Part shown: piece by piece, positions 1 through 64,000 of the stretch | How positions within the stretch are numbered: the first letter of the stretch is position 1 | How the letters are laid out: every line of letters starts with the position of its first letter | Sequence record: NZ_CP024444.1 | Source of the DNA: a plasmid | Direction: 5' to 3' (one strand) | DNA: 64,000 bases | Program-made: the position numbers and the translations under genes | The notes under the pieces: model-generated | What the model saw: only the letters and a program-made list of their open reading frames with translations | Told to the model about the DNA's origin: nothing | Database searches by the model: none

Positions 1-83
1 GGCTTATGTCACAATGCTTGTACTAAAAGTAACCAGTTAAATGATTAACGAAAATTCATGTAAATATCAAAAGCGAGTGTTTT

Positions 84-689
84 ATGGCAGAGTTTTTAGC
101 AGTTGTCCTCATTACTATTTTGGCCGTGATTAGTCCTGGCGCAGATTTTGCGATTGTGACGAAAAATAGTTATTTATATGGCCGACAGACCGGGTTATTG
201 ACCGCAATCGGTATTGCGTTAGGGGTACTGGTGCATGTCAGTTATACCTTAGTGGGTGTTGCTGTGGTATTAAAGTTTGCCCCCAATCTTTTAACCTACA
301 TTAAGTATTTAGGGGCGTTTTATCTTATTTATATTGGCTATAAAACATTTACCCAATTGCCTGTGGCAGATACTGGTCATTCAAACCCGATAAGTAAACG
401 CCAAGCCTTGCAGTATGGCTTTTTCACCAATGCGCTAAATCCTAAAACGACGTTGTTTGTGGTCAGCACTTATACGCAAATTGTAAGTAGTTTAACGCCT
501 AAAGCGATTTTGATTGGTTATGGCCTGTTTATGTCATTGGCGCATTTTGTGTGGTTTGCGATGGTTGTGTTGGTATTTTCTCAGCAGCAATTGCGTCAAA
601 AGATGCTGCAACGACAAGTGGTGATCAATCGGGTGATTGGGTTGGTACTAGCAATGCTGGGAATATTTTTATTGCTAGCCAATGTGTAA
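84..689 (+). CDS. LysE/RhtB-family amino-acid exporter
   Basis: 201 aa, about 6 TM helices; N-terminus MAEF..ISPGADFAIV is typical of LysE/RhtB translocators. Confidence 0.75.
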   Translation: MAEFLAVVLITILAVISPGADFAIVTKNSYLYGRQTGLLTAIGIALGVLVHVSYTLVGVAVVLKFAPNLLTYIKYLGAFYLIYIGYKTFTQLPVADTGHSNPISKRQALQYGFFTNALNPKTTLFVVSTYTQIVSSLTPKAILIGYGLFMSLAHFVWFAMVVLVFSQQQLRQKMLQRQVVINRVIGLVLAMLGIFLLLANV

Positions 690-784
690 GATTTAACAAT
701 CGGCTTTTTAGCATATTATCTAATCTTTATAAAACACCAATCTTGAAATAATTTGGCTATCATAACAACTACAACTTTGTCAGA

Positions 785-1693
785 ATGTTTGGTGGCGATT
801 TGAATAAGTTAACAGCAACCTTGATAACGGTAGGTTTTCCTCTGCTATTTCTGCTTATTTGGAGTGGGGGTGCTTTATTTTCAAAACTAGGGCTACAGTA
901 TGCCAATACTTGGAGTTTTCTATTTTTAAGAGCAGCCCTTGCGCTGGTACTGTTGTTCGTTTTATTTGGAAGAAAGGTAAAATATAAAAACATGGGCCTA
1001 CAAACCCACGCAATTGAAAAAAGTGAACTGTATCGAATTATTATTTCGGGGCTATTACTGCAAGTTTTTTACCTAATTTTTTACTTTTCAGCTATCCAGA
1101 CCCAGCTTTCTTTAGGAATTATTATACTTATTCTAGGTATTCAACCTATTGTCACTAAGTTGATGGCTTCGGCTGTCCTTAATAAAATCGATATAATATT
1201 GCTAGTCATGTGTTTCATAGGTTTGGGCATCGCTACACTAGGCTACCATAACATCGAACAAATAAATTTGATAGGCATTGTGTTGGCGATTTTTGCGTTA
1301 CTGTCTATTACTTTTGGCACAGTCATCCAAGCTAGAATCACCACAGAACCTGTTTTAACTTTGCTTATTCAAACAATATCGGCGCTTGGCATTTTTGCTG
1401 TTTTAACCGCTGTAAATGGTTTTGTGTTTAGTTTCAATGTTTATTCGCTGGCAGCTTTAATTTGGATGGGCGCTATCGTCTCTGTGGGCGCATTTTTGTT
1501 GTTAACACTGATGTTAAGATTTCGGTCTGCAGAGAAGGTTAGTACATTGTTTTTTTTACTTCCCTTAATCACAATGCTATTTGAAAGTGTATTTTTTCAT
1601 ACCAAGCTAAATGGGTTAACGATTGCCGGTGATATCTTGGTATGTGTAAGTTTATTTTTGTACCAATTTAAGCCGTTTTCAGCTAAAAAATAA
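785..1693 (+). CDS. DMT/EamA-like 10-TM transporter
   Basis: 302 aa polytopic membrane protein with duplicated 5-TM halves. Confidence 0.5.
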   Translation: MFGGDLNKLTATLITVGFPLLFLLIWSGGALFSKLGLQYANTWSFLFLRAALALVLLFVLFGRKVKYKNMGLQTHAIEKSELYRIIISGLLLQVFYLIFYFSAIQTQLSLGIIILILGIQPIVTKLMASAVLNKIDIILLVMCFIGLGIATLGYHNIEQINLIGIVLAIFALLSITFGTVIQARITTEPVLTLLIQTISALGIFAVLTAVNGFVFSFNVYSLAALIWMGAIVSVGAFLLLTLMLRFRSAEKVSTLFFLLPLITMLFESVFFHTKLNGLTIAGDILVCVSLFLYQFKPFSAKK

Positions 1694-1699
1694 CAAGCT

Positions 1700-2434
1700 A
1701 TGACCGAGAAAGATTACTTAAATAAGCTATTTATACGAACCTACAACACGCAGTTAGAGGGACATCAGCATCCTTATCATCAAGTCCTAATACCCTTATC
1801 TGGCAGCATTCATTTGATGTTAGAAACGAAAACCGTGCAAGTTAAATATGGGGAAGTTTATATTATCCCTAAACATGGGTATCATCAGTTCAAAGCAGAT
1901 CAGCTTTTTCGCTTTTTGGTAATTAATCTTGAAGACATTGATTTTCTGCCAACGCAAAATGATGACGAAGTGCATGGTTTTTTGGATGATAAGACGTTGT
2001 GCTATCTTAATATCATTGAAAAACAGCTAATGACTGAGTTTAACGAGACCATTAATGATTATCTTTTGCAGCTTTTAATAGAGTTTTTAAGAACTATTAA
2101 TGTGAATAAGCGAATAGATAGTAGGCTGCTTAATGCCATCAGTGTGATGAAAAAGGATATTGGTGCTGAGCACTCGCTTGCTTCACTTGCAAATATTGCT
2201 TGTTTAAGCCAAAGCCAATTCAAAAAGCTTTTTAAGCAGCAGCTAGATATAACGCCCAAAGCTTATCTCGCTGCGCTTCGTATGCAGATGGCTCGCGGTT
2301 TAATTATTAATACGGATATGCCGATTGCTATGATTGCTGAAAAATGTGGTTATCGAAATTGTTCGGCATTTATACGACGATTTTCACTATTTTATTATGA
2401 TACGCCCCAAAATTTCAGAGCTAAAAGGCAGTAG
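1700..2434 (+). CDS. AraC-family transcriptional regulator
   Basis: N-terminal cupin-like sensing region and C-terminal double HTH (..ASLANIACLSQSQFKKLFK.. / ..IAMIAEKCGYRNCSAFIRRF..). Confidence 0.8.
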   Translation: MTEKDYLNKLFIRTYNTQLEGHQHPYHQVLIPLSGSIHLMLETKTVQVKYGEVYIIPKHGYHQFKADQLFRFLVINLEDIDFLPTQNDDEVHGFLDDKTLCYLNIIEKQLMTEFNETINDYLLQLLIEFLRTINVNKRIDSRLLNAISVMKKDIGAEHSLASLANIACLSQSQFKKLFKQQLDITPKAYLAALRMQMARGLIINTDMPIAMIAEKCGYRNCSAFIRRFSLFYYDTPQNFRAKRQ

Positions 2435-2441
2435 GAATGCT

Positions 2442-2900
2442 ATGAATATACTACCTTACATACTAATTAGTTTATTAGGCGGTGCAATTGTTCCTTTGCA
2501 ACTAGCAATAGTCAACGCTTTTCAAAAAACAACACAAGCATCTCAAATACAATCTACTTTCTACCTTTACGTAGGCGGTACAATTGCCTCTTTTATTATA
2601 TCTTGTATATCAATGGGTGGCGTAAAGCCACCCCATGCAGAGGCTGCTTCATGGTGGATGTGGCTACCAGGGTTTCTAGGTAGCTTTTATATCTTATTTA
2701 TGTTTATATCTGCCCCTAAGATAGGTTCTGGCAATACCTTACTCTGGGTTTTTCTTGGCCAAATGTATTTTGCGTTAATTATTGGAAAATTAGGTCTATT
2801 TGGATTAGATCCTAAACCTATTAATTTTTATAAAATGTTAGGATTGGCGGTCGTTACTATTGGTGGCATTATTATGATTGTCGGAGAAAACAAAAAATAG
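2442..2900 (+). CDS. small DMT-superfamily membrane protein (YdcZ/DUF606-like)
   Basis: Start trimmed to ATG 2442 (MNILPYILISLL..) so it does not overlap the araC stop; about 152 aa with 4-5 TM. Confidence 0.5.
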   Translation: MNILPYILISLLGGAIVPLQLAIVNAFQKTTQASQIQSTFYLYVGGTIASFIISCISMGGVKPPHAEAASWWMWLPGFLGSFYILFMFISAPKIGSGNTLLWVFLGQMYFALIIGKLGLFGLDPKPINFYKMLGLAVVTIGGIIMIVGENKK

Positions 2901-3044
2901 AAACGAGTTGCTTAATCATTTGCTTTAAATTGCTTATGTTAGTTTTTTATAAGTAATGCAATCCCGATATTTTAAAGCCGCGTATATGAGGAATATTTGG
3001 TTAAGGTTATAACGAAACTTAAATCGTTTACAAGGAAATTAATA

Positions 3045-3644
3045 ATGAAAAAAGTTATAACATGTCTTATTTTTGATGATTTTGAAACTTTGGATTTATT
3101 TGGCGTTGTTGAGGTCTTTGGGCGTCTGCCAGATATCTATCATTGTCAATTTGTTTCGCTAAAAGGTGGGCTGATTACTAGTTCACAAAATGTACAGATT
3201 CATACGCAGTCAATCAAAGATGACTTACTTTCTACTGATATCCTTCTAATTGTGGGCGGCAAGGGTACTAGAATGCTCGTCAAGGACCGTGCATTTCTCA
3301 CTGTATTAAAACAATATTGTGAAAAAGCTGAATTTGTATTGAGCGTTTGCACAGGTAGTGCCTTGCTAGCTAAAATAGGATTACTTGATGGAAAATCTGC
3401 AACGTCTAATAAGCTTGCTTGGCAATGGGTAATACAACAATCTACACAAGTAAATTGGATCGGTAAGGCTCGCTGGGTGGTTGATGGGAAATACTACTCT
3501 TCAGCTGGAGTGAGTGCTGGGATGGATATGGCTTATGGGTTTATTGCTGATCAACATGGTATTGATATCGCAAGACAAAAAGCCAAAGAAATTGAATATT
3601 ACTGGAATGAAGATAAAAATGAGGACAGTTTCTTTACTGCCTAA
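3045..3644 (+). CDS. DJ-1/PfpI-family protein
   Basis: Start moved to the internal ATG (MKKVITCLIFDDFETLDLFG..); conserved nucleophile-elbow Cys in ..LSVCTGSALLA... Confidence 0.7.
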   Translation: MKKVITCLIFDDFETLDLFGVVEVFGRLPDIYHCQFVSLKGGLITSSQNVQIHTQSIKDDLLSTDILLIVGGKGTRMLVKDRAFLTVLKQYCEKAEFVLSVCTGSALLAKIGLLDGKSATSNKLAWQWVIQQSTQVNWIGKARWVVDGKYYSSAGVSAGMDMAYGFIADQHGIDIARQKAKEIEYYWNEDKNEDSFFTA

Positions 3645-3782
3645 TTCCATTTTCCTAAAAATTATTAGCTAGCATATATAATTTCGCACAATTTATTTTA
3701 TGTAAAATAGTAAATTCGACCCGAATATGCTTTTTGACAAAAACAACGAAAAAATGACTTTAATAAAGCAATTTAGGTCTTA

Positions 3783-4657
3783 AGAACCTGTTCACGATTA
3801 AAAAATATGCTAGGATAAGCTACGTAATCAATTAATAACCGAATCAATCACCATGAGAAAAGCCTATCCAAGCGACATTAGCCGAAAACAATTTGAGCAC
3901 ATACTACCTATTTTAGAAAGTGCAAGGAAGAAGACCAAACCAAGAACGGTTGACCTTTACGACGTATTTTGTGGGTTATTGTATGTACTAAGAACAGGTT
4001 GCCAATGGCGACAGCTGCCCCATGACTTTCCCAAATGGCGCACCGTCCACTCATACTTTCAGAAATGGAGCGAGCTTGACGAAGAAGGCAACAGCATTCT
4101 TCATCAAGCCTTAAAAAAAATTGGTCAAAAAAGCGCGAAAGAAGGACAAACGCAAGGGTAAAACCAGTTTTATCCTCATCGATGCTCAAAGCGTTAAGAA
4201 CACAGATACCGCTAAGTACAAAGGCTATGACGCAGGAAAGAAAGTATCAGGGATTAAGCGCCATATTGCAGTAGACAGCCAAGGCTTGCCGCATGCTATC
4301 TGTATTACCACTGCCAATATCACCGACCGTGAGGGTGCTACAACGTTACTTCGTCAACATGCTAAACGCTTAAGCCGCGTAAAAAATGTGATGGTTGATG
4401 GCGGTTATCGAGGTGAGCTATTTGCCAATAGTGTTAAATCTATTTTAGGCGAAACCGTTACCACAGAAGTTGCCAAAAGAGATGAATTGCACACGTTTAA
4501 AGTCATACCAAAGCGATGGGTTGTAGAACGTTCGTTTGCTTGGCTTGAAAAAAATAGACGCTTATGGAAAAACTGTGAGCGTCATTTAAATTCGAGCCTT
4601 CAATTTACCAATCTTGCTTTCATCGCTTTGTTATTGAAAAGATTGTGAACAGGTTCT
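3783..4657. mobile_element. IS5-family insertion sequence (IS427/ISL2-like), apparently complete
   Basis: 13-bp terminal inverted repeats AGAACCTGTTCAC at 3783-3795 and its complement at 4645-4657. Two overlapping transposase ORFs with an A8 slippery run at 4112-4119. Confidence 0.75.
3853..4648 (+). CDS. IS5-family transposase OrfA-OrfB (programmed -1 frameshift)
   Basis: OrfA 3853-4161 with the LRTGCQWRQLP motif; OrfB 4121-4648 with the DDE domain; overlap at the poly-A run. Confidence 0.75.
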
Positions 4658-4668
4658 AAGTTAGTTGG

Positions 4669-5532
4669 TTATATATTTGGTAGGTAAAACTCACCCTTAC
4701 CCACTGCAATCACATTGCCACCCACAAAAATAGTTTGCGTTTCATCAACGTTGAGCGTTAAACGATTGGGGCGACCCATATCATCACCCTGAAAAATACG
4801 TTTATGGATTGGGTGCTGGTTTTGTGAAATAAAATATGCACCCAGATTGGCACAGGCTGACCCAGTTCCGCTATCTTGCACTATTTGATTATTTTCTATC
4901 GAGAAAAACTGTACAAACACATCATCGTTGTCTTGGTACCACAAATATAGCATGGCAAGCTCGTTGTCTTTTTGACAAATAGTTTGCAGTTGCTCTTTAT
5001 TGATTTTAGCGTCATATAGCTTCTGCTTTGATAGCACGTTTAATAGTAATTGCGAAGTCCCTGTATTCATCCAATAAGCCTGATTGGCAATATCATCTGT
5101 CATCAATCCTGTTATTTTTGCCAGCTCTTCATGTGTCGCGACACTGATGCGCTGTTCAAAACCTGTTAAAGACAGTTCGATATGGCTGTCATTAACTTGG
5201 ACCTCTACTGGCTTGGCTATGGTGTTTAACACAAAGTTATTTAATAAATTTTGCAGTTGTTGAATCACAAATGCAGCTCCAAGCGTGGGATGCCCTGCTA
5301 ATGGCATTTCATAATTTGGGGTAAAAATGCGTAAATCAGCAACCGCTTGAACGCCATGCTTAGCTGTAGGTGCTAATAAAAACACAGTTTCACTTAAATT
5401 AAACTGTTGCGCAATTGCTTGCATTTGTTTATCAGTTAAGCCATCGGCATTAGGAAATACAGCAAGCGGATTACCCCCAAAATGGTTCTCAGCAAAAACA
5501 TTAACGATATGATAAGTATAGGTCTGCAACAT
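4669..5532 (-). CDS. PhzF-family isomerase
   Basis: 287 aa; PhzF/DAP-epimerase-like fold motifs (..GNPLAVF.. and C-terminal ..GTGSACANLGAY..). Confidence 0.8.
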   Translation of the reverse strand: MLQTYTYHIVNVFAENHFGGNPLAVFPNADGLTDKQMQAIAQQFNLSETVFLLAPTAKHGVQAVADLRIFTPNYEMPLAGHPTLGAAFVIQQLQNLLNNFVLNTIAKPVEVQVNDSHIELSLTGFEQRISVATHEELAKITGLMTDDIANQAYWMNTGTSQLLLNVLSKQKLYDAKINKEQLQTICQKDNELAMLYLWYQDNDDVFVQFFSIENNQIVQDSGTGSACANLGAYFISQNQHPIHKRIFQGDDMGRPNRLTLNVDETQTIFVGGNVIAVGKGEFYLPNI

Positions 5533-5668
5533 GAATTTTCTCTTATGATCGGCTAAAAAATTAGTAGATTCATCATAGCGAATTTATTAATAACAATCCC
5601 GATGCAATTTTAACATTTCTCATCAAACTGTCATGGTAACTATGACTACACAATTTTAATGAAAGTTT

Positions 5669-7057
5669 TTATACGGATTGGTGTTTTTCAGTTTGCAAAT
5701 AGCTTTTTAACCATTTTAAAAACGAAGGGCTGGTACGAGTGACATTGAGCCGAATATGCGTATTATCCTTTGCGGTAGGACTAAATAAATGGCTTGGGGC
5801 AACTATCCAACCATCTTTGTAAGCTTGCAACGCCAAGGCCTTACTATCAACACCGACATTAAGCCAAACAAATAACCCTTGCATCGTGTGATTGGGATAC
5901 ACTAAACCAATTTCATTAAGCGATTTTATTAGCGTCTCATGGGCGTCTCTGAGTCGCCGCTGCATGGTCAAAAGGTGTTTCTTATAGGCATTGTCTTGCC
6001 ATATTTCACAAATGGTGCGTTCGGTCAGCTCAGGGCAGGTCATATTGGTCAGCATTTTTTGCCTTAGCACTGCTTCAAGTTTCGCTTGTGGGCAGCAAAT
6101 CAGCCCGACCCGCCAATTGCCGCCAAGTACTTTTGATACCCCTGTCACATAGAATACTCTTTGCAGTCCGTCGAGTGTGGCGTATCGCATGACGTTGTTG
6201 TCTTCAATAAAATACCGATAGACATCATCCTCAACGATATAACAATCATACTCTGCCATGAGCCTTAATACTTCAAAGATATTATTGGGTGGCAAATTAA
6301 ACGAAGTCGGGTTATGCAATACGCTGTTGGTAATATACAGTTTCGGACGATAACTCTCTAAAATCTGTTGCAACTGCGCAATATCCACGCCATGGCTATT
6401 TCGATTAACGCCGATGACATTAAGCCCAAGTTGCTGCAAGCAACCAATTATCCAAAACCACGTTGGGTCATCAACCAACACATAATCACCTGTTTGGCAC
6501 ATGGCTCGTGCAATTGTTTCAATCGCAGAAGACACCCCTGATGTGGTAACCATGGCATCAGGATGTGCCAAGATATTAATATCTGCCAACTGCCTAGACA
6601 GTTGTTCTCGTAGTGGTAAATAACCTTGCAAACTACCGTAACCATATACGAAATTCATGTGCTGGGAGACTTTTTTATGGGCTTTAATAATGTGGTTTTG
6701 TGGATAGAGCCATTCAGGCGATAACAAACCGCTACCCGAACAATGCGAGGCAGGAAACTCATTAAATAAATGCTGAAGCAACCAACCTGTATCTAACACG
6801 TTTTTATTTAGGACAGGCACATCAACTTTTGCTAATACTTGCTGGGTGGGTGAGCTAACATAATAGCCAGAGCCTTGCTTGGCATAAATTATGCCTTGTG
6901 CGACTAGTTTGTCATAAGCTTGCGACACTGTATAAGCCGAGACATTCAAGGTTTTTGCTAGTTCTCGTACTGCAGGGATACGCTCACCTTTTTTATAGAT
7001 TTGCCAATTAATGTTGTCTTGAATATGGTTGATAACCAGTTGAGTTTTAGAGGTCAT
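5669..7057 (-). CDS. MocR-family regulator (GntR HTH + PLP aminotransferase-like domain)
   Basis: N-terminal GntR HTH (..RIPAVRELAKTLNVSAYTVSQAYDKL..) plus aminotransferase class I/II fold. The ORF track starts at TTG 7114; the first ATG is 7057. Confidence 0.8.
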   Translation of the reverse strand: MTSKTQLVINHIQDNINWQIYKKGERIPAVRELAKTLNVSAYTVSQAYDKLVAQGIIYAKQGSGYYVSSPTQQVLAKVDVPVLNKNVLDTGWLLQHLFNEFPASHCSGSGLLSPEWLYPQNHIIKAHKKVSQHMNFVYGYGSLQGYLPLREQLSRQLADINILAHPDAMVTTSGVSSAIETIARAMCQTGDYVLVDDPTWFWIIGCLQQLGLNVIGVNRNSHGVDIAQLQQILESYRPKLYITNSVLHNPTSFNLPPNNIFEVLRLMAEYDCYIVEDDVYRYFIEDNNVMRYATLDGLQRVFYVTGVSKVLGGNWRVGLICCPQAKLEAVLRQKMLTNMTCPELTERTICEIWQDNAYKKHLLTMQRRLRDAHETLIKSLNEIGLVYPNHTMQGLFVWLNVGVDSKALALQAYKDGWIVAPSHLFSPTAKDNTHIRLNVTRTSPSFLKWLKSYLQTEKHQSV

Positions 7058-7179
7058 AACATTGCTCAAATTGTTCGTATTGTGTACCGATACAATTTTG
7101 GAAATTTCTAGCAAATCGTATCGGGAGTGTGAGGTGATATTAGCTTATAGTAAGTTAAATTTTAAAATTAAGCGATATC

Positions 7180-8091
7180 ATGACTTATTCAACTAGCATC
7201 AATATAACGCCCGATTCTCAAGCTAACACAGCGGTATTACTGGGTTTGCTCTCTGTTTTTGCCTTTTCTTTAACGCTGCCTTTTAGCAAAATTGCCGTGC
7301 AAATCTTAACGGGTCTAGAAGTAGGTTTACTGCGTTCGTTAATTGGCGGTGTTATGGCAATGATTATCTTATTGATCAAACATTGTGCTCTGCCAAACCG
7401 CCAGCAAATCATCCGTTTATATCTTGGCTCACTGGGTATTATTTACGGGTTTCCGATATTCTCTAGCCTTGCCATGAAGACAGTACCTGTCAGTCATGGG
7501 GCGATTGTACTAGCGATTTTACCATTATCGACCGCAATGTTTGGGGTACGGCTTAGTAAAAAAGTCATGCCACTAGCCTTTTGGATTTGGTCGATTGTTG
7601 GGGCGCTATTGGTCATAGGCTACGTGGTAATGACTAAAGATTTACAGAGTTTAGTATTAGGCGATATCTACTTAGCCTTGGCAGTGATATTAGCAGGGTT
7701 TGGCTATGCCCAAAGTGGTCAGCTATCACAAAGCATGCCTGGGTGGCAGGTAATTTGCTGGATGTTAGTACTCAACTTTCCAATTATTTTAGGACTGTCC
7801 TTGGCTTTCGTAGATTTTTCTCATATTAATATGATGAAAGCTAGCCATATTGGTGCCTTATTGTTTTTGGCCAGCGTGAGCGGACTATTCGGTTTTTTTA
7901 GTTGGAATAAAGCATTAGCTATGGGTGGTATCGCTACAATTAGTCAGTTACAGCTATTACAAACATTTTTAACATATGGTGTGGCGGTTTTATTTATGGG
8001 TGAGCAGTGGAATTGGCTAAGTTTAATCATTTGTCTCTTAGTTGTGGCAACGGTTTATCAAACCCAAAAGACGGCTAGGCAAGTGTCTTAG
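7180..8091 (+). CDS. EamA/DMT-family transporter
   Basis: 303 aa, 10 TM, divergently oriented from the MocR gene, which is the classic regulator-exporter pairing. Confidence 0.7.
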   Translation: MTYSTSINITPDSQANTAVLLGLLSVFAFSLTLPFSKIAVQILTGLEVGLLRSLIGGVMAMIILLIKHCALPNRQQIIRLYLGSLGIIYGFPIFSSLAMKTVPVSHGAIVLAILPLSTAMFGVRLSKKVMPLAFWIWSIVGALLVIGYVVMTKDLQSLVLGDIYLALAVILAGFGYAQSGQLSQSMPGWQVICWMLVLNFPIILGLSLAFVDFSHINMMKASHIGALLFLASVSGLFGFFSWNKALAMGGIATISQLQLLQTFLTYGVAVLFMGEQWNWLSLIICLLVVATVYQTQKTARQVS

Positions 8092-8153
8092 CCATAACAA
8101 CGTCTACACTAGCTTATAAAGCGATTACTTGACCCATTAGTAATCGCATGTTT

Positions 8154-8846
8154 TTATTGAGCCAACATCCATGTTACCGCTGCATCGATATGCAGAAGTG
8201 TGGTGTCAAACACCGGTAGTGGGCTATTTTCTTCATTGATAAGCAGTCCGATTTCAGTACACCCCAAAATTACGGCTTGTGCACCCTGCGCTTTGAGTGT
8301 CTCAATGATTTGAATATATTGCTCGGCAGAGCTCCGTTTAATGTTGTTTAAACACAACTCATTATAAATAATGCGGTGCACGATTTGCTGATCAGATTCT
8401 TTAGGAATAATCGTTTGGATACCATATTTGGCTAAAGTTGTTTGATAAAAGCCATCCGTCATACTAAAACTAGTCCCTAACAATCCTACTTTGTCCAAGC
8501 CTTGTTTAGCAATGGCTTGAGCCGTGATGTCAATCAAATGTAAAAATGGTACATCTATCGCATCTGTGATGAACTCAGCGACTTTGTGGATGGTATTGGT
8601 GGCAAGTAAAATTCCATCAACGCCTGCGAGTACTAAGCGTTTTGCAGCATCCGCTAATATTTCACCTGCTTGTTGCCAGTTGCCTTGTTTTTGTAGTTGA
8701 GCAATTTCTTCAAAGTCGAGATTATAAATAACCAGCCTAGCCCCATGATTAGCGCCAAGACGTTGATTGATATGTTCATTGATTTTTTGGTAGTAGCTGA
8801 TTGAACTTGCGGTACTCATGCCGCCAATGATGCCGAGTAATTTCAT
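8154..8846 (-). CDS. Asp/Glu/hydantoin racemase-family protein
   Basis: 230 aa; MKLLGIIGGMS.. N-terminus and the conserved ..VILGCTEI.. cysteine motif. Confidence 0.75.
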   Translation of the reverse strand: MKLLGIIGGMSTASSISYYQKINEHINQRLGANHGARLVIYNLDFEEIAQLQKQGNWQQAGEILADAAKRLVLAGVDGILLATNTIHKVAEFITDAIDVPFLHLIDITAQAIAKQGLDKVGLLGTSFSMTDGFYQTTLAKYGIQTIIPKESDQQIVHRIIYNELCLNNIKRSSAEQYIQIIETLKAQGAQAVILGCTEIGLLINEENSPLPVFDTTLLHIDAAVTWMLAQ

Positions 8847-9066
8847 ATGATGATGCCTATGGTTAGTTCCTATTTTAATTGGCTACTATAGGGTAATTTA
8901 ATAGTTGATGCCCGATACAGTTGTTTTTTAAATTTCAAAATTGTGTGGGTGATTTAAACATCACAATTATTTGCCGAAAACCACTAGCAAAGAATCCTGT
9001 CCGAAACTCGAAGGCATCACTACTAAAACTTCGATAGCATGGTTTTAACCCAACAAGGAGACAACC

Positions 9067-10737
9067 ATGCTAACCAATCCTCAAACCAAATACCAGCGCT
9101 TTACCATTGAGCCTTTTCCCACCCGCACTTGGTGCAACAACCAGCTTACTACTGCCCCGCGCTGGTGCTCATCTGACTTAAGAGATGGCAACCAAGCCTT
9201 AATCAATCCGATGGATACGGACAAAAAGTTGTATTTATTCAATCATTTGGTGGCGATTGGCTTTAAAGAAATTGAAGTGGCTTTTCCTTCCGCATCTGAA
9301 ACCGATTTTAACTTTGTACGACAGTTAATTGATGACAAGCTTATTCCTAACGATGTATGGATTCAAGTCATTACCCAATCACGTCCTGAACTTATTGCTA
9401 AGACCTTTGACGCATTACAAGGCGCATCCAAAGCGATTGTCCATTTATACAATGCCACCGCCCCCGTCTTTCGTGAGGTGGTATTTAATCAAGACAAAGC
9501 CAGTACTATAGAATTAGCAGTAAATGGGGCAAGGTTGGTTAAACAGCATTGTGAGCAAAATCCCAACACCCAATGGCAATTTGAGTATTCACCAGAAACT
9601 TTTTGCTTTACTGAACGAGAATTTGCCTTAGAGATTTGTGAAGCGGTTAAAGCTGTCTGGCAACCAACAGCAGATCGGCCCATGATTATCAATCTACCTG
9701 CCACGGTTGAGATGAATACACCCAATGTATATGCCGATCAGATTGAATGGTTTATGCAAAATTTTTCGGATTTATCGCATATTACGATTAGTATTCATCC
9801 GCATAATGACAGGGGCACCGGGGTAGCCTGCGCTGAACTTGCCATGCTTGCTGGGGCAACCCGAGTCGAAGGCTGTTTATTTGGCAATGGTGAACGCACC
9901 GGTAATGTTGACTTGGTAACACTGGCGTTAAATCTATATACTCAGGGCATTTATCCCAACTTAGATTTTTCAAACCTTCAACAAACGGCTAATGTAATGA
10001 CCTATTGCAATGAGCTGCCGATTCATCCACGACATCCATATGCCGGTGAACTCGTATTTACTGCCTTTAGTGGCTCTCACCAAGATGCGATTAAAAAGGG
10101 TTTCGCTAAACGTCAAGAAAATCCAAATAGTATTTGGAATGTGCCGTACTTTACCATTGATCCTAAAGATATTGGTGCAACCTATGAAGCAGTCATACGG
10201 GTCAATAGCCAATCTGGTAAAAGCGGTGCAGCATGGCTGCTTGAAACCCATCATGGCATCAAATTACCCCGTGCGTTTCAGCTGGACTTTAGCCAACAGG
10301 TTAAAGACTTTACCCACCAGCATGAAAAAGAAGCGAGCATGGCTGAGATTTGGCAGTTGTTTAAAGAGCGTTATGGCTTAAATTTATATCAGCCAGCAGG
10401 CTATCAAGTACAGGGCTTTACTGGGAGAAACAATGCCAATGACTATCATCTAACGGTTGAGCTTTCTAACCCCAATGAGTTAACAATTGAGGGAGTAGGC
10501 AACGGAATACTCTCTGCTTTTGTTAATGCGATTAACAGCCACTTTGATAGACGATTTAGCATTGAGCAGTATGATGAGCATAGCTTAGGGAAAGCCAGTG
10601 ATAGCCAAGCGATTTGTTATGTGATGCTAAAAGAAGATGATGAGTCGTTTTATGGGGTAGCCATTGGCGATGATGTCGCAAAAACATCGATGCAGGCGGT
10701 GATCAATGCCTGTCAACAGCAACTTATACTTGGCTAA
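9067..10737 (+). CDS. leuA: 2-isopropylmalate synthase, long (LeuA-2) form
   Basis: 556 aa; ..SDLRDGNQAL.. TIM-barrel signature, HxH metal site (..SIHPHNDRG..) and a C-terminal LeuA dimerisation/regulatory domain. Confidence 0.9.
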   Translation: MLTNPQTKYQRFTIEPFPTRTWCNNQLTTAPRWCSSDLRDGNQALINPMDTDKKLYLFNHLVAIGFKEIEVAFPSASETDFNFVRQLIDDKLIPNDVWIQVITQSRPELIAKTFDALQGASKAIVHLYNATAPVFREVVFNQDKASTIELAVNGARLVKQHCEQNPNTQWQFEYSPETFCFTEREFALEICEAVKAVWQPTADRPMIINLPATVEMNTPNVYADQIEWFMQNFSDLSHITISIHPHNDRGTGVACAELAMLAGATRVEGCLFGNGERTGNVDLVTLALNLYTQGIYPNLDFSNLQQTANVMTYCNELPIHPRHPYAGELVFTAFSGSHQDAIKKGFAKRQENPNSIWNVPYFTIDPKDIGATYEAVIRVNSQSGKSGAAWLLETHHGIKLPRAFQLDFSQQVKDFTHQHEKEASMAEIWQLFKERYGLNLYQPAGYQVQGFTGRNNANDYHLTVELSNPNELTIEGVGNGILSAFVNAINSHFDRRFSIEQYDEHSLGKASDSQAICYVMLKEDDESFYGVAIGDDVAKTSMQAVINACQQQLILG

Positions 10738-20029: not shown

Positions 20030-20915
20030 GACTAGGTTCTGTTGAACATTCAAAGCTTCAGCCAATGATAAGCAAAGGCTAGAGCGACCAAATTCTCATA
20101 ATTACGTTTAAGCTTCTCATACCTTGTCGCAATACCCCGATAATGCTTAATACGACAGAAAGTATTTTCAACTAAATGACGAGACTTGTATAAATGCCAA
20201 TCCATATGTTCATTTGATAGTTTAGTGTTACGCCTTCTTGGAATATTAGCTATGGTTTGACTCTCTTCAACTTTCTCACGAAAGCACTGAGAGTCATAGC
20301 ATTTATCAGCACCAAGTACCACAACATCACTTAAATCTAACGTATCAATCAAGTCAGGTGCTGCTTTAACATCGTGGGTTACGCCATCGGTAATGATGAA
20401 ACGAATGGGATTGCCATGTGCATCAACTGCTAAATGAATCTTACTGCTGTTGCCTGCGACACTTTTATCAATGCCTTGCTCTTTCATGTCACCACTACTA
20501 CTGTGCTGATGAGCTTTAATATAAGTTGCATCGATAAACAGCCACTCCATGTCTGGAAAGTTAATCATCTTTTCAAACAATTTGATGAGCTTATTACTTT
20601 GTGACCATCGGTTAAAGGCTTTAAATATTGTGTTGGTCTTTCCAAAATATCTGGGTAAGTCCCGCCACGGTATGCCTGTTCGCATTTTATATAAGATCCC
20701 TTCTACGGTCTTTCTTAAATTAGCATAGTCATAGATGCCAATTTCTTGTAGAATGGGTTTTAGCTTCTTCCAATGTTGATTATTTAGCATAAGACGAGGC
20801 ATAGCGAACAGTCTTCTTTTTGGGTCAGAGCTTAAAGTTTACTGCTTCGCTATTTTTTTATCAAAATTTCCTCATTATGTTCTTTTGTATATTAAATGTT
20901 CAACACAACCTAGTC
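20030..20915. mobile_element. IS5-family insertion sequence
   Basis: 21-bp terminal IRs GACTAGGTTCTGTTGAACATT (20030-20050) and its complement with one mismatch (20895-20915); single transposase ORF. Confidence 0.75.
20050..20802 (-). CDS. IS5-family DDE transposase
   Basis: 250 aa; ..MRTGIPWRDLP.. N-region and a DDE_Tnp_1-like C-terminus. Confidence 0.8.
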   Translation of the reverse strand: MPRLMLNNQHWKKLKPILQEIGIYDYANLRKTVEGILYKMRTGIPWRDLPRYFGKTNTIFKAFNRWSQSNKLIKLFEKMINFPDMEWLFIDATYIKAHQHSSSGDMKEQGIDKSVAGNSSKIHLAVDAHGNPIRFIITDGVTHDVKAAPDLIDTLDLSDVVVLGADKCYDSQCFREKVEESQTIANIPRRRNTKLSNEHMDWHLYKSRHLVENTFCRIKHYRGIATRYEKLKRNYENLVALAFAYHWLKL

Positions 20916-21016
20916 GGTCTATATTTCGCAAATTTAATTGCTATCCAGTTATTAATTTGTCAAACTTAAAATCTAAAACTCACTCGTTCACATAGTAAAG
21001 TGAGGTTATTTTAAGG

Positions 21017-21025
21017 TTTAGCGAA
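21017..21025 (+). promoter_or_regulatory. island motif copy (TTTAGCGAA) upstream of the integrase-like gene
   Basis: 4 nt upstream of ATG 21030. Confidence 0.5.
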
Positions 21026-21029
21026 TCAC

Positions 21030-22685
21030 ATGAAAGAATTTATTACTAGGCAATATCACTCAAATCTGCCTAAAGAGAGTAGTGACTTAATTAAACATGC
21101 TGGGTCAGCATCCCAAAATGCCTACCTAGACCGTTGGGGTCAATTCTATGAGAATTTTGACCCACAAAAAACTGCCGATACCAATCTAGCTGATACTATC
21201 AGTACCATACAGACAAAACGTCAAAATGGTGAAATTAAGTGGTCAACGGTACGTCAATACAAAGCCGCCATTATGTTTACCCTGTCATTGGCATACCTGT
21301 ACCGAGAAAACCCGTCCTTGTATCAACAGGTGGTCGCCTATAAAAAACTGGTCGATATCGAACGCTTTCACCCGTTCTTTAACGCGGTCACCACGCCAGC
21401 ACTCGAAGATAATTATGAAGAGCTCAACAATTGGAAATCAAGCGATCCGCTGATAACTAAGCAGCTGGATAACCTGGCGCATGAGAAAAACAATACCAGC
21501 TCTTCAAAAGCCAAAAGCTTTCCTGACGAGCTGTACAACATCTTGATGAAAGACACCTCCCCAAACATGCATTGGGTACGAGTTTTTACCTACCTTAACT
21601 GCCGTTTGGGGCTGCGCCCGAATGAGTGGTATGACTGTGAGCTGGTGAGCCATGATTATTATGAAGTGACTAAAAGTCAGCAGGGCAATCCCTTTTTTAA
21701 TGGGCGATTTCAAGATGCCAATAACCAACCAGTTATCCATTTTTCCGAACCAAACGACCAAAATTCGGCTTTTACTTATGGTTTTCTCGAAAAACTAGGG
21801 GTTTTTACGTTTAATGAAATCAAAGATAAATCTGCACCCGTGCTTGTGGTTAAAAATTCCAAGCTATCACATGGTCGTGCCTGCGGTCCCCTACGATTTA
21901 TAGCACTCACCGGATTTAATGCAACCGAAGTGGATTTATTAAAAACCATGATGGGCTATTTCGACAGACAAAACGATGAATTAAATACCGATGGCACACG
22001 GCTTGCGTTTGTTAAGCATGTGATTAACCCAATGCAAGGTAAACTGCATTACTTTTGGCATAGTAATGATGATGCCGAAATAGCGATCAATGATGTGTTT
22101 GAGCAAAAGCATGAAGACTGGACCAACGAAAAAAATCGGTATCTTCGTCAAGGCAAAGAATTTAATCGTACACCGCCCGTTAAAAATTACCCGACTTTGT
22201 ACTCAACACGCCATCAAGCCATTGCCACAGCCAAAGCAACGGGGTGTTCGCCAATTGAGATTGCCGCCTTATTTGGTCATGCATCTGTCATAACCGCAGA
22301 TAGGCATTACGGTAAGCGTATACATGGTTGGGGTAAACAACAAGTTCAGCCTGTGAAAGAAGGCGTGATGAATGTATTAGCTCGCATGACTGACGCGGTA
22401 TTTAATCAGATTGTGAGTGAAAGTGCGCCTGGCGAATTGGTGCAAGCCGTTGCCGAGCAATTAGAACAAGACGGGGTGATAAAAGCACCTGATAGTTTTG
22501 AAGATGCGGTTAAACAGATTATGACCCAGTATGACAACCAGCCGGATGTGTTTAATGAGCGATTAAGCCATGTAGTCAAAACGCACATTCAACCGATTGC
22601 CGCTAAACAGCGTGATGCCAAAACATCGGTTCAACGTGCGCCTGTACTCAATAACAATTATGATAATGGCTTTAGTCCAAACTAG
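21030..22685 (+). CDS. large tyrosine-recombinase-like protein (C-terminal catalytic domain), unknown N-terminal 380 aa
   Basis: C-terminal boxes ..YSTRHQAIATA.. and ..LFGHASVITADRHYGKR.. resemble the box II RHxxR..GH..Y region of XerC/D-type integrases. The island motif TTTAGCGAA lies 4 nt upstream of the ATG. Confidence 0.5.
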   Translation: MKEFITRQYHSNLPKESSDLIKHAGSASQNAYLDRWGQFYENFDPQKTADTNLADTISTIQTKRQNGEIKWSTVRQYKAAIMFTLSLAYLYRENPSLYQQVVAYKKLVDIERFHPFFNAVTTPALEDNYEELNNWKSSDPLITKQLDNLAHEKNNTSSSKAKSFPDELYNILMKDTSPNMHWVRVFTYLNCRLGLRPNEWYDCELVSHDYYEVTKSQQGNPFFNGRFQDANNQPVIHFSEPNDQNSAFTYGFLEKLGVFTFNEIKDKSAPVLVVKNSKLSHGRACGPLRFIALTGFNATEVDLLKTMMGYFDRQNDELNTDGTRLAFVKHVINPMQGKLHYFWHSNDDAEIAINDVFEQKHEDWTNEKNRYLRQGKEFNRTPPVKNYPTLYSTRHQAIATAKATGCSPIEIAALFGHASVITADRHYGKRIHGWGKQQVQPVKEGVMNVLARMTDAVFNQIVSESAPGELVQAVAEQLEQDGVIKAPDSFEDAVKQIMTQYDNQPDVFNERLSHVVKTHIQPIAAKQRDAKTSVQRAPVLNNNYDNGFSPN

Positions 22686-23407
22686 CCAATATTAATCAAA
22701 ACGTCAGTACCATTGGCAAACGTCACCGGGGTATGGGTGTAGTGACTTGAGATACGCGTGCGCAGCAAGCTGTGCTCGATGTGGCCGTCGGCAAAGGTAA
22801 AGCGATTGGTTTGAGCCATCCCTGATAATTTGATACTATGCTCTTGCAGGGTACAGACAACTGCTAACACCTGTTGCCAAGCTTCATACGACAATTGGCG
22901 AAAATAATCTTTATTGGTATCGCTTGTGGTGTGGGTGCGTACTTTCATTTCTGACCAACCGATATAGCTGCCGAAATCATCAGCTTGCCAACCCAATGCT
23001 TCAATCAACAGCACTAGGTTGTAAGGCGCGTACCCAACTTCAATACATACTTCATTGATAGCAATGCCTTTTTCGATTAGCTTTGGGCGTAAATGATTAA
23101 CCAAAGACATAAATTCGATATAAGTTAACTCTTTGTAGGGTGCCATTAGGCTTTCAATACGCAACGCAAGTTCACTGGCGAGCTGTTCAGGCTTGCTATT
23201 GGTGGCGTCAATCAAACGTTTAACGTTGTTTGGGGTATAACCTTCGCCAAATACCAAATCTCTTGCGTCAAAGGGTTTGCCTGCTTTGTTATTATTAAGT
23301 CGTTTTAAAAATTCTTCGGGTGGGGTAATTAACCATTCTTTCATTCTTAGACTTCCACAACTTGCATATAACGGGTTATTTGTAAAACTTCTTCTAAATA
23401 TTGACAA
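22682..23407 (-). CDS. hypothetical protein, paralogue of 23480-24211
   Basis: Shares the pattern KG[IL]..x..C..G..YNL..(20)..GW with the divergently transcribed neighbour; possible DNA-binding domain. Confidence 0.4.
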   Translation of the reverse strand: MSIFRRSFTNNPLYASCGSLRMKEWLITPPEEFLKRLNNNKAGKPFDARDLVFGEGYTPNNVKRLIDATNSKPEQLASELALRIESLMAPYKELTYIEFMSLVNHLRPKLIEKGIAINEVCIEVGYAPYNLVLLIEALGWQADDFGSYIGWSEMKVRTHTTSDTNKDYFRQLSYEAWQQVLAVVCTLQEHSIKLSGMAQTNRFTFADGHIEHSLLRTRISSHYTHTPVTFANGTDVLINIG

Positions 23408-23479
23408 TATAATACAGCGAAAATATACTTACAATTACTTTAATAGTATCCGTAACTGGTAGCGCAACTTAGGTAACAA

Positions 23480-24211
23480 ATGCCAATGGATTTTGATGAT
23501 AGTGAAAAATTAATAGACAAGGACATTGATATTCCTTTGCATGTGCAACAGGTTTTTCAAAATCATCCTGATATTTTAAATGATCTAAACGTTTTTAACG
23601 TAAACGAGTGCCATTTTAAAGCAAGCTTTGACCCTGTCAATTTAAAAAACATTATTCGGTTCTTTCGTTATTATTATAATGTGACCGCGATTGAGCTATA
23701 TAAGAATTTAGCATTAAAGCGTCGCAACTCAAATAAAACGATTTCTCGGCAGACATTTTATACCTGGATTTCTGAAACCACGATAAGCGTCAACCCGACC
23801 GAAGAGTATTGGGAACAGATATTAGATTACTGTCAGCCTTATTTCAATGAAAAAGGGTTGGATGCCAAAACATTTTGTACTCGTATAGGTTGTTCCAATT
23901 ACAACCTTGCGGTGATAGTAAAAAACAGCCAATTAAGTTTAGAGCAACTTGAGATACTGCAGGGGTGGAATACACCTCACCGCATGAAGCGTTATTTTTT
24001 AGAGAAGGACTCTTATCGCTATCGTTCAATACCCTACAAGACGTGGCGACGGTTCTTAGATGTGCTAAATGAGGCAATACAACAAAAACAAGAAATGTTG
24101 AAATATTACACAGTTGATAAAGAGATTAAGCATGGCAATGATGTCAGACATCAAATATTTGCACCAAAAACGATTAGTTGCAGGCCAGCAAATACCAATA
24201 GAAAAGCGTGA
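23480..24211 (+). CDS. hypothetical protein, paralogue of 22682-23407
   Basis: 243 aa; carries ..KGLDAKTFCTRIGCSNYNLAVIV..GW.. mirroring ..KGIAINEVCIEVGYAPYNLVLLIEALGW.. in the neighbour. Confidence 0.4.
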   Translation: MPMDFDDSEKLIDKDIDIPLHVQQVFQNHPDILNDLNVFNVNECHFKASFDPVNLKNIIRFFRYYYNVTAIELYKNLALKRRNSNKTISRQTFYTWISETTISVNPTEEYWEQILDYCQPYFNEKGLDAKTFCTRIGCSNYNLAVIVKNSQLSLEQLEILQGWNTPHRMKRYFLEKDSYRYRSIPYKTWRRFLDVLNEAIQQKQEMLKYYTVDKEIKHGNDVRHQIFAPKTISCRPANTNRKA

Positions 24212-24779
24212 GCATCATTTAGTTTTACAAGTGCCGCCTACGGTGATTACCCGTCATCGCGCCCACTTAGACAAAATAATGTTGGATTTATCTGAAATAT
24301 CAGAAAAACCGTTTGATTTAACCAGTGTTGAAAAGTTGTATAATAGCATCAATGATTATCAAAAGAATGTGATGCTTAGTGCGCATACCCGAAGCGGTGT
24401 TTACGCTATTCAAAACTTACTTGAAGGGCTTAAAGATAAGCTTTCTGTGATTAAAGCGCGTTCCCCGAACTACTTAATTCAACCAGCTGATTATATGTTG
24501 CTAACCAAAGGTGAGTTTAGACCAGCGGTGAACCAACAAGATGTCACCCGTGACTTAGAAGATACAAAATTGGTTATTGAAATGTTTAAGCAGCGCATAA
24601 AAAGTGGGCGTGCTGAAAATGTTGAAGAGTTACAAGGTTCAATTGTTCAGCTAACGGCTGAATTAGAGTATCTAAAGCTTTATCAGTTATCTAAAGCATT
24701 TTTACATCCCTACAATCTAAACAAGTATGCACAATTAATCAGAGTTATCGAACAAAACACCGAGAATTTAGTTAATTAA
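24114..24779 (+). CDS. hypothetical protein
   Basis: 221-aa ORF. The 5' end overlaps the previous gene by about 100 nt, so the true start may be downstream. Confidence 0.35.
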   Translation: MIKRLSMAMMSDIKYLHQKRLVAGQQIPIEKREHHLVLQVPPTVITRHRAHLDKIMLDLSEISEKPFDLTSVEKLYNSINDYQKNVMLSAHTRSGVYAIQNLLEGLKDKLSVIKARSPNYLIQPADYMLLTKGEFRPAVNQQDVTRDLEDTKLVIEMFKQRIKSGRAENVEELQGSIVQLTAELEYLKLYQLSKAFLHPYNLNKYAQLIRVIEQNTENLVN

Positions 24780-24792
24780 GCGAGATAGGCTC

Positions 24793-25353
24793 ATGTTAGT
24801 AAATGATTACACGGCGTTTGTGAAAAGGTTTCTGCAGCAATGCCTCATTGATGTAACTTGCCAATTACCAAATGACGATACCTATAAGGTTCGTGATATC
24901 CAGCCACGCATCAAGCTGCATTTTCAGGACAAAACATTTCGTTTCCTGCCTGAATTATTGGTAATTAATAATACCTTAGCTTTGGATTTTCAAAGAAATG
25001 ACACTGATTTGAATACAGTGGCATTAAAACTGCACAATCTAAGACTTAAAGAGCAAGATGCTAACAATACTAACAGTCAGCCACTCACGCCAACTCAAAG
25101 TGAAGTTGAGTATGACCTGTTATATATGGCGTTGGTCAAGCAACTGGTTTTAATGACTCATAAACCATTATTAAATCAATTCTATGAGCAAAATTTGTTT
25201 GATGCTAATAATCTTTCTGATACTTTGGTGAAATTAGATCAAGATGCCATTGACCGCATCAAAGCGTTATCAAGTAATCAACAAATACCAATCACTGAAG
25301 CTAAAAAGTCATACCGTCTATACCGTCTAGGTTTGGATGGGCAGCCATTTTAA
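24793..25353 (+). CDS. hypothetical protein
   Basis: 186-aa ORF with strong coding periodicity and no recognisable domain. Confidence 0.4.
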   Translation: MLVNDYTAFVKRFLQQCLIDVTCQLPNDDTYKVRDIQPRIKLHFQDKTFRFLPELLVINNTLALDFQRNDTDLNTVALKLHNLRLKEQDANNTNSQPLTPTQSEVEYDLLYMALVKQLVLMTHKPLLNQFYEQNLFDANNLSDTLVKLDQDAIDRIKALSSNQQIPITEAKKSYRLYRLGLDGQPF

Positions 25354-25367
25354 TTGGATAAATTGCC

Positions 25368-25724
25368 ATGCTAGTTATTGTGATTGCAATGCTTAGTGCG
25401 TATATAGTCAATCTTATCTTATCGTTTTGCAATAAAAGAAAAATTGATAAACGCATCACATATTCAATAGTAGCTGGCATGCTGATTATCAGTTTTTCTG
25501 CTGTCATCTACAATGTTTATTACCTTGACCCCTACATGAAAAAACAATTTGATGCCTATCAAAATCATGTAATACAACAAAATAAACAGCGTGTTGAAAT
25601 GCAGCGTATGCAGGCATTTATTAGATATGCCAATGCGTCAGACAGCCCAGCTGCCAAAGCCCAAGCTGAAGAACTGCAGCGTAAGCTTGATGCCATGCAA
25701 AAAAATCAAAGCAATACTCAATAA
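25368..25724 (+). CDS. small membrane protein with C-terminal coiled coil
   Basis: 118 aa; two N-terminal TM helices then a Q/K-rich helix. Confidence 0.4.
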   Translation: MLVIVIAMLSAYIVNLILSFCNKRKIDKRITYSIVAGMLIISFSAVIYNVYYLDPYMKKQFDAYQNHVIQQNKQRVEMQRMQAFIRYANASDSPAAKAQAEELQRKLDAMQKNQSNTQ

Positions 25725-25936
25725 GAAATATAACTTTTATAAAGTATTGACAACATCCCTAATCACTTTTAATATTCATAAACAAAATTACCGAAATAAA
25801 TGTTGATTGCAGCTATATGTGGCATCAAAATTTGATTTTTATCGAGTAGTTTGTATTATAATGTTCACACAACAGTTTTAATATGTGTTTACATCATATT
25901 ATTATTTAAGCAACAATTAATTTTATTGTTGTGATA

Positions 25937-25948
25937 ATTATTAGCGAA
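25937..25948 (+). promoter_or_regulatory. island motif copy (ATTATTAGCGAA)
   Basis: 6 nt upstream of ATG 25955. Confidence 0.5.
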
Positions 25949-25954
25949 TCAGAT

Positions 25955-26284
25955 ATGTTTAAAAAGAAAACGCCCGATTACCGGGGTAAAGCAATCATGC
26001 TTTATGAACCCGAAGACTTGTCTAATATTGAAGACAGATTTAGCCTTTGGCGAAAATCAGAATCTTTATATCACACCGATAAAACCACTCTCTTTAAATA
26101 CAACGAGCTTTTAAAGCGTCTTATTAACTACACAAATACCCTGTCAGCTTTGTTAGCAACCGCACTACTACTGGGCGTGTTGTATCTTGTGCTGTTTGGC
26201 AACTTTGAGAAAACAGTCCTTATAGATGGTACTTATTTGAGTTGTGTCGTTCAACCTGACGGCACGATTGGCGTTGATTTTTAA
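25955..26284 (+). CDS. small single-TM protein, candidate DotJ/IcmM-like
   Basis: Start moved to ATG 25955 (MFKKKTPDYRGK..); one TM helix (..ALLATALLLGVLYLVLFG..); lies immediately upstream of the DotI-like gene, as icmM does in Legionella. The motif ATTATTAGCGAA lies just upstream. Confidence 0.35.
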   Translation: MFKKKTPDYRGKAIMLYEPEDLSNIEDRFSLWRKSESLYHTDKTTLFKYNELLKRLINYTNTLSALLATALLLGVLYLVLFGNFEKTVLIDGTYLSCVVQPDGTIGVDF

Positions 26285-26302
26285 ATATACGGTAAAGACA
26301 AC

Positions 26303-27391
26303 ATGAATGACAACTATGACGATCAGACGAACCAGCGAGTAAGTCAACCCAATAACGGCATAACGAATGATGAATTTGACACCGCCAGTGTCCCCTTAAC
26401 CACTGACGCAAATGTTCGCCATGTTGATGATATTGAGTCACAGCCATTGCCTTATGGTGGTCTTGTCAATCAAGATGACACCGTTGAACTTCAAAATACC
26501 CTAGAGGAAATCGAAAAAGACCACGGTACTACCGAAGTTTATAAGATTGAAGAACAAGAGCTTAGTCAAAAACAATACCTCGACTTGCCTGTCCCTGGTA
26601 TTGATAACGATTACTACGAGCAGTCAGCGGTGGATGATGACAATCTAAAGCATGTTGAGCAGTATGACACCCAAGCTGGCGCATTCATGACACCTGAACA
26701 AATGACCAATTTGTCACCTGAAGATAAGGAGGCTTTATTAGCATCGGGGCAGATCGGCATCGGTACGATTATTCGTGAAAATGCTCATTTAGTGCAAGAT
26801 GCAATCAATAACCGCAAAACCCTATCTAAAGCAATCTTTGTAAGCCTAGCATTACTGGTCGCCTGTGTTGGTTTATTAATCGCCTTTTTGTCATATCCAA
26901 AAGTGCGTTACATCCCAACTAAAGATAACACTTCGATTTGTGAAGTAACTGCTGAAAACAATCCAAACCTTACCGACCCAATGATTTCTAACTTTGCCAA
27001 AGATGCCGTTGTTAATCTATACACGATGGACTATATCAATTGGAAATCCCAAAGTAACGCCTCTCTTGAGCGTTGGTTCACCAATCAAGGTCGAGTGGAC
27101 ACTATCAAAGCTATTCAAACCGCTGGTATTACCGATTACCTAGAAAAAAATGCATTGACCATGCGAGCTACCAACACAGGTGCACCACAAATTGAACAAA
27201 CAGGTAATTTAAGTGATGGTACCAAGTTTTGGCTAGTGCGTTTCCCCATGATTATTGATGTTTTTTCAGGCAAACCCACGCCTGAAGACACCCAACGATA
27301 CATTGTATCTGTACGTGTAATTGCTGATACCGCCAGTGCTCAAAATCCAGCTGGATTGGGCGTTAACTCTGTAACATTGAAACCAAATTGA
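26303..27391 (+). CDS. dotI/icmL: DotI/IcmL (TraM-like) type IVB secretion inner-membrane protein, with a 170-aa acidic N-terminal extension
   Basis: Single TM (..IFVSLALLVACVGLLIAFL..) followed by a periplasmic IcmL-like domain (..DPMISNFAKDAVVNLYTMDYINWKSQ....FWLVRFPMIIDVFSG..). Confidence 0.6.
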   Translation: MNDNYDDQTNQRVSQPNNGITNDEFDTASVPLTTDANVRHVDDIESQPLPYGGLVNQDDTVELQNTLEEIEKDHGTTEVYKIEEQELSQKQYLDLPVPGIDNDYYEQSAVDDDNLKHVEQYDTQAGAFMTPEQMTNLSPEDKEALLASGQIGIGTIIRENAHLVQDAINNRKTLSKAIFVSLALLVACVGLLIAFLSYPKVRYIPTKDNTSICEVTAENNPNLTDPMISNFAKDAVVNLYTMDYINWKSQSNASLERWFTNQGRVDTIKAIQTAGITDYLEKNALTMRATNTGAPQIEQTGNLSDGTKFWLVRFPMIIDVFSGKPTPEDTQRYIVSVRVIADTASAQNPAGLGVNSVTLKPN

Positions 27392-27407
27392 TAGCAAGGA
27401 TATAGCA

Positions 27408-28472
27408 ATGACATTTCCATCTTTGAAACCTATTATTCTTGGCCTTGTTGTCGCCACAGTATCGTTAATCACCCCAGCTGAAGCGCGTACCTCAAAACTG
27501 CCACCTAATACCATAGATATTAATGGTGGTGGGCGTTCCCCCGTGATTGCATTGGCACCAGCGGATATTCAACCACAAATTGTGCCATCACCGCGCACCA
27601 TGATATCTAGTCAAGTGGCAGAATTCCAACAAATGCAGCTAACGCCTGAAGAGGCGGACACCATCAAGCGCATTCGTTTGGATCGCCAGCGTATTGAAGC
27701 CACACCTTATGTCACAACGCCTGAACCTATTGTACGTTCATTAGGTGTTGAACTTGAGCCCGGCAAAACGCCACCCTTGATACGCGTATCAAAAAATATG
27801 CTGACAAGCATTGTCTTTACCGACGTAGATGGCAATCCATGGTACATCGAAAAGGTTGCTCTAAACCGTAACCAATTTTCTGACGCGGTATCTGCCGACA
27901 CGATTGCAGCCGACCAAAACGGGCAGCCATCAAGCAATCCAAATCAACCACAGCAAGCCCCAAAACCAGCATTAACCAATATCTTAACTATTGAGCCAAA
28001 TGATGCGATTGCTTACGGCAACGTATCGGTTACCCTAAAAGGCAAGGCATTACCCGTTATCTTCTTGTTAGCCGCTGGTCAAAACCAAGTGGATGTGCGA
28101 GTCGATGCGCGTGTTCCTGGTACAAACCCTGACGCTAAACCAACGTATATACCAAGCCCAATTGAAACCATGACAGGCATCGATGATGCAGCATTAAGTT
28201 TTCTTGATGGCGTGATACCGCAAGACGCTCAACCAATGGTTTCATCTGACCCAGCTGCCCAAGCATGGCGATTTAATGATTATCTGTATGTAAAAACCCG
28301 TTTTGACGTGCTCTATCCTGCTTATACCTCTCGTGCATCTACCCAAAATAGCGTCAATATCTATCGCTTTAGCGCAACGCTACCTAACAATAGCATTACG
28401 TTGACCCAGCGTGGTGGCCAACCATTCACAGTGTCGTTTGAAGAGGCACCGTATAGCGAATATCAACGATAA
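27408..28472 (+). CDS. dotH/icmK: DotH/IcmK (TraN-like) outer-membrane core-complex protein
   Basis: 354 aa with a signal peptide; size and position between the IcmL and IcmE homologues match DotH. The sequence similarity is recalled, not computed. Confidence 0.5.
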   Translation: MTFPSLKPIILGLVVATVSLITPAEARTSKLPPNTIDINGGGRSPVIALAPADIQPQIVPSPRTMISSQVAEFQQMQLTPEEADTIKRIRLDRQRIEATPYVTTPEPIVRSLGVELEPGKTPPLIRVSKNMLTSIVFTDVDGNPWYIEKVALNRNQFSDAVSADTIAADQNGQPSSNPNQPQQAPKPALTNILTIEPNDAIAYGNVSVTLKGKALPVIFLLAAGQNQVDVRVDARVPGTNPDAKPTYIPSPIETMTGIDDAALSFLDGVIPQDAQPMVSSDPAAQAWRFNDYLYVKTRFDVLYPAYTSRASTQNSVNIYRFSATLPNNSITLTQRGGQPFTVSFEEAPYSEYQR

Positions 28473-28495
28473 ACGACAATAATAGGGGAAACAAA

Positions 28496-30721
28496 ATGAC
28501 TACATTGGTATATGACAACAACAGTTTTTTTAACTTTAACAGTTCTTTTAACTCACTACTGGACGGTATTATGGAAAAAGTTCCTGGTATGCTCGGTCCT
28601 GATAGTCCACCTATGGCATCAAATGCTGTGACAGAGAATGTGGTTGTAACTGAAACAATCCAACAAACCACTGTTGCGCCATCTGACGTGATTTTGGATG
28701 ACCCAGGATTGACTACAGAACCAACGTTCCAAACTAGACCAAAGCCACTTAATCATAATCTACGTCGATTTATGAAAGAGTCATGGTTTAGACCTGTGGC
28801 GTTGGCATCTGCTGCCATTCTTGCAATTGGTGTCACCTTTGCAATCGGCTCTTTATCACAAAAAGACACCCCATTGGATAAAAAATCTCAAATGGATGTC
28901 GTGGATATCAACCAATCAAAAACAGGTGAGGAAAGCCTAAGTCCTCAACAAGCCGAGTTTTTACGTCAAAAACAAGCTGCACTTGCAGAACAAAATGAAC
29001 AAGCAGGGGTTACCAACGCGCCAGCGGTTATTATCCCGACAGCGACTACAGCTGATACGACAGCGACGTCTATGCCTATCGATACCAATCAGTCAGACGC
29101 ATCGGGTTTTAAAAAGAAAGACGCTTTGGTAAACCCTAACGGTGCGCCAGCTAATCAAGCAAATGCTTTACCACCTGATATCAACGATCCAAATAAATAC
29201 CAAAAGGTTGGTAGTGGCAGCGATACTTACTATATCGAAAAAAGCACACAGCGTCTTATTGTGCCACCAAACCAAGCCTTTACTGAAACCAAACCAGCAC
29301 CGATTGTTCAGCCTGGCAATGGCACGGCAACGGCAATGACTGCCAATACAGGCGGTACGGGTGGTGCAGGGGGCGCAGGCGGTACGGGTGGTGCAGGGGG
29401 CAATGGTAGTGGCGATCCAACTTATACCGTTGACCCTACTATTCAACGTTTGCGTGACGAAGTTAAAGCCAATTTTGACCAACAGCAACAAGCAGAAGAT
29501 GCTTATAATCAGCAACAGCAACAAGCGCAGCTGCAAGCACAGCAACAGCAAATGCAGCAACAGCAAGCGTTGATGCAACAACGTCAGCAAATGGCGGCTA
29601 ATGCGTTAAATAGCCAAGTGCAAACGTTAAGCAATAATGGGCAAGCAACGGGCGGTGGTTTCTCAACCAAAGCTTACCGCGTCAACCCATCAAATTACGC
29701 TATTAATGGCAACGTTAACATTGGTCAACCACAATACAATGACTACACGCGTCGCAACAATGGCGAGAATGTGCAATTTAATAATTCTATGAGTGTATCG
29801 GGGGCTGGTACTTCCAATACAAATTTTAATTCTGCAAATACTGGTGTTGCCAACAACACTTCAAGTCAGTATTTGCCGAGTAACGTCATTCGTGCTGGCA
29901 CAAGCTGGCCTGTGGTTATCACTAAAGAAGTGAATACCGATGAAGGTTTGCAAGTTATTGGACGTATTATGTCGGGTAAATTTGCAAATTCAACGGTATA
30001 TGGCATGGTGCAACCAACTGGGCGCAATATTGGGGTGGTTTTTGACCGGATTGCCCCAACAAACCCACGAAAACCTATTATTCCTGTCAATGCGATCGCA
30101 ACAACCATCGGCACTCAAAAACAAGCAGTAGCAACTAAGGTTAGCAAGCATTATCTACAAAATTATTCAGTTATTGCCGCAGAATCGATATTTGAAGGTT
30201 ATCAAGGTGCTTATGCAGGCGATGTCGGCGGTACAACGGTAACTGCTGGTGATGGCACTACTATCACTACAAAGCCAAAACCGAACTCTGAAATTATTCG
30301 CGGTAAAGTAATTGGTTCATTAAGTGGCAAATTAAACAATGATGTTGCCGCATTGGGTAACCGTGCCCCAACCTTTGAAATTGGTGTGGGTACCGTGCTT
30401 AATATGATGCTAATGAACGATTTTGATGTAACGCAAACAGTCAGTGATTTAGGGGGCGGTAGCAATACCCAAGGTGGTTCGGGTGGTATGGGTGGTGGTA
30501 ATTATTTTTTACCAAACGGTGGTCGCACTAACACGTCATACTACCAACCTAACGGTGGCAACAACCAACAAGGTGTTCAGCAAAATACGGGTAATTACCC
30601 ACAGGGCTACCAAAACTCACCGTACTCTCAAAGCAATCAAGATATGGGTTATACGCAAAATCAAGCGAATGGCTATTATCAACAACAGGTACAACCAAAT
30701 TATAACTATCAGCAACAATAG
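28496..30721 (+). CDS. dotG/icmE: DotG/IcmE (TraO / VirB10-like) channel protein with Gln/Gly-rich low-complexity regions
   Basis: 741 aa. TM around residue 100, Gly-rich and poly-Gln middle, and a C-terminal TrbI/VirB10-like beta-barrel region (..AGTSWPVVITKEVNTDEGLQVIGRIMSG..VVFDRIAP..). Ends in a Q/N/G/Y-rich tail. Confidence 0.6.
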   Translation: MTTLVYDNNSFFNFNSSFNSLLDGIMEKVPGMLGPDSPPMASNAVTENVVVTETIQQTTVAPSDVILDDPGLTTEPTFQTRPKPLNHNLRRFMKESWFRPVALASAAILAIGVTFAIGSLSQKDTPLDKKSQMDVVDINQSKTGEESLSPQQAEFLRQKQAALAEQNEQAGVTNAPAVIIPTATTADTTATSMPIDTNQSDASGFKKKDALVNPNGAPANQANALPPDINDPNKYQKVGSGSDTYYIEKSTQRLIVPPNQAFTETKPAPIVQPGNGTATAMTANTGGTGGAGGAGGTGGAGGNGSGDPTYTVDPTIQRLRDEVKANFDQQQQAEDAYNQQQQQAQLQAQQQQMQQQQALMQQRQQMAANALNSQVQTLSNNGQATGGGFSTKAYRVNPSNYAINGNVNIGQPQYNDYTRRNNGENVQFNNSMSVSGAGTSNTNFNSANTGVANNTSSQYLPSNVIRAGTSWPVVITKEVNTDEGLQVIGRIMSGKFANSTVYGMVQPTGRNIGVVFDRIAPTNPRKPIIPVNAIATTIGTQKQAVATKVSKHYLQNYSVIAAESIFEGYQGAYAGDVGGTTVTAGDGTTITTKPKPNSEIIRGKVIGSLSGKLNNDVAALGNRAPTFEIGVGTVLNMMLMNDFDVTQTVSDLGGGSNTQGGSGGMGGGNYFLPNGGRTNTSYYQPNGGNNQQGVQQNTGNYPQGYQNSPYSQSNQDMGYTQNQANGYYQQQVQPNYNYQQQ
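29351..29401 (+). repeat. near-perfect tandem duplication (24-nt unit, 27-nt period) encoding GGTGGAGG(A)
   Basis: GGCGGTACGGGTGGTGCAGGGGGC occurs twice, separated by GCA, inside the dotG-like gene. Confidence 0.85.
29470..29600 (+). repeat. CAG/CAA codon-repeat (poly-Gln) tract
   Basis: Runs of CAACAGCAACAAGC.. encode QQQQAQLQAQQQQMQQQQALMQQRQQ. Confidence 0.8.
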
Positions 30722-30782
30722 ACGGCTAGTTACCAACCTTACCCGGTAAGGGTTTAACAGGTGGTGATCAACATTCATTAAG

Positions 30783-30792
30783 TTTTAGCGAA
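30783..30792 (+). promoter_or_regulatory. island motif copy (TTTTAGCGAA)
   Basis: 12 nt upstream of ATG 30805 (dotF-like). Confidence 0.5.
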
Positions 30793-30804
30793 AAGGGTTT
30801 TTTT

Positions 30805-31920
30805 ATGAAAAGTGTAACAAAAGCCACGTCGAAGGTGACTAGATTAACCGAAATGACATCAGCGACACCAGGCAAACCGGGTATTAAAACGGATCAAACG
30901 CAAAAGAAAAAATTAGACTTGCCCTTACCATTACCAGCCTTAATCGCCTTAGGTGTTTTGGTTGCAGGCGTCATGATTTTTGCAATTGTTCACCAAATGA
31001 ACCGCAAACCAACCGTGGTTCAGACAAAAATAGTTACCCCAATTGCCTCTACCACGGCAACGACTGAACTTACCACAGTCGGCACCCAACCGACTACTGT
31101 TGTGAGTGTTATCAATCCAAGTCCTGATTATTTCATGAATAAGCCTGACCCAATTGGGGCGTTAGCTGAACAAAGTACCGACCAAGCGATTAAAGGTAGT
31201 CCTACCTATCAACCCAATGTTGGTTTAAGAACCCCAAACGGTACCATCATTGCTGAAGCATCACCGGAAATGAATACCATCCGTCAAGCCGTTCAATCGG
31301 GGGTAGTGCAAACACTTAATGGCGCAATTACGTCGCAAAGTAATGGTCAAGGCGGACAGACGCTAACTTATATATCGCCAACAGGTCAAAGCATGCCATT
31401 GGCAACAGAACCAGCGCAATCTCAAGTGCAACAGTTGGCATTTGCTACTGCAAGAGATCAGTTGCAAAGCCAATTGCTCATTGCATCGACAGCTCAACAA
31501 GCTGGTACCCCTGTGCCTGTTCAACCAGTACAGCCAGTACAAGCCCAAGCTGCACCATCGCTTAACAACGAAGAAAAACAAGCATTGATGGACATCATTG
31601 CTATGCAAAAGCAACAAAACTTGCAATTGCGTATGCAAAACCGTGAAATCAAAGACAAGATGGCGACTCAAGACCGTCAAGTCACTCAAGTATTCCAACG
31701 TCTTGAAGACTCACCGAATGCAAGCCAAAAACTACGTGCAACGATGCTGCCTAAATCTGCTGGCTATAAATACATTGCTTCAATGAATGGTCGTTATTGG
31801 GTTCAAGACAAGACAGGTCATATTACTACCTTAACTTCAGGCGAGATTTTACCTGGCACTGACTTGCGCATTGTCGATGCACAGGCTGATACAGGTATTA
31901 TTTTGGTTACTAGAAAATAA
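30805..31920 (+). CDS. dotF/icmG: DotF/IcmG-like (TraP-like) bitopic inner-membrane protein
   Basis: 371 aa; N-terminal TM (..ALIALGVLVAGVMIFAIV..), Q-rich coiled coil and a C-terminal periplasmic domain; positioned after the dotG-like gene. The motif TTTTAGCGAA is upstream. Confidence 0.45.
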   Translation: MKSVTKATSKVTRLTEMTSATPGKPGIKTDQTQKKKLDLPLPLPALIALGVLVAGVMIFAIVHQMNRKPTVVQTKIVTPIASTTATTELTTVGTQPTTVVSVINPSPDYFMNKPDPIGALAEQSTDQAIKGSPTYQPNVGLRTPNGTIIAEASPEMNTIRQAVQSGVVQTLNGAITSQSNGQGGQTLTYISPTGQSMPLATEPAQSQVQQLAFATARDQLQSQLLIASTAQQAGTPVPVQPVQPVQAQAAPSLNNEEKQALMDIIAMQKQQNLQLRMQNREIKDKMATQDRQVTQVFQRLEDSPNASQKLRATMLPKSAGYKYIASMNGRYWVQDKTGHITTLTSGEILPGTDLRIVDAQADTGIILVTRK

Positions 31921-31935
31921 AAAAGAGCTGTCATC

Positions 31936-32544
31936 ATGCTGTTATTGACCGTCAATAAACCCGATATCATTGTCATGCTGTCCAATATGGCATTGGCATT
32001 TGATTATCTATTGAAGTTTTTGCGCTATGCATTAGTGTTTTTATCATTGGTGTGGGTTTTTTATGCCTTGTTAAATTTGTATGCATTAGCTTCAGCAAGT
32101 AGCGGTGTACCAAACAAATTTTTCCCAACTCAAGCGCAGCCAACGACGGCTGGTGCTTTTGCCCAATTATTTGTCGCAGGTTTATTATTTACATTTGCTT
32201 GGAATTTGCTACCGATGGCAATCATGAGTTCATCGGTAATGGATAGTATTGCAGGGGTTAAGGTTTACTCATTAGGTAGTTATGATACAACCAATCCAAA
32301 TTCTGACGTGGTTCGTAAGTTGTCCTATGATTTACTTATCAAGGTTATGCAATTTATTGGATTTATGGGGATGTTTAAAGGCATACGCCTGTGGTACCAA
32401 GTATCGCAAGGCACCAATAATGAGCCAAGCTGGAAAATTATGGGCTATTTATTTTGGGGAATGGTGGCATTTAATTTTGAATGGTTCTACTCATTGTTAA
32501 CCAGCATTATGGGCTTTGACTTCTTAGGCTTGTTTATGCACTAG
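31936..32544 (+). CDS. dotE/icmC: DotE/IcmC-like polytopic membrane protein
   Basis: 202 aa, about 4 TM; assigned by position in the icmG-icmC-icmD-icmJ order. Confidence 0.4.
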   Translation: MLLLTVNKPDIIVMLSNMALAFDYLLKFLRYALVFLSLVWVFYALLNLYALASASSGVPNKFFPTQAQPTTAGAFAQLFVAGLLFTFAWNLLPMAIMSSSVMDSIAGVKVYSLGSYDTTNPNSDVVRKLSYDLLIKVMQFIGFMGMFKGIRLWYQVSQGTNNEPSWKIMGYLFWGMVAFNFEWFYSLLTSIMGFDFLGLFMH

Positions 32545-32792
32545 CAATAAAATAAATATTTGTAACTGTAATGTGCTCGATAATATCAAATTTTGTCGAG
32601 CATTAAATCAATGATGATAGACCCTAGATGCGCAGTAACAAATGGGCTTAGAGCTAAAAAAAGTTCAAAAAAAAGCCATTAAATTTGTGTTTAAATTGTT
32701 TTTAATTAAATTTTAATGTGGTATTATCTTACCAAACGGTAACTTTGAGTACCAACCCAACCACCAGTCACTACTTCACAGGTGGTGAATAA

Positions 32793-32803
32793 TTTTTAGC
32801 GAA
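32793..32803 (+). promoter_or_regulatory. island motif copy (TTTTTAGCGAA)
   Basis: Followed by TAAGAGG SD and ATG 32816 (icmD-like copy 1). Confidence 0.55.
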
Positions 32804-32815
32804 TAAGAGGCTTGT

Positions 32816-33223
32816 ATGAAAATTACAGACATTAAGCAGTCTATTAACGACAAAGTTTTAGCAGCATTCGTTCTACTCCCAGCAATTATTGCCACCATGC
32901 CAGCCGAGGCTAGTACCTCGCTATCAGATGCCTACAGCGCAGACAAATCTAAAGCAGGCTCATTAACATCGTCAAACGGCGGTAATGCTGACGCAGGCTT
33001 AGGTATCGTCTATAAATTACTATCAGGTGTTTTCATCCTAGTGGGCTTATGGTTCATTGGTACTGGTTTCATGAAAGTTCGTAAAGCATCAAACAGTGAA
33101 GGTCGTGAAAGCCCTACAGGTGGTTGGGTTGCCGTTGTCATTGGCGGTGCCCTAGCGACATCATCTTACATTCTTTGGACCATGTCTAAAACAGTTGAAA
33201 ACGTTACTGGTGCTAGTTCATAA
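32816..33223 (+). CDS. dotP/icmD: DotP/IcmD-like small membrane protein (copy 1)
   Basis: 135 aa; signal/TM plus two TM helices; C-terminus ..LWTMSKTVENVTGASS is paralogous to the next gene. The motif lies 12 nt upstream of the ATG. Confidence 0.4.
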   Translation: MKITDIKQSINDKVLAAFVLLPAIIATMPAEASTSLSDAYSADKSKAGSLTSSNGGNADAGLGIVYKLLSGVFILVGLWFIGTGFMKVRKASNSEGRESPTGGWVAVVIGGALATSSYILWTMSKTVENVTGASS

Positions 33224-33253
33224 GAGTAAACGGTTAACACCTTGTCAACTCAA

Positions 33254-33290
33254 AAGCATCTATTCATTAAACTGGGTAGGTGCTTTTTTT
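33254..33290 (+). terminator. putative rho-independent terminator
   Basis: AAGCATCTA..TAGGTGCTT imperfect stem followed by T7, between the two icmD-like paralogues. Confidence 0.45.
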
Positions 33291-33322
33291 AATTACAACA
33301 TAGAAATCTAATACAACCTACA

Positions 33323-33712
33323 ATGGGTGTTGAAATGTCTAATCTACAACAGCTAAAAAAACTGCCTGCCACATTAATTTCATTGCTGATCCTTTTTTAT
33401 GTATCACCAACCTTTGCCGCCCTTGATGCCCTACCTGATTCGCCACACCAAGATGCAACCATTCCCAAAGTAGCAGGACATTTTGATGAAACATTGGGTA
33501 TTGCTTATAAAACCTTTACGGGTTTTGCTGTGGTGGTAGGCTTAATCTTTATTTACGTTGGACTAAGCCGACTTAAAAAAATCAATAACGATGAAATCAG
33601 TGGTAGCGTGGCATCCTGTTTTTGGATATTGGGTATCGGTGGTGCGATGGCATCCTTGGGCGTCGTTTTATTTTCTATGTCTAAAACCGTTGAGTCGGGT
33701 ACGACAGGTTAA
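33323..33712 (+). CDS. DotP/IcmD-like small membrane protein (copy 2)
   Basis: 129 aa; same architecture; C-terminus ..LFSMSKTVESGTTG. A putative terminator (33254-33290) separates it from copy 1. Confidence 0.4.
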   Translation: MGVEMSNLQQLKKLPATLISLLILFYVSPTFAALDALPDSPHQDATIPKVAGHFDETLGIAYKTFTGFAVVVGLIFIYVGLSRLKKINNDEISGSVASCFWILGIGGAMASLGVVLFSMSKTVESGTTG

Positions 33713-33738
33713 CACTGCCTCGCAAGGAAAATCATATT

Positions 33739-34716
33739 ATGAGTTACCTACCACATGGATTTGGCCGCCTACAGTTAAATGTTCACCGCCCTAACTGGCG
33801 CAATGAAATCAACCTCCATCGCACGCCAAAATATCTAAGTATTCTACATTCAGCTCGCCGAAATACCGCGCAAGCCGCCTGCCACTTTTGCGGTTACCCT
33901 GACGGTGAGTTTTTAGAAATTCACCATGTCAATGGCGATCATGATGATTATTCAGACGGCAATATCAAGTATGCCTGTTCATTGTGTCATCGATTACATC
34001 ATCTAGGGTGGGCTGGTATTAAGTCAAACGGCAAGCTCATTCATTTACCATCATGGCAAACCATAGGCCAACAGGGAAAAGCGCAGCATGAAGTCCATAG
34101 CCTTGAAGTGTTTAATATCATGCAACGCTTTGTCATTATGTCTAAGTTTTTAAGTCAAGACGAGCAAGAGCGTTTTCAGGCATCCGCGCTTATGGAAAGT
34201 ATTTCATCGTTGCTTGCCTGCTTTAAGCATGTTGACTTGCAAAGTGCCTATATCGCCAATAAATATCGCATTGCAAAAATCTTGCAAAATCAGCGCGAGA
34301 TTGAAACTAAAACGCCTGAAGAAAAGGCAGCGGCACTAAAAAAACAAAAAGAAGAGCGTTTAGCTGAACAGCTGCAAGATGATAGCGATGTATTTAATAC
34401 AGAAAAGCTCAACATCATTGATTTGGTCGACGCCTTATGTCAGGTGCATCAGCATCATTTACTAACGAGCCATGACCCAAAACAACCGTCGCCAACCGAC
34501 ACCTTTTTTGCCCAACAAACCACGGGTGAGTTTGGTCGTTTAACCCTATTCTATAATGAGTCAATCTTCGAGCCATTTGAGCCAAACCCTGCTTATTCTC
34601 TCGAAGAGCGTCTGCAAAGCTATCGTGATAGCAATATGTTTACCAAAGATGGGTTAACCAAAATATTGCATGTATCAAGACAAGGTCGGCAGGCAAGTCA
34701 TCAAGCAATCAGTTAG
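33739..34716 (+). CDS. dotN/icmJ: DotN/IcmJ-like Cys/His-rich zinc-binding protein with C-terminal extension
   Basis: The motif string C-x-FCGY..(8)..H-VNGDHDDYSDGN..YACSLCHRLHH..LIHLPS matches the pattern I recall for Legionella IcmJ (CQFCGF..NLDGDYTNN..ACCFCAQCFF..IYLPE). The protein is 325 aa against about 208 aa for IcmJ. Confidence 0.55.
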   Translation: MSYLPHGFGRLQLNVHRPNWRNEINLHRTPKYLSILHSARRNTAQAACHFCGYPDGEFLEIHHVNGDHDDYSDGNIKYACSLCHRLHHLGWAGIKSNGKLIHLPSWQTIGQQGKAQHEVHSLEVFNIMQRFVIMSKFLSQDEQERFQASALMESISSLLACFKHVDLQSAYIANKYRIAKILQNQREIETKTPEEKAAALKKQKEERLAEQLQDDSDVFNTEKLNIIDLVDALCQVHQHHLLTSHDPKQPSPTDTFFAQQTTGEFGRLTLFYNESIFEPFEPNPAYSLEERLQSYRDSNMFTKDGLTKILHVSRQGRQASHQAIS

Positions 34717-36155
34717 TGGCGATGTCAGTGAGTGAATTAACCCGTCAGGCGATATTTGAGTTTTTTAACCCAACTGGTCAACCTTTAACAGCCTTTGACC
34801 AATTTAAAGCTGACTATGCTTGGTGTTTTGATGTAGATATCGAAAATAGCCCACAGTTACCTTTTATTCAAGCATGGTGTAATAGCGACTTGGAACGGGT
34901 AACTGCGGCTAATTTTTTTCATCAGCCGCCAGCGGTCAAAGACTTGCCGTGTTTTGCCACCAAAGACAAAACCCTAACCTTATTAAGCACCCGTTCGGTA
35001 TGGGGACCTATGGTGTCCCGTGCTGAAAGTGTGCCGAGTTTTCTACCTGTGCCACCGCCTGCCCAATTAAACCTAGCTTATCATGAGCAGTTATTAGGGT
35101 ATGTGGTGCATCTACCTATGCGCTTGTCATCCCATCAGCAAGGTTGGTTGTCTTTGGTCAATCCCCCCATGTTATTGGAACAAGGAAAACCTTATTTTTT
35201 ATTCACCGCCAATGAGTATGAGTTCTTAAAGCGCATGCGTATACTGACATCCGCGCATGCCTGCCTGCCTATCAGTATGTTTGCGCTATCAGGTAGTTAT
35301 CTAGCCGGGCAATTAAATAAGTATCTACCCACACCATCACGCAATCAATACGCTGGTAACCCTGAATTACTAGCTATCGCCCAAGCCATATATCTACATA
35401 CTTTTTCTGCCCAATCACCGATAAACGTCAATGACGAGCAGGGCACCCATGGCATTCAGCATCTAGCCAGCTACCAAACCTTGCTGAATTTTTATCGCCA
35501 TTTGGCCAATCGAGAAGAGCGATTGCATCAGCTCATGGCATTAACCTATGGCTTGATTGCCACTAAACCGAGTAAATATAACAATCAGCCAAACCTAATT
35601 AGTCCTGAATGGTTTACTTTTAATGTATTGGCAAATGCAGACAAAGAACAGGCTAGACGCGAGCGCAAAGCCCATAATGGTTTGGGTTATTACCTTGTTA
35701 GTCGTTCAAACAAGGGTTTGGCTATTAACCTTGCGGCTTTGGCTGTCTGCGGCATTATCACCGATGAAGAGAAGATAACCGCCAAAGATGATGAGGCAAC
35801 CTCACCTGTCAAATCTCGTTCCAAGGCTAAAAAATCAACCAAGCCTGTCGAAAATAATGGCTTAGAATTGCTATTTGATGCCATCGAAAATGCCTTTGTT
35901 GTTGAAGCGGATAATGAATTAAGTGAGATCAAAGACATTTTATTGGAACCGGAAAACTATTTAGCCTTAAAACCACAGTTGATGCGACATTCAACATTAA
36001 TGCTTTCAATCCTTGAAGCCTGTATGTTTTCCGAACAAAGTGACGACAGCTCGTCACAACAACAGCAGGAACAAGAAAAACCACAGGTTCAAGACACAGG
36101 CGATGACAGCCAGTCTAACGCTATCGAAGACAAGAAGGTGCATCAAGAAGGTTAA
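34716..36155 (+). CDS. hypothetical protein (479 aa) with acidic Q/E/D-rich C-terminus
   Basis: Start overlaps the upstream stop (TAGTG). No TM or recognisable domain. Sits in the insert between the dotN and dotO homologues. Confidence 0.4.
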   Translation: MAMSVSELTRQAIFEFFNPTGQPLTAFDQFKADYAWCFDVDIENSPQLPFIQAWCNSDLERVTAANFFHQPPAVKDLPCFATKDKTLTLLSTRSVWGPMVSRAESVPSFLPVPPPAQLNLAYHEQLLGYVVHLPMRLSSHQQGWLSLVNPPMLLEQGKPYFLFTANEYEFLKRMRILTSAHACLPISMFALSGSYLAGQLNKYLPTPSRNQYAGNPELLAIAQAIYLHTFSAQSPINVNDEQGTHGIQHLASYQTLLNFYRHLANREERLHQLMALTYGLIATKPSKYNNQPNLISPEWFTFNVLANADKEQARRERKAHNGLGYYLVSRSNKGLAINLAALAVCGIITDEEKITAKDDEATSPVKSRSKAKKSTKPVENNGLELLFDAIENAFVVEADNELSEIKDILLEPENYLALKPQLMRHSTLMLSILEACMFSEQSDDSSSQQQQEQEKPQVQDTGDDSQSNAIEDKKVHQEG

Positions 36156-36215
36156 CCAGCTCACGTCTTTATCCCTTTGATGCATTTTGCAAAAACGAAA
36201 CAGGATTTTCATACC

Positions 36216-37592
36216 ATGCCAAACCACCCACTGACAGTTAAACCCTTAGCCTTAGCAACCCTTTTCTTAGCAAGCTTACCTATCTCTGCTTTTGCTTGCG
36301 GTGTAACTGATAAGCCACCCGTCAAAAAAATTCCCTCAAACTATATTGCCGCCAGCAATAATCAATGCTTAATTTATAAATTTCTTCAAGATGATGCTGT
36401 TAAAAGCGTTACATGGACAGGTGAGTGTAAAGACGGCTATGCATCCGGTCATGGTATCGCTACTTGGTTCGATGGTGAAAACAAACCAATACTTCGTGTC
36501 GATACAGAACTCGACCACGGTGATATGAATAAGAAAGCGATAATGGATTGGGAACAAGAAAACGGCTGTGAATATAAACACATGGAAACCGATATGCGTG
36601 ATAACAAACAACGGGGGCATGCGGTTATTGAGTTTACCGATGGTAATAAGTATGTTGGTGAATCAAATGACCCTAATGTACCCAATAAAGGTGTTTTTAC
36701 TTGGGGGAAAGGTAGCCAATGGTCGGGTGATCGATATGAAGGGCAGTTTTTGAATGGTATACGGGATGGGTATGGTGTATATACGTCAGGCATCTATACC
36801 GATTGGGTTAACCAAGGCATTGACTTTAAAACCGCAAAATTTAACAACCCAACTGATTTTGATGATTACGAAGGGTTTCGCTATGAAGGTCAATGGAAAG
36901 CCGGTAACAAAGACGGTAAAGGTAAATTTTATAGTAAAGATTTTAATTATGAAGGCGATTGGGTGGATGACCAAAAAAATGGCAACGGTGTGGGCTACTG
37001 GCCTGGAAAAAAGGCAACTTATGAAGGGCAATGGAAAAATGACCAGCCTAATGGAAAAGGCAAGCTGACCACTGAAGAATTACGCTATGAGGGTGATTTT
37101 ATAGATGGCAACCGACATGGCCATGGCGTTTATTACTTGTACAAAGAGAATTCAAAATATGAAGGGGAATGGAAAGACGATCAAACCAATGGGAAAGGTA
37201 TGCTTACCCGTAATGATGACAAATGGTACCAATGGTACCAAGGGGACTTTCAGCATAGTAAAATTTCAGGGAAGGGTGAGCTGCATCTTGCAAGTGGTAC
37301 CGTAGCCGTAGGTAGTTTTATTGGTGGTTATGTGTGGGGCTTTAACACCGTCACTGTCCCAAAACCTGCCTATGATAACCCTAAAGCAAAACGTACTCCA
37401 AGTCTTGGTAAGTGGGTAGACCCAAACACCTATGTTGAACAAGGTTGGTTTTTTAATGATAAATTAGTCTTTAACTGTAAAAGCGAGCAAGATTGCTATA
37501 AGATTGCCAAAACCGATCCTGTTAAAAACAAATTCATTAAAGACACCGAGAAAAAAAGAGAATACTTTGAATTAAATTCAACGCTCGATTAA
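36216..37592 (+). CDS. MORN-repeat lipoprotein
   Basis: Signal peptide with lipobox (..LPISAFACG). At least 8 MORN-type repeats (YEGQWKAGNKDGKGKFY / YEGDWVDDQKNGNGVGY / YEGQWKNDQPNGKGKLT / YEGDFIDGNRHGHGVYY / YEGEWKDDQTNGKGMLT). Confidence 0.6.
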   Translation: MPNHPLTVKPLALATLFLASLPISAFACGVTDKPPVKKIPSNYIAASNNQCLIYKFLQDDAVKSVTWTGECKDGYASGHGIATWFDGENKPILRVDTELDHGDMNKKAIMDWEQENGCEYKHMETDMRDNKQRGHAVIEFTDGNKYVGESNDPNVPNKGVFTWGKGSQWSGDRYEGQFLNGIRDGYGVYTSGIYTDWVNQGIDFKTAKFNNPTDFDDYEGFRYEGQWKAGNKDGKGKFYSKDFNYEGDWVDDQKNGNGVGYWPGKKATYEGQWKNDQPNGKGKLTTEELRYEGDFIDGNRHGHGVYYLYKENSKYEGEWKDDQTNGKGMLTRNDDKWYQWYQGDFQHSKISGKGELHLASGTVAVGSFIGGYVWGFNTVTVPKPAYDNPKAKRTPSLGKWVDPNTYVEQGWFFNDKLVFNCKSEQDCYKIAKTDPVKNKFIKDTEKKREYFELNSTLD

Positions 37593-37619
37593 ATACACCC
37601 ATTACAATCAATAAAACAA

Positions 37620-37644
37620 AACAGGCTTAATAGCCTGTTTTTTC
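37620..37644. terminator. bidirectional rho-independent terminator
   Basis: ACAGGCT-TAAT-AGCCTGT hairpin followed by a T6 run, between convergent genes 36216-37592 (+) and 37670-39259 (-). Confidence 0.7.
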
Positions 37645-37669
37645 GTACAGTTACTCGGGTAATGGTGGG

Positions 37670-39259
37670 CTAAAATGGCGACATGGTCATTTCATTTTGT
37701 TGTGCCATCGTTGGGGCAGGGGTTGGTGGTTCAGGCTCATTGACCAAGGTGTTGCGACCTTTTGGCGAGATTAAATCCAAGTCTTCTTGCGAATAGAACT
37801 CACGAATTGGTACATAGCTAAGTTTGCCAAAATTCGCATCAAGGCTATCAAGCATGGCTTGGGTTTCAAAATTCTTCACTTGAGGGTCGTCGGTCAAGCT
37901 TACGATGGTTTGGCGTGTCGATTTGCGCCACAAGTCTTTGATACTATCATCCCCTGACGTCAACCCTTTTTCTGCAATTAACTTTTCGACCAAACCACCA
38001 GCGTTGATGCCAGGATAGTCACTGATTAATTTAAACTCATAATCATCAGATAGGGGCTTACCGCCTTGGCTTGCGGCAATTTCTTGCATAAAGTTTTCAT
38101 AAGACCCAGCGTATTTAGGCTCAAACATTTTAAATTCATTGCCATTTTTATGGTCAAGCACGGCAATTTTGGCATCTAAATCCCAAAAGATGTTACGTTT
38201 TTCGTGATTAGGATGAATGACATTGTATTCACTCAATACCTCACGGGCTTGATCGACACGCTCACTGATATCATCAAACGCATTCCACACTTGCTCGCTA
38301 TGTTCAATGCTCACTTGGTATTGCGATTTACCTGTCGTTTGACTAATGTGTTCAACTAAGTGCTTATGAAAGGTGTTATCATCAAAAGCCAGTTCTTTGG
38401 CAAAATAAGTATTTAGGTCAGCCGATGTATTAAGATTTAGCTCGCCAATCTTTACCTTGCCCAATTCATCATGGTCAACGTTCACATCAAATTGCACTTT
38501 TGGTGGGTGCGTCGCATCATTTTCATGATGACGAGTGAAGGCTGCGCTAACTTGCTGCATGCCGATAAACTGTTTGGCAAAATCTTCACCAAGTTTAGCT
38601 TTGGGGTCGCTTATGCCATCGCTAATGATTTTACTAAATTTGTCACTCACAATGTCTGCCGCTTGCTGCGCATCGATGCCATAGTCTTCAGTTTTATCCG
38701 CTAGATGACGAGCCGCGATAATCGACGTGGTAACCTCACTTTCTTCAAAATAATCACGCAACTGGCTTACCAGCTTTTCACCTTCGGCACCAGCCCCGAT
38801 TTTATCTAACGTTTCACGAATTTCTTCGCCTATATCATGGGTCGTGACTTCCCAATTACCGCCGTTATTACGAAACGTCTGCTCGATAAAGCGTCCTTCA
38901 TCAAAGTTCAGCATGTCAATCTTGGTTTCTTCAACCCCGTTAACCACCGTGCGCTTAATCTCAATCCCGTATTCTTCCAACACTTCATTAGGAATATTTT
39001 CAATGGTAATTTGCTTATCTTGGTTTGGCGTGGTGGTGGTAATTTGATTGCCATCTAAGGTGAAATGGGGGTTATTGCTGACCAAATCTGCGGTATAAAA
39101 CGCCTTATTGTCATTATTGATGACGATGACTTGGTCAGGTTCTAGGTATTTTAGGTTATCAAACGTATTGCTACTTTGCTCGGGGTCAACTTTGTAGTCT
39201 TTACCGTCTTTACCTCGGACAATATCGGCAGTTACGCCATAAGAAAAGTTTTGTGGCAT
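37670..39259 (-). CDS. hypothetical acidic soluble protein (529 aa), candidate T4SS substrate/effector
   Basis: No signal peptide or TM; D/E-rich. It is the only reverse-strand gene inside the core cluster and has its own copy of the island motif about 17 nt upstream of the ATG. Confidence 0.45.
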   Translation of the reverse strand: MPQNFSYGVTADIVRGKDGKDYKVDPEQSSNTFDNLKYLEPDQVIVINNDNKAFYTADLVSNNPHFTLDGNQITTTTPNQDKQITIENIPNEVLEEYGIEIKRTVVNGVEETKIDMLNFDEGRFIEQTFRNNGGNWEVTTHDIGEEIRETLDKIGAGAEGEKLVSQLRDYFEESEVTTSIIAARHLADKTEDYGIDAQQAADIVSDKFSKIISDGISDPKAKLGEDFAKQFIGMQQVSAAFTRHHENDATHPPKVQFDVNVDHDELGKVKIGELNLNTSADLNTYFAKELAFDDNTFHKHLVEHISQTTGKSQYQVSIEHSEQVWNAFDDISERVDQAREVLSEYNVIHPNHEKRNIFWDLDAKIAVLDHKNGNEFKMFEPKYAGSYENFMQEIAASQGGKPLSDDYEFKLISDYPGINAGGLVEKLIAEKGLTSGDDSIKDLWRKSTRQTIVSLTDDPQVKNFETQAMLDSLDANFGKLSYVPIREFYSQEDLDLISPKGRNTLVNEPEPPTPAPTMAQQNEMTMSPF

Positions 39260-39278
39260 GGGAATATCCTATCATGGT

Positions 39279-39289
39279 TCGCTAAAAAT
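39279..39289 (-). promoter_or_regulatory. island motif copy on the minus strand (TTTTTAGCGAA)
   Basis: About 17 nt upstream of the minus-strand start at 39259. Confidence 0.55.
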
Positions 39290-39349
39290 TAATTACCCGA
39301 TAAAGGGTGATTAAATATTAGCATACTCACATGCGCTTAACTATGAAGT

Positions 39350-39757
39350 TTACAATTGGCTTATTGTCCTGGCATTCAACATTTCGCATGGATTTTTTAG
39401 GCAAGTGGGGTCGACACTATAGGCAGCATAGCTTGCTGACCAAAACACCCCTTCATCCACAGATAGCATGCCACTCGCCTCGCGTTTTAATGCCTTTGTC
39501 GATGCACTTTTGAAGCGATTGACCAGTGATGAAACACTGATAGTCGCAGGATAACGCACAATAAAATTAATGCAATGTGGCTCATACTCAAATATTATGA
39601 GCTGACCGCCGTTTAAATCGCATACCCTAAATATAGCCTCTTTGATGATAGCTTGTGTTGTATCATCAAGTTTATGGGCATCATTTAAAATATAGAACAC
39701 TAAATATGTATAAAGGTATGAAACCACGAAGCGACGGTCTTTAAATCCCCTTGACAT
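39350..39757 (-). CDS. IS200/RAYT-like (Y1 HUH superfamily) protein with degenerate HuH motif
   Basis: 135 aa. ..IIFEYEPHCINFIV.. aligns with the RAYT HuH region ..VVLPEHMHCIW.. but lacks the second His. C-terminal ..YAAYSVDPTCLKNP.. resembles the RAYT catalytic-Tyr region ..YIYINPVKHG... Confidence 0.4.
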   Translation of the reverse strand: MSRGFKDRRFVVSYLYTYLVFYILNDAHKLDDTTQAIIKEAIFRVCDLNGGQLIIFEYEPHCINFIVRYPATISVSSLVNRFKSASTKALKREASGMLSVDEGVFWSASYAAYSVDPTCLKNPCEMLNARTISQL

Positions 39758-39870
39758 ATCATTAGACCTATTTATAATTTGAAAGCAATGTTTATTCTAA
39801 TCTTATCATTAATACAATAAACATCCTACAAGCAAACTTGACTACGGGTGTTCACGTCAGTCATTTTTAA

Positions 39871-39881
39871 TTTTTAGCGAA
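39871..39881 (+). promoter_or_regulatory. island motif copy (TTTTTAGCGAA)
   Basis: About 160 nt upstream of the SNase-like lipoprotein gene; followed by the inverted repeat TTGTCAATAACTTGACAA. Confidence 0.45.
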
Positions 39882-40042
39882 TATTAACTTTAGTTGGACA
39901 TTGTCAATAACTTGACAAAAATATAAGATAATTTAACACACTTGTTGATAAATACGTTAAACTGTCTTAACTAACTATATACCAATTGGTTAGCATAAAA
40001 GTTAATGTTAAGTTCTTAACCAACCACCTTATGCGAAACTTT

Positions 40043-41080
40043 ATGAAAAAATCTGCATTGGTTTTTGTGAGTTTATTGGCTGGCGTGTCGATGACGGCAT
40101 GTAGTTCAAACAACCAATCTAAACAAGCAAAAGCCGCATCTGCGCCAGCCGCTACCGATGTACATGAAGCACAAGATACATGGGTCGCAAACGCTATCGT
40201 TGACCCACAATTCAAACTCACCCAAGAATATCAAAAATACGTCAGCAATCCCAATTACACACCCATGCTACAAAACATACCACATTTGATTGGTATGACA
40301 TCTTCAGAGCAATCCGCTTTACTTGCACAAAACCAAAGTGTTTTAAATATCAATAATATTGATTATATGTTTACCGCTGATACCTTGATACTACAACCAC
40401 AAGGGTTATTGAGCTCTAATATCAAATCAAATTTTGCCTTGCCACCCGGCAATTTAAAACTACGCCTATTGGATATTGATTGCCCAGCGCATGACCAATA
40501 TGGCGATAAAGAGGCACAAGCGCAGCTAAAAACCTTAATTGATTTTGCAAAATTGCCTGTACCAACACCGCGCATCGAATTTTACTTTAATAATGCCGAC
40601 TCGTCGGGTCGTCTGCTTGGCTATTTAACCGTCTTATATAGTAATGGCTTGCGTATTAACTTAAATAGAAGTTTGGTGGCCAGTGGTCAGTGCTTTAATC
40701 ATGTTGAAGGCAATCAAGACCCTATGATGTCGTTTATCCAAAACATGGCTAAAGCATCACAAACAGGGATATGGGCGCAAGAACAAACCTTGCGTAAACA
40801 AAATAAGTGGGTCATGCCAGCCGATTATAGAAAGGTGCATCCCGATCCAACCAATATTGATATCCCAGCAGGCATAGTCAGCAATCAACCAATAGTAGGT
40901 CTTGCATCGGCAACCGCAGGCACGGTGATGCCGACTGCATCAACGCCCATTGCGACCACCACAACCAACAATAAAACTGTCACCGTTACCACTAACCCGA
41001 CAACAGGTAGCACCAATCAAGTGGTAACAACGACCAATAGTACCGTAGTAAAACAACCAGCTGCACCAACAGTTAAGTAA
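40043..41080 (+). CDS. staphylococcal-nuclease (SNase/thermonuclease)-like lipoprotein
   Basis: Start moved to the MKKSALVFVSLLAGVSMTACSS lipoprotein signal. SNase-like ..LRLLDIDCPAHDQYG.. and ..GRLLGYLTVLYSNGLRINLNRSLVASG.. motifs. C-terminal T/N/P-rich low-complexity tail. Confidence 0.55.
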   Translation: MKKSALVFVSLLAGVSMTACSSNNQSKQAKAASAPAATDVHEAQDTWVANAIVDPQFKLTQEYQKYVSNPNYTPMLQNIPHLIGMTSSEQSALLAQNQSVLNINNIDYMFTADTLILQPQGLLSSNIKSNFALPPGNLKLRLLDIDCPAHDQYGDKEAQAQLKTLIDFAKLPVPTPRIEFYFNNADSSGRLLGYLTVLYSNGLRINLNRSLVASGQCFNHVEGNQDPMMSFIQNMAKASQTGIWAQEQTLRKQNKWVMPADYRKVHPDPTNIDIPAGIVSNQPIVGLASATAGTVMPTASTPIATTTTNNKTVTVTTNPTTGSTNQVVTTTNSTVVKQPAAPTVK

Positions 41081-41129
41081 AAAATCTGTCGTTTATCGAC
41101 AGTCTATTGTTTGAAATAGAAATTAATTA

Positions 41130-41137
41130 TTAGCGAA
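41130..41137 (+). promoter_or_regulatory. island motif copy (TTAGCGAATAAGAGG)
   Basis: Same motif + SD arrangement as at 32793, upstream of dotO-like ATG 41150. Confidence 0.55.
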
Positions 41138-41149
41138 TAAGAGGTTTGA

Positions 41150-44100
41150 ATGAGCATTGTTAACAATGTACAAAATATTGTATTAAGCATCCTGCATGCG
41201 CTAAAAGCCAATGTGGAAGACTATTGCGACCTTGAAACCACCGATGGTCCTACTGAATTAGTATTTAAAAATGGCGGCATGATGACCCTTGTTCGGTACG
41301 ACGGGTTGTTATCCATGATTACCCGTGACATCTTTGATGGTATGAATGACCGTCTTACTGAAGAAATGGCACCGTTTTTAAACAAGTCAGGTCATAAAGT
41401 CTGTATGATGTTTCGACGTGACTTAGATGCCAACTCGTCGCTTCAAACCATTAATCAGCTGCAAAAGCAAACCTGTGAACGCTTGAACTTAGACTTGGGT
41501 TATCTGATTGATGAAAATACCGAAATTTACGAAAAATATATCTATGACGAAGAGTGCTACATTGCCTTAATCACCTTGCCATCCGTTTTAGATAAGGTTG
41601 AGCGTGAAAATCACGAAGAGTATTTAAAGTCGTTCATCGCGCCAGCCATGAAGGATGCGCAAAATCTATCTGCCCCCATTCCCACCTTACGTGCTCGCCA
41701 CTCTTCATTTGTTGAAAAATTCATAACCACCATCAACAACAAAGATTTCTATGTTAAAGCGGTTAAGGTCAACATCCTTGATGCCCTAGCGGTCGTGCGT
41801 CACCAAGTAGCACCAAATACCTCCGACCGTCGCTGGCGTCCGGCAGTTGCCTTAGGTGCTGCCAATGCGCGTGAATTAGGTATTAAGTATCGTACACCGC
41901 TACGTTGGCCAACCACCAGCAACTCACATGATTTTTCACACATGTTGCCGCCATCATTGCCTGAACAAATCATGTTTAATAACATTAATATTTTAGGTCC
42001 CAAAGAGGGCTTGCCACCCAATACCATTGCTACCGATGGTCGTTTGTATGCCACCACCATGATGAATATTCCGCCAACCCAACCAGCGGTATTTGAAGCC
42101 TTATTCAATAGCTTTAATGAGTCATCGTCAAAGGATAGTATGGGGCGCATTCGCTCGATGCCATACTCAATTTGTTTTATGTTGACGGGTGACGGCTACG
42201 CAGGGCATGCGGTGAAAAAAGCCTTTATGCAGTTTTTAAGCAAAGTGCCACCAAGCACCAATGAAAATTTAAAAGCAGCAACCAGTCAGCTGTTAGAATA
42301 TAAACGTGCCGATGTACCCTTGGTTGCGTTTCAGATATCAGCCATGACGTGGTGTGATGATGATGCGTTTGGACGTGAGGAAATCCGTAAACGTCGTACT
42401 CGCTTAATTCATACCTTATCTACTTGGGGTGGCATGAGCTGTGTTGAACGTGCTGGTGACCCTGTATCGATGTTTACCAGTAATATTATTGGTTTATCAG
42501 ACACTTCAATTGCACCAAAGGGTGTTGCGCCTCTACCACGCGCATTTGAAATGATGCCGTTCACCCGTCCTGCATCGCCTTTTTATAAAGGCACGGTACT
42601 GCGTCGCACCCAAGATGGTAAAGCGATGATTTTGGAACGTTTCTCGTCTGAATTAAGCACATGGATTTCGCTATATTCAGGTCGACCGGGTTCGGGCAAA
42701 TCGGTATCGCTTAACAACGACTTAACTGAAACTTGCTTTATGCCGGGTATTGAGCGACTGCCGTATATTACCGTGATTGACGTGGGTATTAGCTCGACAG
42801 GTTTTATTAATCAGCTGCGCAATGGGCTACCTAAGCACCAACGCTATCTTGCTGTCACCAAGCAATTAAGAAAGTCGCGAGAGTATGCGATCAATCCATT
42901 TGATATCAAAGTGGGCTTAACCCGTCCGCTTGAAACCGAAAAAAACCAAATGGCCAGTTTCTTAACCTCGCTATTAACCCCTAAAGAAAAACGTGAACCT
43001 TATAACGGCACTTATAACTTCGTCCTGTACCTTATCACTGAAGTATTTGAGTCAGTAAATGAAGGGGAAGAGAAGGGGTCATCGAAAATCTATCGATACG
43101 GTTATGCCCCTGAATTGGATGATTACTTAATCAATAACAACATCATTCGCTTTGGTACTAAACAAGTGGCTGACGGGTTTGGTGGTCTTAAAAAAATTAT
43201 TGACGGCGATGACATTGAATCGGTCAGTTATTATGAATTAACCCGACGCTTACATGTGATTGGTACTAAATTTGGTGGTGATGAACGCGCATTGGCTTGG
43301 CGTGCTCGTGACTTGGCGCATCGAAACGCAATGCCAACCCTAGATGACATTGTTAAGGTGTTAAATAAACCTGAAACCACCAAACGCTATAAAAACAAAA
43401 TCGAAACTGAAGAAACCATTGTTGAATACGCCTCGCGTGTTATCAATGAGGTAATTAATAACTACCCATGTTTTGCCAATACGACACGTTTTGATGTCGA
43501 CACAGCTCGCGTGGTCGCGCTTGACTTAAACGATGTGGTGGACGTAAATAACCCACAGCAAACCTCGTTGTTTTATCAAATCGCCCGTATGGTGGGGGTA
43601 AAAAAAATCTCACTAACCGAGCAGGATATTGAGTCTGAAGCCATCCCTGACTTGTTTAAACCGTATTACCGTGACCTGTTCCGTGAAATCTCACAGGACC
43701 GCAAAATCCTTGCTATGGATGAAATGCATAACTTGCAGGGTGAGCCTGTCCTCATGGCGCAGCTTGAGAAAGACTGCCGTGAGGGTCGTAAATGGGGACT
43801 TGAAGTTATTTTGGCGTCCCAACGTTTAATCGACTTTAAACGCATTGTCGGCTACGCAACCACGTTAAACATCTGTAGTGAGCCAGCTGGTGAGGACTTA
43901 GCATTACTGCGTGAAAACTTCCGTATCAACGACACCATGGTAGACCAACTGTCACGCATTTCATTGGGTCGTGAAGGCTTAAGTTATTTCTCTTACATCG
44001 TCGGTAAAACCGATATTTATTGTTCAATGCTTACCATGACGGTAGGTCCAAAACGCTTATGGTCGCTGACCACCGATGCTGATGACCGTATTTTACGTCA

Positions 44101-44359
44101 GTATATGTTTGATATCGCTGGCGACAGAAAAACCGCGATCAATGCACTGGCGTTTCGGTTCCCGGGTGGTGCTCGTAACGCCATTAGTGACCTACGTGAG
44201 CAAGTTAAGCTTAAAAGCTCTGACCTATCTGAAGTTGAAATGGAAAAAGAGGCTGGCAACTTGATTGAGAACTTGGCTCGCGAAACGTTGTCGATGTGGG
44301 ACCAATTCCAATTAAATATACAAGCCGACGAACAAAGCGGCTTGTTAGCGTTCGCATAA
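41150..44359 (+). CDS. dotO/icmB: DotO/IcmB (TraU-like) VirB4-class T4SS ATPase
   Basis: 1069 aa; Walker A ..YSGRPGSGKSVSL.. and Walker B ..ILAMDEMHNL..; follows the dotN-like gene as in Legionella. The motif TTAGCGAATAAGAGG lies upstream. Confidence 0.7.
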   Translation: MSIVNNVQNIVLSILHALKANVEDYCDLETTDGPTELVFKNGGMMTLVRYDGLLSMITRDIFDGMNDRLTEEMAPFLNKSGHKVCMMFRRDLDANSSLQTINQLQKQTCERLNLDLGYLIDENTEIYEKYIYDEECYIALITLPSVLDKVERENHEEYLKSFIAPAMKDAQNLSAPIPTLRARHSSFVEKFITTINNKDFYVKAVKVNILDALAVVRHQVAPNTSDRRWRPAVALGAANARELGIKYRTPLRWPTTSNSHDFSHMLPPSLPEQIMFNNINILGPKEGLPPNTIATDGRLYATTMMNIPPTQPAVFEALFNSFNESSSKDSMGRIRSMPYSICFMLTGDGYAGHAVKKAFMQFLSKVPPSTNENLKAATSQLLEYKRADVPLVAFQISAMTWCDDDAFGREEIRKRRTRLIHTLSTWGGMSCVERAGDPVSMFTSNIIGLSDTSIAPKGVAPLPRAFEMMPFTRPASPFYKGTVLRRTQDGKAMILERFSSELSTWISLYSGRPGSGKSVSLNNDLTETCFMPGIERLPYITVIDVGISSTGFINQLRNGLPKHQRYLAVTKQLRKSREYAINPFDIKVGLTRPLETEKNQMASFLTSLLTPKEKREPYNGTYNFVLYLITEVFESVNEGEEKGSSKIYRYGYAPELDDYLINNNIIRFGTKQVADGFGGLKKIIDGDDIESVSYYELTRRLHVIGTKFGGDERALAWRARDLAHRNAMPTLDDIVKVLNKPETTKRYKNKIETEETIVEYASRVINEVINNYPCFANTTRFDVDTARVVALDLNDVVDVNNPQQTSLFYQIARMVGVKKISLTEQDIESEAIPDLFKPYYRDLFREISQDRKILAMDEMHNLQGEPVLMAQLEKDCREGRKWGLEVILASQRLIDFKRIVGYATTLNICSEPAGEDLALLRENFRINDTMVDQLSRISLGREGLSYFSYIVGKTDIYCSMLTMTVGPKRLWSLTTDADDRILRQYMFDIAGDRKTAINALAFRFPGGARNAISDLREQVKLKSSDLSEVEMEKEAGNLIENLARETLSMWDQFQLNIQADEQSGLLAFA

Positions 44360-44371
44360 TAAGGAAACATC

Positions 44372-47317
44372 ATGCCAGCGTATCAGGGTAATCAATTAAA
44401 ATATAAGCCAACCGAACAGCGTGCTGAAACCAAACGATGGTCAGTACGCATGGCGGAATACTGGAAAACCTCTGAAGGGGCGACTTTCCTAGCAGGGACT
44501 TTGTCGGTTATCGGACTGGTTTCATCATTTTTCCCATTAGGGGGTATTCTAGCTTATCTACCGCTGCGTATCTTATCTCGCAATTTTTTATACCCTGAAC
44601 GCAATTTGCATGATATGCCTATTCGGGTACCAAAATACTTGGGGCTGCCCGATGGCTCTATCGATGCAACCGCCCGAGGTATTAACCCTAAAACCCAACC
44701 TGACAAGCTACTAGGTCAAGGCGTCACCTATCTTGGGATTGACCGCCAAACAGGTCGCCAAACCTATATTAGTAACTCGGACGTGCGCACCCACATGACC
44801 ATCATTGGGACCACAGGTTCGGGTAAAACTGAATTTATTTTTAGCTTGATTGATAACCAGCTTATTCAAAATAGTGGCTTTATCTTCGTCGATGCCAAAG
44901 GCGACATCAATTCACAGCGTACCGTCTGTGCGATGTTGCGTCGCTATATGCGTGAAGATGACATGCTGTCTATTTCATTTGGTGCGTTCGGGCGTAACTT
45001 TATGGAAGCCCAGCTTGATAAGCCAACCAATACCATGAATATCATGGCAAGTACCAGTGATGGTATGCTAATTGAGCTGTTGGCTGGCATGTTAGATAGC
45101 GGTGGAGGTTCATCTGACCTGTGGGTGGGTCGTGCAGTTGCTTTTGTGGGTGCGCTGACAAGACCACTGGTGTTCTTGCGTGACCGTGGCGAAATTAACC
45201 TGTCACCAAGCACGTATATTGAATACATGGAATTAAGCGAAATTGAACGCTTGGTATTTGAGCGCAATAACGATTATCCTGGCTTTGATGAAGTGTTGGC
45301 ACCGCTACGTTCTTACCTTATCACCTTGCCAGGTTATAGCATGGCCAAACGTGCCAAGGGTGAGGCACAAGACCAAAAAACCAATGAGCAGTTTGGTTAT
45401 ATCACCATGCAGCTAACCCGTGCAATCAATGACTTGTCCTACACCTATGGGCATATTTTTGGGGTCGAGCAAGGGGATGTGGATGTCGTCGATGTTATTT
45501 TAAACCGTCGCTGTTTAACCATCTTATTACCAGCCCTAGAACGTTCGATTGACTCATTGAATATGCTAGGTAAGCTCATTATCGGTAGTATCAAGCAAAT
45601 GATGGCAGGCTCGCTTGGTAATAAAATGGAAGGCTTGATCCGTGTGACCGTTGACTCACGCCCAACCACCGCAAATGACGCCTTTCAAATCATCCTAGAT
45701 GAAGTTGGGTACATGATGGTTCGCGGCATGTCAATTATTCCGGCACAAGCTCGCGCATTGAATATTGGCATGGTGTTTGCGTCACAATCGTACACCGATT
45801 TAAAACGTGGGTCAGCAGAAGAGGCTGAAGCGATTTGGGCAAATACCACCATTAAGGTCGTGGGTCGTTTAACTGAATCTGAAGACGATGAAACCATTCG
45901 TAAAGTTAAAGGTGTCGCTGGTCAATACGAACAGATGGTAACCAATAGCTATGACTATCAAGGTACCGATGTTGGCTATCAATACAACCCATCGCAATCC
46001 GTTCACCGCGAAATGCGCTCGCAAATCAATATGCAAGACTTGGGTGGTCAGCAAGACGGTGAATTCCATGTGGTGATTGGTAAGAAATTTAATGGTGGCA
46101 AATCACAAGGTTTAGCGGTTGTCCGTATTCTAGGTTTCTATATGGGCAAGATTGCTGAAGGCTCTCACATGTACCTAAATGACCTCGCGCCAGCACCCAT
46201 GCCCGATAAACGTAAATTTTTACATCTAAAAGAAGTCACCCAGCAATTACAAAGTGTGATTGAAAAACAGCAGTTAAGCCATGAGCTCAACAACAATATT
46301 AGCCAAACTGCCTCTATCCAAAAAACCCAAACCAATCGCTTAAGAAGTGAGCGAACGCCAGTTGGAACCGATAAAAACAATATTATTTTATTCCTGCGCC
46401 ATGCCAAACAAGAGATTATGGCGCATGCTGACGACTATGGTAGTCGCGCCTTGGTGACCGAGTTAACCCTTAATCGCTTGTCTGAAAGCTTGCAATCAGT
46501 GTTTAATAGCGAAGTGGTATTGCCTGTTAACCGCTTACGCAACGGCTCTATCAATCCAATGCAAGATGACGACGTCACAGGCTTTGTGGTGAGTCATGCC
46601 CCTGACATGCTGGATAGCAACTTGGTGACGGCAATGTCTGCCAATTTTGCGCAAACAGGCTACACCTTTGACCGCAGCTCGCATGAAGCAACCTTGCGCC
46701 ATCACTATGAGCTTGCTGAACAGCTACGCCAAGACGCTGAATTGGCGCGTTTAGAATCCGTGTATGCCGATAGTGATTTCCTTTGGGAAAGCCGTAAAAA
46801 TCAGCATTTTGATAGCATGTACCTAAACAATCATGGCGCATTGCCAAGCGATGCCTCGAACACGCCTGAAATGCAGGCATTGTCCCAGCAATTTGAAGAA
46901 AGACAGCTGCTACAACCACTGGCAATGACGGTGTTGTTTAATAACCATGAGATTAATGCCGCCATGAGCAATCCTGAACAGCTGCCAGCGGATGTTGACC
47001 CAACGTGGTTGTTAAATGCCAATGCCATTAAAGATGCTGACCAGTTGCGTAAAAAAATCCAGCAATACCTTGCCTTGCATCACACCCAAAACGAGGCGAT
47101 TGCTACCGAACATCAAATGCTATGTTTCTCAAACCGCTTAAGTGCCTCTATTGCTACCCAAAATGAAGCATTAGACAACCTTGGTAAAAACCGTCCTGTA
47201 TCGCCAAGCCGTTTCTTTGAAGATATGTCAGATAACAACTTACAAGAAACCTTTAAACGACTACGAAACAATGCATTGGTCGCACAGCAACAGCCAAAAA
47301 AAGATGACAGCCAATAA
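44372..47317 (+). CDS. dotL/icmO: type IV coupling protein (DotL/IcmO / TrbC-R64 / VirD4-TraG family) with long C-terminal extension
   Basis: 981 aa; N-terminal TM (..FLAGTLSVIGLVSSFFPLGGILAYL..), Walker A ..IIGTTGSGKTEF.., Walker B ..QIILDEVGYM... Translationally coupled to the dotO-like gene with a 12-nt gap. Confidence 0.7.
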   Translation: MPAYQGNQLKYKPTEQRAETKRWSVRMAEYWKTSEGATFLAGTLSVIGLVSSFFPLGGILAYLPLRILSRNFLYPERNLHDMPIRVPKYLGLPDGSIDATARGINPKTQPDKLLGQGVTYLGIDRQTGRQTYISNSDVRTHMTIIGTTGSGKTEFIFSLIDNQLIQNSGFIFVDAKGDINSQRTVCAMLRRYMREDDMLSISFGAFGRNFMEAQLDKPTNTMNIMASTSDGMLIELLAGMLDSGGGSSDLWVGRAVAFVGALTRPLVFLRDRGEINLSPSTYIEYMELSEIERLVFERNNDYPGFDEVLAPLRSYLITLPGYSMAKRAKGEAQDQKTNEQFGYITMQLTRAINDLSYTYGHIFGVEQGDVDVVDVILNRRCLTILLPALERSIDSLNMLGKLIIGSIKQMMAGSLGNKMEGLIRVTVDSRPTTANDAFQIILDEVGYMMVRGMSIIPAQARALNIGMVFASQSYTDLKRGSAEEAEAIWANTTIKVVGRLTESEDDETIRKVKGVAGQYEQMVTNSYDYQGTDVGYQYNPSQSVHREMRSQINMQDLGGQQDGEFHVVIGKKFNGGKSQGLAVVRILGFYMGKIAEGSHMYLNDLAPAPMPDKRKFLHLKEVTQQLQSVIEKQQLSHELNNNISQTASIQKTQTNRLRSERTPVGTDKNNIILFLRHAKQEIMAHADDYGSRALVTELTLNRLSESLQSVFNSEVVLPVNRLRNGSINPMQDDDVTGFVVSHAPDMLDSNLVTAMSANFAQTGYTFDRSSHEATLRHHYELAEQLRQDAELARLESVYADSDFLWESRKNQHFDSMYLNNHGALPSDASNTPEMQALSQQFEERQLLQPLAMTVLFNNHEINAAMSNPEQLPADVDPTWLLNANAIKDADQLRKKIQQYLALHHTQNEAIATEHQMLCFSNRLSASIATQNEALDNLGKNRPVSPSRFFEDMSDNNLQETFKRLRNNALVAQQQPKKDDSQ

Positions 47318-47330
47318 AGTGAGCAACGCT

Positions 47331-47660
47331 ATGAATAATAATCAACTTATGGATGATGATAATTTAGATGACGAATTCTTGCCATCCCCGTTATACGATA
47401 GTATGAAAACCCATCAAAGCTTTGAACACCTATTGGATAATGCCAAGTCGGTATTAAATACTCGTGCAGACTTTCCATTTTCTAGTATGCATAAACAAAC
47501 ATTAAAAAAATTGGAAAAAGTTGATAAAGCCTTTTTAAAACAAGTGACATTAGCTTTATCAACAGATGATGTAAAAAAGGATCAGTTATTAGCCAGTAAA
47601 CTAGAACAGATTACCCAATATCTGTTAGAAAGATTTGACTTCCTCCCCTCCCTAAAGTGA
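47331..47660 (+). CDS. hypothetical small protein whose 3' end is formed by IS200/605 terminal sequence
   Basis: Start trimmed to MNNNQLMDDD.. (ATG 47331). The last codons (..FLPSLK*) are encoded by the right-end hairpin of the TnpB element. Confidence 0.35.
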   Translation: MNNNQLMDDDNLDDEFLPSPLYDSMKTHQSFEHLLDNAKSVLNTRADFPFSSMHKQTLKKLEKVDKAFLKQVTLALSTDDVKKDQLLASKLEQITQYLLERFDFLPSLK

Positions 47661-48870
47661 GGGGATTCCTTCTACAAGACGGTCAAGCCCGACCGCAAGA
47701 ATGTTCTTAGCAGCATTGATATCTCTATCATGCCATGTGCCACACGTTGCACAAGTCCATTCTCTTATCCCAAGCGATTTTCTACCTTTCGGACTGTTGT
47801 CGGTAATATCACCGCAACACGAACATCGTTGGGTCGTGTATTTTTCATTCACGATTTCAAAACGGCAACCTGCGTTCTCGCATTTGTAGGTCAGTTGTCG
47901 TTTCATTTCAAACCAACCTGCATCGTAAACCGATTTAGCCAGTTTGCCTTTTTTACTATTAAATTGATTACTCTGAATATCACCGACCACGATTAGGGCA
48001 TTGTCCTTGACTAATTGGGTGGTAAATTTATGGATTAAGTCTTGGCGTGTGTTTTTGATTTTGGCATGGATCGCTTTGACACGCTGTTTGTTTTTGGCAC
48101 GTTGGGCGGTGGCTAAATCTTTGGCATATTTGAGCGTTTGTTTGATTTGTAATTTATTGCCATTTGAGGCGGTGGCACTGTCTTTTAAGCCTAAGTCAAT
48201 GCCTACGCTACCCGTTCCGCATTGTGTCTTGGGGTATTCTTTGACGGTAATACAGGCATACCAACGGTTACGGCTGTCTTGCACGATTTCTAGTGTGTTG
48301 ATTTGATACAGCGATAGATTGTAGCTGTCCCATAGGTCGATGGTTAGCTTTTGCCCTTTGGCTAGACTTAGTTGCAGAGTTGATTTTAAGCCCTTTTTGC
48401 CTGTTTGGTGGGTGGCAATATGCTTAATAGCCGATTGTTTAAATGGTAGCCAACCAAGCGATTTACGCTTAGAATTTGGGTTGTTGGTTCGCCAGTTAAG
48501 TTTGGATTTTTTGAATTGTTTACGGCTTTTGGCGTGGGTTTCGCTGATAGCTTGAATAGTTTGTGAGTGCAAGCCCAGTAACTCACCGCTACCTTTGGTG
48601 TAGTCGTTTAGGTCATAAGCACTAAAGAATTTGCCAGTTTTTTGTAGGTGTCTGTAACTCAAATCATTGACATAATTCCACACGAAATTGACCGAACCGC
48701 TTAGGCGGTTTAGTTGGTCTGTGTGTTTATCTCGTATGCGTAGCTTGAGTGTTTTCATCGGAATTAGTGTGGCAAGTTATGTTTGAGGTTTCAAGGTGCT
48801 AGGTTGGCTATACGTCATTATGCGTCGTGTTGTTTGCCTTATATCCACCGCCTAAATGCGGTGGTTTTAC
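47640..48870. mobile_element. IS200/IS605-family TnpB-only element (IS1341-like)
   Basis: Sub-terminal hairpins CCCCTC-CCTAAAGT-GAGGGG (47645-47664, RE side, 3' of tnpB) and CCACCGC-CTAAAT-GCGGTGG (48845-48864, LE side). No tnpA present. Confidence 0.7.
47652..48758 (-). CDS. tnpB: TnpB (IS605 OrfB-family RNA-guided nuclease)
   Basis: 368 aa; RuvC-I ..GIDLGLKD.., zinc finger C-x2-C..C-x2-C (..CSCCGDIT..CATCG..) and RuvC-III ..HDRDINAAKNI... Confidence 0.85.
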   Translation of the reverse strand: MKTLKLRIRDKHTDQLNRLSGSVNFVWNYVNDLSYRHLQKTGKFFSAYDLNDYTKGSGELLGLHSQTIQAISETHAKSRKQFKKSKLNWRTNNPNSKRKSLGWLPFKQSAIKHIATHQTGKKGLKSTLQLSLAKGQKLTIDLWDSYNLSLYQINTLEIVQDSRNRWYACITVKEYPKTQCGTGSVGIDLGLKDSATASNGNKLQIKQTLKYAKDLATAQRAKNKQRVKAIHAKIKNTRQDLIHKFTTQLVKDNALIVVGDIQSNQFNSKKGKLAKSVYDAGWFEMKRQLTYKCENAGCRFEIVNEKYTTQRCSCCGDITDNSPKGRKSLGIREWTCATCGTWHDRDINAAKNILAVGLDRLVEGIPSL

Positions 48871-49402
48871 GGCAAGGGGTGATAAAAACGCTTTACTAAA
48901 TACCGAGCTTAAGCATATTACCAGCTACCCACACTTAGGTTACCATCTATTTTTGTTAAAAGATCAACACCTAGTTGCTTATTACGAAGACACAGCTTTG
49001 ATTTCTACCTGTCAGATTTACGTTGATGATGCAGATTTGGGCACTTGGATGTATGTGAATTATTTGCTTGAAAAAATTATCTATTTTGACGTATATAGAA
49101 CCAGCCTTGATAAGCTTACAGTAGGTAGCGTCCTTATTAATCAACCCAAAGATAAAGCATATTCGTTACAAGCATTTAAAGTGGTAGCCAAAAACACCAT
49201 ACCACTGACAGATACTTATGCTATGCTGAACAATACAGTTCTGACACTCGCGCCCATTATGCGTTTAAACAATGCAATAGACCCAAATAAAGTTATTGGT
49301 TGGAATGTATTAGCACTTCCAGGTTATGATAATGATAAGGGTCAGTTGTCCGTTACCATCCCGGCACTAGAGCATGAAGTTGGCACTTTTTACATTAAAT
49401 AA
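48827..49402 (+). CDS. hypothetical protein, 5' end possibly disrupted by the TnpB element
   Basis: The predicted start lies inside the IS left-end hairpin region, so the true N-terminus is uncertain. Confidence 0.3.
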   Translation: MLFALYPPPKCGGFTARGDKNALLNTELKHITSYPHLGYHLFLLKDQHLVAYYEDTALISTCQIYVDDADLGTWMYVNYLLEKIIYFDVYRTSLDKLTVGSVLINQPKDKAYSLQAFKVVAKNTIPLTDTYAMLNNTVLTLAPIMRLNNAIDPNKVIGWNVLALPGYDNDKGQLSVTIPALEHEVGTFYIK

Positions 49403-49549
49403 TTCGTAGGTTTAAAACGCTTTAGTTTTACCTATCGCTTTAGCAAGGGGAGGATTTCGAGTTGAATAATAGATTTGATATATTATTTGTTATCTTTGAT
49501 AGGCTCTGATATATTACGTTCAAATTAACTTATTTTATAGATAATACAC

Positions 49550-49969
49550 ATGTTTGAACTTGAAATGATTGGAAAACGGCTTGAAAATGAGCGAAAACGG
49601 CTGGGAATGAAGGCGGTTGAGGTTTACAAAAGCCTTGATATTGCTCAAACCACTTATAAAAGTTATGAAACTGGCAAACGCAATATTCCTGCCAGCTTAC
49701 TTACAAAACTATGGGATATAGGTTTTGATATATTGTATATTGTAACAGGAGTATACACCGAATCAGCGAACAGTAATCAGGTAATCAGGCAAAATCGGTT
49801 AGTAAATTTACCGGATAATACTGACACGCATGTCTTGTCAGACAGTCTATTAATATATATGCACCAGGCAGAAGAAGCACTGATTCAAGCTGGTGCAGAA
49901 GCCGCCAAACACTATAGTTATAAGGATTTGTTAATAGCTGCAAGTGTTATACAACAGAAAAAGGGCTAA
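49550..49969 (+). CDS. XRE-family helix-turn-helix regulator
   Basis: 139 aa; Cro/C1-type HTH (..GMKAVEVYKSLDIAQTTYKSYETGKRNIPASLLTKL..). Confidence 0.65.
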   Translation: MFELEMIGKRLENERKRLGMKAVEVYKSLDIAQTTYKSYETGKRNIPASLLTKLWDIGFDILYIVTGVYTESANSNQVIRQNRLVNLPDNTDTHVLSDSLLIYMHQAEEALIQAGAEAAKHYSYKDLLIAASVIQQKKG

Positions 49970-50288
49970 AACTTTATTGTTATTAATAAAGCTTAAGGAT
50001 GTTAAAAATAATGAAACAAAAAAATTAATGTCAGTGCAATTATTGTTGCCTAGATTTAATGATGGCAACTCTGGAGTGGGAACCATGCTCTTTAGGGCAT
50101 GGAGGAAACGTCATGTTGTTTAATTTTTCTATCTAGCTATTCATCATAATTATAGTGAAACCCTGATAATTAAGACTTTCCTGCAATTCTTGATTAATCA
50201 GTGATTTAAACGACAAAAAAATGTACTAAAACTACAAAATTTTGTTAAAATTGATAAAAGTTTACTAACTGACTTGGTAAACATTAAG

Positions 50289-50298
50289 TTATAGCGAA
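50289..50298 (+). promoter_or_regulatory. island motif variant (TTATAGCGAA)
   Basis: 18 nt upstream of ATG 50317. Confidence 0.4.
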
Positions 50299-50316
50299 TA
50301 AAATACAGGTACCAAA

Positions 50317-50658
50317 ATGAAACTAGCTCGCTCTAGTATTGGTATTACACCAACCAATGTCCAAAAGTACGTCACAAATCCGCTGCTATGCTTGGTGGGT
50401 TTCAACTTGCTTTTTCTTATTGTTTTTTCTTTGTCTATAACGTCAGCGTCTAATTCAAAAGCTTTACAAATCAATCCATACATTCTAAGTGTCGTGGTTT
50501 TCAATCAGCTCGTCTTGTGTTTTGCACTTGTCATGGTCAATTTTTACGAGAAAGCGTTGATTACCACCAGTGCCATTACCTTTACGGTGTTGCTTACGGC
50601 TATTTTTTTACTGGCCAACGTAGGATTTATGATTTCGCTATTTATCCAGCTTAGTTAA
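50317..50658 (+). CDS. small polytopic membrane protein
   Basis: 113 aa, 3-4 TM; island motif (TTATAGCGAA) 18 nt upstream of the ATG. Confidence 0.4.
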   Translation: MKLARSSIGITPTNVQKYVTNPLLCLVGFNLLFLIVFSLSITSASNSKALQINPYILSVVVFNQLVLCFALVMVNFYEKALITTSAITFTVLLTAIFLLANVGFMISLFIQLS

Positions 50659-50951
50659 GCAATTAACTAGGCTGGTTTGCATGCGACTGGAAAAGTATTT
50701 TTTGAGCTAGATGCTAAACCCTTTTGATACCATCGCTCGGTTAGGGTGGTGTTAAAAAAGGTATTGGATATGCCGATACTTTTTAAATAACCAATAGGTT
50801 ATCACTTTTTGTTTTTTATTCGCACCATGACTTAATGTTGCATTTTAATCTTGGCAATAGCATTTGATGGCTAGTTAAAAATGCTATTAATTAACAAATC
50901 AAAGTCTGTCGGCTTACCTTACGCCACAACTTTAAAACTAGGGTTTACATT

Positions 50952-51962
50952 ATGGCAAAAGCACTTGTAACAAAAGCACCAAAGCACACAGCAGGCGCAT
51001 CTACAGGCTCACCCAAGATTGTGTTGTTATTATCAATTCTTGCGACAGTCTTCTTTATTCTCACCTTGCTACTATCGTTCATGCTGTTTAAAAACGGTCC
51101 TGTGCCACAAGACCAAGTTAAAGCAAAAGTAGCTACGTTTGGCGAGGTGGTCAGTAGCGAGCCGCTGGGGGACACGGGCATGACCGCTTGGGTGTTAAAA
51201 CCAAAAGGCACCAATCAAAATGCTATTTTTTATAGCACCAAAGACGGTAAAGCTTTCATCGATGGTACCATCTTCAACATTGCTGACGGCAAAGACCTAA
51301 CCACGCCATTACTGGCAAAAAATAACATCGCGCCAGCAACCGCACCAAACACCGACCCCCAAACTGTCACCGCAACACCTGTTTCAGCTACAGGTCACCC
51401 AACCCCGGAACAAGTAGTGGCACAAAGCACTGAAGGCGAGCCTCTTGGCGAATTTAAAGGTACGGTACCTGAAGTAATCAAAGTGTTGGATAGCATGCCG
51501 GGCTACAAAGAAGATAAGTCCATGAAGCCTGAAGATACTGTGTATGTCGTTTACGATCCACGTTGCCCGTATTGCCATAAGTTATATGAAATGACGCGCA
51601 ATGTTGACTTCAAAGGTAAAAATATCACCATCAAGTGGCTACCAAGCGTTGCGCTCGGTCAAAGCAACGGCAAAGATGAAATTGCGCGTCAAGCCGCATT
51701 TGCCTTTGAAGCGAAAGATGGTGCGGATTTTGGCCGTACTTTTAGCCAAGAAAAACCTTTAGCCGCTAAATTTGGTGACCAAGAAACCCAAGCATTGGGC
51801 TTAAATCTATCATTGCTATATGAAGCAGCGGATAAAACCTATGGCAAGGATGCGCCTAAAGCGGTACCAGCAGTGTTTTACTTAAACAAGAAAAACGGAT
51901 TGCCAAAAATGATTTATGGTTCAACTGATCCGGCAGTCTTTAAAATCATCTTTGGTAGCTAA
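50952..51962 (+). CDS. membrane-anchored DsbC/DsbG-like thiol:disulfide interchange protein (TrbB-like)
   Basis: N-terminal TM anchor, long linker, and a thioredoxin fold with C-P-Y-C (..VVYDPRCPYCHKLYE..). Confidence 0.65.
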   Translation: MAKALVTKAPKHTAGASTGSPKIVLLLSILATVFFILTLLLSFMLFKNGPVPQDQVKAKVATFGEVVSSEPLGDTGMTAWVLKPKGTNQNAIFYSTKDGKAFIDGTIFNIADGKDLTTPLLAKNNIAPATAPNTDPQTVTATPVSATGHPTPEQVVAQSTEGEPLGEFKGTVPEVIKVLDSMPGYKEDKSMKPEDTVYVVYDPRCPYCHKLYEMTRNVDFKGKNITIKWLPSVALGQSNGKDEIARQAAFAFEAKDGADFGRTFSQEKPLAAKFGDQETQALGLNLSLLYEAADKTYGKDAPKAVPAVFYLNKKNGLPKMIYGSTDPAVFKIIFGS

Positions 51963-52958
51963 GTGAGGGATAGTATGTTCGGGTTCTTTAAAAAATCAAA
52001 AAATGCATTAATGGTCCAACCGCAAATCGTTGTACGCCACTTAACCAATGAAGCTGTCACCCAGCTTGTGATGTATCTTGATTCGGGTGTTGAAGACTTA
52101 AACCGTGTTAATCAGCGTTACACCACCAATTTTGATAGCCAAGGTAATACCGCTACCAGTTTAACGGTATTGGGGTTTGATACGCTAACCCAGTTCAAAG
52201 ACACTCAAAGCTTGGTATTTGAAGGCGATTTCGTTGATATCGAGCGCAGTGTTGACACCAATGCTGATAGCATCGAAATACATATCATCAAAAACTTGAT
52301 GCATGAAAGCGGTCAAGAAATCACCGAAAAACAAGCCCGTTTTTTACATGCATCGGCAATCGCTGAAAATAAAGCACTGGTGCATGGCACGATTTGTCTT
52401 ACCATTACATCAAATGGTGAGCGTATTTCACAGGTAATTGCCAAACCAATTTACTGGATTGATGGCTTGGTGCAAGAAGACACCATTGTTTTCCCTGAAC
52501 CTAGCGACATTCAATCGTATGTTAAGCAGTCATGGCTAGATACCTTCAATGATGCCTTGTACGAAGATATCAATACCGCCCAAACTGCCATGCCAAGCGT
52601 TGCTAGTAAGGCTGCACCAGCCTTTATGCACAAACTGCCACGTCGTTCAGCCAATGACGATAGCAATCGCGCCAGCAATGTAACCAAAGGGGTGGTATTA
52701 GCCGCTGGCTTGATGGGTGCAATTGGTGTTGCTGCATGGGTCAACCCACATCATAAAACAGAACAAACTCAAGACAATTTTGGTATGGGCGCAGGCTTAA
52801 TCGCAGACAATAGCAATACTCGTGAGCTCACGCCAGCTGCCTTAGGTAGCCAACAACAAGATGCAACAGCCGCCATCCTAAAACAGATGGGGGTCGACGT
52901 GAATAAAGCAACGGATTTAGGTTGCTTATCAGCGGATAAACCCAGCACGGCTAACTAA
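51963..52958 (+). CDS. hypothetical protein with C-terminal TM segment
   Basis: 331 aa; hydrophobic helix ..GVVLAAGLMGAIGVAAWV.. near the C-terminus. Confidence 0.4.
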   Translation: MRDSMFGFFKKSKNALMVQPQIVVRHLTNEAVTQLVMYLDSGVEDLNRVNQRYTTNFDSQGNTATSLTVLGFDTLTQFKDTQSLVFEGDFVDIERSVDTNADSIEIHIIKNLMHESGQEITEKQARFLHASAIAENKALVHGTICLTITSNGERISQVIAKPIYWIDGLVQEDTIVFPEPSDIQSYVKQSWLDTFNDALYEDINTAQTAMPSVASKAAPAFMHKLPRRSANDDSNRASNVTKGVVLAAGLMGAIGVAAWVNPHHKTEQTQDNFGMGAGLIADNSNTRELTPAALGSQQQDATAAILKQMGVDVNKATDLGCLSADKPSTAN

Positions 52959-52971
52959 CAAGGATTGATAA

Positions 52972-53571
52972 ATGATTTACGATCAGTTCGATGAAGACGA
53001 TGAAGAGTTAGATGCCGATCATGTCTTACAGCTGCAAGCGCAAGAGCAAAGTTTCAATGAGGCGCATGCCTTTGCTGGCTATTTTCGTTTTTATAATTGG
53101 TTAACGTGGTTAAACCGTGACCACAGTGTCCAATTAAGCCGTTCTGCGTCATTGACGTTGACTAAGGAGGCACTACGCATGATGCATATTGGTTTTACTG
53201 ATTACCAAAATTCCAATGTGCCAAAAGGGGTGTTCTTTGAGTTTCAGCCCTATCATTATGCCTTTTTAAAATCGGTTGGCTTAAATGGCGCGTGGCTTGA
53301 AGACCGTGGGGTAACGTTGGTTTTTAATTCCGTCAAATACGGTGATTTCTTGCTTAGAATGATCCGTATTTATATCCCCATCGTTAACAAACAGGTCCTA
53401 GAGCTTATCCGTCAGGCTAAATACGTCACCTTAGCTGAAATTCAAATGGATGAAGATGATAGTATGGTGCTCGATGTCACTGAAGTATTAAGTCCGCCAG
53501 TGCCATTACTACAACAACCACCAAAATCCTCCAAAAAGAACAGCAAAAAACGCTGGTCGCGTGCTATGTAG
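52972..53571 (+). CDS. hypothetical acidic protein
   Basis: 199 aa; D/E-rich N- and C-termini, basic tail. Confidence 0.4.
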   Translation: MIYDQFDEDDEELDADHVLQLQAQEQSFNEAHAFAGYFRFYNWLTWLNRDHSVQLSRSASLTLTKEALRMMHIGFTDYQNSNVPKGVFFEFQPYHYAFLKSVGLNGAWLEDRGVTLVFNSVKYGDFLLRMIRIYIPIVNKQVLELIRQAKYVTLAEIQMDEDDSMVLDVTEVLSPPVPLLQQPPKSSKKNSKKRWSRAM

Positions 53572-54539
53572 TGAGTTTAGGAAATCAAATGATGAATTAC
53601 GACGATCACACTAACATCAACCAGCCGTTGCCAGCTGATTTACTGACAAGCGTTTTGCTTGAAGCCATTGACTATCAGCTAAAAAATCCGCAGTTTAGCC
53701 AAGATGCCGACCTTTATACCTACAACAATGCATTGCATTTATTGGCAAGCTGCCGTCAAAAGCTCACTTCAATGTTATTTTTGGGTAGTGCGGATAGCTA
53801 TTTTCATCAAGCATCGGGTGCTGATATCAGTAACTTTCGCTATCCTGAAAAACCCATGCTGTTTGTTCAGTCGATGGCAATTGACCCACAAAAAACCCTA
53901 TCGGTTAGAGTGCATCTTGAAAATACTGCCCGTATTGAAAACGGTCAGATGATAACTGATTACAAACAAAAGACCCTATCGATGGTGGCTAAAAACTATA
54001 TCGTTTTAGCCTTGCCTATCAAAAAAGACATGTTCAAAAAGGTTGCTGTCCCTGTCATCGGCTCATATAACCATATCATGGCGACATCACTCGATAAGCG
54101 TGAAGGCGTCCTGTTACTACCGTTTGAACAGGTGACCTGGGTAAGCTTGCCACAATTAGGCACGGTGACTAAAGAATTTGCCTATTGCAATAACCCATTA
54201 CATAGCTGTTTTTATCATTTGTTAGAACCAGCCTGCGTGACGGGTTTTGCGGTGGATGCAAAAGCTAAAAATATGATGGCGTTTGTCAGTCAGCCTAAAT
54301 TGCTAAATATTGCCCTAAAAGACATGCCAGCCCTAACCGAAACGCATGCGCTTAGTGTACAAAATCATAATGGTGAGTATGACTCAAGCTCGGATATTCA
54401 CCTTGCACTGCAACTATTCAAAGAACGCTATCAAGTTCCGGTGAGTGAAGATGCGCTTGAGAAATTACAACAATTTGACCAACAAGTGGCAGGACTTGAC
54501 GTAAACACGCCTGCGTTTAATCTCACAATTGACCAGTAA
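53571..54539 (+). CDS. hypothetical protein
   Basis: 322 aa; start overlaps the upstream stop (ATGTAGTG..), so it is likely co-translated. Confidence 0.4.
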   Translation: MSLGNQMMNYDDHTNINQPLPADLLTSVLLEAIDYQLKNPQFSQDADLYTYNNALHLLASCRQKLTSMLFLGSADSYFHQASGADISNFRYPEKPMLFVQSMAIDPQKTLSVRVHLENTARIENGQMITDYKQKTLSMVAKNYIVLALPIKKDMFKKVAVPVIGSYNHIMATSLDKREGVLLLPFEQVTWVSLPQLGTVTKEFAYCNNPLHSCFYHLLEPACVTGFAVDAKAKNMMAFVSQPKLLNIALKDMPALTETHALSVQNHNGEYDSSSDIHLALQLFKERYQVPVSEDALEKLQQFDQQVAGLDVNTPAFNLTIDQ

Positions 54540-54703
54540 TCAGTCTTTGTTAAATTGCGATTGTATCACCCCTTAAAAGCCATTTGATTTACTATATTTT
54601 TGTGGCAACCCTAAAAATATACGCTATAATTAAACCGATTGTTTTTAAGGGTGATTAAACAAACCCTTTACTCATAGTGTACCCATTTTAAGCACTATTT
54701 TAA

Positions 54704-54714
54704 TTCTTAGCGAA
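54704..54714 (+). promoter_or_regulatory. island motif variant (TTCTTAGCGAA)
   Basis: 12 nt upstream of GTG 54727. Confidence 0.45.
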
Positions 54715-54726
54715 CTAGAGGTCGTT

Positions 54727-56850
54727 GTGACTTACCCAACAAAAAAATCACTGAAGGTGGAACCAAAACCCTTATATGTTGCTATCAGACTGTCTGTGTT
54801 GACAGCACTTGCAATGTTAGGCTCTACCCAGCTTGTATCAGCAAGCGGTACCTCTACTACCACCAAACAAACTACCCAACAAGCCCAAGCAACCGCAAAA
54901 CAAGCCCAACAATCAGCCGCATCCGCACCAGCCTCCACGAAGGGTGGCTTATCGTCAAATTTAAGCGGTATGACGGATGACCAAGTCAAATCCTTTTACC
55001 AAAAAACTGGCGTGTTGCCCGGCACCGCTATTATGCCGTGGCCGTCTAACCTTACCACGGTCACAACCCGTTATGGGGGATTTCGTTGGCGTGGAGGCGC
55101 ACCAGGTTTTCATGGTGGCTTGGATATTGTTGGGGGTTCGCCTCAATTAAAAATAACGGATAACAATTCCTTCGTATTAAATAGCGGTGTGATTGGTGGG
55201 GGTGGTGGTAACACGGTCACCATCCAACGTAAACATGGCGATTGGTACACGTACATGCATTTGCGTAACCCGTCACCACTTAGAAACGGTCAGCCTGTTA
55301 GTTTAGGGCAATTGGCTGGTATTGAAGGGATGTCCGGTGGCACCAGTTCGGGTGTGCACTTGCACTTAGGTTATGGTATTTCAAACCCTGCTGAAGCGTC
55401 ACGTCGACGCAATTACTGGCTTGGTGTCTCACCGTCAAAGAGTTTATTTGCCCCATCTAAATTTATCCGTCAAGGTGAAGGGGGTAAATTAACCACTGAT
55501 CCAACGCCTTATTATAATTCTGACTTACCTATCAGCGAGAAGTCTATTCAATATTATAACTGGCTCGGTGGTTCAATCAGACAGCAATTTAATACCCTGT
55601 ATGGCGCAAACCTACCCGTAAATCAAAGTTACGCTAGACCCATTACGCGCACCATACCAGCCTTAGGTGTGTTTAATACCAATTATGAGTGGACGCCTGA
55701 AAAATTGGCTGCTGCTCGCGCATCTATTGTTGAAGGCGGTGTGATCGGTGACATGACGGGGTATTCAGGTGCGTTTAACCAAGGGGGTATGTCATACCAA
55801 GTTCTAGCAAGCTTTATTTCATCATCCGACGGTCTTGACTTTGGTACCTTACCGCAACCAGCCCTGCCACCCGATATCGAACACATGAGCGTCAATCAAA
55901 TTGTTGACCAAATAGACTCACAGCGATATGGGAATGTGGAATGGGAAAAAGCAGCCATGAAGTTATCTTCAAAAGGGATGCTGAATGAATACCTATTCAT
56001 GACTGCCACAGAAAACTTTATACGTCATAAAAACAAAGAATTAAAGAAACGGGTGAATGGTTTGATAGCTGCCTTTACGTCAGCAAAACTGTATGAGTAC
56101 AACAAAAAGATTGAAGCCATAAAAGTCATGGCGGATGCCGAAGTGGTTCCTGGCATCATCGATCTGCAGCTTTCAGATTTGGGGTATGATGGTAGTATTG
56201 AAAGTGGCGATGCTTCACAGGCTGGTTCAGCTATTGATATCAACTCATTACCAAATGATATTAAGGCATTAACCCAAGCCCTGCTTGATACCATTTCGCA
56301 AGGTGAGTCATCGGCAGGACCAAAAGGCTATAACGCCTATAATTCAGGTTCTAGTAAAGGCTCGTGCTCTAAGCCAGCTGGTGGTATGTATAATTTCTCA
56401 ACCATGACCTTAAGAGAAATAGCCAATCTTAGATACGCTGGTGGTTGTAAAGGTATTTTTGCGGCTGGTAAATACCAAATTATCCCTGATACACGCCTAG
56501 GACGTATTCAAGCTGGTGTTGTTGGCTGGAATACCCTGTATACGCCTGAAGCGCAAGAAAAAATGGCAATGTCACTACTTATGGCACGTATTGGTAAATT
56601 TGTTAAATACGGCACAGGTAGCGTTTCAGATGCCCAGTACAACCTTTCAAAAGAATGGGCATCAATTGCAATACCGCCTAGTTACAAATCAAGATATGGA
56701 CGTTATATCGGACCTGCGAGCTGCCCTAACGGTAAAAAAGGTGTGTCTTTTTATCAGGGTAATGGTAATAATGCTGCGTTCTGTACCATGACCAATAATT
56801 TGACAGCTATTTTGACAAAAATTAAACAAGTACATTCGGGCGGTCAATGA
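54727..56850 (+). CDS. secreted bifunctional peptidoglycan hydrolase: M23 peptidase domain + GH23 (lytic transglycosylase/lysozyme)-like domain
   Basis: Signal peptide. M23 motifs ..HGGLDIVG.. (HxxxD) and ..GVHLHLGYG.. (HxH). C-terminal ..ISQGESS..GYNAYNSG..GKYQIIPDT.. resembles the SLT E-S / AYN / G-x-x-Q motifs. GTG start, preceded by the island motif. Confidence 0.55.
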   Translation: MTYPTKKSLKVEPKPLYVAIRLSVLTALAMLGSTQLVSASGTSTTTKQTTQQAQATAKQAQQSAASAPASTKGGLSSNLSGMTDDQVKSFYQKTGVLPGTAIMPWPSNLTTVTTRYGGFRWRGGAPGFHGGLDIVGGSPQLKITDNNSFVLNSGVIGGGGGNTVTIQRKHGDWYTYMHLRNPSPLRNGQPVSLGQLAGIEGMSGGTSSGVHLHLGYGISNPAEASRRRNYWLGVSPSKSLFAPSKFIRQGEGGKLTTDPTPYYNSDLPISEKSIQYYNWLGGSIRQQFNTLYGANLPVNQSYARPITRTIPALGVFNTNYEWTPEKLAAARASIVEGGVIGDMTGYSGAFNQGGMSYQVLASFISSSDGLDFGTLPQPALPPDIEHMSVNQIVDQIDSQRYGNVEWEKAAMKLSSKGMLNEYLFMTATENFIRHKNKELKKRVNGLIAAFTSAKLYEYNKKIEAIKVMADAEVVPGIIDLQLSDLGYDGSIESGDASQAGSAIDINSLPNDIKALTQALLDTISQGESSAGPKGYNAYNSGSSKGSCSKPAGGMYNFSTMTLREIANLRYAGGCKGIFAAGKYQIIPDTRLGRIQAGVVGWNTLYTPEAQEKMAMSLLMARIGKFVKYGTGSVSDAQYNLSKEWASIAIPPSYKSRYGRYIGPASCPNGKKGVSFYQGNGNNAAFCTMTNNLTAILTKIKQVHSGGQ

Positions 56851-56894
56851 TAATACCGATATCACTAAACCAAACATTTATATAGGAATAACTA

Positions 56895-64000: not shown

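Follow-up and report, generated by a model that had tools for sequence, protein, structure and literature searches.

The gene block considered here, part of the 64-kb window that is the whole stretch of DNA we analyzed, raises two questions: which class of secretion machine does it encode, and what would that machine transport? A first-pass annotation had proposed a Dot/Icm-like type IVB machine whose genes keep the order of Legionella region II, in a Moraxellaceae-like host, and had left its function open between conjugation, effector translocation and a hybrid of the two.

Core genes of the block and their plasmid context

All ten ORFs listed in that annotation are present on the plus strand at the coordinates it gave, and testing of each assignment yielded profile-level support for every gene that it had named (Table 1), with matches to all of the IcmL, DotH, DotG, DotN and DotO families. 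From 26303 to 47317 the genes follow the Legionella region-II order of DotI/IcmL, DotH/IcmK, DotG/IcmE, DotF/IcmG, DotE/IcmC, two DotP/IcmD-like paralogues, DotN/IcmJ and DotO/IcmB, then DotL/IcmO. The extent originally proposed, 25368–47660, does enclose these core genes, but the conserved operon runs on to the end of a transglycosylase gene at 60358 and the block as a whole occupies about 21030–60358.

Table 1. Features of the type IVB gene block (coordinates in the window; TM, transmembrane segment).
Feature	Coordinates	Strand	Evidence or remark
Protein X, tyrosine-recombinase-fold, 551 aa	21030..22685	+	First gene of conserved block
Five lineage-specific ORFs	22682..25724	241 aa (-); 243, 221, 186, 118 aa (+)	In pMOXF1
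Protein Y, small, one TM	25931..26284	+	TraL/DotJ(IcmM) position, directly upstream of DotI
DotI/IcmL/TraM homologue, 362 aa	26303..27391	+	PF11393 3.5e-23; NF038072 2.2e-21; IncI TraM HMM 5.7e-23
DotH/IcmK/TraN homologue, 354 aa, signal peptide	27408..28472	+	PF12293 1.5e-50; IncI TraN HMM 8.7e-29
DotG/IcmE/TraO homologue, 741 aa	28496..30721	+	NCBIfam NF033900 8e-13; clade-homologue HMM 1.1e-66
DotF/IcmG/TraP homologue, 371 aa, bitopic, Q-rich	30805..31920	+	Family profile (alignment A3) vs PDB DotF 7muc 3.9e-7
DotE/IcmC/TraQ homologue, 202 aa, polytopic	31936..32544	+	Family vs IncI/IncL TraQ+TraR hhalign 93.9%, E 1.6e-7
Two paralogous small membrane proteins, 135 and 129 aa, DotP/IcmD/TraR type	32816..33712	+	hhalign vs TraQ/TraR 69%, E 4e-5
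DotN/IcmJ/TraT homologue, 325 aa	33739..34716	+	NF038221 6.6e-6; family profile A2 vs PDB IcmJ(DotN) 5x1h 2.4e-16
479-aa protein	34716..36155	+	Start overlaps DotN stop codon
Secreted MORN-repeat protein, 471 aa	36177..37592	+	PF02493 9.9e-35
529-aa protein (37670-39259) and degenerate IS200-like Y1 protein, 135 aa (39350-39757)	37670..39757	-	Y1: PF01797 3.6e-11
SNase-like lipoprotein nuclease	39986..41080	+	PF00565 1.3e-6; lipoprotein-like N-terminus
DotO/IcmB/TraU VirB4-class ATPase, 1069 aa	41150..44359	+	IncI HMM 4.8e-111; E about 1e-110 to proteins named IcmB
DotL/IcmO/TrbC type IV coupling protein, 981 aa	44372..47317	+	PDB 6sz9 DotL 1.8e-104, residues 13-636; NCBIfam NF041447 TrbC 9e-89; TraG-D_C and TrwB
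Accessory 274-aa gene, split	47331..49402	+	Interrupted by 1247-bp TnpB-only IS200/IS605-type element
TnpB-only element	47635-48881; tnpB 47652-48758	tnpB -	TnpB NF040570 6.3e-80
HTH_3 regulator, 139 aa, and 113-aa three-TM protein	49550..50658	+	PF01381 2.1e-5; TM prediction
DsbC/DsbG-like thiol-disulfide isomerase, TrbB analogue	50952..51962	+	Thioredoxin_2, DsbC_N; DsbG 1.7e-14; hhalign vs IncI TrbB 40%
Three clade-conserved proteins, 331, 199, 322 aa	51963..54539	+	Syntenic homologues in L016, L019
Secreted peptidoglycan hydrolase, 707 aa, M23 peptidase domain	54727..56850	+	PF01551 2e-7
Two secreted or lipoprotein-like small proteins, 177 aa and about 190-208 aa	56895..58008	+	Signal-peptide-like N-termini, mutually similar sequences
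Zinc-ribbon and two-TM protein, 355 aa	58195..59262	+	Weak TraX match 0.0059
TrbN-like lytic transglycosylase, 351 aa	59303..60358	+	NF010463 TrbN 2e-23

Several of the core proteins have distinctive features. DotI carries an unusually long acidic N-terminal extension ahead of its TM, predicted at residues 178–196. Protein Y clusters with an 89–116 aa gene that precedes dotI in four relatives (L003, L020, L021 and L026); it gave no profile match to IncI TraL and is taken, by position only, as the TraL/DotJ(IcmM) counterpart. The DotH homologue is the predicted outer-membrane core complex subunit. DotG combines an N-terminal TM, a Q/G/N-rich linker and a VirB10-like C-terminal domain, two of the homologues in its clade HMM carry Pfam TrbI, and the clade aligns with IncI TraO (hhalign, 98.9%), while the match of the DotF family to 7muc spans the coiled coil and the C-terminal domain. 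BLAST groups the DotP-like genes at 32816 and 33323 with a ~130-aa gene that the relatives carry in one copy, and the second is matched by an IncI HMM at 6.4e-4. The DotN family, which aligns with IncI TraT (hhalign, 85%), has the invariant set C48, C51, H62, H63, H68, C80, C83, H84 and H88, and its member here is the predicted zinc-binding component, rich in Cys and His, of the coupling complex. DotO has Walker A and B motifs at residues 511 and 853, respectively, and DotL ends in a lineage-specific C-terminal tail of 345 aa.

Along 26.6 kb the block shares 99.6% identity with the 248-kb Moraxella osloensis plasmid pMOXF1, and along another 13 kb it shares 99%. The flanks of the window match other M. 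osloensis plasmids, and both findings bear out the proposed Moraxellaceae host. The core ORFs are intact and of the same length as in pMOXF1, whose genes under the match are annotated as hypothetical, with one annotated as an HNH endonuclease. Positions 21030–60358 hold the principal gene cluster of a type IVB (Dot/Icm-like, MPF-I) machine on a pMOXF1-type M. osloensis megaplasmid.

Distal loci and lineage

The remaining core parts, which the first-pass annotation could not find, are located about 65–105 kb from the block on the reference plasmid pMOXF1. DotA (TIGR04346, 8.3e-56) is at record 183.6–186.7 kb, two TraW/IcmX-like paralogues that are probably IcmX/TraW are at 174.4–176.9 kb (hhalign, 84%), and DotM (DotM_C, 3.8e-32), DotB (4e-57) and DotC (2.6e-36; both IncI HMMs) and DotD (1.7e-24; hhalign, 97%) are within 194.5–202.1 kb. 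Because these parts exist elsewhere on pMOXF1, the machine is split, as had been one suggestion, and not reduced, as had been another. It is thus complete, at least in this near-identical plasmid, on which the distal dot loci were read, the source replicon being seen only as a 64-kb window. Plasmid hallmarks of pMOXF1 include two ssb genes, topA, genes for ParM and a DUF1738 protein, and small genes set in long arrays that all point one way.

The IncI plasmids are not the nearest relatives of this system. Among 3777 plasmid matches to DotO by tblastn, IncI1 TraU has about 24% identity over 96% of its length, whereas A. soli has 32%. Identity to the Yersinia IcmB/DotO is 32.6%. The nearest sublineage, at about 32% DotO identity, includes the Acinetobacter III-4a megaplasmids, Yersinia pVM82 and, by report, the killing system of Pseudomonas putida IsoF; identities to III-4a and pVM82 are 32% for DotO and 44–47% for DotL, versus 24–27% to IncI1. 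The gene order is also that of III-4a and pVM82, X and Y included, and the gene sizes of the A. lwoffii plasmid L030 agree with Table 2 of PMC8490738. The Moraxella system is a divergent member of an already known lineage; Acinetobacter, Yersinia and Pseudomonas all have published T4BSSs of this branch. The first-pass annotation was silent on these closest relatives, on the plasmid replicon and on the downstream operon to 60358.

Conjugation as the probable function, and the alternatives to it

Analogy with the Acinetobacter III-4a relatives makes plasmid conjugation the most likely function, and the machine is probably the mating-pair-formation and coupling apparatus for megaplasmid transfer. 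Acinetobacter III-4a megaplasmids of the pALWED1.1 type have this MPF-I set but no identifiable relaxase; they reach transfer frequencies of up to 2e-1 per recipient and can also mobilise small plasmids (PMC8490738). Homology identifies DotI, DotF, DotG, DotE and the DotP-like proteins as the inner-membrane and periplasmic scaffold, DotH as outer-membrane core subunit, and the DsbC-like protein, M23 hydrolase, TrbN-like transglycosylase and SNase-like nuclease as cell-wall and folding accessories. In transfer, DotL-DotM-DotN would recruit the nucleoprotein substrate, whose passage through a DotC-D-H-G-F channel would draw its energy from DotO and DotB. The best candidate for DNA nicking is X (21030–22685).

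As in the first-pass annotation, no relaxase was recognisable. A search with an IncI/IncL NikB-type HMM, covering the window and all of pMOXF1 but record 50–63 kb, gave no match, and in that last segment no CDS is annotated as a relaxase. Pfam and NCBIfam show no relaxase domain in ten large hypothetical proteins of pMOXF1, and neither an HUH relaxase nor an oriT was found. In addition, MOB-suite types pMOXF1 as non-mobilizable. These results count against conjugation, as do two relatives of the same architecture for which no conjugation is known, Yersinia pVM82 and P. putida IsoF kib, and the bounding of the block by IS elements with its pMOXF1 neighbours missing and the distal loci beyond the 64-kb window. 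No transfer experiment for any Moraxella plasmid of the pMOXF1 type was found in the literature searched. No DNA-nicking enzyme is known for this lineage. X is conserved at the head of the operon across the sublineage and is a candidate DNA-processing enzyme, either relaxase or recombinase, testable as the missing relaxase.

The main rival, which we regard as unlikely but worth weighing, is that the machine translocates protein effectors, either toxins into neighbouring bacteria or effectors into host cells. The IsoF kib T4BSS kills other bacteria on contact, by means of an effector-immunity pair whose genes lie within the kib cluster. Effector delivery to host cells has been proposed for pVM82; its yT4BSS is reported to be closest to kib and has a virulence phenotype, and MacSyFinder and oriTfinder detect neither a relaxase nor an oriT for it. 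M. osloensis is a skin organism and an opportunist, the architecture and the DotO and DotL identities are closest to pVM82, the inserted MORN, 529-aa and 479-aa proteins could be effectors, and the DotL tail is long and lineage-specific. The undetectable relaxase on pMOXF1 would also fit, but the equally close III-4a relatives conjugate experimentally without a known one, and therefore its absence does not discriminate between effector delivery and conjugation. Further points against effector delivery are that the ORFs of the window yielded no IcmS/IcmW/LvgA-type adaptor, no effector-immunity pair was identified, and the location is a plasmid with ssb, DUF1738 protein and topA genes, not a chromosomal island.

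It is rather improbable that the block on the source replicon is a stranded, non-functional remnant, parted by IS rearrangement from the distal dot genes and its own replication region. Homology to pMOXF1 does begin only 20 bp before the X start codon, beside an IS5 copy, with the rep gene and iterons replaced, and stops at 62476 beside an IS256 fragment, where the YadA-like adhesin gene of pMOXF1 (from record 111843) would start; in addition, a TnpB element splits one gene. Yet none of the recognisable T4BSS ORFs is shortened, and all are 99–100% identical both to pMOXF1 and to contigs of several independent samples, the disrupted 274-aa gene is not conserved in relatives, and the distal loci could simply sit outside the window. 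Hardly any probability attaches to a misread type IVA (VirB1-11) or type II system, as only generic features (the VirB10-like domain of DotG, VirB4-class and VirD4-class ATPases) suggest it, and it is ruled out by the T4BSS-specific matches of DotI/IcmL, DotH/IcmK, DotF, DotN and DotL, with VirB6, VirB8, VirB9, VirB11 and GspD/E/F families giving no match.

Accessory, inserted and lineage-specific genes

The five ORFs between X and Y have no Pfam or NCBIfam family and no counterpart among the relatives. The 479-aa protein also has no family; a search of 5.8 billion proteins returned only itself, one homologue of 443 aa occurs in L019, and no relation could be demonstrated to the ~390-aa protein that takes its place in Acinetobacter and Yersinia. 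The MORN protein, absent at this position in L003, L016 and L029, is an insertion relative to the relatives and probably cargo. The 529-aa/Y1 pair is likewise an insertion versus the relatives; Y1 has H-C-I as its HUH motif, lacks the C-terminal Tyr helix and occurs as a single copy in the plasmid collection, in pMOXF1 only.

The SNase-like, DsbC-like and SLT accessories noticed at first pass all have family matches (PF00565, DsbG and TrbN; Table 1), and a 12/12 consensus promoter lies at 39751–39778, upstream of the SNase gene. The 331-, 199- and 322-aa proteins and the two small secreted proteins have no family match. Homologues of the DsbC-like protein follow DotL in L016 and L019 and also occur in pVM82, and the M23 protein shares 32% identity with its 687-aa positional counterpart in L016. 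The 355-aa protein is a conserved partner of the transglycosylase: L016, L021 and Yersinia L029 all have homologues of both, with the gene for the former preceding the SLT gene. From its position, it may be equivalent to PisoF_02323 of the P. putida kib cluster, where the gene between dotL and trbN is needed for killing by IsoF. The 274-aa gene is intact in pMOXF1 and L008, and the alignment of the window with pMOXF1 breaks exactly at 47634/48882, the TnpB element. The original end coordinate, 47660, is the stop of the gene truncated by that insertion.

Core genes in the window and their distal partners on pMOXF1

The first-pass annotation had proposed a Dot/Icm-like type IVB machine in a Moraxellaceae host, and in the ORF listing all of the genes on which it relied were present where it had placed them, closely packed on the plus strand. 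Profile searches gave matches for each of the five families that it had named as a check (IcmL, DotH, DotG, DotN and DotO), and from the assignments made gene by gene the order in the window is therefore DotI-H-G-F-E-P-N-O, equal, as it had claimed, to the Legionella order icmL-K-E-G-C-D-J-B. Following dotO is dotL. The features by which a T4BSS of the MPF-I type is recognized, namely DotO, DotL, DotI with DotH, DotG with DotF, and DotE/DotP with DotN, are present, and both the original observation and its interpretation hold overall.

DotO gave no match to the curated family models of Pfam and NCBIfam. Its assignment comes from its similarity to TraU, including a score of 4.8e-111 against an IncI HMM that was built from IncI1, IncL and Serratia TraU, and from the retrieval of proteins named IcmB by their sources (E about 1e-110); 3777 records of the plasmid collection were matched by it in tblastn. 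Single-sequence searches of the PDB with DotO and DotG returned noise or low-complexity matches only, and profiles or other references were needed for them. The weaker assignments (DotN, DotF, DotE, the small paralogues and DotG) were tested with family profiles built from the syntenic homologues, referred to below as the clade.

Components of the type IVB secretion system in the window and on pMOXF1, with the evidence for their assignment
Component	Position	Strand	Evidence
DotI/IcmL	26303	+	PF11393 3.5e-23, above Pfam gathering score
DotH/IcmK	27408	+	PF12293 1.5e-50, above Pfam gathering score
DotG (VirB10-like)	28496	+	NF033900 8e-13; clade HMM 1.1e-66; clade vs TraO 98.9% (hhalign)
DotF	30805	+	Family profile vs PDB DotF 3.9e-7
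DotE/TraQ	31936	+	hhalign 93.9% to TraQ/TraR
Two small DotP-like paralogues	32816, 33323	+	hhalign 69% to TraQ/TraR
DotN/IcmJ (TraT)	33739	+	Family profile vs PDB IcmJ 2.4e-16; invariant CxxC...HH...H...CxxCH...H
DotO/IcmB/TraU VirB4-class ATPase, 1069 aa	41150	+	IncI1 TraU, 24% identity over 96% of protein, ~1e-57 (tblastn)
DotL/IcmO/TrbC coupling protein	44372	+	PDB Legionella DotL 6sz9 1.8e-104, residues 13-636; NCBIfam TrbC 9e-89
Two TraW/IcmX-like paralogues	pMOXF1 record about 174.4-176.9 kb		hhalign 84%
DotA/TraY	pMOXF1 record 183576-186671		TIGR04346 8.3e-56
DotM cluster	pMOXF1 record 194.5-202.1 kb		DotM_C 3.8e-32, ParM, DotB 4e-57, DotC 2.6e-36, DotD

Profile searches of the 64-kb window revealed none of DotA/TraY, DotB/TraJ, DotC/TraI, DotD/TraH and DotM/TrbA. 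All five are carried at 183.6-202.1 kb of the record by pMOXF1, the near-identical Moraxella osloensis reference plasmid, on which the system is complete. It is therefore divided between two regions, like the system of Legionella, and not reduced, and of the explanations that had been offered for the missing dot genes it was the division across loci that was borne out, at least on this plasmid. IcmT/TraK was sought on pMOXF1 and not convincingly found, and there was no Pfam or NCBIfam match to IcmS/IcmW/LvgA, IcmR/IcmQ or DotU/IcmF among the window ORFs scanned or in the part of pMOXF1 that was scanned. Upstream of dotA, record positions 156.9-183.4 kb (pMOXF1 pieces L002 46871-end and L004 1-24426) encode a series of large hypothetical proteins (755, 906, 1498, 881, 498 and 476 aa, among others), with no Pfam or NCBIfam match. 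This series is partly conserved in the Acinetobacter soli megaplasmid, in which neighbouring proteins are up to 2428 aa long.

Extent of the block and its differences from pMOXF1

Window positions 21010-47634 are 99.6% identical to pMOXF1 (CP040258.1, 248 kb), and the match resumes at 48882-62476 with 98-99% identity; the leftmost 20 kb match other M. osloensis plasmids. The pMOXF1 genes under the match are all annotated as "hypothetical protein", bar one "HNH endonuclease" that is the DotN homologue. At the left edge, homology begins 20 bp 5' of the start codon of X, a 551-aa protein at the head of the block (21030-22685, plus strand), and adjoins a copy of IS5 in the window, the corresponding place on pMOXF1 being occupied by a rep gene and some eleven iterons of 21 bp. 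The iterons (TTTTCTACATGATAGCCCxCA) lie between the replication-initiator gene and X, at 8186-8435 of the pMOXF1 piece L001 (record about 71.5-71.7 kb); this oriV/rep module is absent from the window, its place being taken next to the IS5 copy. The gap in the match is a TnpB-only IS200/IS605-type element of 1247 bp with subterminal hairpins (47635-48881), which interrupts a 274-aa accessory gene 3' of dotL. Contigs of five sequencing runs end at or near the point of insertion, and one has the 274-aa gene intact. Copies of the element at 85-90% identity are found on many Moraxella plasmids. A 272-bp segment (60408-60679) is extra in the window, being absent from pMOXF1, and had no match in the plasmid collection. 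The homology ends on the right at 62476, beside a fragment of an IS256-family transposase (62669-63232, minus strand). The next gene on pMOXF1 encodes an 836-aa YadA-type trimeric autotransporter adhesin (record 111843-114353), and such an adhesin likewise neighbours the T4BSS of Moraxella sp. ZJ142. pMOXF1, a megaplasmid of a human-associated Moraxella, also carries msrE/mphE macrolide resistance.

In a metagenome contig whose DotO is 45% identical, the genes immediately after dotL encode a DsbC-like protein, three proteins of unknown function, an M23 hydrolase of 687 aa, a protein with two TM segments and a transglycosylase. Each of them is homologous to a gene at 50952-60358, and the conserved block therefore reaches to about 60358. 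Upstream, X and the small one-TM protein Y (25931) are kept at the operon head in relatives. The relatives are without the MORN gene (36177), a minus-strand pair (37670-39757), the SNase gene, the HTH gene and five ORFs at 22682-25724, all of which look like insertions. In two sequencing-run contigs that are otherwise identical (one of them L008, 5925-6521), an 86-aa ORF takes the place of the secreted MORN-repeat protein (471 aa, 36177-37592) and the space is about 900 bp shorter, whether by deletion or because the repeats collapsed in assembly. At 37618-37641 there is a hairpin resembling a bidirectional terminator. The minus-strand pair, between dotN and dotO, consists of a 529-aa protein (37670-39259), which had no detectable relatives, and, upstream of it, a single-copy Y1 (IS200-like) protein (39350-39757). 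The latter was rejected as a HUH relaxase because its HUH motif is degenerate (H-C-I), it has no C-terminal Tyr helix and relatives lack it.

Searches for relatives of a 479-aa protein (34716) detected nothing beyond itself and one metagenome homologue, and its relationship to the protein of about 390 aa in the same position in Acinetobacter was not demonstrable. In profile comparison with IncI TraL, V, W, X, K and ExcA, nothing was matched by Y, the M23 hydrolase, the three unknowns downstream or two small secreted proteins. The product of 58195 was not accepted as TraX (score 0.0059, hhalign 12%), and a 707-aa protein was rejected as DotA since it is a secreted M23 hydrolase with no TM segments. 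Scanning for promoters and terminators gave results at chance level, and a search with Rfam found no RNA.

Relatives and possible function

By sequence comparison, we hold this T4BSS to be a divergent, formerly unannotated member of a known branch and not new in kind. Its DotO is 32–33% identical to those of the A. soli and A. lwoffii megaplasmids and Yersinia pseudotuberculosis p_153kb (pVM82) and 24% identical to IncI1 and IncL TraU, and its DotL is 44–47% identical to the Acinetobacter and Yersinia relatives versus 27% to IncI1 TrbC. These relatives have a common architecture, in which a divergent dotB-dotC-dotD is followed by X-Y-dotI-H-G-F-E-P-N-(unknown)-dotO-dotL. About 25 uncharacterized protein clusters whose DotO identity is 45-54%, most of them from sequencing-run assemblies, make up the immediate Moraxella-type clade; apart from pMOXF1, the plasmid collection contained no DotO closer than 32%, and a genome-contig scan with DotO found no relative among species-representative genomes.

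Acinetobacter group III-4a (prototype pALWED1.1; A. soli pAS903-1-1 and A. lwoffii pH7-250, whose gene sizes are those tabulated for pALWED1.1) resembles pMOXF1 in its Moraxellaceae host, its megaplasmids, the order from X to DotL and its dotD-dotC-dotB/ParM/dotM module. However, identity is just 32% (DotO) to 47% (DotL), and dotDCB are adjacent and divergent there whereas they are about 100 kb away in pMOXF1. The Moraxella system also differs in its two DotP-like copies, its inserted MORN, Y1-like, 529-aa and SNase genes, and its downstream module (DsbC, three unknowns and M23 hydrolase). The T4BSS of Yersinia pVM82 (IP31758 p_153kb; DotO 32.6% and DotL 44% identical) shares X, Y, DotN, and a zinc-ribbon protein and SLT after DotL, and its plasmid is typed MPF_I and non-mobilizable as pMOXF1 is; unlike in pMOXF1, its dotDCB are adjacent and H-NS and SSB genes follow DotL.

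As published, the kib cluster of Pseudomonas putida IsoF has the order DotI...DotO-DotL-(a hypothetical required for killing)-TrbN seen here, with the likeness of the Moraxella gene between dotL and trbN being positional only, and 17 Dot/Icm homologues with many hypotheticals between. It is, in contrast to the plasmid-borne Moraxella block, a chromosomal genomic island, it delivers effectors with an identified effector-immunity pair, and no X-like gene is listed at its head as its authors delimit it. The plasmid-borne systems of IncI1 (R64/ColIb-P9) and IncL/M (pCTX-M3, pOXA-48) share the relative gene order through homologues of TraM, N, O, P, Q, R, T, U, TrbB and TrbC, with identities of 24–28% only. 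What sets them apart is a MOBP relaxase (NikB/TraI), together with NikA/MobA and a Sog primase, and in IncI trbABC lies apart from traU. Legionella and Coxiella Dot/Icm are colinear for icmL-K-E-G-C-D-J-B, and DotL, DotN and DotF of the window match PDB structures directly. However, IcmS/W, IcmR/Q, DotU/IcmF and DotK were not detected in the window (an OmpA-family gene occupies the DotK position in the metagenome contig), dotL lies upstream in those genomes rather than after dotO, and the Moraxella system is plasmid-borne in a non-Legionellales host.

T4BSSs have three documented functions, namely conjugation (IncI/L/M), effector delivery to eukaryotes (Legionella) and contact-dependent killing of bacteria (P. 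putida IsoF). Members of the present branch conjugate in Acinetobacter, kill bacteria in P. putida or affect virulence in Yersinia. The analysis shows what the parts are and that the set is complete on pMOXF1. We infer function and the order of events, and rated the possible functions on plasmid context and the closest precedent within the host family. On these grounds the Moraxella system probably serves conjugation, a reading we favour with some reserve. The Acinetobacter III-4a megaplasmids, in which no relaxase could be found, reach conjugation frequencies of up to 2e-1 and mobilize small plasmids; pALWED1.1 has no recognizable relaxase (PMC8490738). Traits that would be expected of a transmissible plasmid are present on pMOXF1, namely topA, ParM, a DUF1738 protein, a pair of ssb genes and long arrays of small genes on one strand. 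Searches for the HUH relaxase of conjugative MPF-I, a MOBP enzyme of NikB/TraI type that goes with an accessory protein and oriT, had a negative outcome: a NikB-family HMM had no match in the window or the pMOXF1 loci searched, no relaxase is annotated in the remaining stretch of pMOXF1, and ten of its large hypotheticals had no relaxase domain. Effector delivery or bacterial killing is unlikely by the same rating, although the IsoF T4BSS kills bacteria on contact (PMC9519443) and that of pVM82, closest to kib according to its authors, has been reported to contribute to pathogenicity and is not known to conjugate, neither relaxase nor oriT being found by MacSyFinder and oriTfinder. The lowest rating of the three goes to a stranded remnant in this particular replicon, which we hold to be improbable. 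Recognition of a complete but split T4BSS changes what is to be expected of the mobility of pMOXF1, which MOB-suite types as non-mobilizable, and more divergent members of the branch would help to separate core genes from those that decide function.

The small-gene arrays of pMOXF1, at record 208-246 kb and 33-45 kb (pieces L005 and L006), consist of about 40 same-strand hypotheticals with spacers of roughly 300 bp. They include six pentapeptide-repeat proteins and the two ssb genes and resemble a conjugative leading or anti-defence region.

Protein X as a candidate DNA-processing enzyme

The most interesting by-product of the analysis is the relaxase candidate X, since why conjugative Acinetobacter megaplasmids have no recognizable relaxase is a published question for which it is a concrete candidate. 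X had no Pfam match, its 78 homologues had none recorded bar one unrelated entry, and its profile found nothing among PDB sequences. Fold comparison alone revealed a tyrosine-recombinase catalytic fold, in which the R-K-H/Y-R-H-Y residues have the canonical spacing. R196, K278, Y391-x-x-R394, H417 and Y427 are invariant in 30 diverse sequences, and the R-to-H spacing of 23 is the same as in XerD.

Homologues of X were found on 197 plasmids, from Acinetobacter (151), Pseudomonas (25), Xanthomonas (6) and Yersinia (4), among others. They include pVM82 and also pND6-2, which has the same typing as pVM82 ("MPF_I, non-mobilizable"). Escherichia, Klebsiella and Salmonella do not appear in the list of genera for these 197, although between them they account for >2,700 plasmids that carry TraU and a NikB-type relaxase. 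X is at the T4BSS operon head in Moraxella, Acinetobacter III-4a, Yersinia pVM82, Acerihabitans and pND6-2, and pMOXF1, pVM82, pND6-2 and pALWED1.1 are X-lineage plasmids without a known relaxase. The members of the sublineage are typed as lacking one, except for the Acinetobacter plasmids examined, two of which are typed MOBP; the A. soli plasmid has two MOB-typed relaxases.

Tyrosine-recombinase-like relaxases include MpsA and TcpM, and a further published precedent is MobK (PMC8152469). Possibly, though we suggest it tentatively, X is the relaxase of the whole MPF-I sublineage (Acinetobacter III-4a, Moraxella pMOXF1-type, pND6-2 and Yersinia pVM82). The evidence for this role is circumstantial, namely the synteny of X with the T4BSS and its absence from the listed NikB-bearing genera of IncI type, and no paper tying X to the missing relaxase was found in the literature. 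As a relaxase, X would nick oriT through the conserved Tyr427, in the manner of MobK, MpsA or TcpM, and would be delivered by DotL-DotM-DotN. Against this role, 117 of the 197 X-bearing plasmids are typed with some relaxase, and no T4SS is in view around one distant homologue, which is close to a replication module. A resolvase or a regulator would be an alternative identity for X.

Inverted repeats seen in the divergent dotD-X intergenic region of relatives are not conserved in sequence between plasmids and were rejected as evidence of oriT. They are possible recombinase or oriT sites, and include a perfect 21-nt repeat in Yersinia p_153kb (L029 19239-19306) and one of 16 nt in pND6-2 (L031 13121-13173).

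Follow-up and report, generated by a model that had tools for sequence, protein, structure and literature searches.

A VirB10/DotG homologue of a Moraxella osloensis megaplasmid with low-complexity modules and a long, predicted disordered C-terminal tail

On balance, we favor the view that a 741-residue protein encoded on a Moraxella osloensis megaplasmid is a DotG/TraO-type (VirB10-class) core subunit of an IncI-like (type IVB, MPF_I-like) conjugation machine. It would be equipped with low-complexity spacer modules and with a disordered, lineage-specific C-terminal tail that is periplasmic and tolerated or accessory. VirB10/DotG proteins join both membranes in type IV secretion machines, and the structures available today leave most of their middle part unseen. 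The protein described here is already annotated; for the present, its tail counts as a curiosity and not a discovery. Its gene was studied in a stretch of 64,000 nucleotides from the plasmid record NZ_CP024444.1, to which we refer as the window. The features discussed below are collected in Table 1.

Table 1. Features of the DotG/TraO-type gene, its product, and the surrounding genes (positions are those of the window).
Feature	Residues	Position	Strand	Evidence
DotI/IcmL (TraM-type) homologue, two genes upstream of the DotG gene		26303..27391	+	PF11393 E 3.5e-23; NF038072 E 2.2e-21
DotH/IcmK (TraN-type, VirB9-like) homologue, directly upstream of the DotG gene		27408..28472	+	PF12293 E 1.5e-50
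DotG/TraO-type VirB10 homologue gene, complete	741 aa plus stop	28496..30721	+	ORF list
Single transmembrane helix	98-118	28787..28849	+	AF2 helix over hydrophobic stretch PVALASAAILAIGVTFAIGSL
Gly-rich (GGX)n segment	284-306	29345..29413	+	TRF; 9-nt sub-period
Long predicted alpha-helix, holding the Q-rich tract	314-382	29435..29641	+	AF2, pLDDT ~70-77
N/S/T/G-rich linker, helix to barrel	383-454	29642..29857	+	pLDDT <50
VirB10-type beta-barrel (predicted)	455-652	29858..30451	+	AF2, Foldseek, 743 homologues
Antenna helices (predicted), hairpin tip between	553-574 and 598-621	30152-30358	+	AF2
Q/N/G/Y-rich C-terminal tail, 89 aa	653-741	30452..30718	+	Composition; no secondary structure
IcmJ/DotN-like protein (weak match)		33739..34716	+	NF038221 E 6.6e-6, below cutoff
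Large putative VirB4/DotO-class ATPase (weak evidence)		41150..44359	+	Weak AAA_22 and TraC-F-type matches
Type IV coupling protein, TrbC-like (inferred DotL-class)		44372..47317	+	NF041447 TrbC_conju; TraG-D_C, TrwB_AAD_bind

The encoded protein matches WP_145958806.1 exactly (RefSeq; M. osloensis megaplasmid), a protein on record from 10 contigs. The copy on pMOXF1 (QCR87070.1) is 99.3% identical to it, and the two genes differ by 8 nucleotides over their full length. A sequence-only reading had placed the gene at 29330-30721; position 29330 is in fact codon 279 of the longer ORF. The N-terminus (MTTLV...) is common to the orthologues, which supports the upstream start, and an internal start near 29330 was rejected because both this N-terminus and the transmembrane helix are conserved among them. 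Three overlapping ORFs were also discarded: a Leu-rich minus-strand frame at 29168-29590 (140 aa) arises mechanically as the reverse-strand image of the CAA/CAG tract, and the plus-strand frames at 29361-29573 and 30474-30749 are low-complexity sequence read off-frame. A scan for promoters and terminators returned counts no higher than the shuffle expectation, and a search of 25000-34000 against Rfam gave no match.

The kinship with VirB10 and DotG that had been proposed from the letters alone is supported by a fold search, by a family-profile match to Legionella DotG, and by the DotI and DotH homologues upstream. All 25 Foldseek matches at E ≤ 1e-3 were VirB10-family chains, among them the DotG dome 9ngw (the best, E 4e-13), CagY, TrwE, TraF, TraB, and ComB10. 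The family profile found Legionella DotG (7muc, 9ngw) in the PDB at E 6e-14, in an alignment that included, weakly, the N-terminal transmembrane segment. The NCBIfam equivalog for DotG/IcmE, NF033900, matched at E 8e-13, with 47.4 bits against a full-length cutoff of 750; the match joins residues 324-644 to model positions 728-1007 only. Pfam PF03743 (TrbI) yielded no match at E ≤ 0.1, whether the whole protein or just its barrel was searched, and relatives score 28-34 bits against this model, below its cutoff of 35; the family placement thus rests on fold and profile evidence. A full HMMER scan of representatives, used in place of a barrel-only word-index search that had returned only 2 matches, recovered the 743 homologues of Table 1 at E ≤ 1e-3. 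When the family alignment was scanned over the genome contigs of species representatives, none of the 87 pattern matches was confirmed by tblastn.

With 90 sequences, AF2 modeled the barrel at a pLDDT of 96-98. This model and the Foldseek matches show the C-terminal domain to be a VirB10 beta-barrel with the two-helix (helix-loop-helix) antenna of the superfamily. In solved homologues, the VirB10 barrel makes the outer-membrane dome or pore. At the other end, a predicted cytoplasmic N-terminus of ~97 residues precedes the one hydrophobic helix of the protein, at which W97 and R99 are invariant in the family alignment. Judged from AF2 and the alignment, the topology is bitopic, with a long periplasmic region after the helix.

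The gene's surroundings look like those of an IncI-like type IVB transfer operon. The order DotI-DotH-DotG is repeated in loci L002-L005, and the gene order of the cluster is found again in the orthologous loci L003-L005; a gene of ~1070-1090 aa occupies the position of the putative ATPase in orthologous loci. A DsbC-like protein and a nuclease belong to the same cluster. The coupling protein matches NF041447 at E 9.1e-89 but, at 299 bits, below the cutoff of 800; we take this TrbC_conju family to be the equivalent of IncI/R64 TrbC. Most other components of the system have diverged so far that neither Pfam nor NCBIfam recognizes them. No relaxase was recognized among the window ORFs scanned and MOB-suite types pMOXF1 as non-mobilizable, so the conjugative function itself is putative. 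Our literature search found no description of an M. osloensis plasmid transfer system.

Between the membrane anchor and the barrel lie three low-complexity modules. The Gly-rich segment had been reported to contain a tandem duplication of a 24-nt unit. The duplication is real and perfect, and its unit is 3 nt longer: TRF gives a period of 27 nt, 2.0 copies, and a 100% match at 29349-29401 (score 106), encoding GGTGGAGGA followed by GGTGGAGGN (aa 286-303). Relatives have G/N-rich segments at the same position with another unit and length, as seen in the alignment and a module scan. The Gln-rich tract also exists, not as the homopolymer of about 30 residues first described but as an interrupted stretch of 41 residues (aa 326-366, nt 29471-29593) with 23 glutamines (56%) and a longest run of five. 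The Q/A-rich helix that holds it is kept across orthologues, with R363, Q365, and A367 invariant. The linker that follows varies strongly in length in the family alignment, and some relatives carry Q/G/Y repeats there, ahead of the barrel.

As far as the compared sequences tell, every close orthologue has the Gly/Asn-rich and Gln-rich modules in the same places, with drift in their precise sequence and length. We infer that they stand in for the pentapeptide repeats of Legionella DotG and the proline-rich region of VirB10. Together, the modules would make up the periplasm-spanning spacer of this subfamily: a (GGX)n hinge, a 69-residue Gln/Ala-rich helix (~10 nm), and a flexible N/S/T-rich linker. 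Proteins with such a spacer form a natural comparison set for asking whether the task of the spacer is length setting, flexibility, or oligomerization. Among the low-complexity segments of the protein, only the 89-residue tail is unusual within the family.

What sets this tail apart? It consists of 21% G, 21% Q, 17% N, and 12% Y (Q+N 38%); twelve of its residues are aromatic and two carry a charge. Of the 58 ORFs in the window with at least 120 aa, it is the top compositional outlier: its Q+N+G+Y fraction over 60 aa is 0.77, while the next ORF reaches 0.45 and the median is 0.28. AF2 assigns it a pLDDT of 31-50. The G/N/Q/Y-rich end of about 90 residues that the sequence-only reading had described therefore stands, as an in-frame stretch that is predicted to be disordered. 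Its composition is also that of a prion-like domain, being Q/N-rich, low in charge, predicted disordered, and at least 60 residues long. A PAPA-style average of 0.07-0.12 lies above the usual threshold of 0.05, although this score is a home-made approximation and does not come from the published program. The tail is aperiodic: shuffled versions averaged an internal-repeat score of 43.7, and 184 of 200 scored at least as high as the 35 of the tail itself.

The tail is indeed unusual among relatives, as had been supposed, but it is not unique. Across ~155 representatives, the median extension past the barrel is ~0, and the tail studied here is the longest. Orthologues in identical synteny end in in-frame tails of 12-44 aa with a similar composition, and another TrbI (VirB10) clade carries G/Y/P/Q tails of 82-91 aa. 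In two clades, the extreme C-terminus is conserved behind a spacer (R-[ST]-[ST]-L; DNRYRGPLN). To judge from these sequences, long tails of the G/Y/Q type arose independently, at least twice in the superfamily. A tblastn search of 72,556 plasmids for homologues of the tail returned the pMOXF1 copy only, and we found no description of C-terminal low-complexity tails of VirB10 proteins in the literature.

We propose that a short polar tail, as found in many relatives, was enlarged specifically in this lineage into one that is intrinsically disordered, and that it would hang from the last strand of the barrel. To our knowledge, only the antenna helices of VirB10 proteins cross the outer membrane. 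Because the tail comes after the last barrel strand, the periplasmic side is its default location, and it would most likely be found on that side of the outer-membrane ring. Most probably, it is an appendage that is tolerated, or accessory at most, and no core functional element, since orthologous machines occur without it. A Strep-tag at the C-terminus of TraF does not keep the pKM101 core complex from assembling (PMC3630358), which indicates that a VirB10 C-terminus accepts additions. All sequences that carry the 89-aa tail are at least 99% identical, and selection on it is consequently not measurable. As a point against mere tolerance, the tail is intact in at least 11 variants, which is compatible with a function. 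The similar tails of the second clade and the conserved extreme C-termini in two clades offer a hint, at the level of sequence, that such tails can be functional.

It is thus fair to ask whether the tail could be a functional, cohesive module. Here, the 13-18 copies in the ring would self-associate or bind partners, for instance peptidoglycan, porins, or DotH/DotC-type subunits, serving as a gate of the chamber, a stabilizer of the outer-membrane complex, or a plug until mating contact. We consider this unlikely, though it has points in its favor: the prion-like or phase-separating composition, with the approximate PAPA-type score given above; the independent evolution of similar tails in another clade; the conservation of end motifs past variable spacers; the intactness of the tail in all variants; and the enrichment of the category "outer membrane" among bacterial prion-like predictions (PMC6400439). 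Against it, orthologous systems of identical synteny work with tails of 12-44 aa or none, the tail has neither a conserved motif nor a homologue elsewhere, and the PAPA-type score is an approximation. A more specific version, which we put forward as a long shot, has the 13-18 Tyr-studded Q/N/G tails forming a cohesive, hydrogel-like or amyloid-prone mesh in or just beneath the pore, as a gate, seal, or self-associating switch, with the tails of the other VirB10 clade evolved for the same purpose. This mesh is likened to the low-complexity barriers of nucleoporins by analogy, not by homology. If the tail were functional, it would be an unusual case of a low-complexity domain at work in the bacterial envelope; in any event, it is a cheap, testable handle.

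The sequence-only reading had the tail facing outward. Displayed on the cell surface, it could be a sticky, prion-like adhesin, or a factor for aggregation, and aid mating-pair formation. The composition is adhesive-like, an extended chain of 89 aa (~30 nm) could in principle thread the central pore, and surface exposure has been proposed for CagY and other VirB10 homologues (PMC6761968). However, the membrane-crossing element in solved VirB10-family structures is the antenna, which here (aa 553-621) lies upstream of the tail, and the tail follows the final barrel strand. Moreover, 13-16 tails threaded through the pore would occlude the channel, and no relative suggests such an arrangement. 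We therefore regard surface display as quite improbable and retain the periplasmic, tolerated or accessory tail.

Length variation between strains through slipped-strand mispairing had also been anticipated as a potential of the repeats. Arising in this way or through recombination, as with the repeats of Helicobacter CagY, it would make them a contingency locus. The perfect 27-nt duplication invites this idea, as do the differences in module length and unit between distant orthologues and the known variation of the DotG middle region and of CagY by recombination (PMC6761968). Yet at least 11 distinct full-length variants in the 90% cluster (55 members, 40 read; 15 among the matches listed) share a length of exactly 741 aa; they show no indels, and neither a frameshift nor a premature stop in the tail. 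Their substitutions are evenly spread at 2-3% per region; the Gly repeat shows 0 changes, the Q tract 1, and the tail 2 variable positions. Nor does the DNA favor slippage, as the 27-nt unit occurs in two copies only, there is no long perfect tract of a short unit, the Q codons are interleaved (CAA, 14; CAG, 9) with a longest identical-codon run of 3 in the whole gene, and the tail is aperiodic. The lengths of distant orthologues imply that the modules grow and shrink on a long time scale rather than from strain to strain. By the sequences compared, the tail keeps its length within the species and is no contingency locus; at strain level, that very improbable reading is largely refuted. The notion that the tail is an artefact of a frameshift, a missed stop, or misassembly has already been refuted by independent assemblies and carries next to no weight: in one cluster member on a short contig (P0172), a chimeric join falls inside the Q tract, where short-read assemblers can stumble, but two complete plasmids (pMOXF1 included) and dozens of independent contigs hold the same 741-aa frame, the tail reads in the frame of the barrel with no in-frame stop and with like GGT and CAA codon preferences, and the shorter tails of orthologues are likewise in frame and similar in composition.

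How does this protein compare with known systems? TraO of the IncI/IncM conjugative plasmids (R64, pCTX-M3) is the MPF_I homologue of VirB10. The likeness to these plasmid-borne systems lies in the order DotI(TraM)-DotH(TraN)-DotG(TraO) and in the DsbC-like protein and nuclease; as a difference, many of the ~400-470 aa representatives that match only in the barrel end a few residues past it. The best match in both sequence and fold is DotG/IcmE of Legionella pneumophila, which has an N-terminal transmembrane anchor, a long periplasmic region, and a dome-forming VirB10-type barrel, and is encoded after dotI and dotH. It is longer (1048 vs. 741 aa) and ends 4 residues past the aligned barrel, where the present protein adds 89; its system translocates effectors, whereas the one here looks conjugative. 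As the sequence-only reading had stated, the middle region of Legionella DotG carries pentapeptide repeats (PMC6761968; PMC12501162); our protein shows no pentapeptide family among Pfam matches at E ≤ 0.1.

The type IVA proteins VirB10 of Agrobacterium, TraF of pKM101, and TrwE of R388 share the bitopic anchor, the extended periplasmic spacer, and the barrel with its two-helix antenna, at 15-16% sequence identity in fold alignments. Their spacer is proline-rich, in contrast to the Gly/Asn-rich and Gln-rich one found here. Helicobacter pylori CagY is likewise a VirB10 homologue with large low-complexity or repeat regions beside the barrel (PMC6761968), but the M. osloensis protein has two 27-nt copies, aperiodic low complexity, and a length constant in at least 11 variants. 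Finally, although the tail would lie in the envelope instead of the cytoplasm and has no oligopeptide repeat, it has a likeness, which is compositional only, to prion-like or Q/N-rich domains such as the yeast Sup35 N domain and bacterial candidates like Clostridium botulinum Rho: all are Q/N/G/Y-rich, nearly uncharged, and predicted to be disordered.

The gene of the DotG protein, a 741-residue VirB10/DotG-type protein, extends well upstream of the limits in the sequence-only reading (29330-30721), which took in only the last 60% of it, 29330 being codon 279. We placed the start at 28496 because the closest orthologues share the MTTLV... N-terminus and the transmembrane segment. RefSeq already holds both the protein and its family assignment, in an identical entry, WP_145958806.1 ("DotG/IcmE/VirB10 family protein [Moraxella osloensis]"). 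The proposed homology to VirB10/DotG is borne out by a profile match, a modelled barrel and structural matches. A profile of the DotG protein and seven orthologues matched Legionella DotG in the PDB (E 6e-14), in an alignment that covers residues 768-1044 as well as the membrane segment at the N-terminus. The AlphaFold model of residues 441-741 (90 homologues) has a barrel at pLDDT 96-98, with long helices at 553-574 and 598-621 and a hairpin between them. Above threshold, Foldseek returned VirB10-family chains only: the DotG dome 9NGW (E 4e-13, TM 0.75), CagY, Xanthomonas VirB10, TrwE, TraF, F-type TraB and ComB10. The NCBIfam DotG/IcmE model matched the C-terminal part only (E 8e-13; 47 bits vs. 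an equivalog cutoff of 750). Pfam TrbI matched neither the full-length protein nor the barrel alone; relatives scored 28-34 bits against its cutoff of 35.

Positions in the window of the DotG gene, its repeats, related database records and neighboring features
Feature	Position	Strand	Remarks
Segment without pMOXF1 match	20034-20913		first ~1 kb of the 20-40 kb segment
DotI/IcmL homologue	upstream of DotG gene		PF11393, E 3.5e-23
DotH/IcmK homologue	upstream of DotG gene		PF12293, E 1.5e-50
DotG gene	28496-30721	+	741 residues
18-nt tandem duplication	28520-28553	+	15/16 nt; encodes NSFFNF/NSSFNS in the cytoplasmic N-terminus
Region matching P0164	28568-28876		residues 25-127 of the DotG protein
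27-nt tandem duplication	29349-29401		perfect; score 106 (Tandem Repeats Finder)
Region of ATW71432.1	29450-30721		423 aa
IcmJ/DotN-like protein	33739-34716	+	weak match, E 6.6e-6, below cutoff; HNH endonuclease in the pMOXF1 annotation
Five-MORN-repeat protein	36177-37592	+	471 aa, E 9.9e-35; inside transfer cluster
IS200-type TnpA (Y1 transposase)	39350-39757	-
TnpB (OrfB_IS605/Cas12f-like)	47652-48758	-
TrbC-like coupling protein	farther along cluster		E 9.1e-89
Putative ATPase	farther along cluster		~1070 aa
DsbC-like protein; staphylococcal-type nuclease; M23 peptidase protein			other cluster genes

The tandem Gly duplication reported earlier is present, but its unit is 27 nt, not 24; it encodes GGTGGAGGA and GGTGGAGGN in tandem and is built on a 9-nt GGX sub-period. 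Likewise, the supposed poly-Gln stretch of roughly 30 residues is indeed a Gln-rich CAA/CAG tract (residues 326-366), but only 23 of its 41 residues are Gln and the longest Gln run is five. The two codons are interleaved, and the longest run of identical codons anywhere in the gene is three. Since a low-confidence full-length AlphaFold model predicts one continuous helix at residues 314-382 (pLDDT 70-77), the tract is part of a predicted ~10 nm helix, not a disordered homopolymer. All close orthologues are built alike. A cytoplasmic N-terminus is followed by one transmembrane helix, a conserved helix with the QAEYL motif, a segment rich in Gly and Asn (~230-315) and another rich in Gln and Ala; a polar linker, whose length varies greatly, then leads to the barrel, which starts IIRAGTxWPVVITKxVNTDEGL. 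Judged from these alignments, the internal low-complexity modules are family features. Gly/Asn units vary from lineage to lineage (GGTGGAGGA in the DotG protein; NNGGNNGA, GGGYNGG and others in relatives), and the segment is therefore conserved in position while its sequence drifts. Q/G/Y-rich oligopeptide repeats also stand in the linker, before the barrel, of the homologues P0017 (residues 354-407; (QGYGQG)n), P0015 (421-457) and P0020 (429-454).

The low-complexity C-terminal tail, first estimated at about 90 residues, comprises residues 653-741 (89 aa: 21% G, 21% Q, 17% N, 12% Y), of which two are charged and twelve aromatic. It lies in the barrel's frame and, like the barrel, prefers GGT and CAA codons, which argues against an out-of-frame tail. 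It is the top compositional outlier among the 58 ORFs of at least 120 aa in the window: Q+N+G+Y amount to 0.77 per 60 residues, vs. 0.45 in the runner-up ORF and a median of 0.28. The disorder prediction suggested as a check agrees (pLDDT 31-50, no secondary structure). Beyond its composition we found no internal repeat in the tail; 184 of 200 shuffles scored at least as high as the observed sequence. Because an approximate PAPA-style average (0.07-0.12) lies above the customary 0.05, "prion-like composition" is fair as a description only.

How unusual is such a tail? The barrel alone was searched against 1.84 billion cluster representatives. Among the ~155 sequences in which the barrel end was matched, the median extension past it was about zero; twelve extended by at least 30 residues and five by at least 60, two of these five being the DotG protein, in keeping with the earlier view that such a tail is unusual. 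Tails of 5-15 residues occur in the relatives whose barrels are most similar (53-58% identity), and orthologues in identical synteny have Q/N/S/G-rich ones of 12 (P0002), 23-27 (P0003-P0006) or 44 residues (P0009). Since relatives' tails are shorter, we regard this one as the far end of a graded series, confined to the M. osloensis plasmid lineage; on 72,556 plasmids, no tail homologue was found besides the pMOXF1 copy. Tails of this kind also occur elsewhere: a separate TrbI/VirB10 clade (P0121, P0087, P0147) has P/G/Q/Y-rich tails of 82-91 residues with a conserved DNRYRGPLN end, and these are of independent origin within the superfamily. In P0003-P0006 and P0009 (the last at 6001-8079 of the orthologous locus L003), the Q-rich tail varies in length (19-44 aa) yet keeps R-[ST]-[ST]-L at its very end, a pattern that suggests a spacer and terminal motif. 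A literature search found no description of this DotG subfamily's module architecture or of a long prion-like C-terminal tail.

In VirB10-family structures, it is the antenna helices that span the outer membrane. In the DotG protein these helices lie upstream of the tail, which comes after the final barrel strand; by analogy, the tail would thus be expected by default on the periplasmic side of the dome. With a Strep-tag added to the TraF/VirB10 C-terminus, the pKM101 core complex assembles and is detectable through the tag (PMC3630358), and this C-terminus thus tolerates at least a short tag. On balance we favor a reading in which the DotG protein would be an envelope-spanning core subunit of a conjugation machine, its internal modules a flexible periplasmic spacer, and its tail a disordered appendage, tolerated or accessory, facing the periplasm. 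In the main rival, which we consider unlikely, the clustered tails would cohere or bind a partner within the chamber; in its favor, another clade has evolved such tails convergently, and two clades conserve a terminal motif behind a spacer of variable length. Display of the tail on the cell surface is quite improbable, and a contingency locus and an artefact are progressively less likely still.

The contingency reading follows from the earlier proposal that the repeats are slipped-strand hotspots generating length variation between strains. The 90%-identity cluster of the DotG protein has 55 members; among those listed are eleven distinct full-length sequences, every one exactly 741 residues long and without indels. 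Their 17 variable positions are evenly spread (2-3% per region); the tail has two of them and the Q tract one, and the Gly repeat is invariant. Replication slippage is unlikely because the Gln codons are interleaved, the 27-nt unit has only two copies and the tail is aperiodic. At the level of strains, the hotspot proposal thus finds no support. Distant orthologues differ in module length; the modules therefore change length over longer times.

An assembly artefact can practically be dismissed, as the same 741-codon frame recurs in dozens of independent contigs as well as in pMOXF1 and a contig of 271,709 bp, apparently the plasmid of M. osloensis NP7. Around the gene, the window and pMOXF1, a 248-kb M. 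osloensis plasmid, are 99.7% identical over 19 kb. The segment lacking a pMOXF1 match resembles, at 98.1%, a region with an IS5-family transposase in another Moraxella plasmid; at least this insertion or rearrangement therefore distinguishes the window's plasmid from pMOXF1. The source strain of pMOXF1 was described as a mycoplasma culture contaminant. GenBank ATW71432.1 (P0165; M. osloensis NP7 plasmid) begins at codon 319 of 741; compared with the full-length RefSeq call, this start, without the transmembrane anchor, is probably mis-called. In P0172 (metagenomic, 449 aa, contigs of at most 1.9 kb), a foreign Q-rich N-terminus is joined at codon 349 (~29540), in the Q tract; it probably arose as a chimera when short reads were assembled across the CAA/CAG tract. 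P0164 (MBX4420552.1), a 103-aa fragment from a 309-nt contig in the 90% cluster, was deposited as Mycobacterium tuberculosis and is almost certainly a contaminant sequence in a TB assembly. The finding is real and a little odd, but it is neither unique nor variable between strains.

The surrounding genes keep the same order in orthologous contigs and a Moraxella bovis plasmid, and we read the cluster as a conjugation system of IncI-like type (MPF_I, type IVB) that has moved far from the enterobacterial models. Most transfer components (20000-47317) had no Pfam or NCBIfam match. No relaxase was recognised among the ORFs scanned, and MOB-suite types pMOXF1 as non-mobilizable despite its coupling protein and DotI/H/G-type genes; transfer activity is therefore something we infer, for a system too diverged for standard typing. 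It is unusual for a conjugation system to be accompanied by a MORN-repeat protein. The TnpA and TnpB genes, 8 kb apart, flank the nuclease, large ATPase and coupling-protein genes.

Legionella DotG, which ends four residues past the aligned barrel, does carry pentapeptide repeats in its central region, as the sequence-only reading stated: the solved parts are the dome, the N-terminal transmembrane helices and short helices that line the periplasmic ring, with the flexible, unresolved repeat region between them (PMC12501162; PMC8486379). The Moraxella modules would occupy the position of this pentapeptide-repeat spacer.

Follow-up and report, generated by a model that had tools for sequence, protein, structure and literature searches.

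Gene content and variability of the dotN-dotO interval in a plasmid-borne type IVB secretion cluster of Moraxella osloensis

Five genes separate the dotN-like gene from the dotO-like gene of a type IVB secretion system (T4BSS) cluster in the window analysed here, a 64,000-nucleotide stretch of plasmid record NZ_CP024444.1, and the question raised by this locus is whether they are cargo of the secretion machine, as an earlier note on this DNA had proposed, or genes of another kind. Our analysis makes it probable that the interval consists of one conserved, machine-associated gene (called X below) and a hotspot of variable accessory cargo of about 5 kb, rather than of secreted effectors.

The replicon and its secretion system

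The source replicon is a Moraxella osloensis megaplasmid (the NP7 plasmid, with 99.5% identity to pMOXF1), and proteins encoded in the window give exact matches to NP7 plasmid proteins ATR79617-22. The secretion system that it carries is a plasmid-borne, IncI/MPF_I-like T4BSS of the conjugation type. The core proteins DotI/IcmL, DotH/IcmK and DotG are present among the window ORFs in conserved order, with Pfam matches for DotI (PF11393, E 3.5e-23) and DotH (PF12293, E 1.5e-50) and NCBIfam matches for IcmL (E 2.2e-21) and DotG (E 8e-13), the latter two under their curated cut-offs. A DotL/TrbC coupling protein (NCBIfam TrbC_conju, E 9.1e-89, under its 800-bit cut-off; Pfam TraG-D_C is also matched) accompanies a DotO/TraU ATPase. 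A scan of window ORFs revealed no relaxase. Since pMOXF1 is typed as 'non-mobilizable' (MOB-suite; PLSDB), the conjugative function of the M. osloensis system is only putative.

The interval is bounded on the left by a DotN/IcmJ-like (TraT-like) protein of 325 aa with Zn-finger/HNH motifs (33739-34716, plus strand), assigned from NCBIfam, PDB and locus comparison. Its match to NCBIfam IcmJ_DotN (NF038221; E 6.6e-6, 25.8 bits) is under the cut-off of 100, its top PDB matches are L. pneumophila DotN (5x42/5x1h, E 0.012), and it shows 41-44% identity over its full length to the proteins in the DotN position of the related loci L006-L008 discussed below. Its sequence contains the pattern CxxC...HHxNGD...CxxCH, which is also found in plasmid genes of the same position named 'HNH endonuclease'. 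On the right lies a DotO/IcmB/TraU-like ATPase of 1069 aa (41150-44359, plus strand), whose tblastn matches, at 33-38% identity across 97-98% of the protein, are plasmid genes of the DotO/TraU type or named 'ATP-binding protein'; 3776 plasmid records contain such a match, and 3219 of these are typed as conjugative.

The MPF_I systems of IncI1 (R64/ColIb-P9) and IncM/L (pCTX-M3) plasmids are of the same machine type and have in common with the M. osloensis cluster the gene order DotI/TraM, DotH/TraN, DotG/TraO ... DotN/TraT, DotO/TraU, a TrbC/DotL coupling protein, a thioredoxin-fold TrbB-like protein and a gene of the staphylococcal nuclease family tied to the transfer region. IncI1 and IncM plasmids do not have the same genes immediately before traU: in pCTX-M3, the unrelated orf38 takes the place of traS-traT there (PMC6112013). 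The icmJ-icmB pair of Legionella and Coxiella also has its DotN-like and DotO-like genes in this order and co-oriented, but the similarity of the M. osloensis protein to DotN is weak, the cluster resides on a plasmid, and the systems nearer to it are plasmid T4BSSs, which usually have one gene between dotN and dotO. Because the window carries an IncI/MPF_I-like system, Legionella is the wrong comparator; a baseline with dotN directly before dotO holds for Legionella and for IncI1, but not for the relatives of this system.

The gene that follows dotN

X encodes 479 aa (34716-36155, plus strand) and is start/stop-coupled to dotN through a TAG/GTG overlap, with an alternative ATG start 6 nt later; its last 60 residues include 12 D/E and 4 K/R. 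A full HMMER search returned three homologues only, P0003, P0004 and P0006 (E 3e-12 to 7e-6, 24-29% identity), whose genes all sit between those for DotN and DotO, in the syntenic loci L006, L007 and L008/L009. Nothing besides the X homologue lies between dotN and dotO in these loci, and the gap from X to DotO is 131-372 nt. In a reciprocal tblastn with P0006, X was the sole match among plasmids. L006-L008 are also the closest relatives found by their DotO (52-53% identity) and DotH (54-59%) proteins, in addition to DotN; the known relatives of this sub-lineage number three, all from metagenome or read-archive assemblies. The earlier note had counted X in a five-gene insert of about 6.4 kb and had named a comparison of the dotN-dotO junction as the check, with conserved core components in all related type IVB loci as the outcome that would speak against an insert. 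For X we take that to be the outcome, its homologues occupying the same slot in the closest relatives, and on homology and synteny we count it among the conserved components of the T4BSS in this sub-lineage, outside the insert.

A single gene also fills the dotN-dotO slot in 17 of 20 more distant genome loci and in three annotated plasmids, and the slot gene of relatives encodes about 350-430 aa. A reading of all of these as one conserved slot is weakened because no similarity was detectable between X and the slot genes of plasmids further away; the one-gene slot could reflect repeated independent insertion rather than conservation. X itself would be an integral, fast-evolving gene of the T4BSS sub-lineage, translationally coupled to dotN, and its product may act in the coupling complex alongside DotN and DotL.

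A four-gene insert upstream of dotO

The remaining part of the interval, about 5.0 kb with four genes (36156-41149), is an accessory insertion specific to M. osloensis. It is absent from L006-L009, and homologues of its four proteins (a MORN-repeat lipoprotein, a 529-aa orphan, a TnpA relic and an SNase-like lipoprotein) were found in none of the related loci examined. Its composition does not differ from that of its surroundings, with a GC content of 40.4-42.6% against 38-47% in the T4BSS genes. All five ORFs of the interval were found at the coordinates given for them earlier and, once X is set apart, the idea of a lineage-specific insertion ahead of dotO, equipped with a terminator and promoter signals of its own, stands for the other four, as does the view that it holds no canonical Dot/Icm component, since no insert gene matches a named Dot/Icm family.

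The gene closest to X encodes the MORN-repeat lipoprotein (36216-37592, plus strand). Its ORF opens at a TTG at 36177 (36177-37592), and the ATG at 36216, with AGGA 11 nt upstream, appears to be the likelier start. The protein has a hydrophobic N-terminal segment ending in ...SAFAC, a predicted signal peptide, and matches Pfam MORN (PF02493) in five stretches (E 9.9e-35, 116.8 bits against a cut-off of 22.5); the family assignment made earlier is thus sound, and the at least eight repeats then claimed become, by pattern count, six canonical YEGxW..G..G units plus several degenerate ones. The gene is dispensable and polymorphic within the species, being truncated or lost in six independent contigs: L005 and L033-L037 all have the same deletion of window positions 36181-37084, and L033 has a second one of 37464-37610. 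In E6P75, the one strain in which a defence island has been seen here so far, the MORN gene is truncated and its remnant contains, at 37141-37146, an island of about 14.4 kb with an IS256-type transposase, AbiV, PDC-S35/TIR, a type III R-M system and SIR2-HerA. The adjoining block of 529-aa, TnpA and SNase genes is constant in the M. osloensis variants examined (n=8). We argue from the natural deletion and truncation of the MORN gene, together with the E6P75 island, that the site is a hotspot for cargo, as opposed to a collection of substrates for the machine. Integrative conjugative elements of the SXT/R391 kind have variable hotspots among their conserved transfer genes and resemble this locus in having a fixed intergenic site in the conjugation gene set that receives accessory and anti-phage defence cargo differing from strain to strain. 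Here the differing cargo is the MORN gene of the window and the defence genes of E6P75 and, in contrast to SXT/R391, the setting is an MPF_I T4BSS on a megaplasmid in a Moraxella host, with the site between X and dotO.

The 529-aa protein (37670-39259, minus strand) is acidic (pI 4.60) and soluble, with no Cys and no hydrophobic segment. It has no match in Pfam, NCBIfam, PHROG, PADLOC or PDB, and nothing was found beyond its own cluster at >=90% among 5.8 billion proteins and the plasmid collection. The TnpA relic (135 aa; 39350-39757, minus strand) is a degenerate IS200/IS605-type Y1 transposase, with a Pfam Y1_Tnp match (PF01797; E 3.6e-11, 43.7 bits against a cut-off of 23) and an NCBIfam IS200 equivalog score of 43.8 bits, under the cut-off of 55. 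Aligned to 2ec2, it has C-I-N in place of the HIH of the HUH motif, the alignment stops at residue 112, and no Tyr occupies the YxxxQ position in the last 23 residues. We take it to be catalytically dead, much as the earlier description of a degenerate HUH/RAYT-like protein had it.

The SNase-like (thermonuclease-family) lipoprotein of 345 aa (40043-41080, plus strand) covers profile positions 1-107 of 107 in Pfam SNase (PF00565, 29.3 bits against a cut-off of 21), begins with a hydrophobic segment ending in ...SMTAC (a predicted signal peptide), and carries an extension of some 135 N-terminal residues and a tail rich in Thr and Asn, in accord with its first description as a secreted SNase-like lipoprotein. 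The N-termini of this protein and of the MORN protein presumably conform to the lipoprotein pattern PROSITE PS51257. The gene is present in all variants, with a tail of variable length (337-349 aa for the whole protein). Among the residues checked (D21, R35, D40, T41, E43 and R87 in S. aureus numbering), R35, D40 and R87 are kept, T41 is replaced by Cys and E43 by Ala followed by His, and the DGDT motif is not aligned, with a possible 'TADT' 14 residues further upstream. Nuclease activity is doubtful because the catalytic and Ca2+-binding residues are incompletely kept by this comparison; the plasmid thermonucleases of A. pittii and E. coli retain DGDT and IDAPE. The nearest plasmid matches are thermonuclease genes, with 35 of 42 records on conjugative plasmids, and MPF_I plasmids routinely carry nuclease genes of the SNase type, R64 for example having nuc among its transfer genes (PMC6112013). 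Compared with nuc of IncI and IncM plasmids, the M. osloensis protein (345 aa) differs in being a lipoprotein, in having an additional N-terminal domain and a Thr/Asn tail, and in lacking an equivalent of Glu43, and its gene is directly upstream of dotO; X, the 529-aa orphan and the MORN lipoprotein are without counterparts in IncI or IncM plasmids.

Signals predicted in the insert suggest how it might be transcribed. The bidirectional intrinsic terminator reported at 37620-37644 is present at 37618-37641, between the convergent MORN and 529-aa genes, as a 10-bp stem (AAAACAGGCTTAATAGCCTGTTTT) flanked by A and T runs that give T runs on both strands, and the hairpin reported after the SNase gene (41086-41102) is weak, its stem being 6 bp and its T tail poor, and is probably leaky. 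A copy of the cluster-wide motif TTAATTTTTAGCGAA (39278-39292, minus strand) precedes the 529-aa gene, as had been noticed, with its TTAGCGAA core starting 26 nt before the start codon; this core starts 20-26 nt upstream in six core genes, and the relatives have a related TAGCNAA motif 20-26 nt upstream of starts. The version before dotO, TTAATTATTAGCGAA (41123-41137, plus strand), has its core starting 20 nt before the dotO start codon, with AAGAGG following. A second TTAATTTTTAGCGAA copy (39867-39881, plus strand) has no ORF start directly after it and forms with the first an exact 15-nt inverted pair (I10) flanking the TnpA relic. Facing the SNase and dotO genes is a predicted sigma-70 promoter, TTGACA-16-TATAAT (39751-39778, plus strand), which by consensus match is perfect (12/12) and the best site in 33-42 kb.

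Weighing the explanations

Since the machine is a plasmid-borne T4BSS of the conjugation type and not a host-targeting Dot/Icm system, the context lends no support to the earlier proposal of effector cargo. We consider it very unlikely that the 479-aa and 529-aa proteins are substrates or effectors, and the lipoproteins adhesin-like factors and a nuclease, acting through the T4BSS. IncI-type systems can transfer proteins, for example the Sog primase, both soluble proteins are acidic with C-termini that are acidic or contain Glu (judged by composition), and the 529-aa gene shares its upstream motif with core T4BSS genes and is fixed across all variants examined. However, the system is a plasmid MPF_I-like one of a skin and environmental Moraxella and shows no sign of host-targeting Dot/Icm biology, the ORF scan turned up no adaptor of the IcmS/IcmW type, the gene for the 479-aa protein is coupled to dotN and conserved as part of the operon, and many variants are without the MORN gene; the two lipoproteins would not be T4SS substrates because their signal peptides are of the Sec/Lol type. 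These signal peptides, and the position of both genes within the transfer operon, would fit a surface, entry-exclusion or recipient-recognition role for one or both on behalf of the plasmid, much as other transfer operons contain exclusion genes particular to their lineage, and the SNase-like domain may bind rather than cut because the equivalent of the general base Glu43 is missing; IncI-type plasmids, moreover, have excA in the tra region beside a thermonuclease gene. We nevertheless hold such a role to be highly doubtful, as neither protein resembles known exclusion proteins in the Pfam and NCBIfam profiles and the MORN gene is often deleted from an otherwise intact cluster.

Somewhat unlikely, in our estimate, is that the four insert genes all ride along as passengers without any functional tie to the T4BSS, the motif copies being pieces of the X-dotO intergenic region duplicated on insertion. 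The dead IS200-type transposase in the middle of the insert, the inverted motif copies around it and the acceptance of unrelated cargo at this spot in E6P75 would all be expected of passengers, but the TTAGCGAA core stands before the 529-aa gene at the spacing of the core genes, the 529/SNase block is invariant in eight variants while its neighbour varies, and a test for a duplicated dotO 5' end gave a result no stronger than that of other motif pairs. The fixed block and the motif on the 529-aa gene would also fit a real functional connection with the machine. An unlikely extension would make the post-dotN slot an unrecognised, fast-evolving class of T4BSS subunit (X and the slot genes of most non-IncI1 plasmid T4BSSs, in at least four sequence families) serving as a lineage-specific adaptor of DotL-DotM-DotN and, at the same time, make the invariant 529-aa orphan, wired in by TTAATTTTTAGCGAA, a protein delivered to recipients or otherwise required for transfer.

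We favour a conserved X next to an accessory hotspot, and infer the transcription units and the roles of X and of the 529-aa and SNase proteins. The ancestral operon would have had the order dotN-X-dotO-dotL, and the stretch from X to dotO (36156-41149) would have become a plasticity hotspot that gathered accessory genes. In the M. osloensis lineage, a block comprising the 529-aa orphan, the IS200-type relic and the nuc-like SNase lipoprotein would have been fixed there, with the motif copies before the 529-aa gene and dotO and the sigma-70 promoter restoring expression past the new terminator. The MORN lipoprotein gene would be a further addition, dispensable and riding on the dotN-X transcript, and the hotspot would subsequently have acquired defence systems in another strain. 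The insert would thus represent ordinary plasmid mosaicism, its genes being at most auxiliary in conjugation or at the cell surface.

The plasmid system and its surroundings

The gene cluster between ~21 kb and ~60 kb of the window is a divergent type IVB system (T4BSS) with DotI/IcmL (PF11393), DotH/IcmK (PF12293), a DotG-like protein, a DotN-like Zn-finger protein (33739-34716; a weak NCBIfam IcmJ_DotN match, with L. pneumophila DotN as the best PDB hits), a DotO/TraU-like ATPase (41150-44359), a TrbC/DotL-like coupling protein (44372-47317) and a DsbC-like protein. The encoded proteins are exactly matched by ATR79617 to ATR79622 of the 271,709-bp plasmid of Moraxella osloensis NP7, and the 18 kb surrounding the insert described here is 99.5% identical to the M. 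osloensis plasmid pMOXF1 (CP040258.1, 248 kb); we found no literature on the T4BSS of this plasmid. DotO-like genes occur in 3776 plasmid records, 3219 of them typed as conjugative, and the best non-self matches of DotO are on Acinetobacter plasmids (38% identity). The proper comparators are therefore plasmid MPF_I-type systems and not Legionella. Searches of genome and metagenome contigs with DotO alone yielded no closer relatives, and an alignment-based scan for such relatives returned only loci at 27-36% identity.

Two tandem small membrane proteins (32816-33223 and 33323-33712) occupy the DotP/IcmD position, where the related loci L006-L008 have three; none of them fits any family model. 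Directly upstream of the cluster, in a region at 16495-20802 (minus strand), lies a class A beta-lactamase-family gene (PF13354, E 6e-40) beside a row of IS3-, IS1- and IS5-family transposase genes. The gene after dotL is interrupted by a 1247-bp TnpB-only IS200/IS605-family element (47635-48881; TnpB at 47652-48758, minus strand, NCBIfam guided_TnpB E 6e-80), which is missing from pMOXF1 and from other M. osloensis variants spanning the site (L032), where the gene is an intact 274-aa ORF.

A conserved gene between dotN and dotO

The 479-aa gene at 34716-36155 (+), here called X, has two possible start codons: a GTG that overlaps the stop of dotN and, 6 nt further on, an ATG. Word-indexed searches and a search of the plasmid collection returned only its own cluster, and word-indexed searches with the X alignment as query likewise gave only known or same-cluster sequences. 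Its relatives were retrieved by the full HMMER scan (1.84 billion representatives) only, which revealed three distant homologues of 413-431 aa (E 3e-12 to 7e-6, 24-29% identity). All three lie directly between a DotN-like gene and DotO (L006, L007 and L008/L009), in loci whose synteny with the window extends from DotI to DotL and past it, and which are the closest relatives found (DotO 52-53%, DotH 54-59%, DotN 41-44% identity). The gap from X to DotO in these loci is only 131-372 nt. In the reciprocal direction, tblastn of one homologue (P0006) against all plasmids gave the pMOXF1 X gene as its sole match; the locus L006 had no match in the plasmid collection. X is thus conserved within the window's own T4BSS sub-lineage. 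The earlier note had counted it as the first of five genes in a ~6.4 kb cargo insert, and by that note's own standard, conservation in related loci, X does not belong there.

Nor does the baseline of that claim, the Legionella order in which dotO immediately follows dotN, describe this family of plasmids. Among 20 genome loci retrieved with the DotO alignment, the DotN-DotO spacing is 1.15-1.45 kb in 17, and the two genes are adjacent in only three. The annotated plasmids of Acinetobacter sp. 10FS3-1, P. syringae and A. pittii each have exactly one gene in this slot, of 347-420 aa, beginning 6-9 nt after the DotN-like gene. Taken together, these 17 loci and three plasmids mean that most non-IncI1 plasmid T4BSS loci compared (L002, L003, L004, L011-L030) carry a single gene, of about 350-430 aa, that is coupled to the DotN-like one.

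The slot proteins of the more distant loci fall into at least four families without detectable similarity to one another or to X, and pairwise BLAST and hhalign of X against the Acinetobacter and Pseudomonas slot genes gave nothing significant. Two readings fit these data: a single hypervariable, very fast-evolving component, or a slot that has been repeatedly refilled. The structure predicted for X from a four-sequence alignment was of low confidence (pLDDT 46, rising to near 78 in a core spanning residues 120-195); Foldseek of this model against the PDB gave no match with E below 0.4, and PDB sequence searches were negative. As a working model, we infer that X may act in the coupling complex as a lineage-specific partner coupled to DotN, because it is start/stop-coupled to dotN, because it evolves much faster than the core proteins, and because the C-terminal region of DotL is equally unconserved, alignments ending near residue 780.

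The four-gene insert and its signals

All five ORFs described in the earlier note are present with their properties, and the insert itself is real, but it was drawn one gene too wide. The true insert is 36156-41149, ~5.0 kb, and contains four genes: a MORN lipoprotein (36216-37592, +), a 529-aa orphan (37670-39259, -), a TnpA relic (39350-39757, -) and an SNase-like lipoprotein (40043-41080, +). No homologue of any of these proteins was found in the related loci compared. GC and GC3 do not distinguish the insert as foreign, no convincing direct or inverted repeats delimit it, and PADLOC and PHROGs gave nothing meaningful for X and the four insert proteins.

Searches with the MORN protein returned generic MORN proteins only. 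The 529-aa protein had no relative beyond its own ≥90% M. osloensis cluster, word-indexed searches included; a PDB sequence search was negative and the single-sequence structure prediction (pLDDT 36.6) was unusable. The IS200-like TnpA relic is catalytically dead, with C-I-N in place of HUH and the catalytic Tyr missing.

The designation of the last gene as SNase-like is borne out by a domain score above the Pfam threshold. Its aligned residues are less reassuring: compared with S. aureus nuclease and two plasmid thermonucleases, R35, D40 and R87 are kept, but the general-base position E43 is Ala and the DGDT motif is not aligned, and nuclease activity is therefore uncertain. The nearest plasmid matches of the domain are thermonuclease genes, 35 of 42 records being on conjugative plasmids; one such gene lies between excA and trbA on an IncI-gamma/K1 plasmid, and another match lies 4.7 kb after DotL on the A. 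pittii plasmid. One study lists nuc with the R64 transfer genes and reports that different genes immediately precede traU in IncI1 (traS-traT) and IncM (orf38) plasmids (PMC6112013). For the insert, the evidence points to accessory cargo, auxiliary in role at most, and not to the T4BSS effectors that had been suggested; possible roles are those of a surface or exclusion factor, or of a lipoprotein that is nuc-like or binds DNA.

Across M. osloensis contigs the SNase-like lipoprotein varies in length (337, 341, 345 and 349 aa), probably reflecting 4-residue indel steps in its Thr/Asn-rich tail. Fragments of this protein and of the 529-aa protein are deposited as 'Mycobacterium tuberculosis' partials (e.g. 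MBP0556362.1, MBR7559141.1, MBP0656680.1), most likely through M. osloensis contamination of those assemblies.

The bidirectional terminator and the terminator-like hairpin proposed earlier were both found, the first at 37618-37641 and the hairpin, which is weak, past the nuclease gene at 41086-41102. Twelve exact copies of the 8-mer TTAGCGAA are present in the window, where 2.3 would be expected. In nine cases the copy is on the strand of a cluster gene and starts 12-26 nt before its start codon; these genes include the DotF-like, DotP-like and dotO (41130) genes and the 529-aa gene (39285, minus strand). A tenth copy (39874) is within the TnpA-like/SNase intergenic region. The upstream copies mostly follow TTAATT(T/A), and copies of the motif TTAATT(T/A)TTAGCGAA are at 21018, 25941, 30785, 32796, 39278 (-), 39874, 41130, 54707, 58172 and 59277. 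In L006 and L008 a related sequence, TAGCNAA, precedes orthologous genes by 20-26 nt; the Acinetobacter and Pseudomonas loci showed no motif of this type at comparable positions. The motif could act as a dedicated promoter, as a -10-like element or, at the RNA level, as a gene-start signal. The 529-aa gene thus has the cluster's own gene-start signal, the single piece of evidence that would tie it functionally to the T4BSS. A promoter matching the sigma-70 consensus perfectly (39751-39778, +) is directed towards the SNase and dotO genes. Transcripts of dotN-X(-MORN) would end at the bidirectional terminator, and SNase-dotO-dotL expression would be re-initiated from the sigma-70 consensus and motif signals. 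A duplicated dotO 5' end at 39867-39925, which if true would mean that the SNase gene had been inserted separately, was tested and rejected (local alignment z ~4.6; similarity after the motif no higher than for other motif pairs).

A strain-variable hotspot

We compared eight other M. osloensis contigs with the window. Five from different samples (L005 and L034-L037) share an identical deletion of 36181-37084 that leaves an 86-aa remnant of the MORN gene, and L033 has this deletion plus a second, 37464-37610. The MORN gene can thus be dispensed with. In strain E6P75 (GCA_030015105.1) the deletion allele is accompanied by ~14.4 kb inserted at the equivalent of 37141-37146, these 6 bp being found on both sides. 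This island (SSCJ01000007.1 ~101062-115438; also L038 12529-20978 and L032 12110-21590) encodes an IS256-type transposase, a TnsE_C-domain protein, AbiV, a PDC-S35/TIR protein, a type III R-M system and SIR2-HerA, its defence genes being identified by PADLOC with E-values down to 0. The block of 529-aa, TnpA-like and SNase genes and the dotO junction have the same organisation in all eight contigs. The interval between X and the 529-aa gene thus accepts unrelated cargo, while in this plasmid lineage the block of 529-aa and SNase genes is fixed.

Overall, a single unnamed gene, conserved in the T4BSS lineage, precedes an accessory hotspot that varies between strains and lies within the transfer operon of a plasmid. 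The hotspot is a fresh example of an already known phenomenon and no new kind of system; the parts of greater interest are the X slot, the 529-aa orphan and the gene-start motif. These results correct a Legionella-centred reading of a plasmid T4BSS, in which one 'insert' gene is part of the conserved gene set of the machine in this lineage, and they locate a cargo hotspot of M. osloensis megaplasmids precisely, between X and dotO; in one strain this spot holds four anti-phage systems. They are useful for the annotation of Moraxellaceae plasmids and for the study of how transfer operons tolerate insertions.
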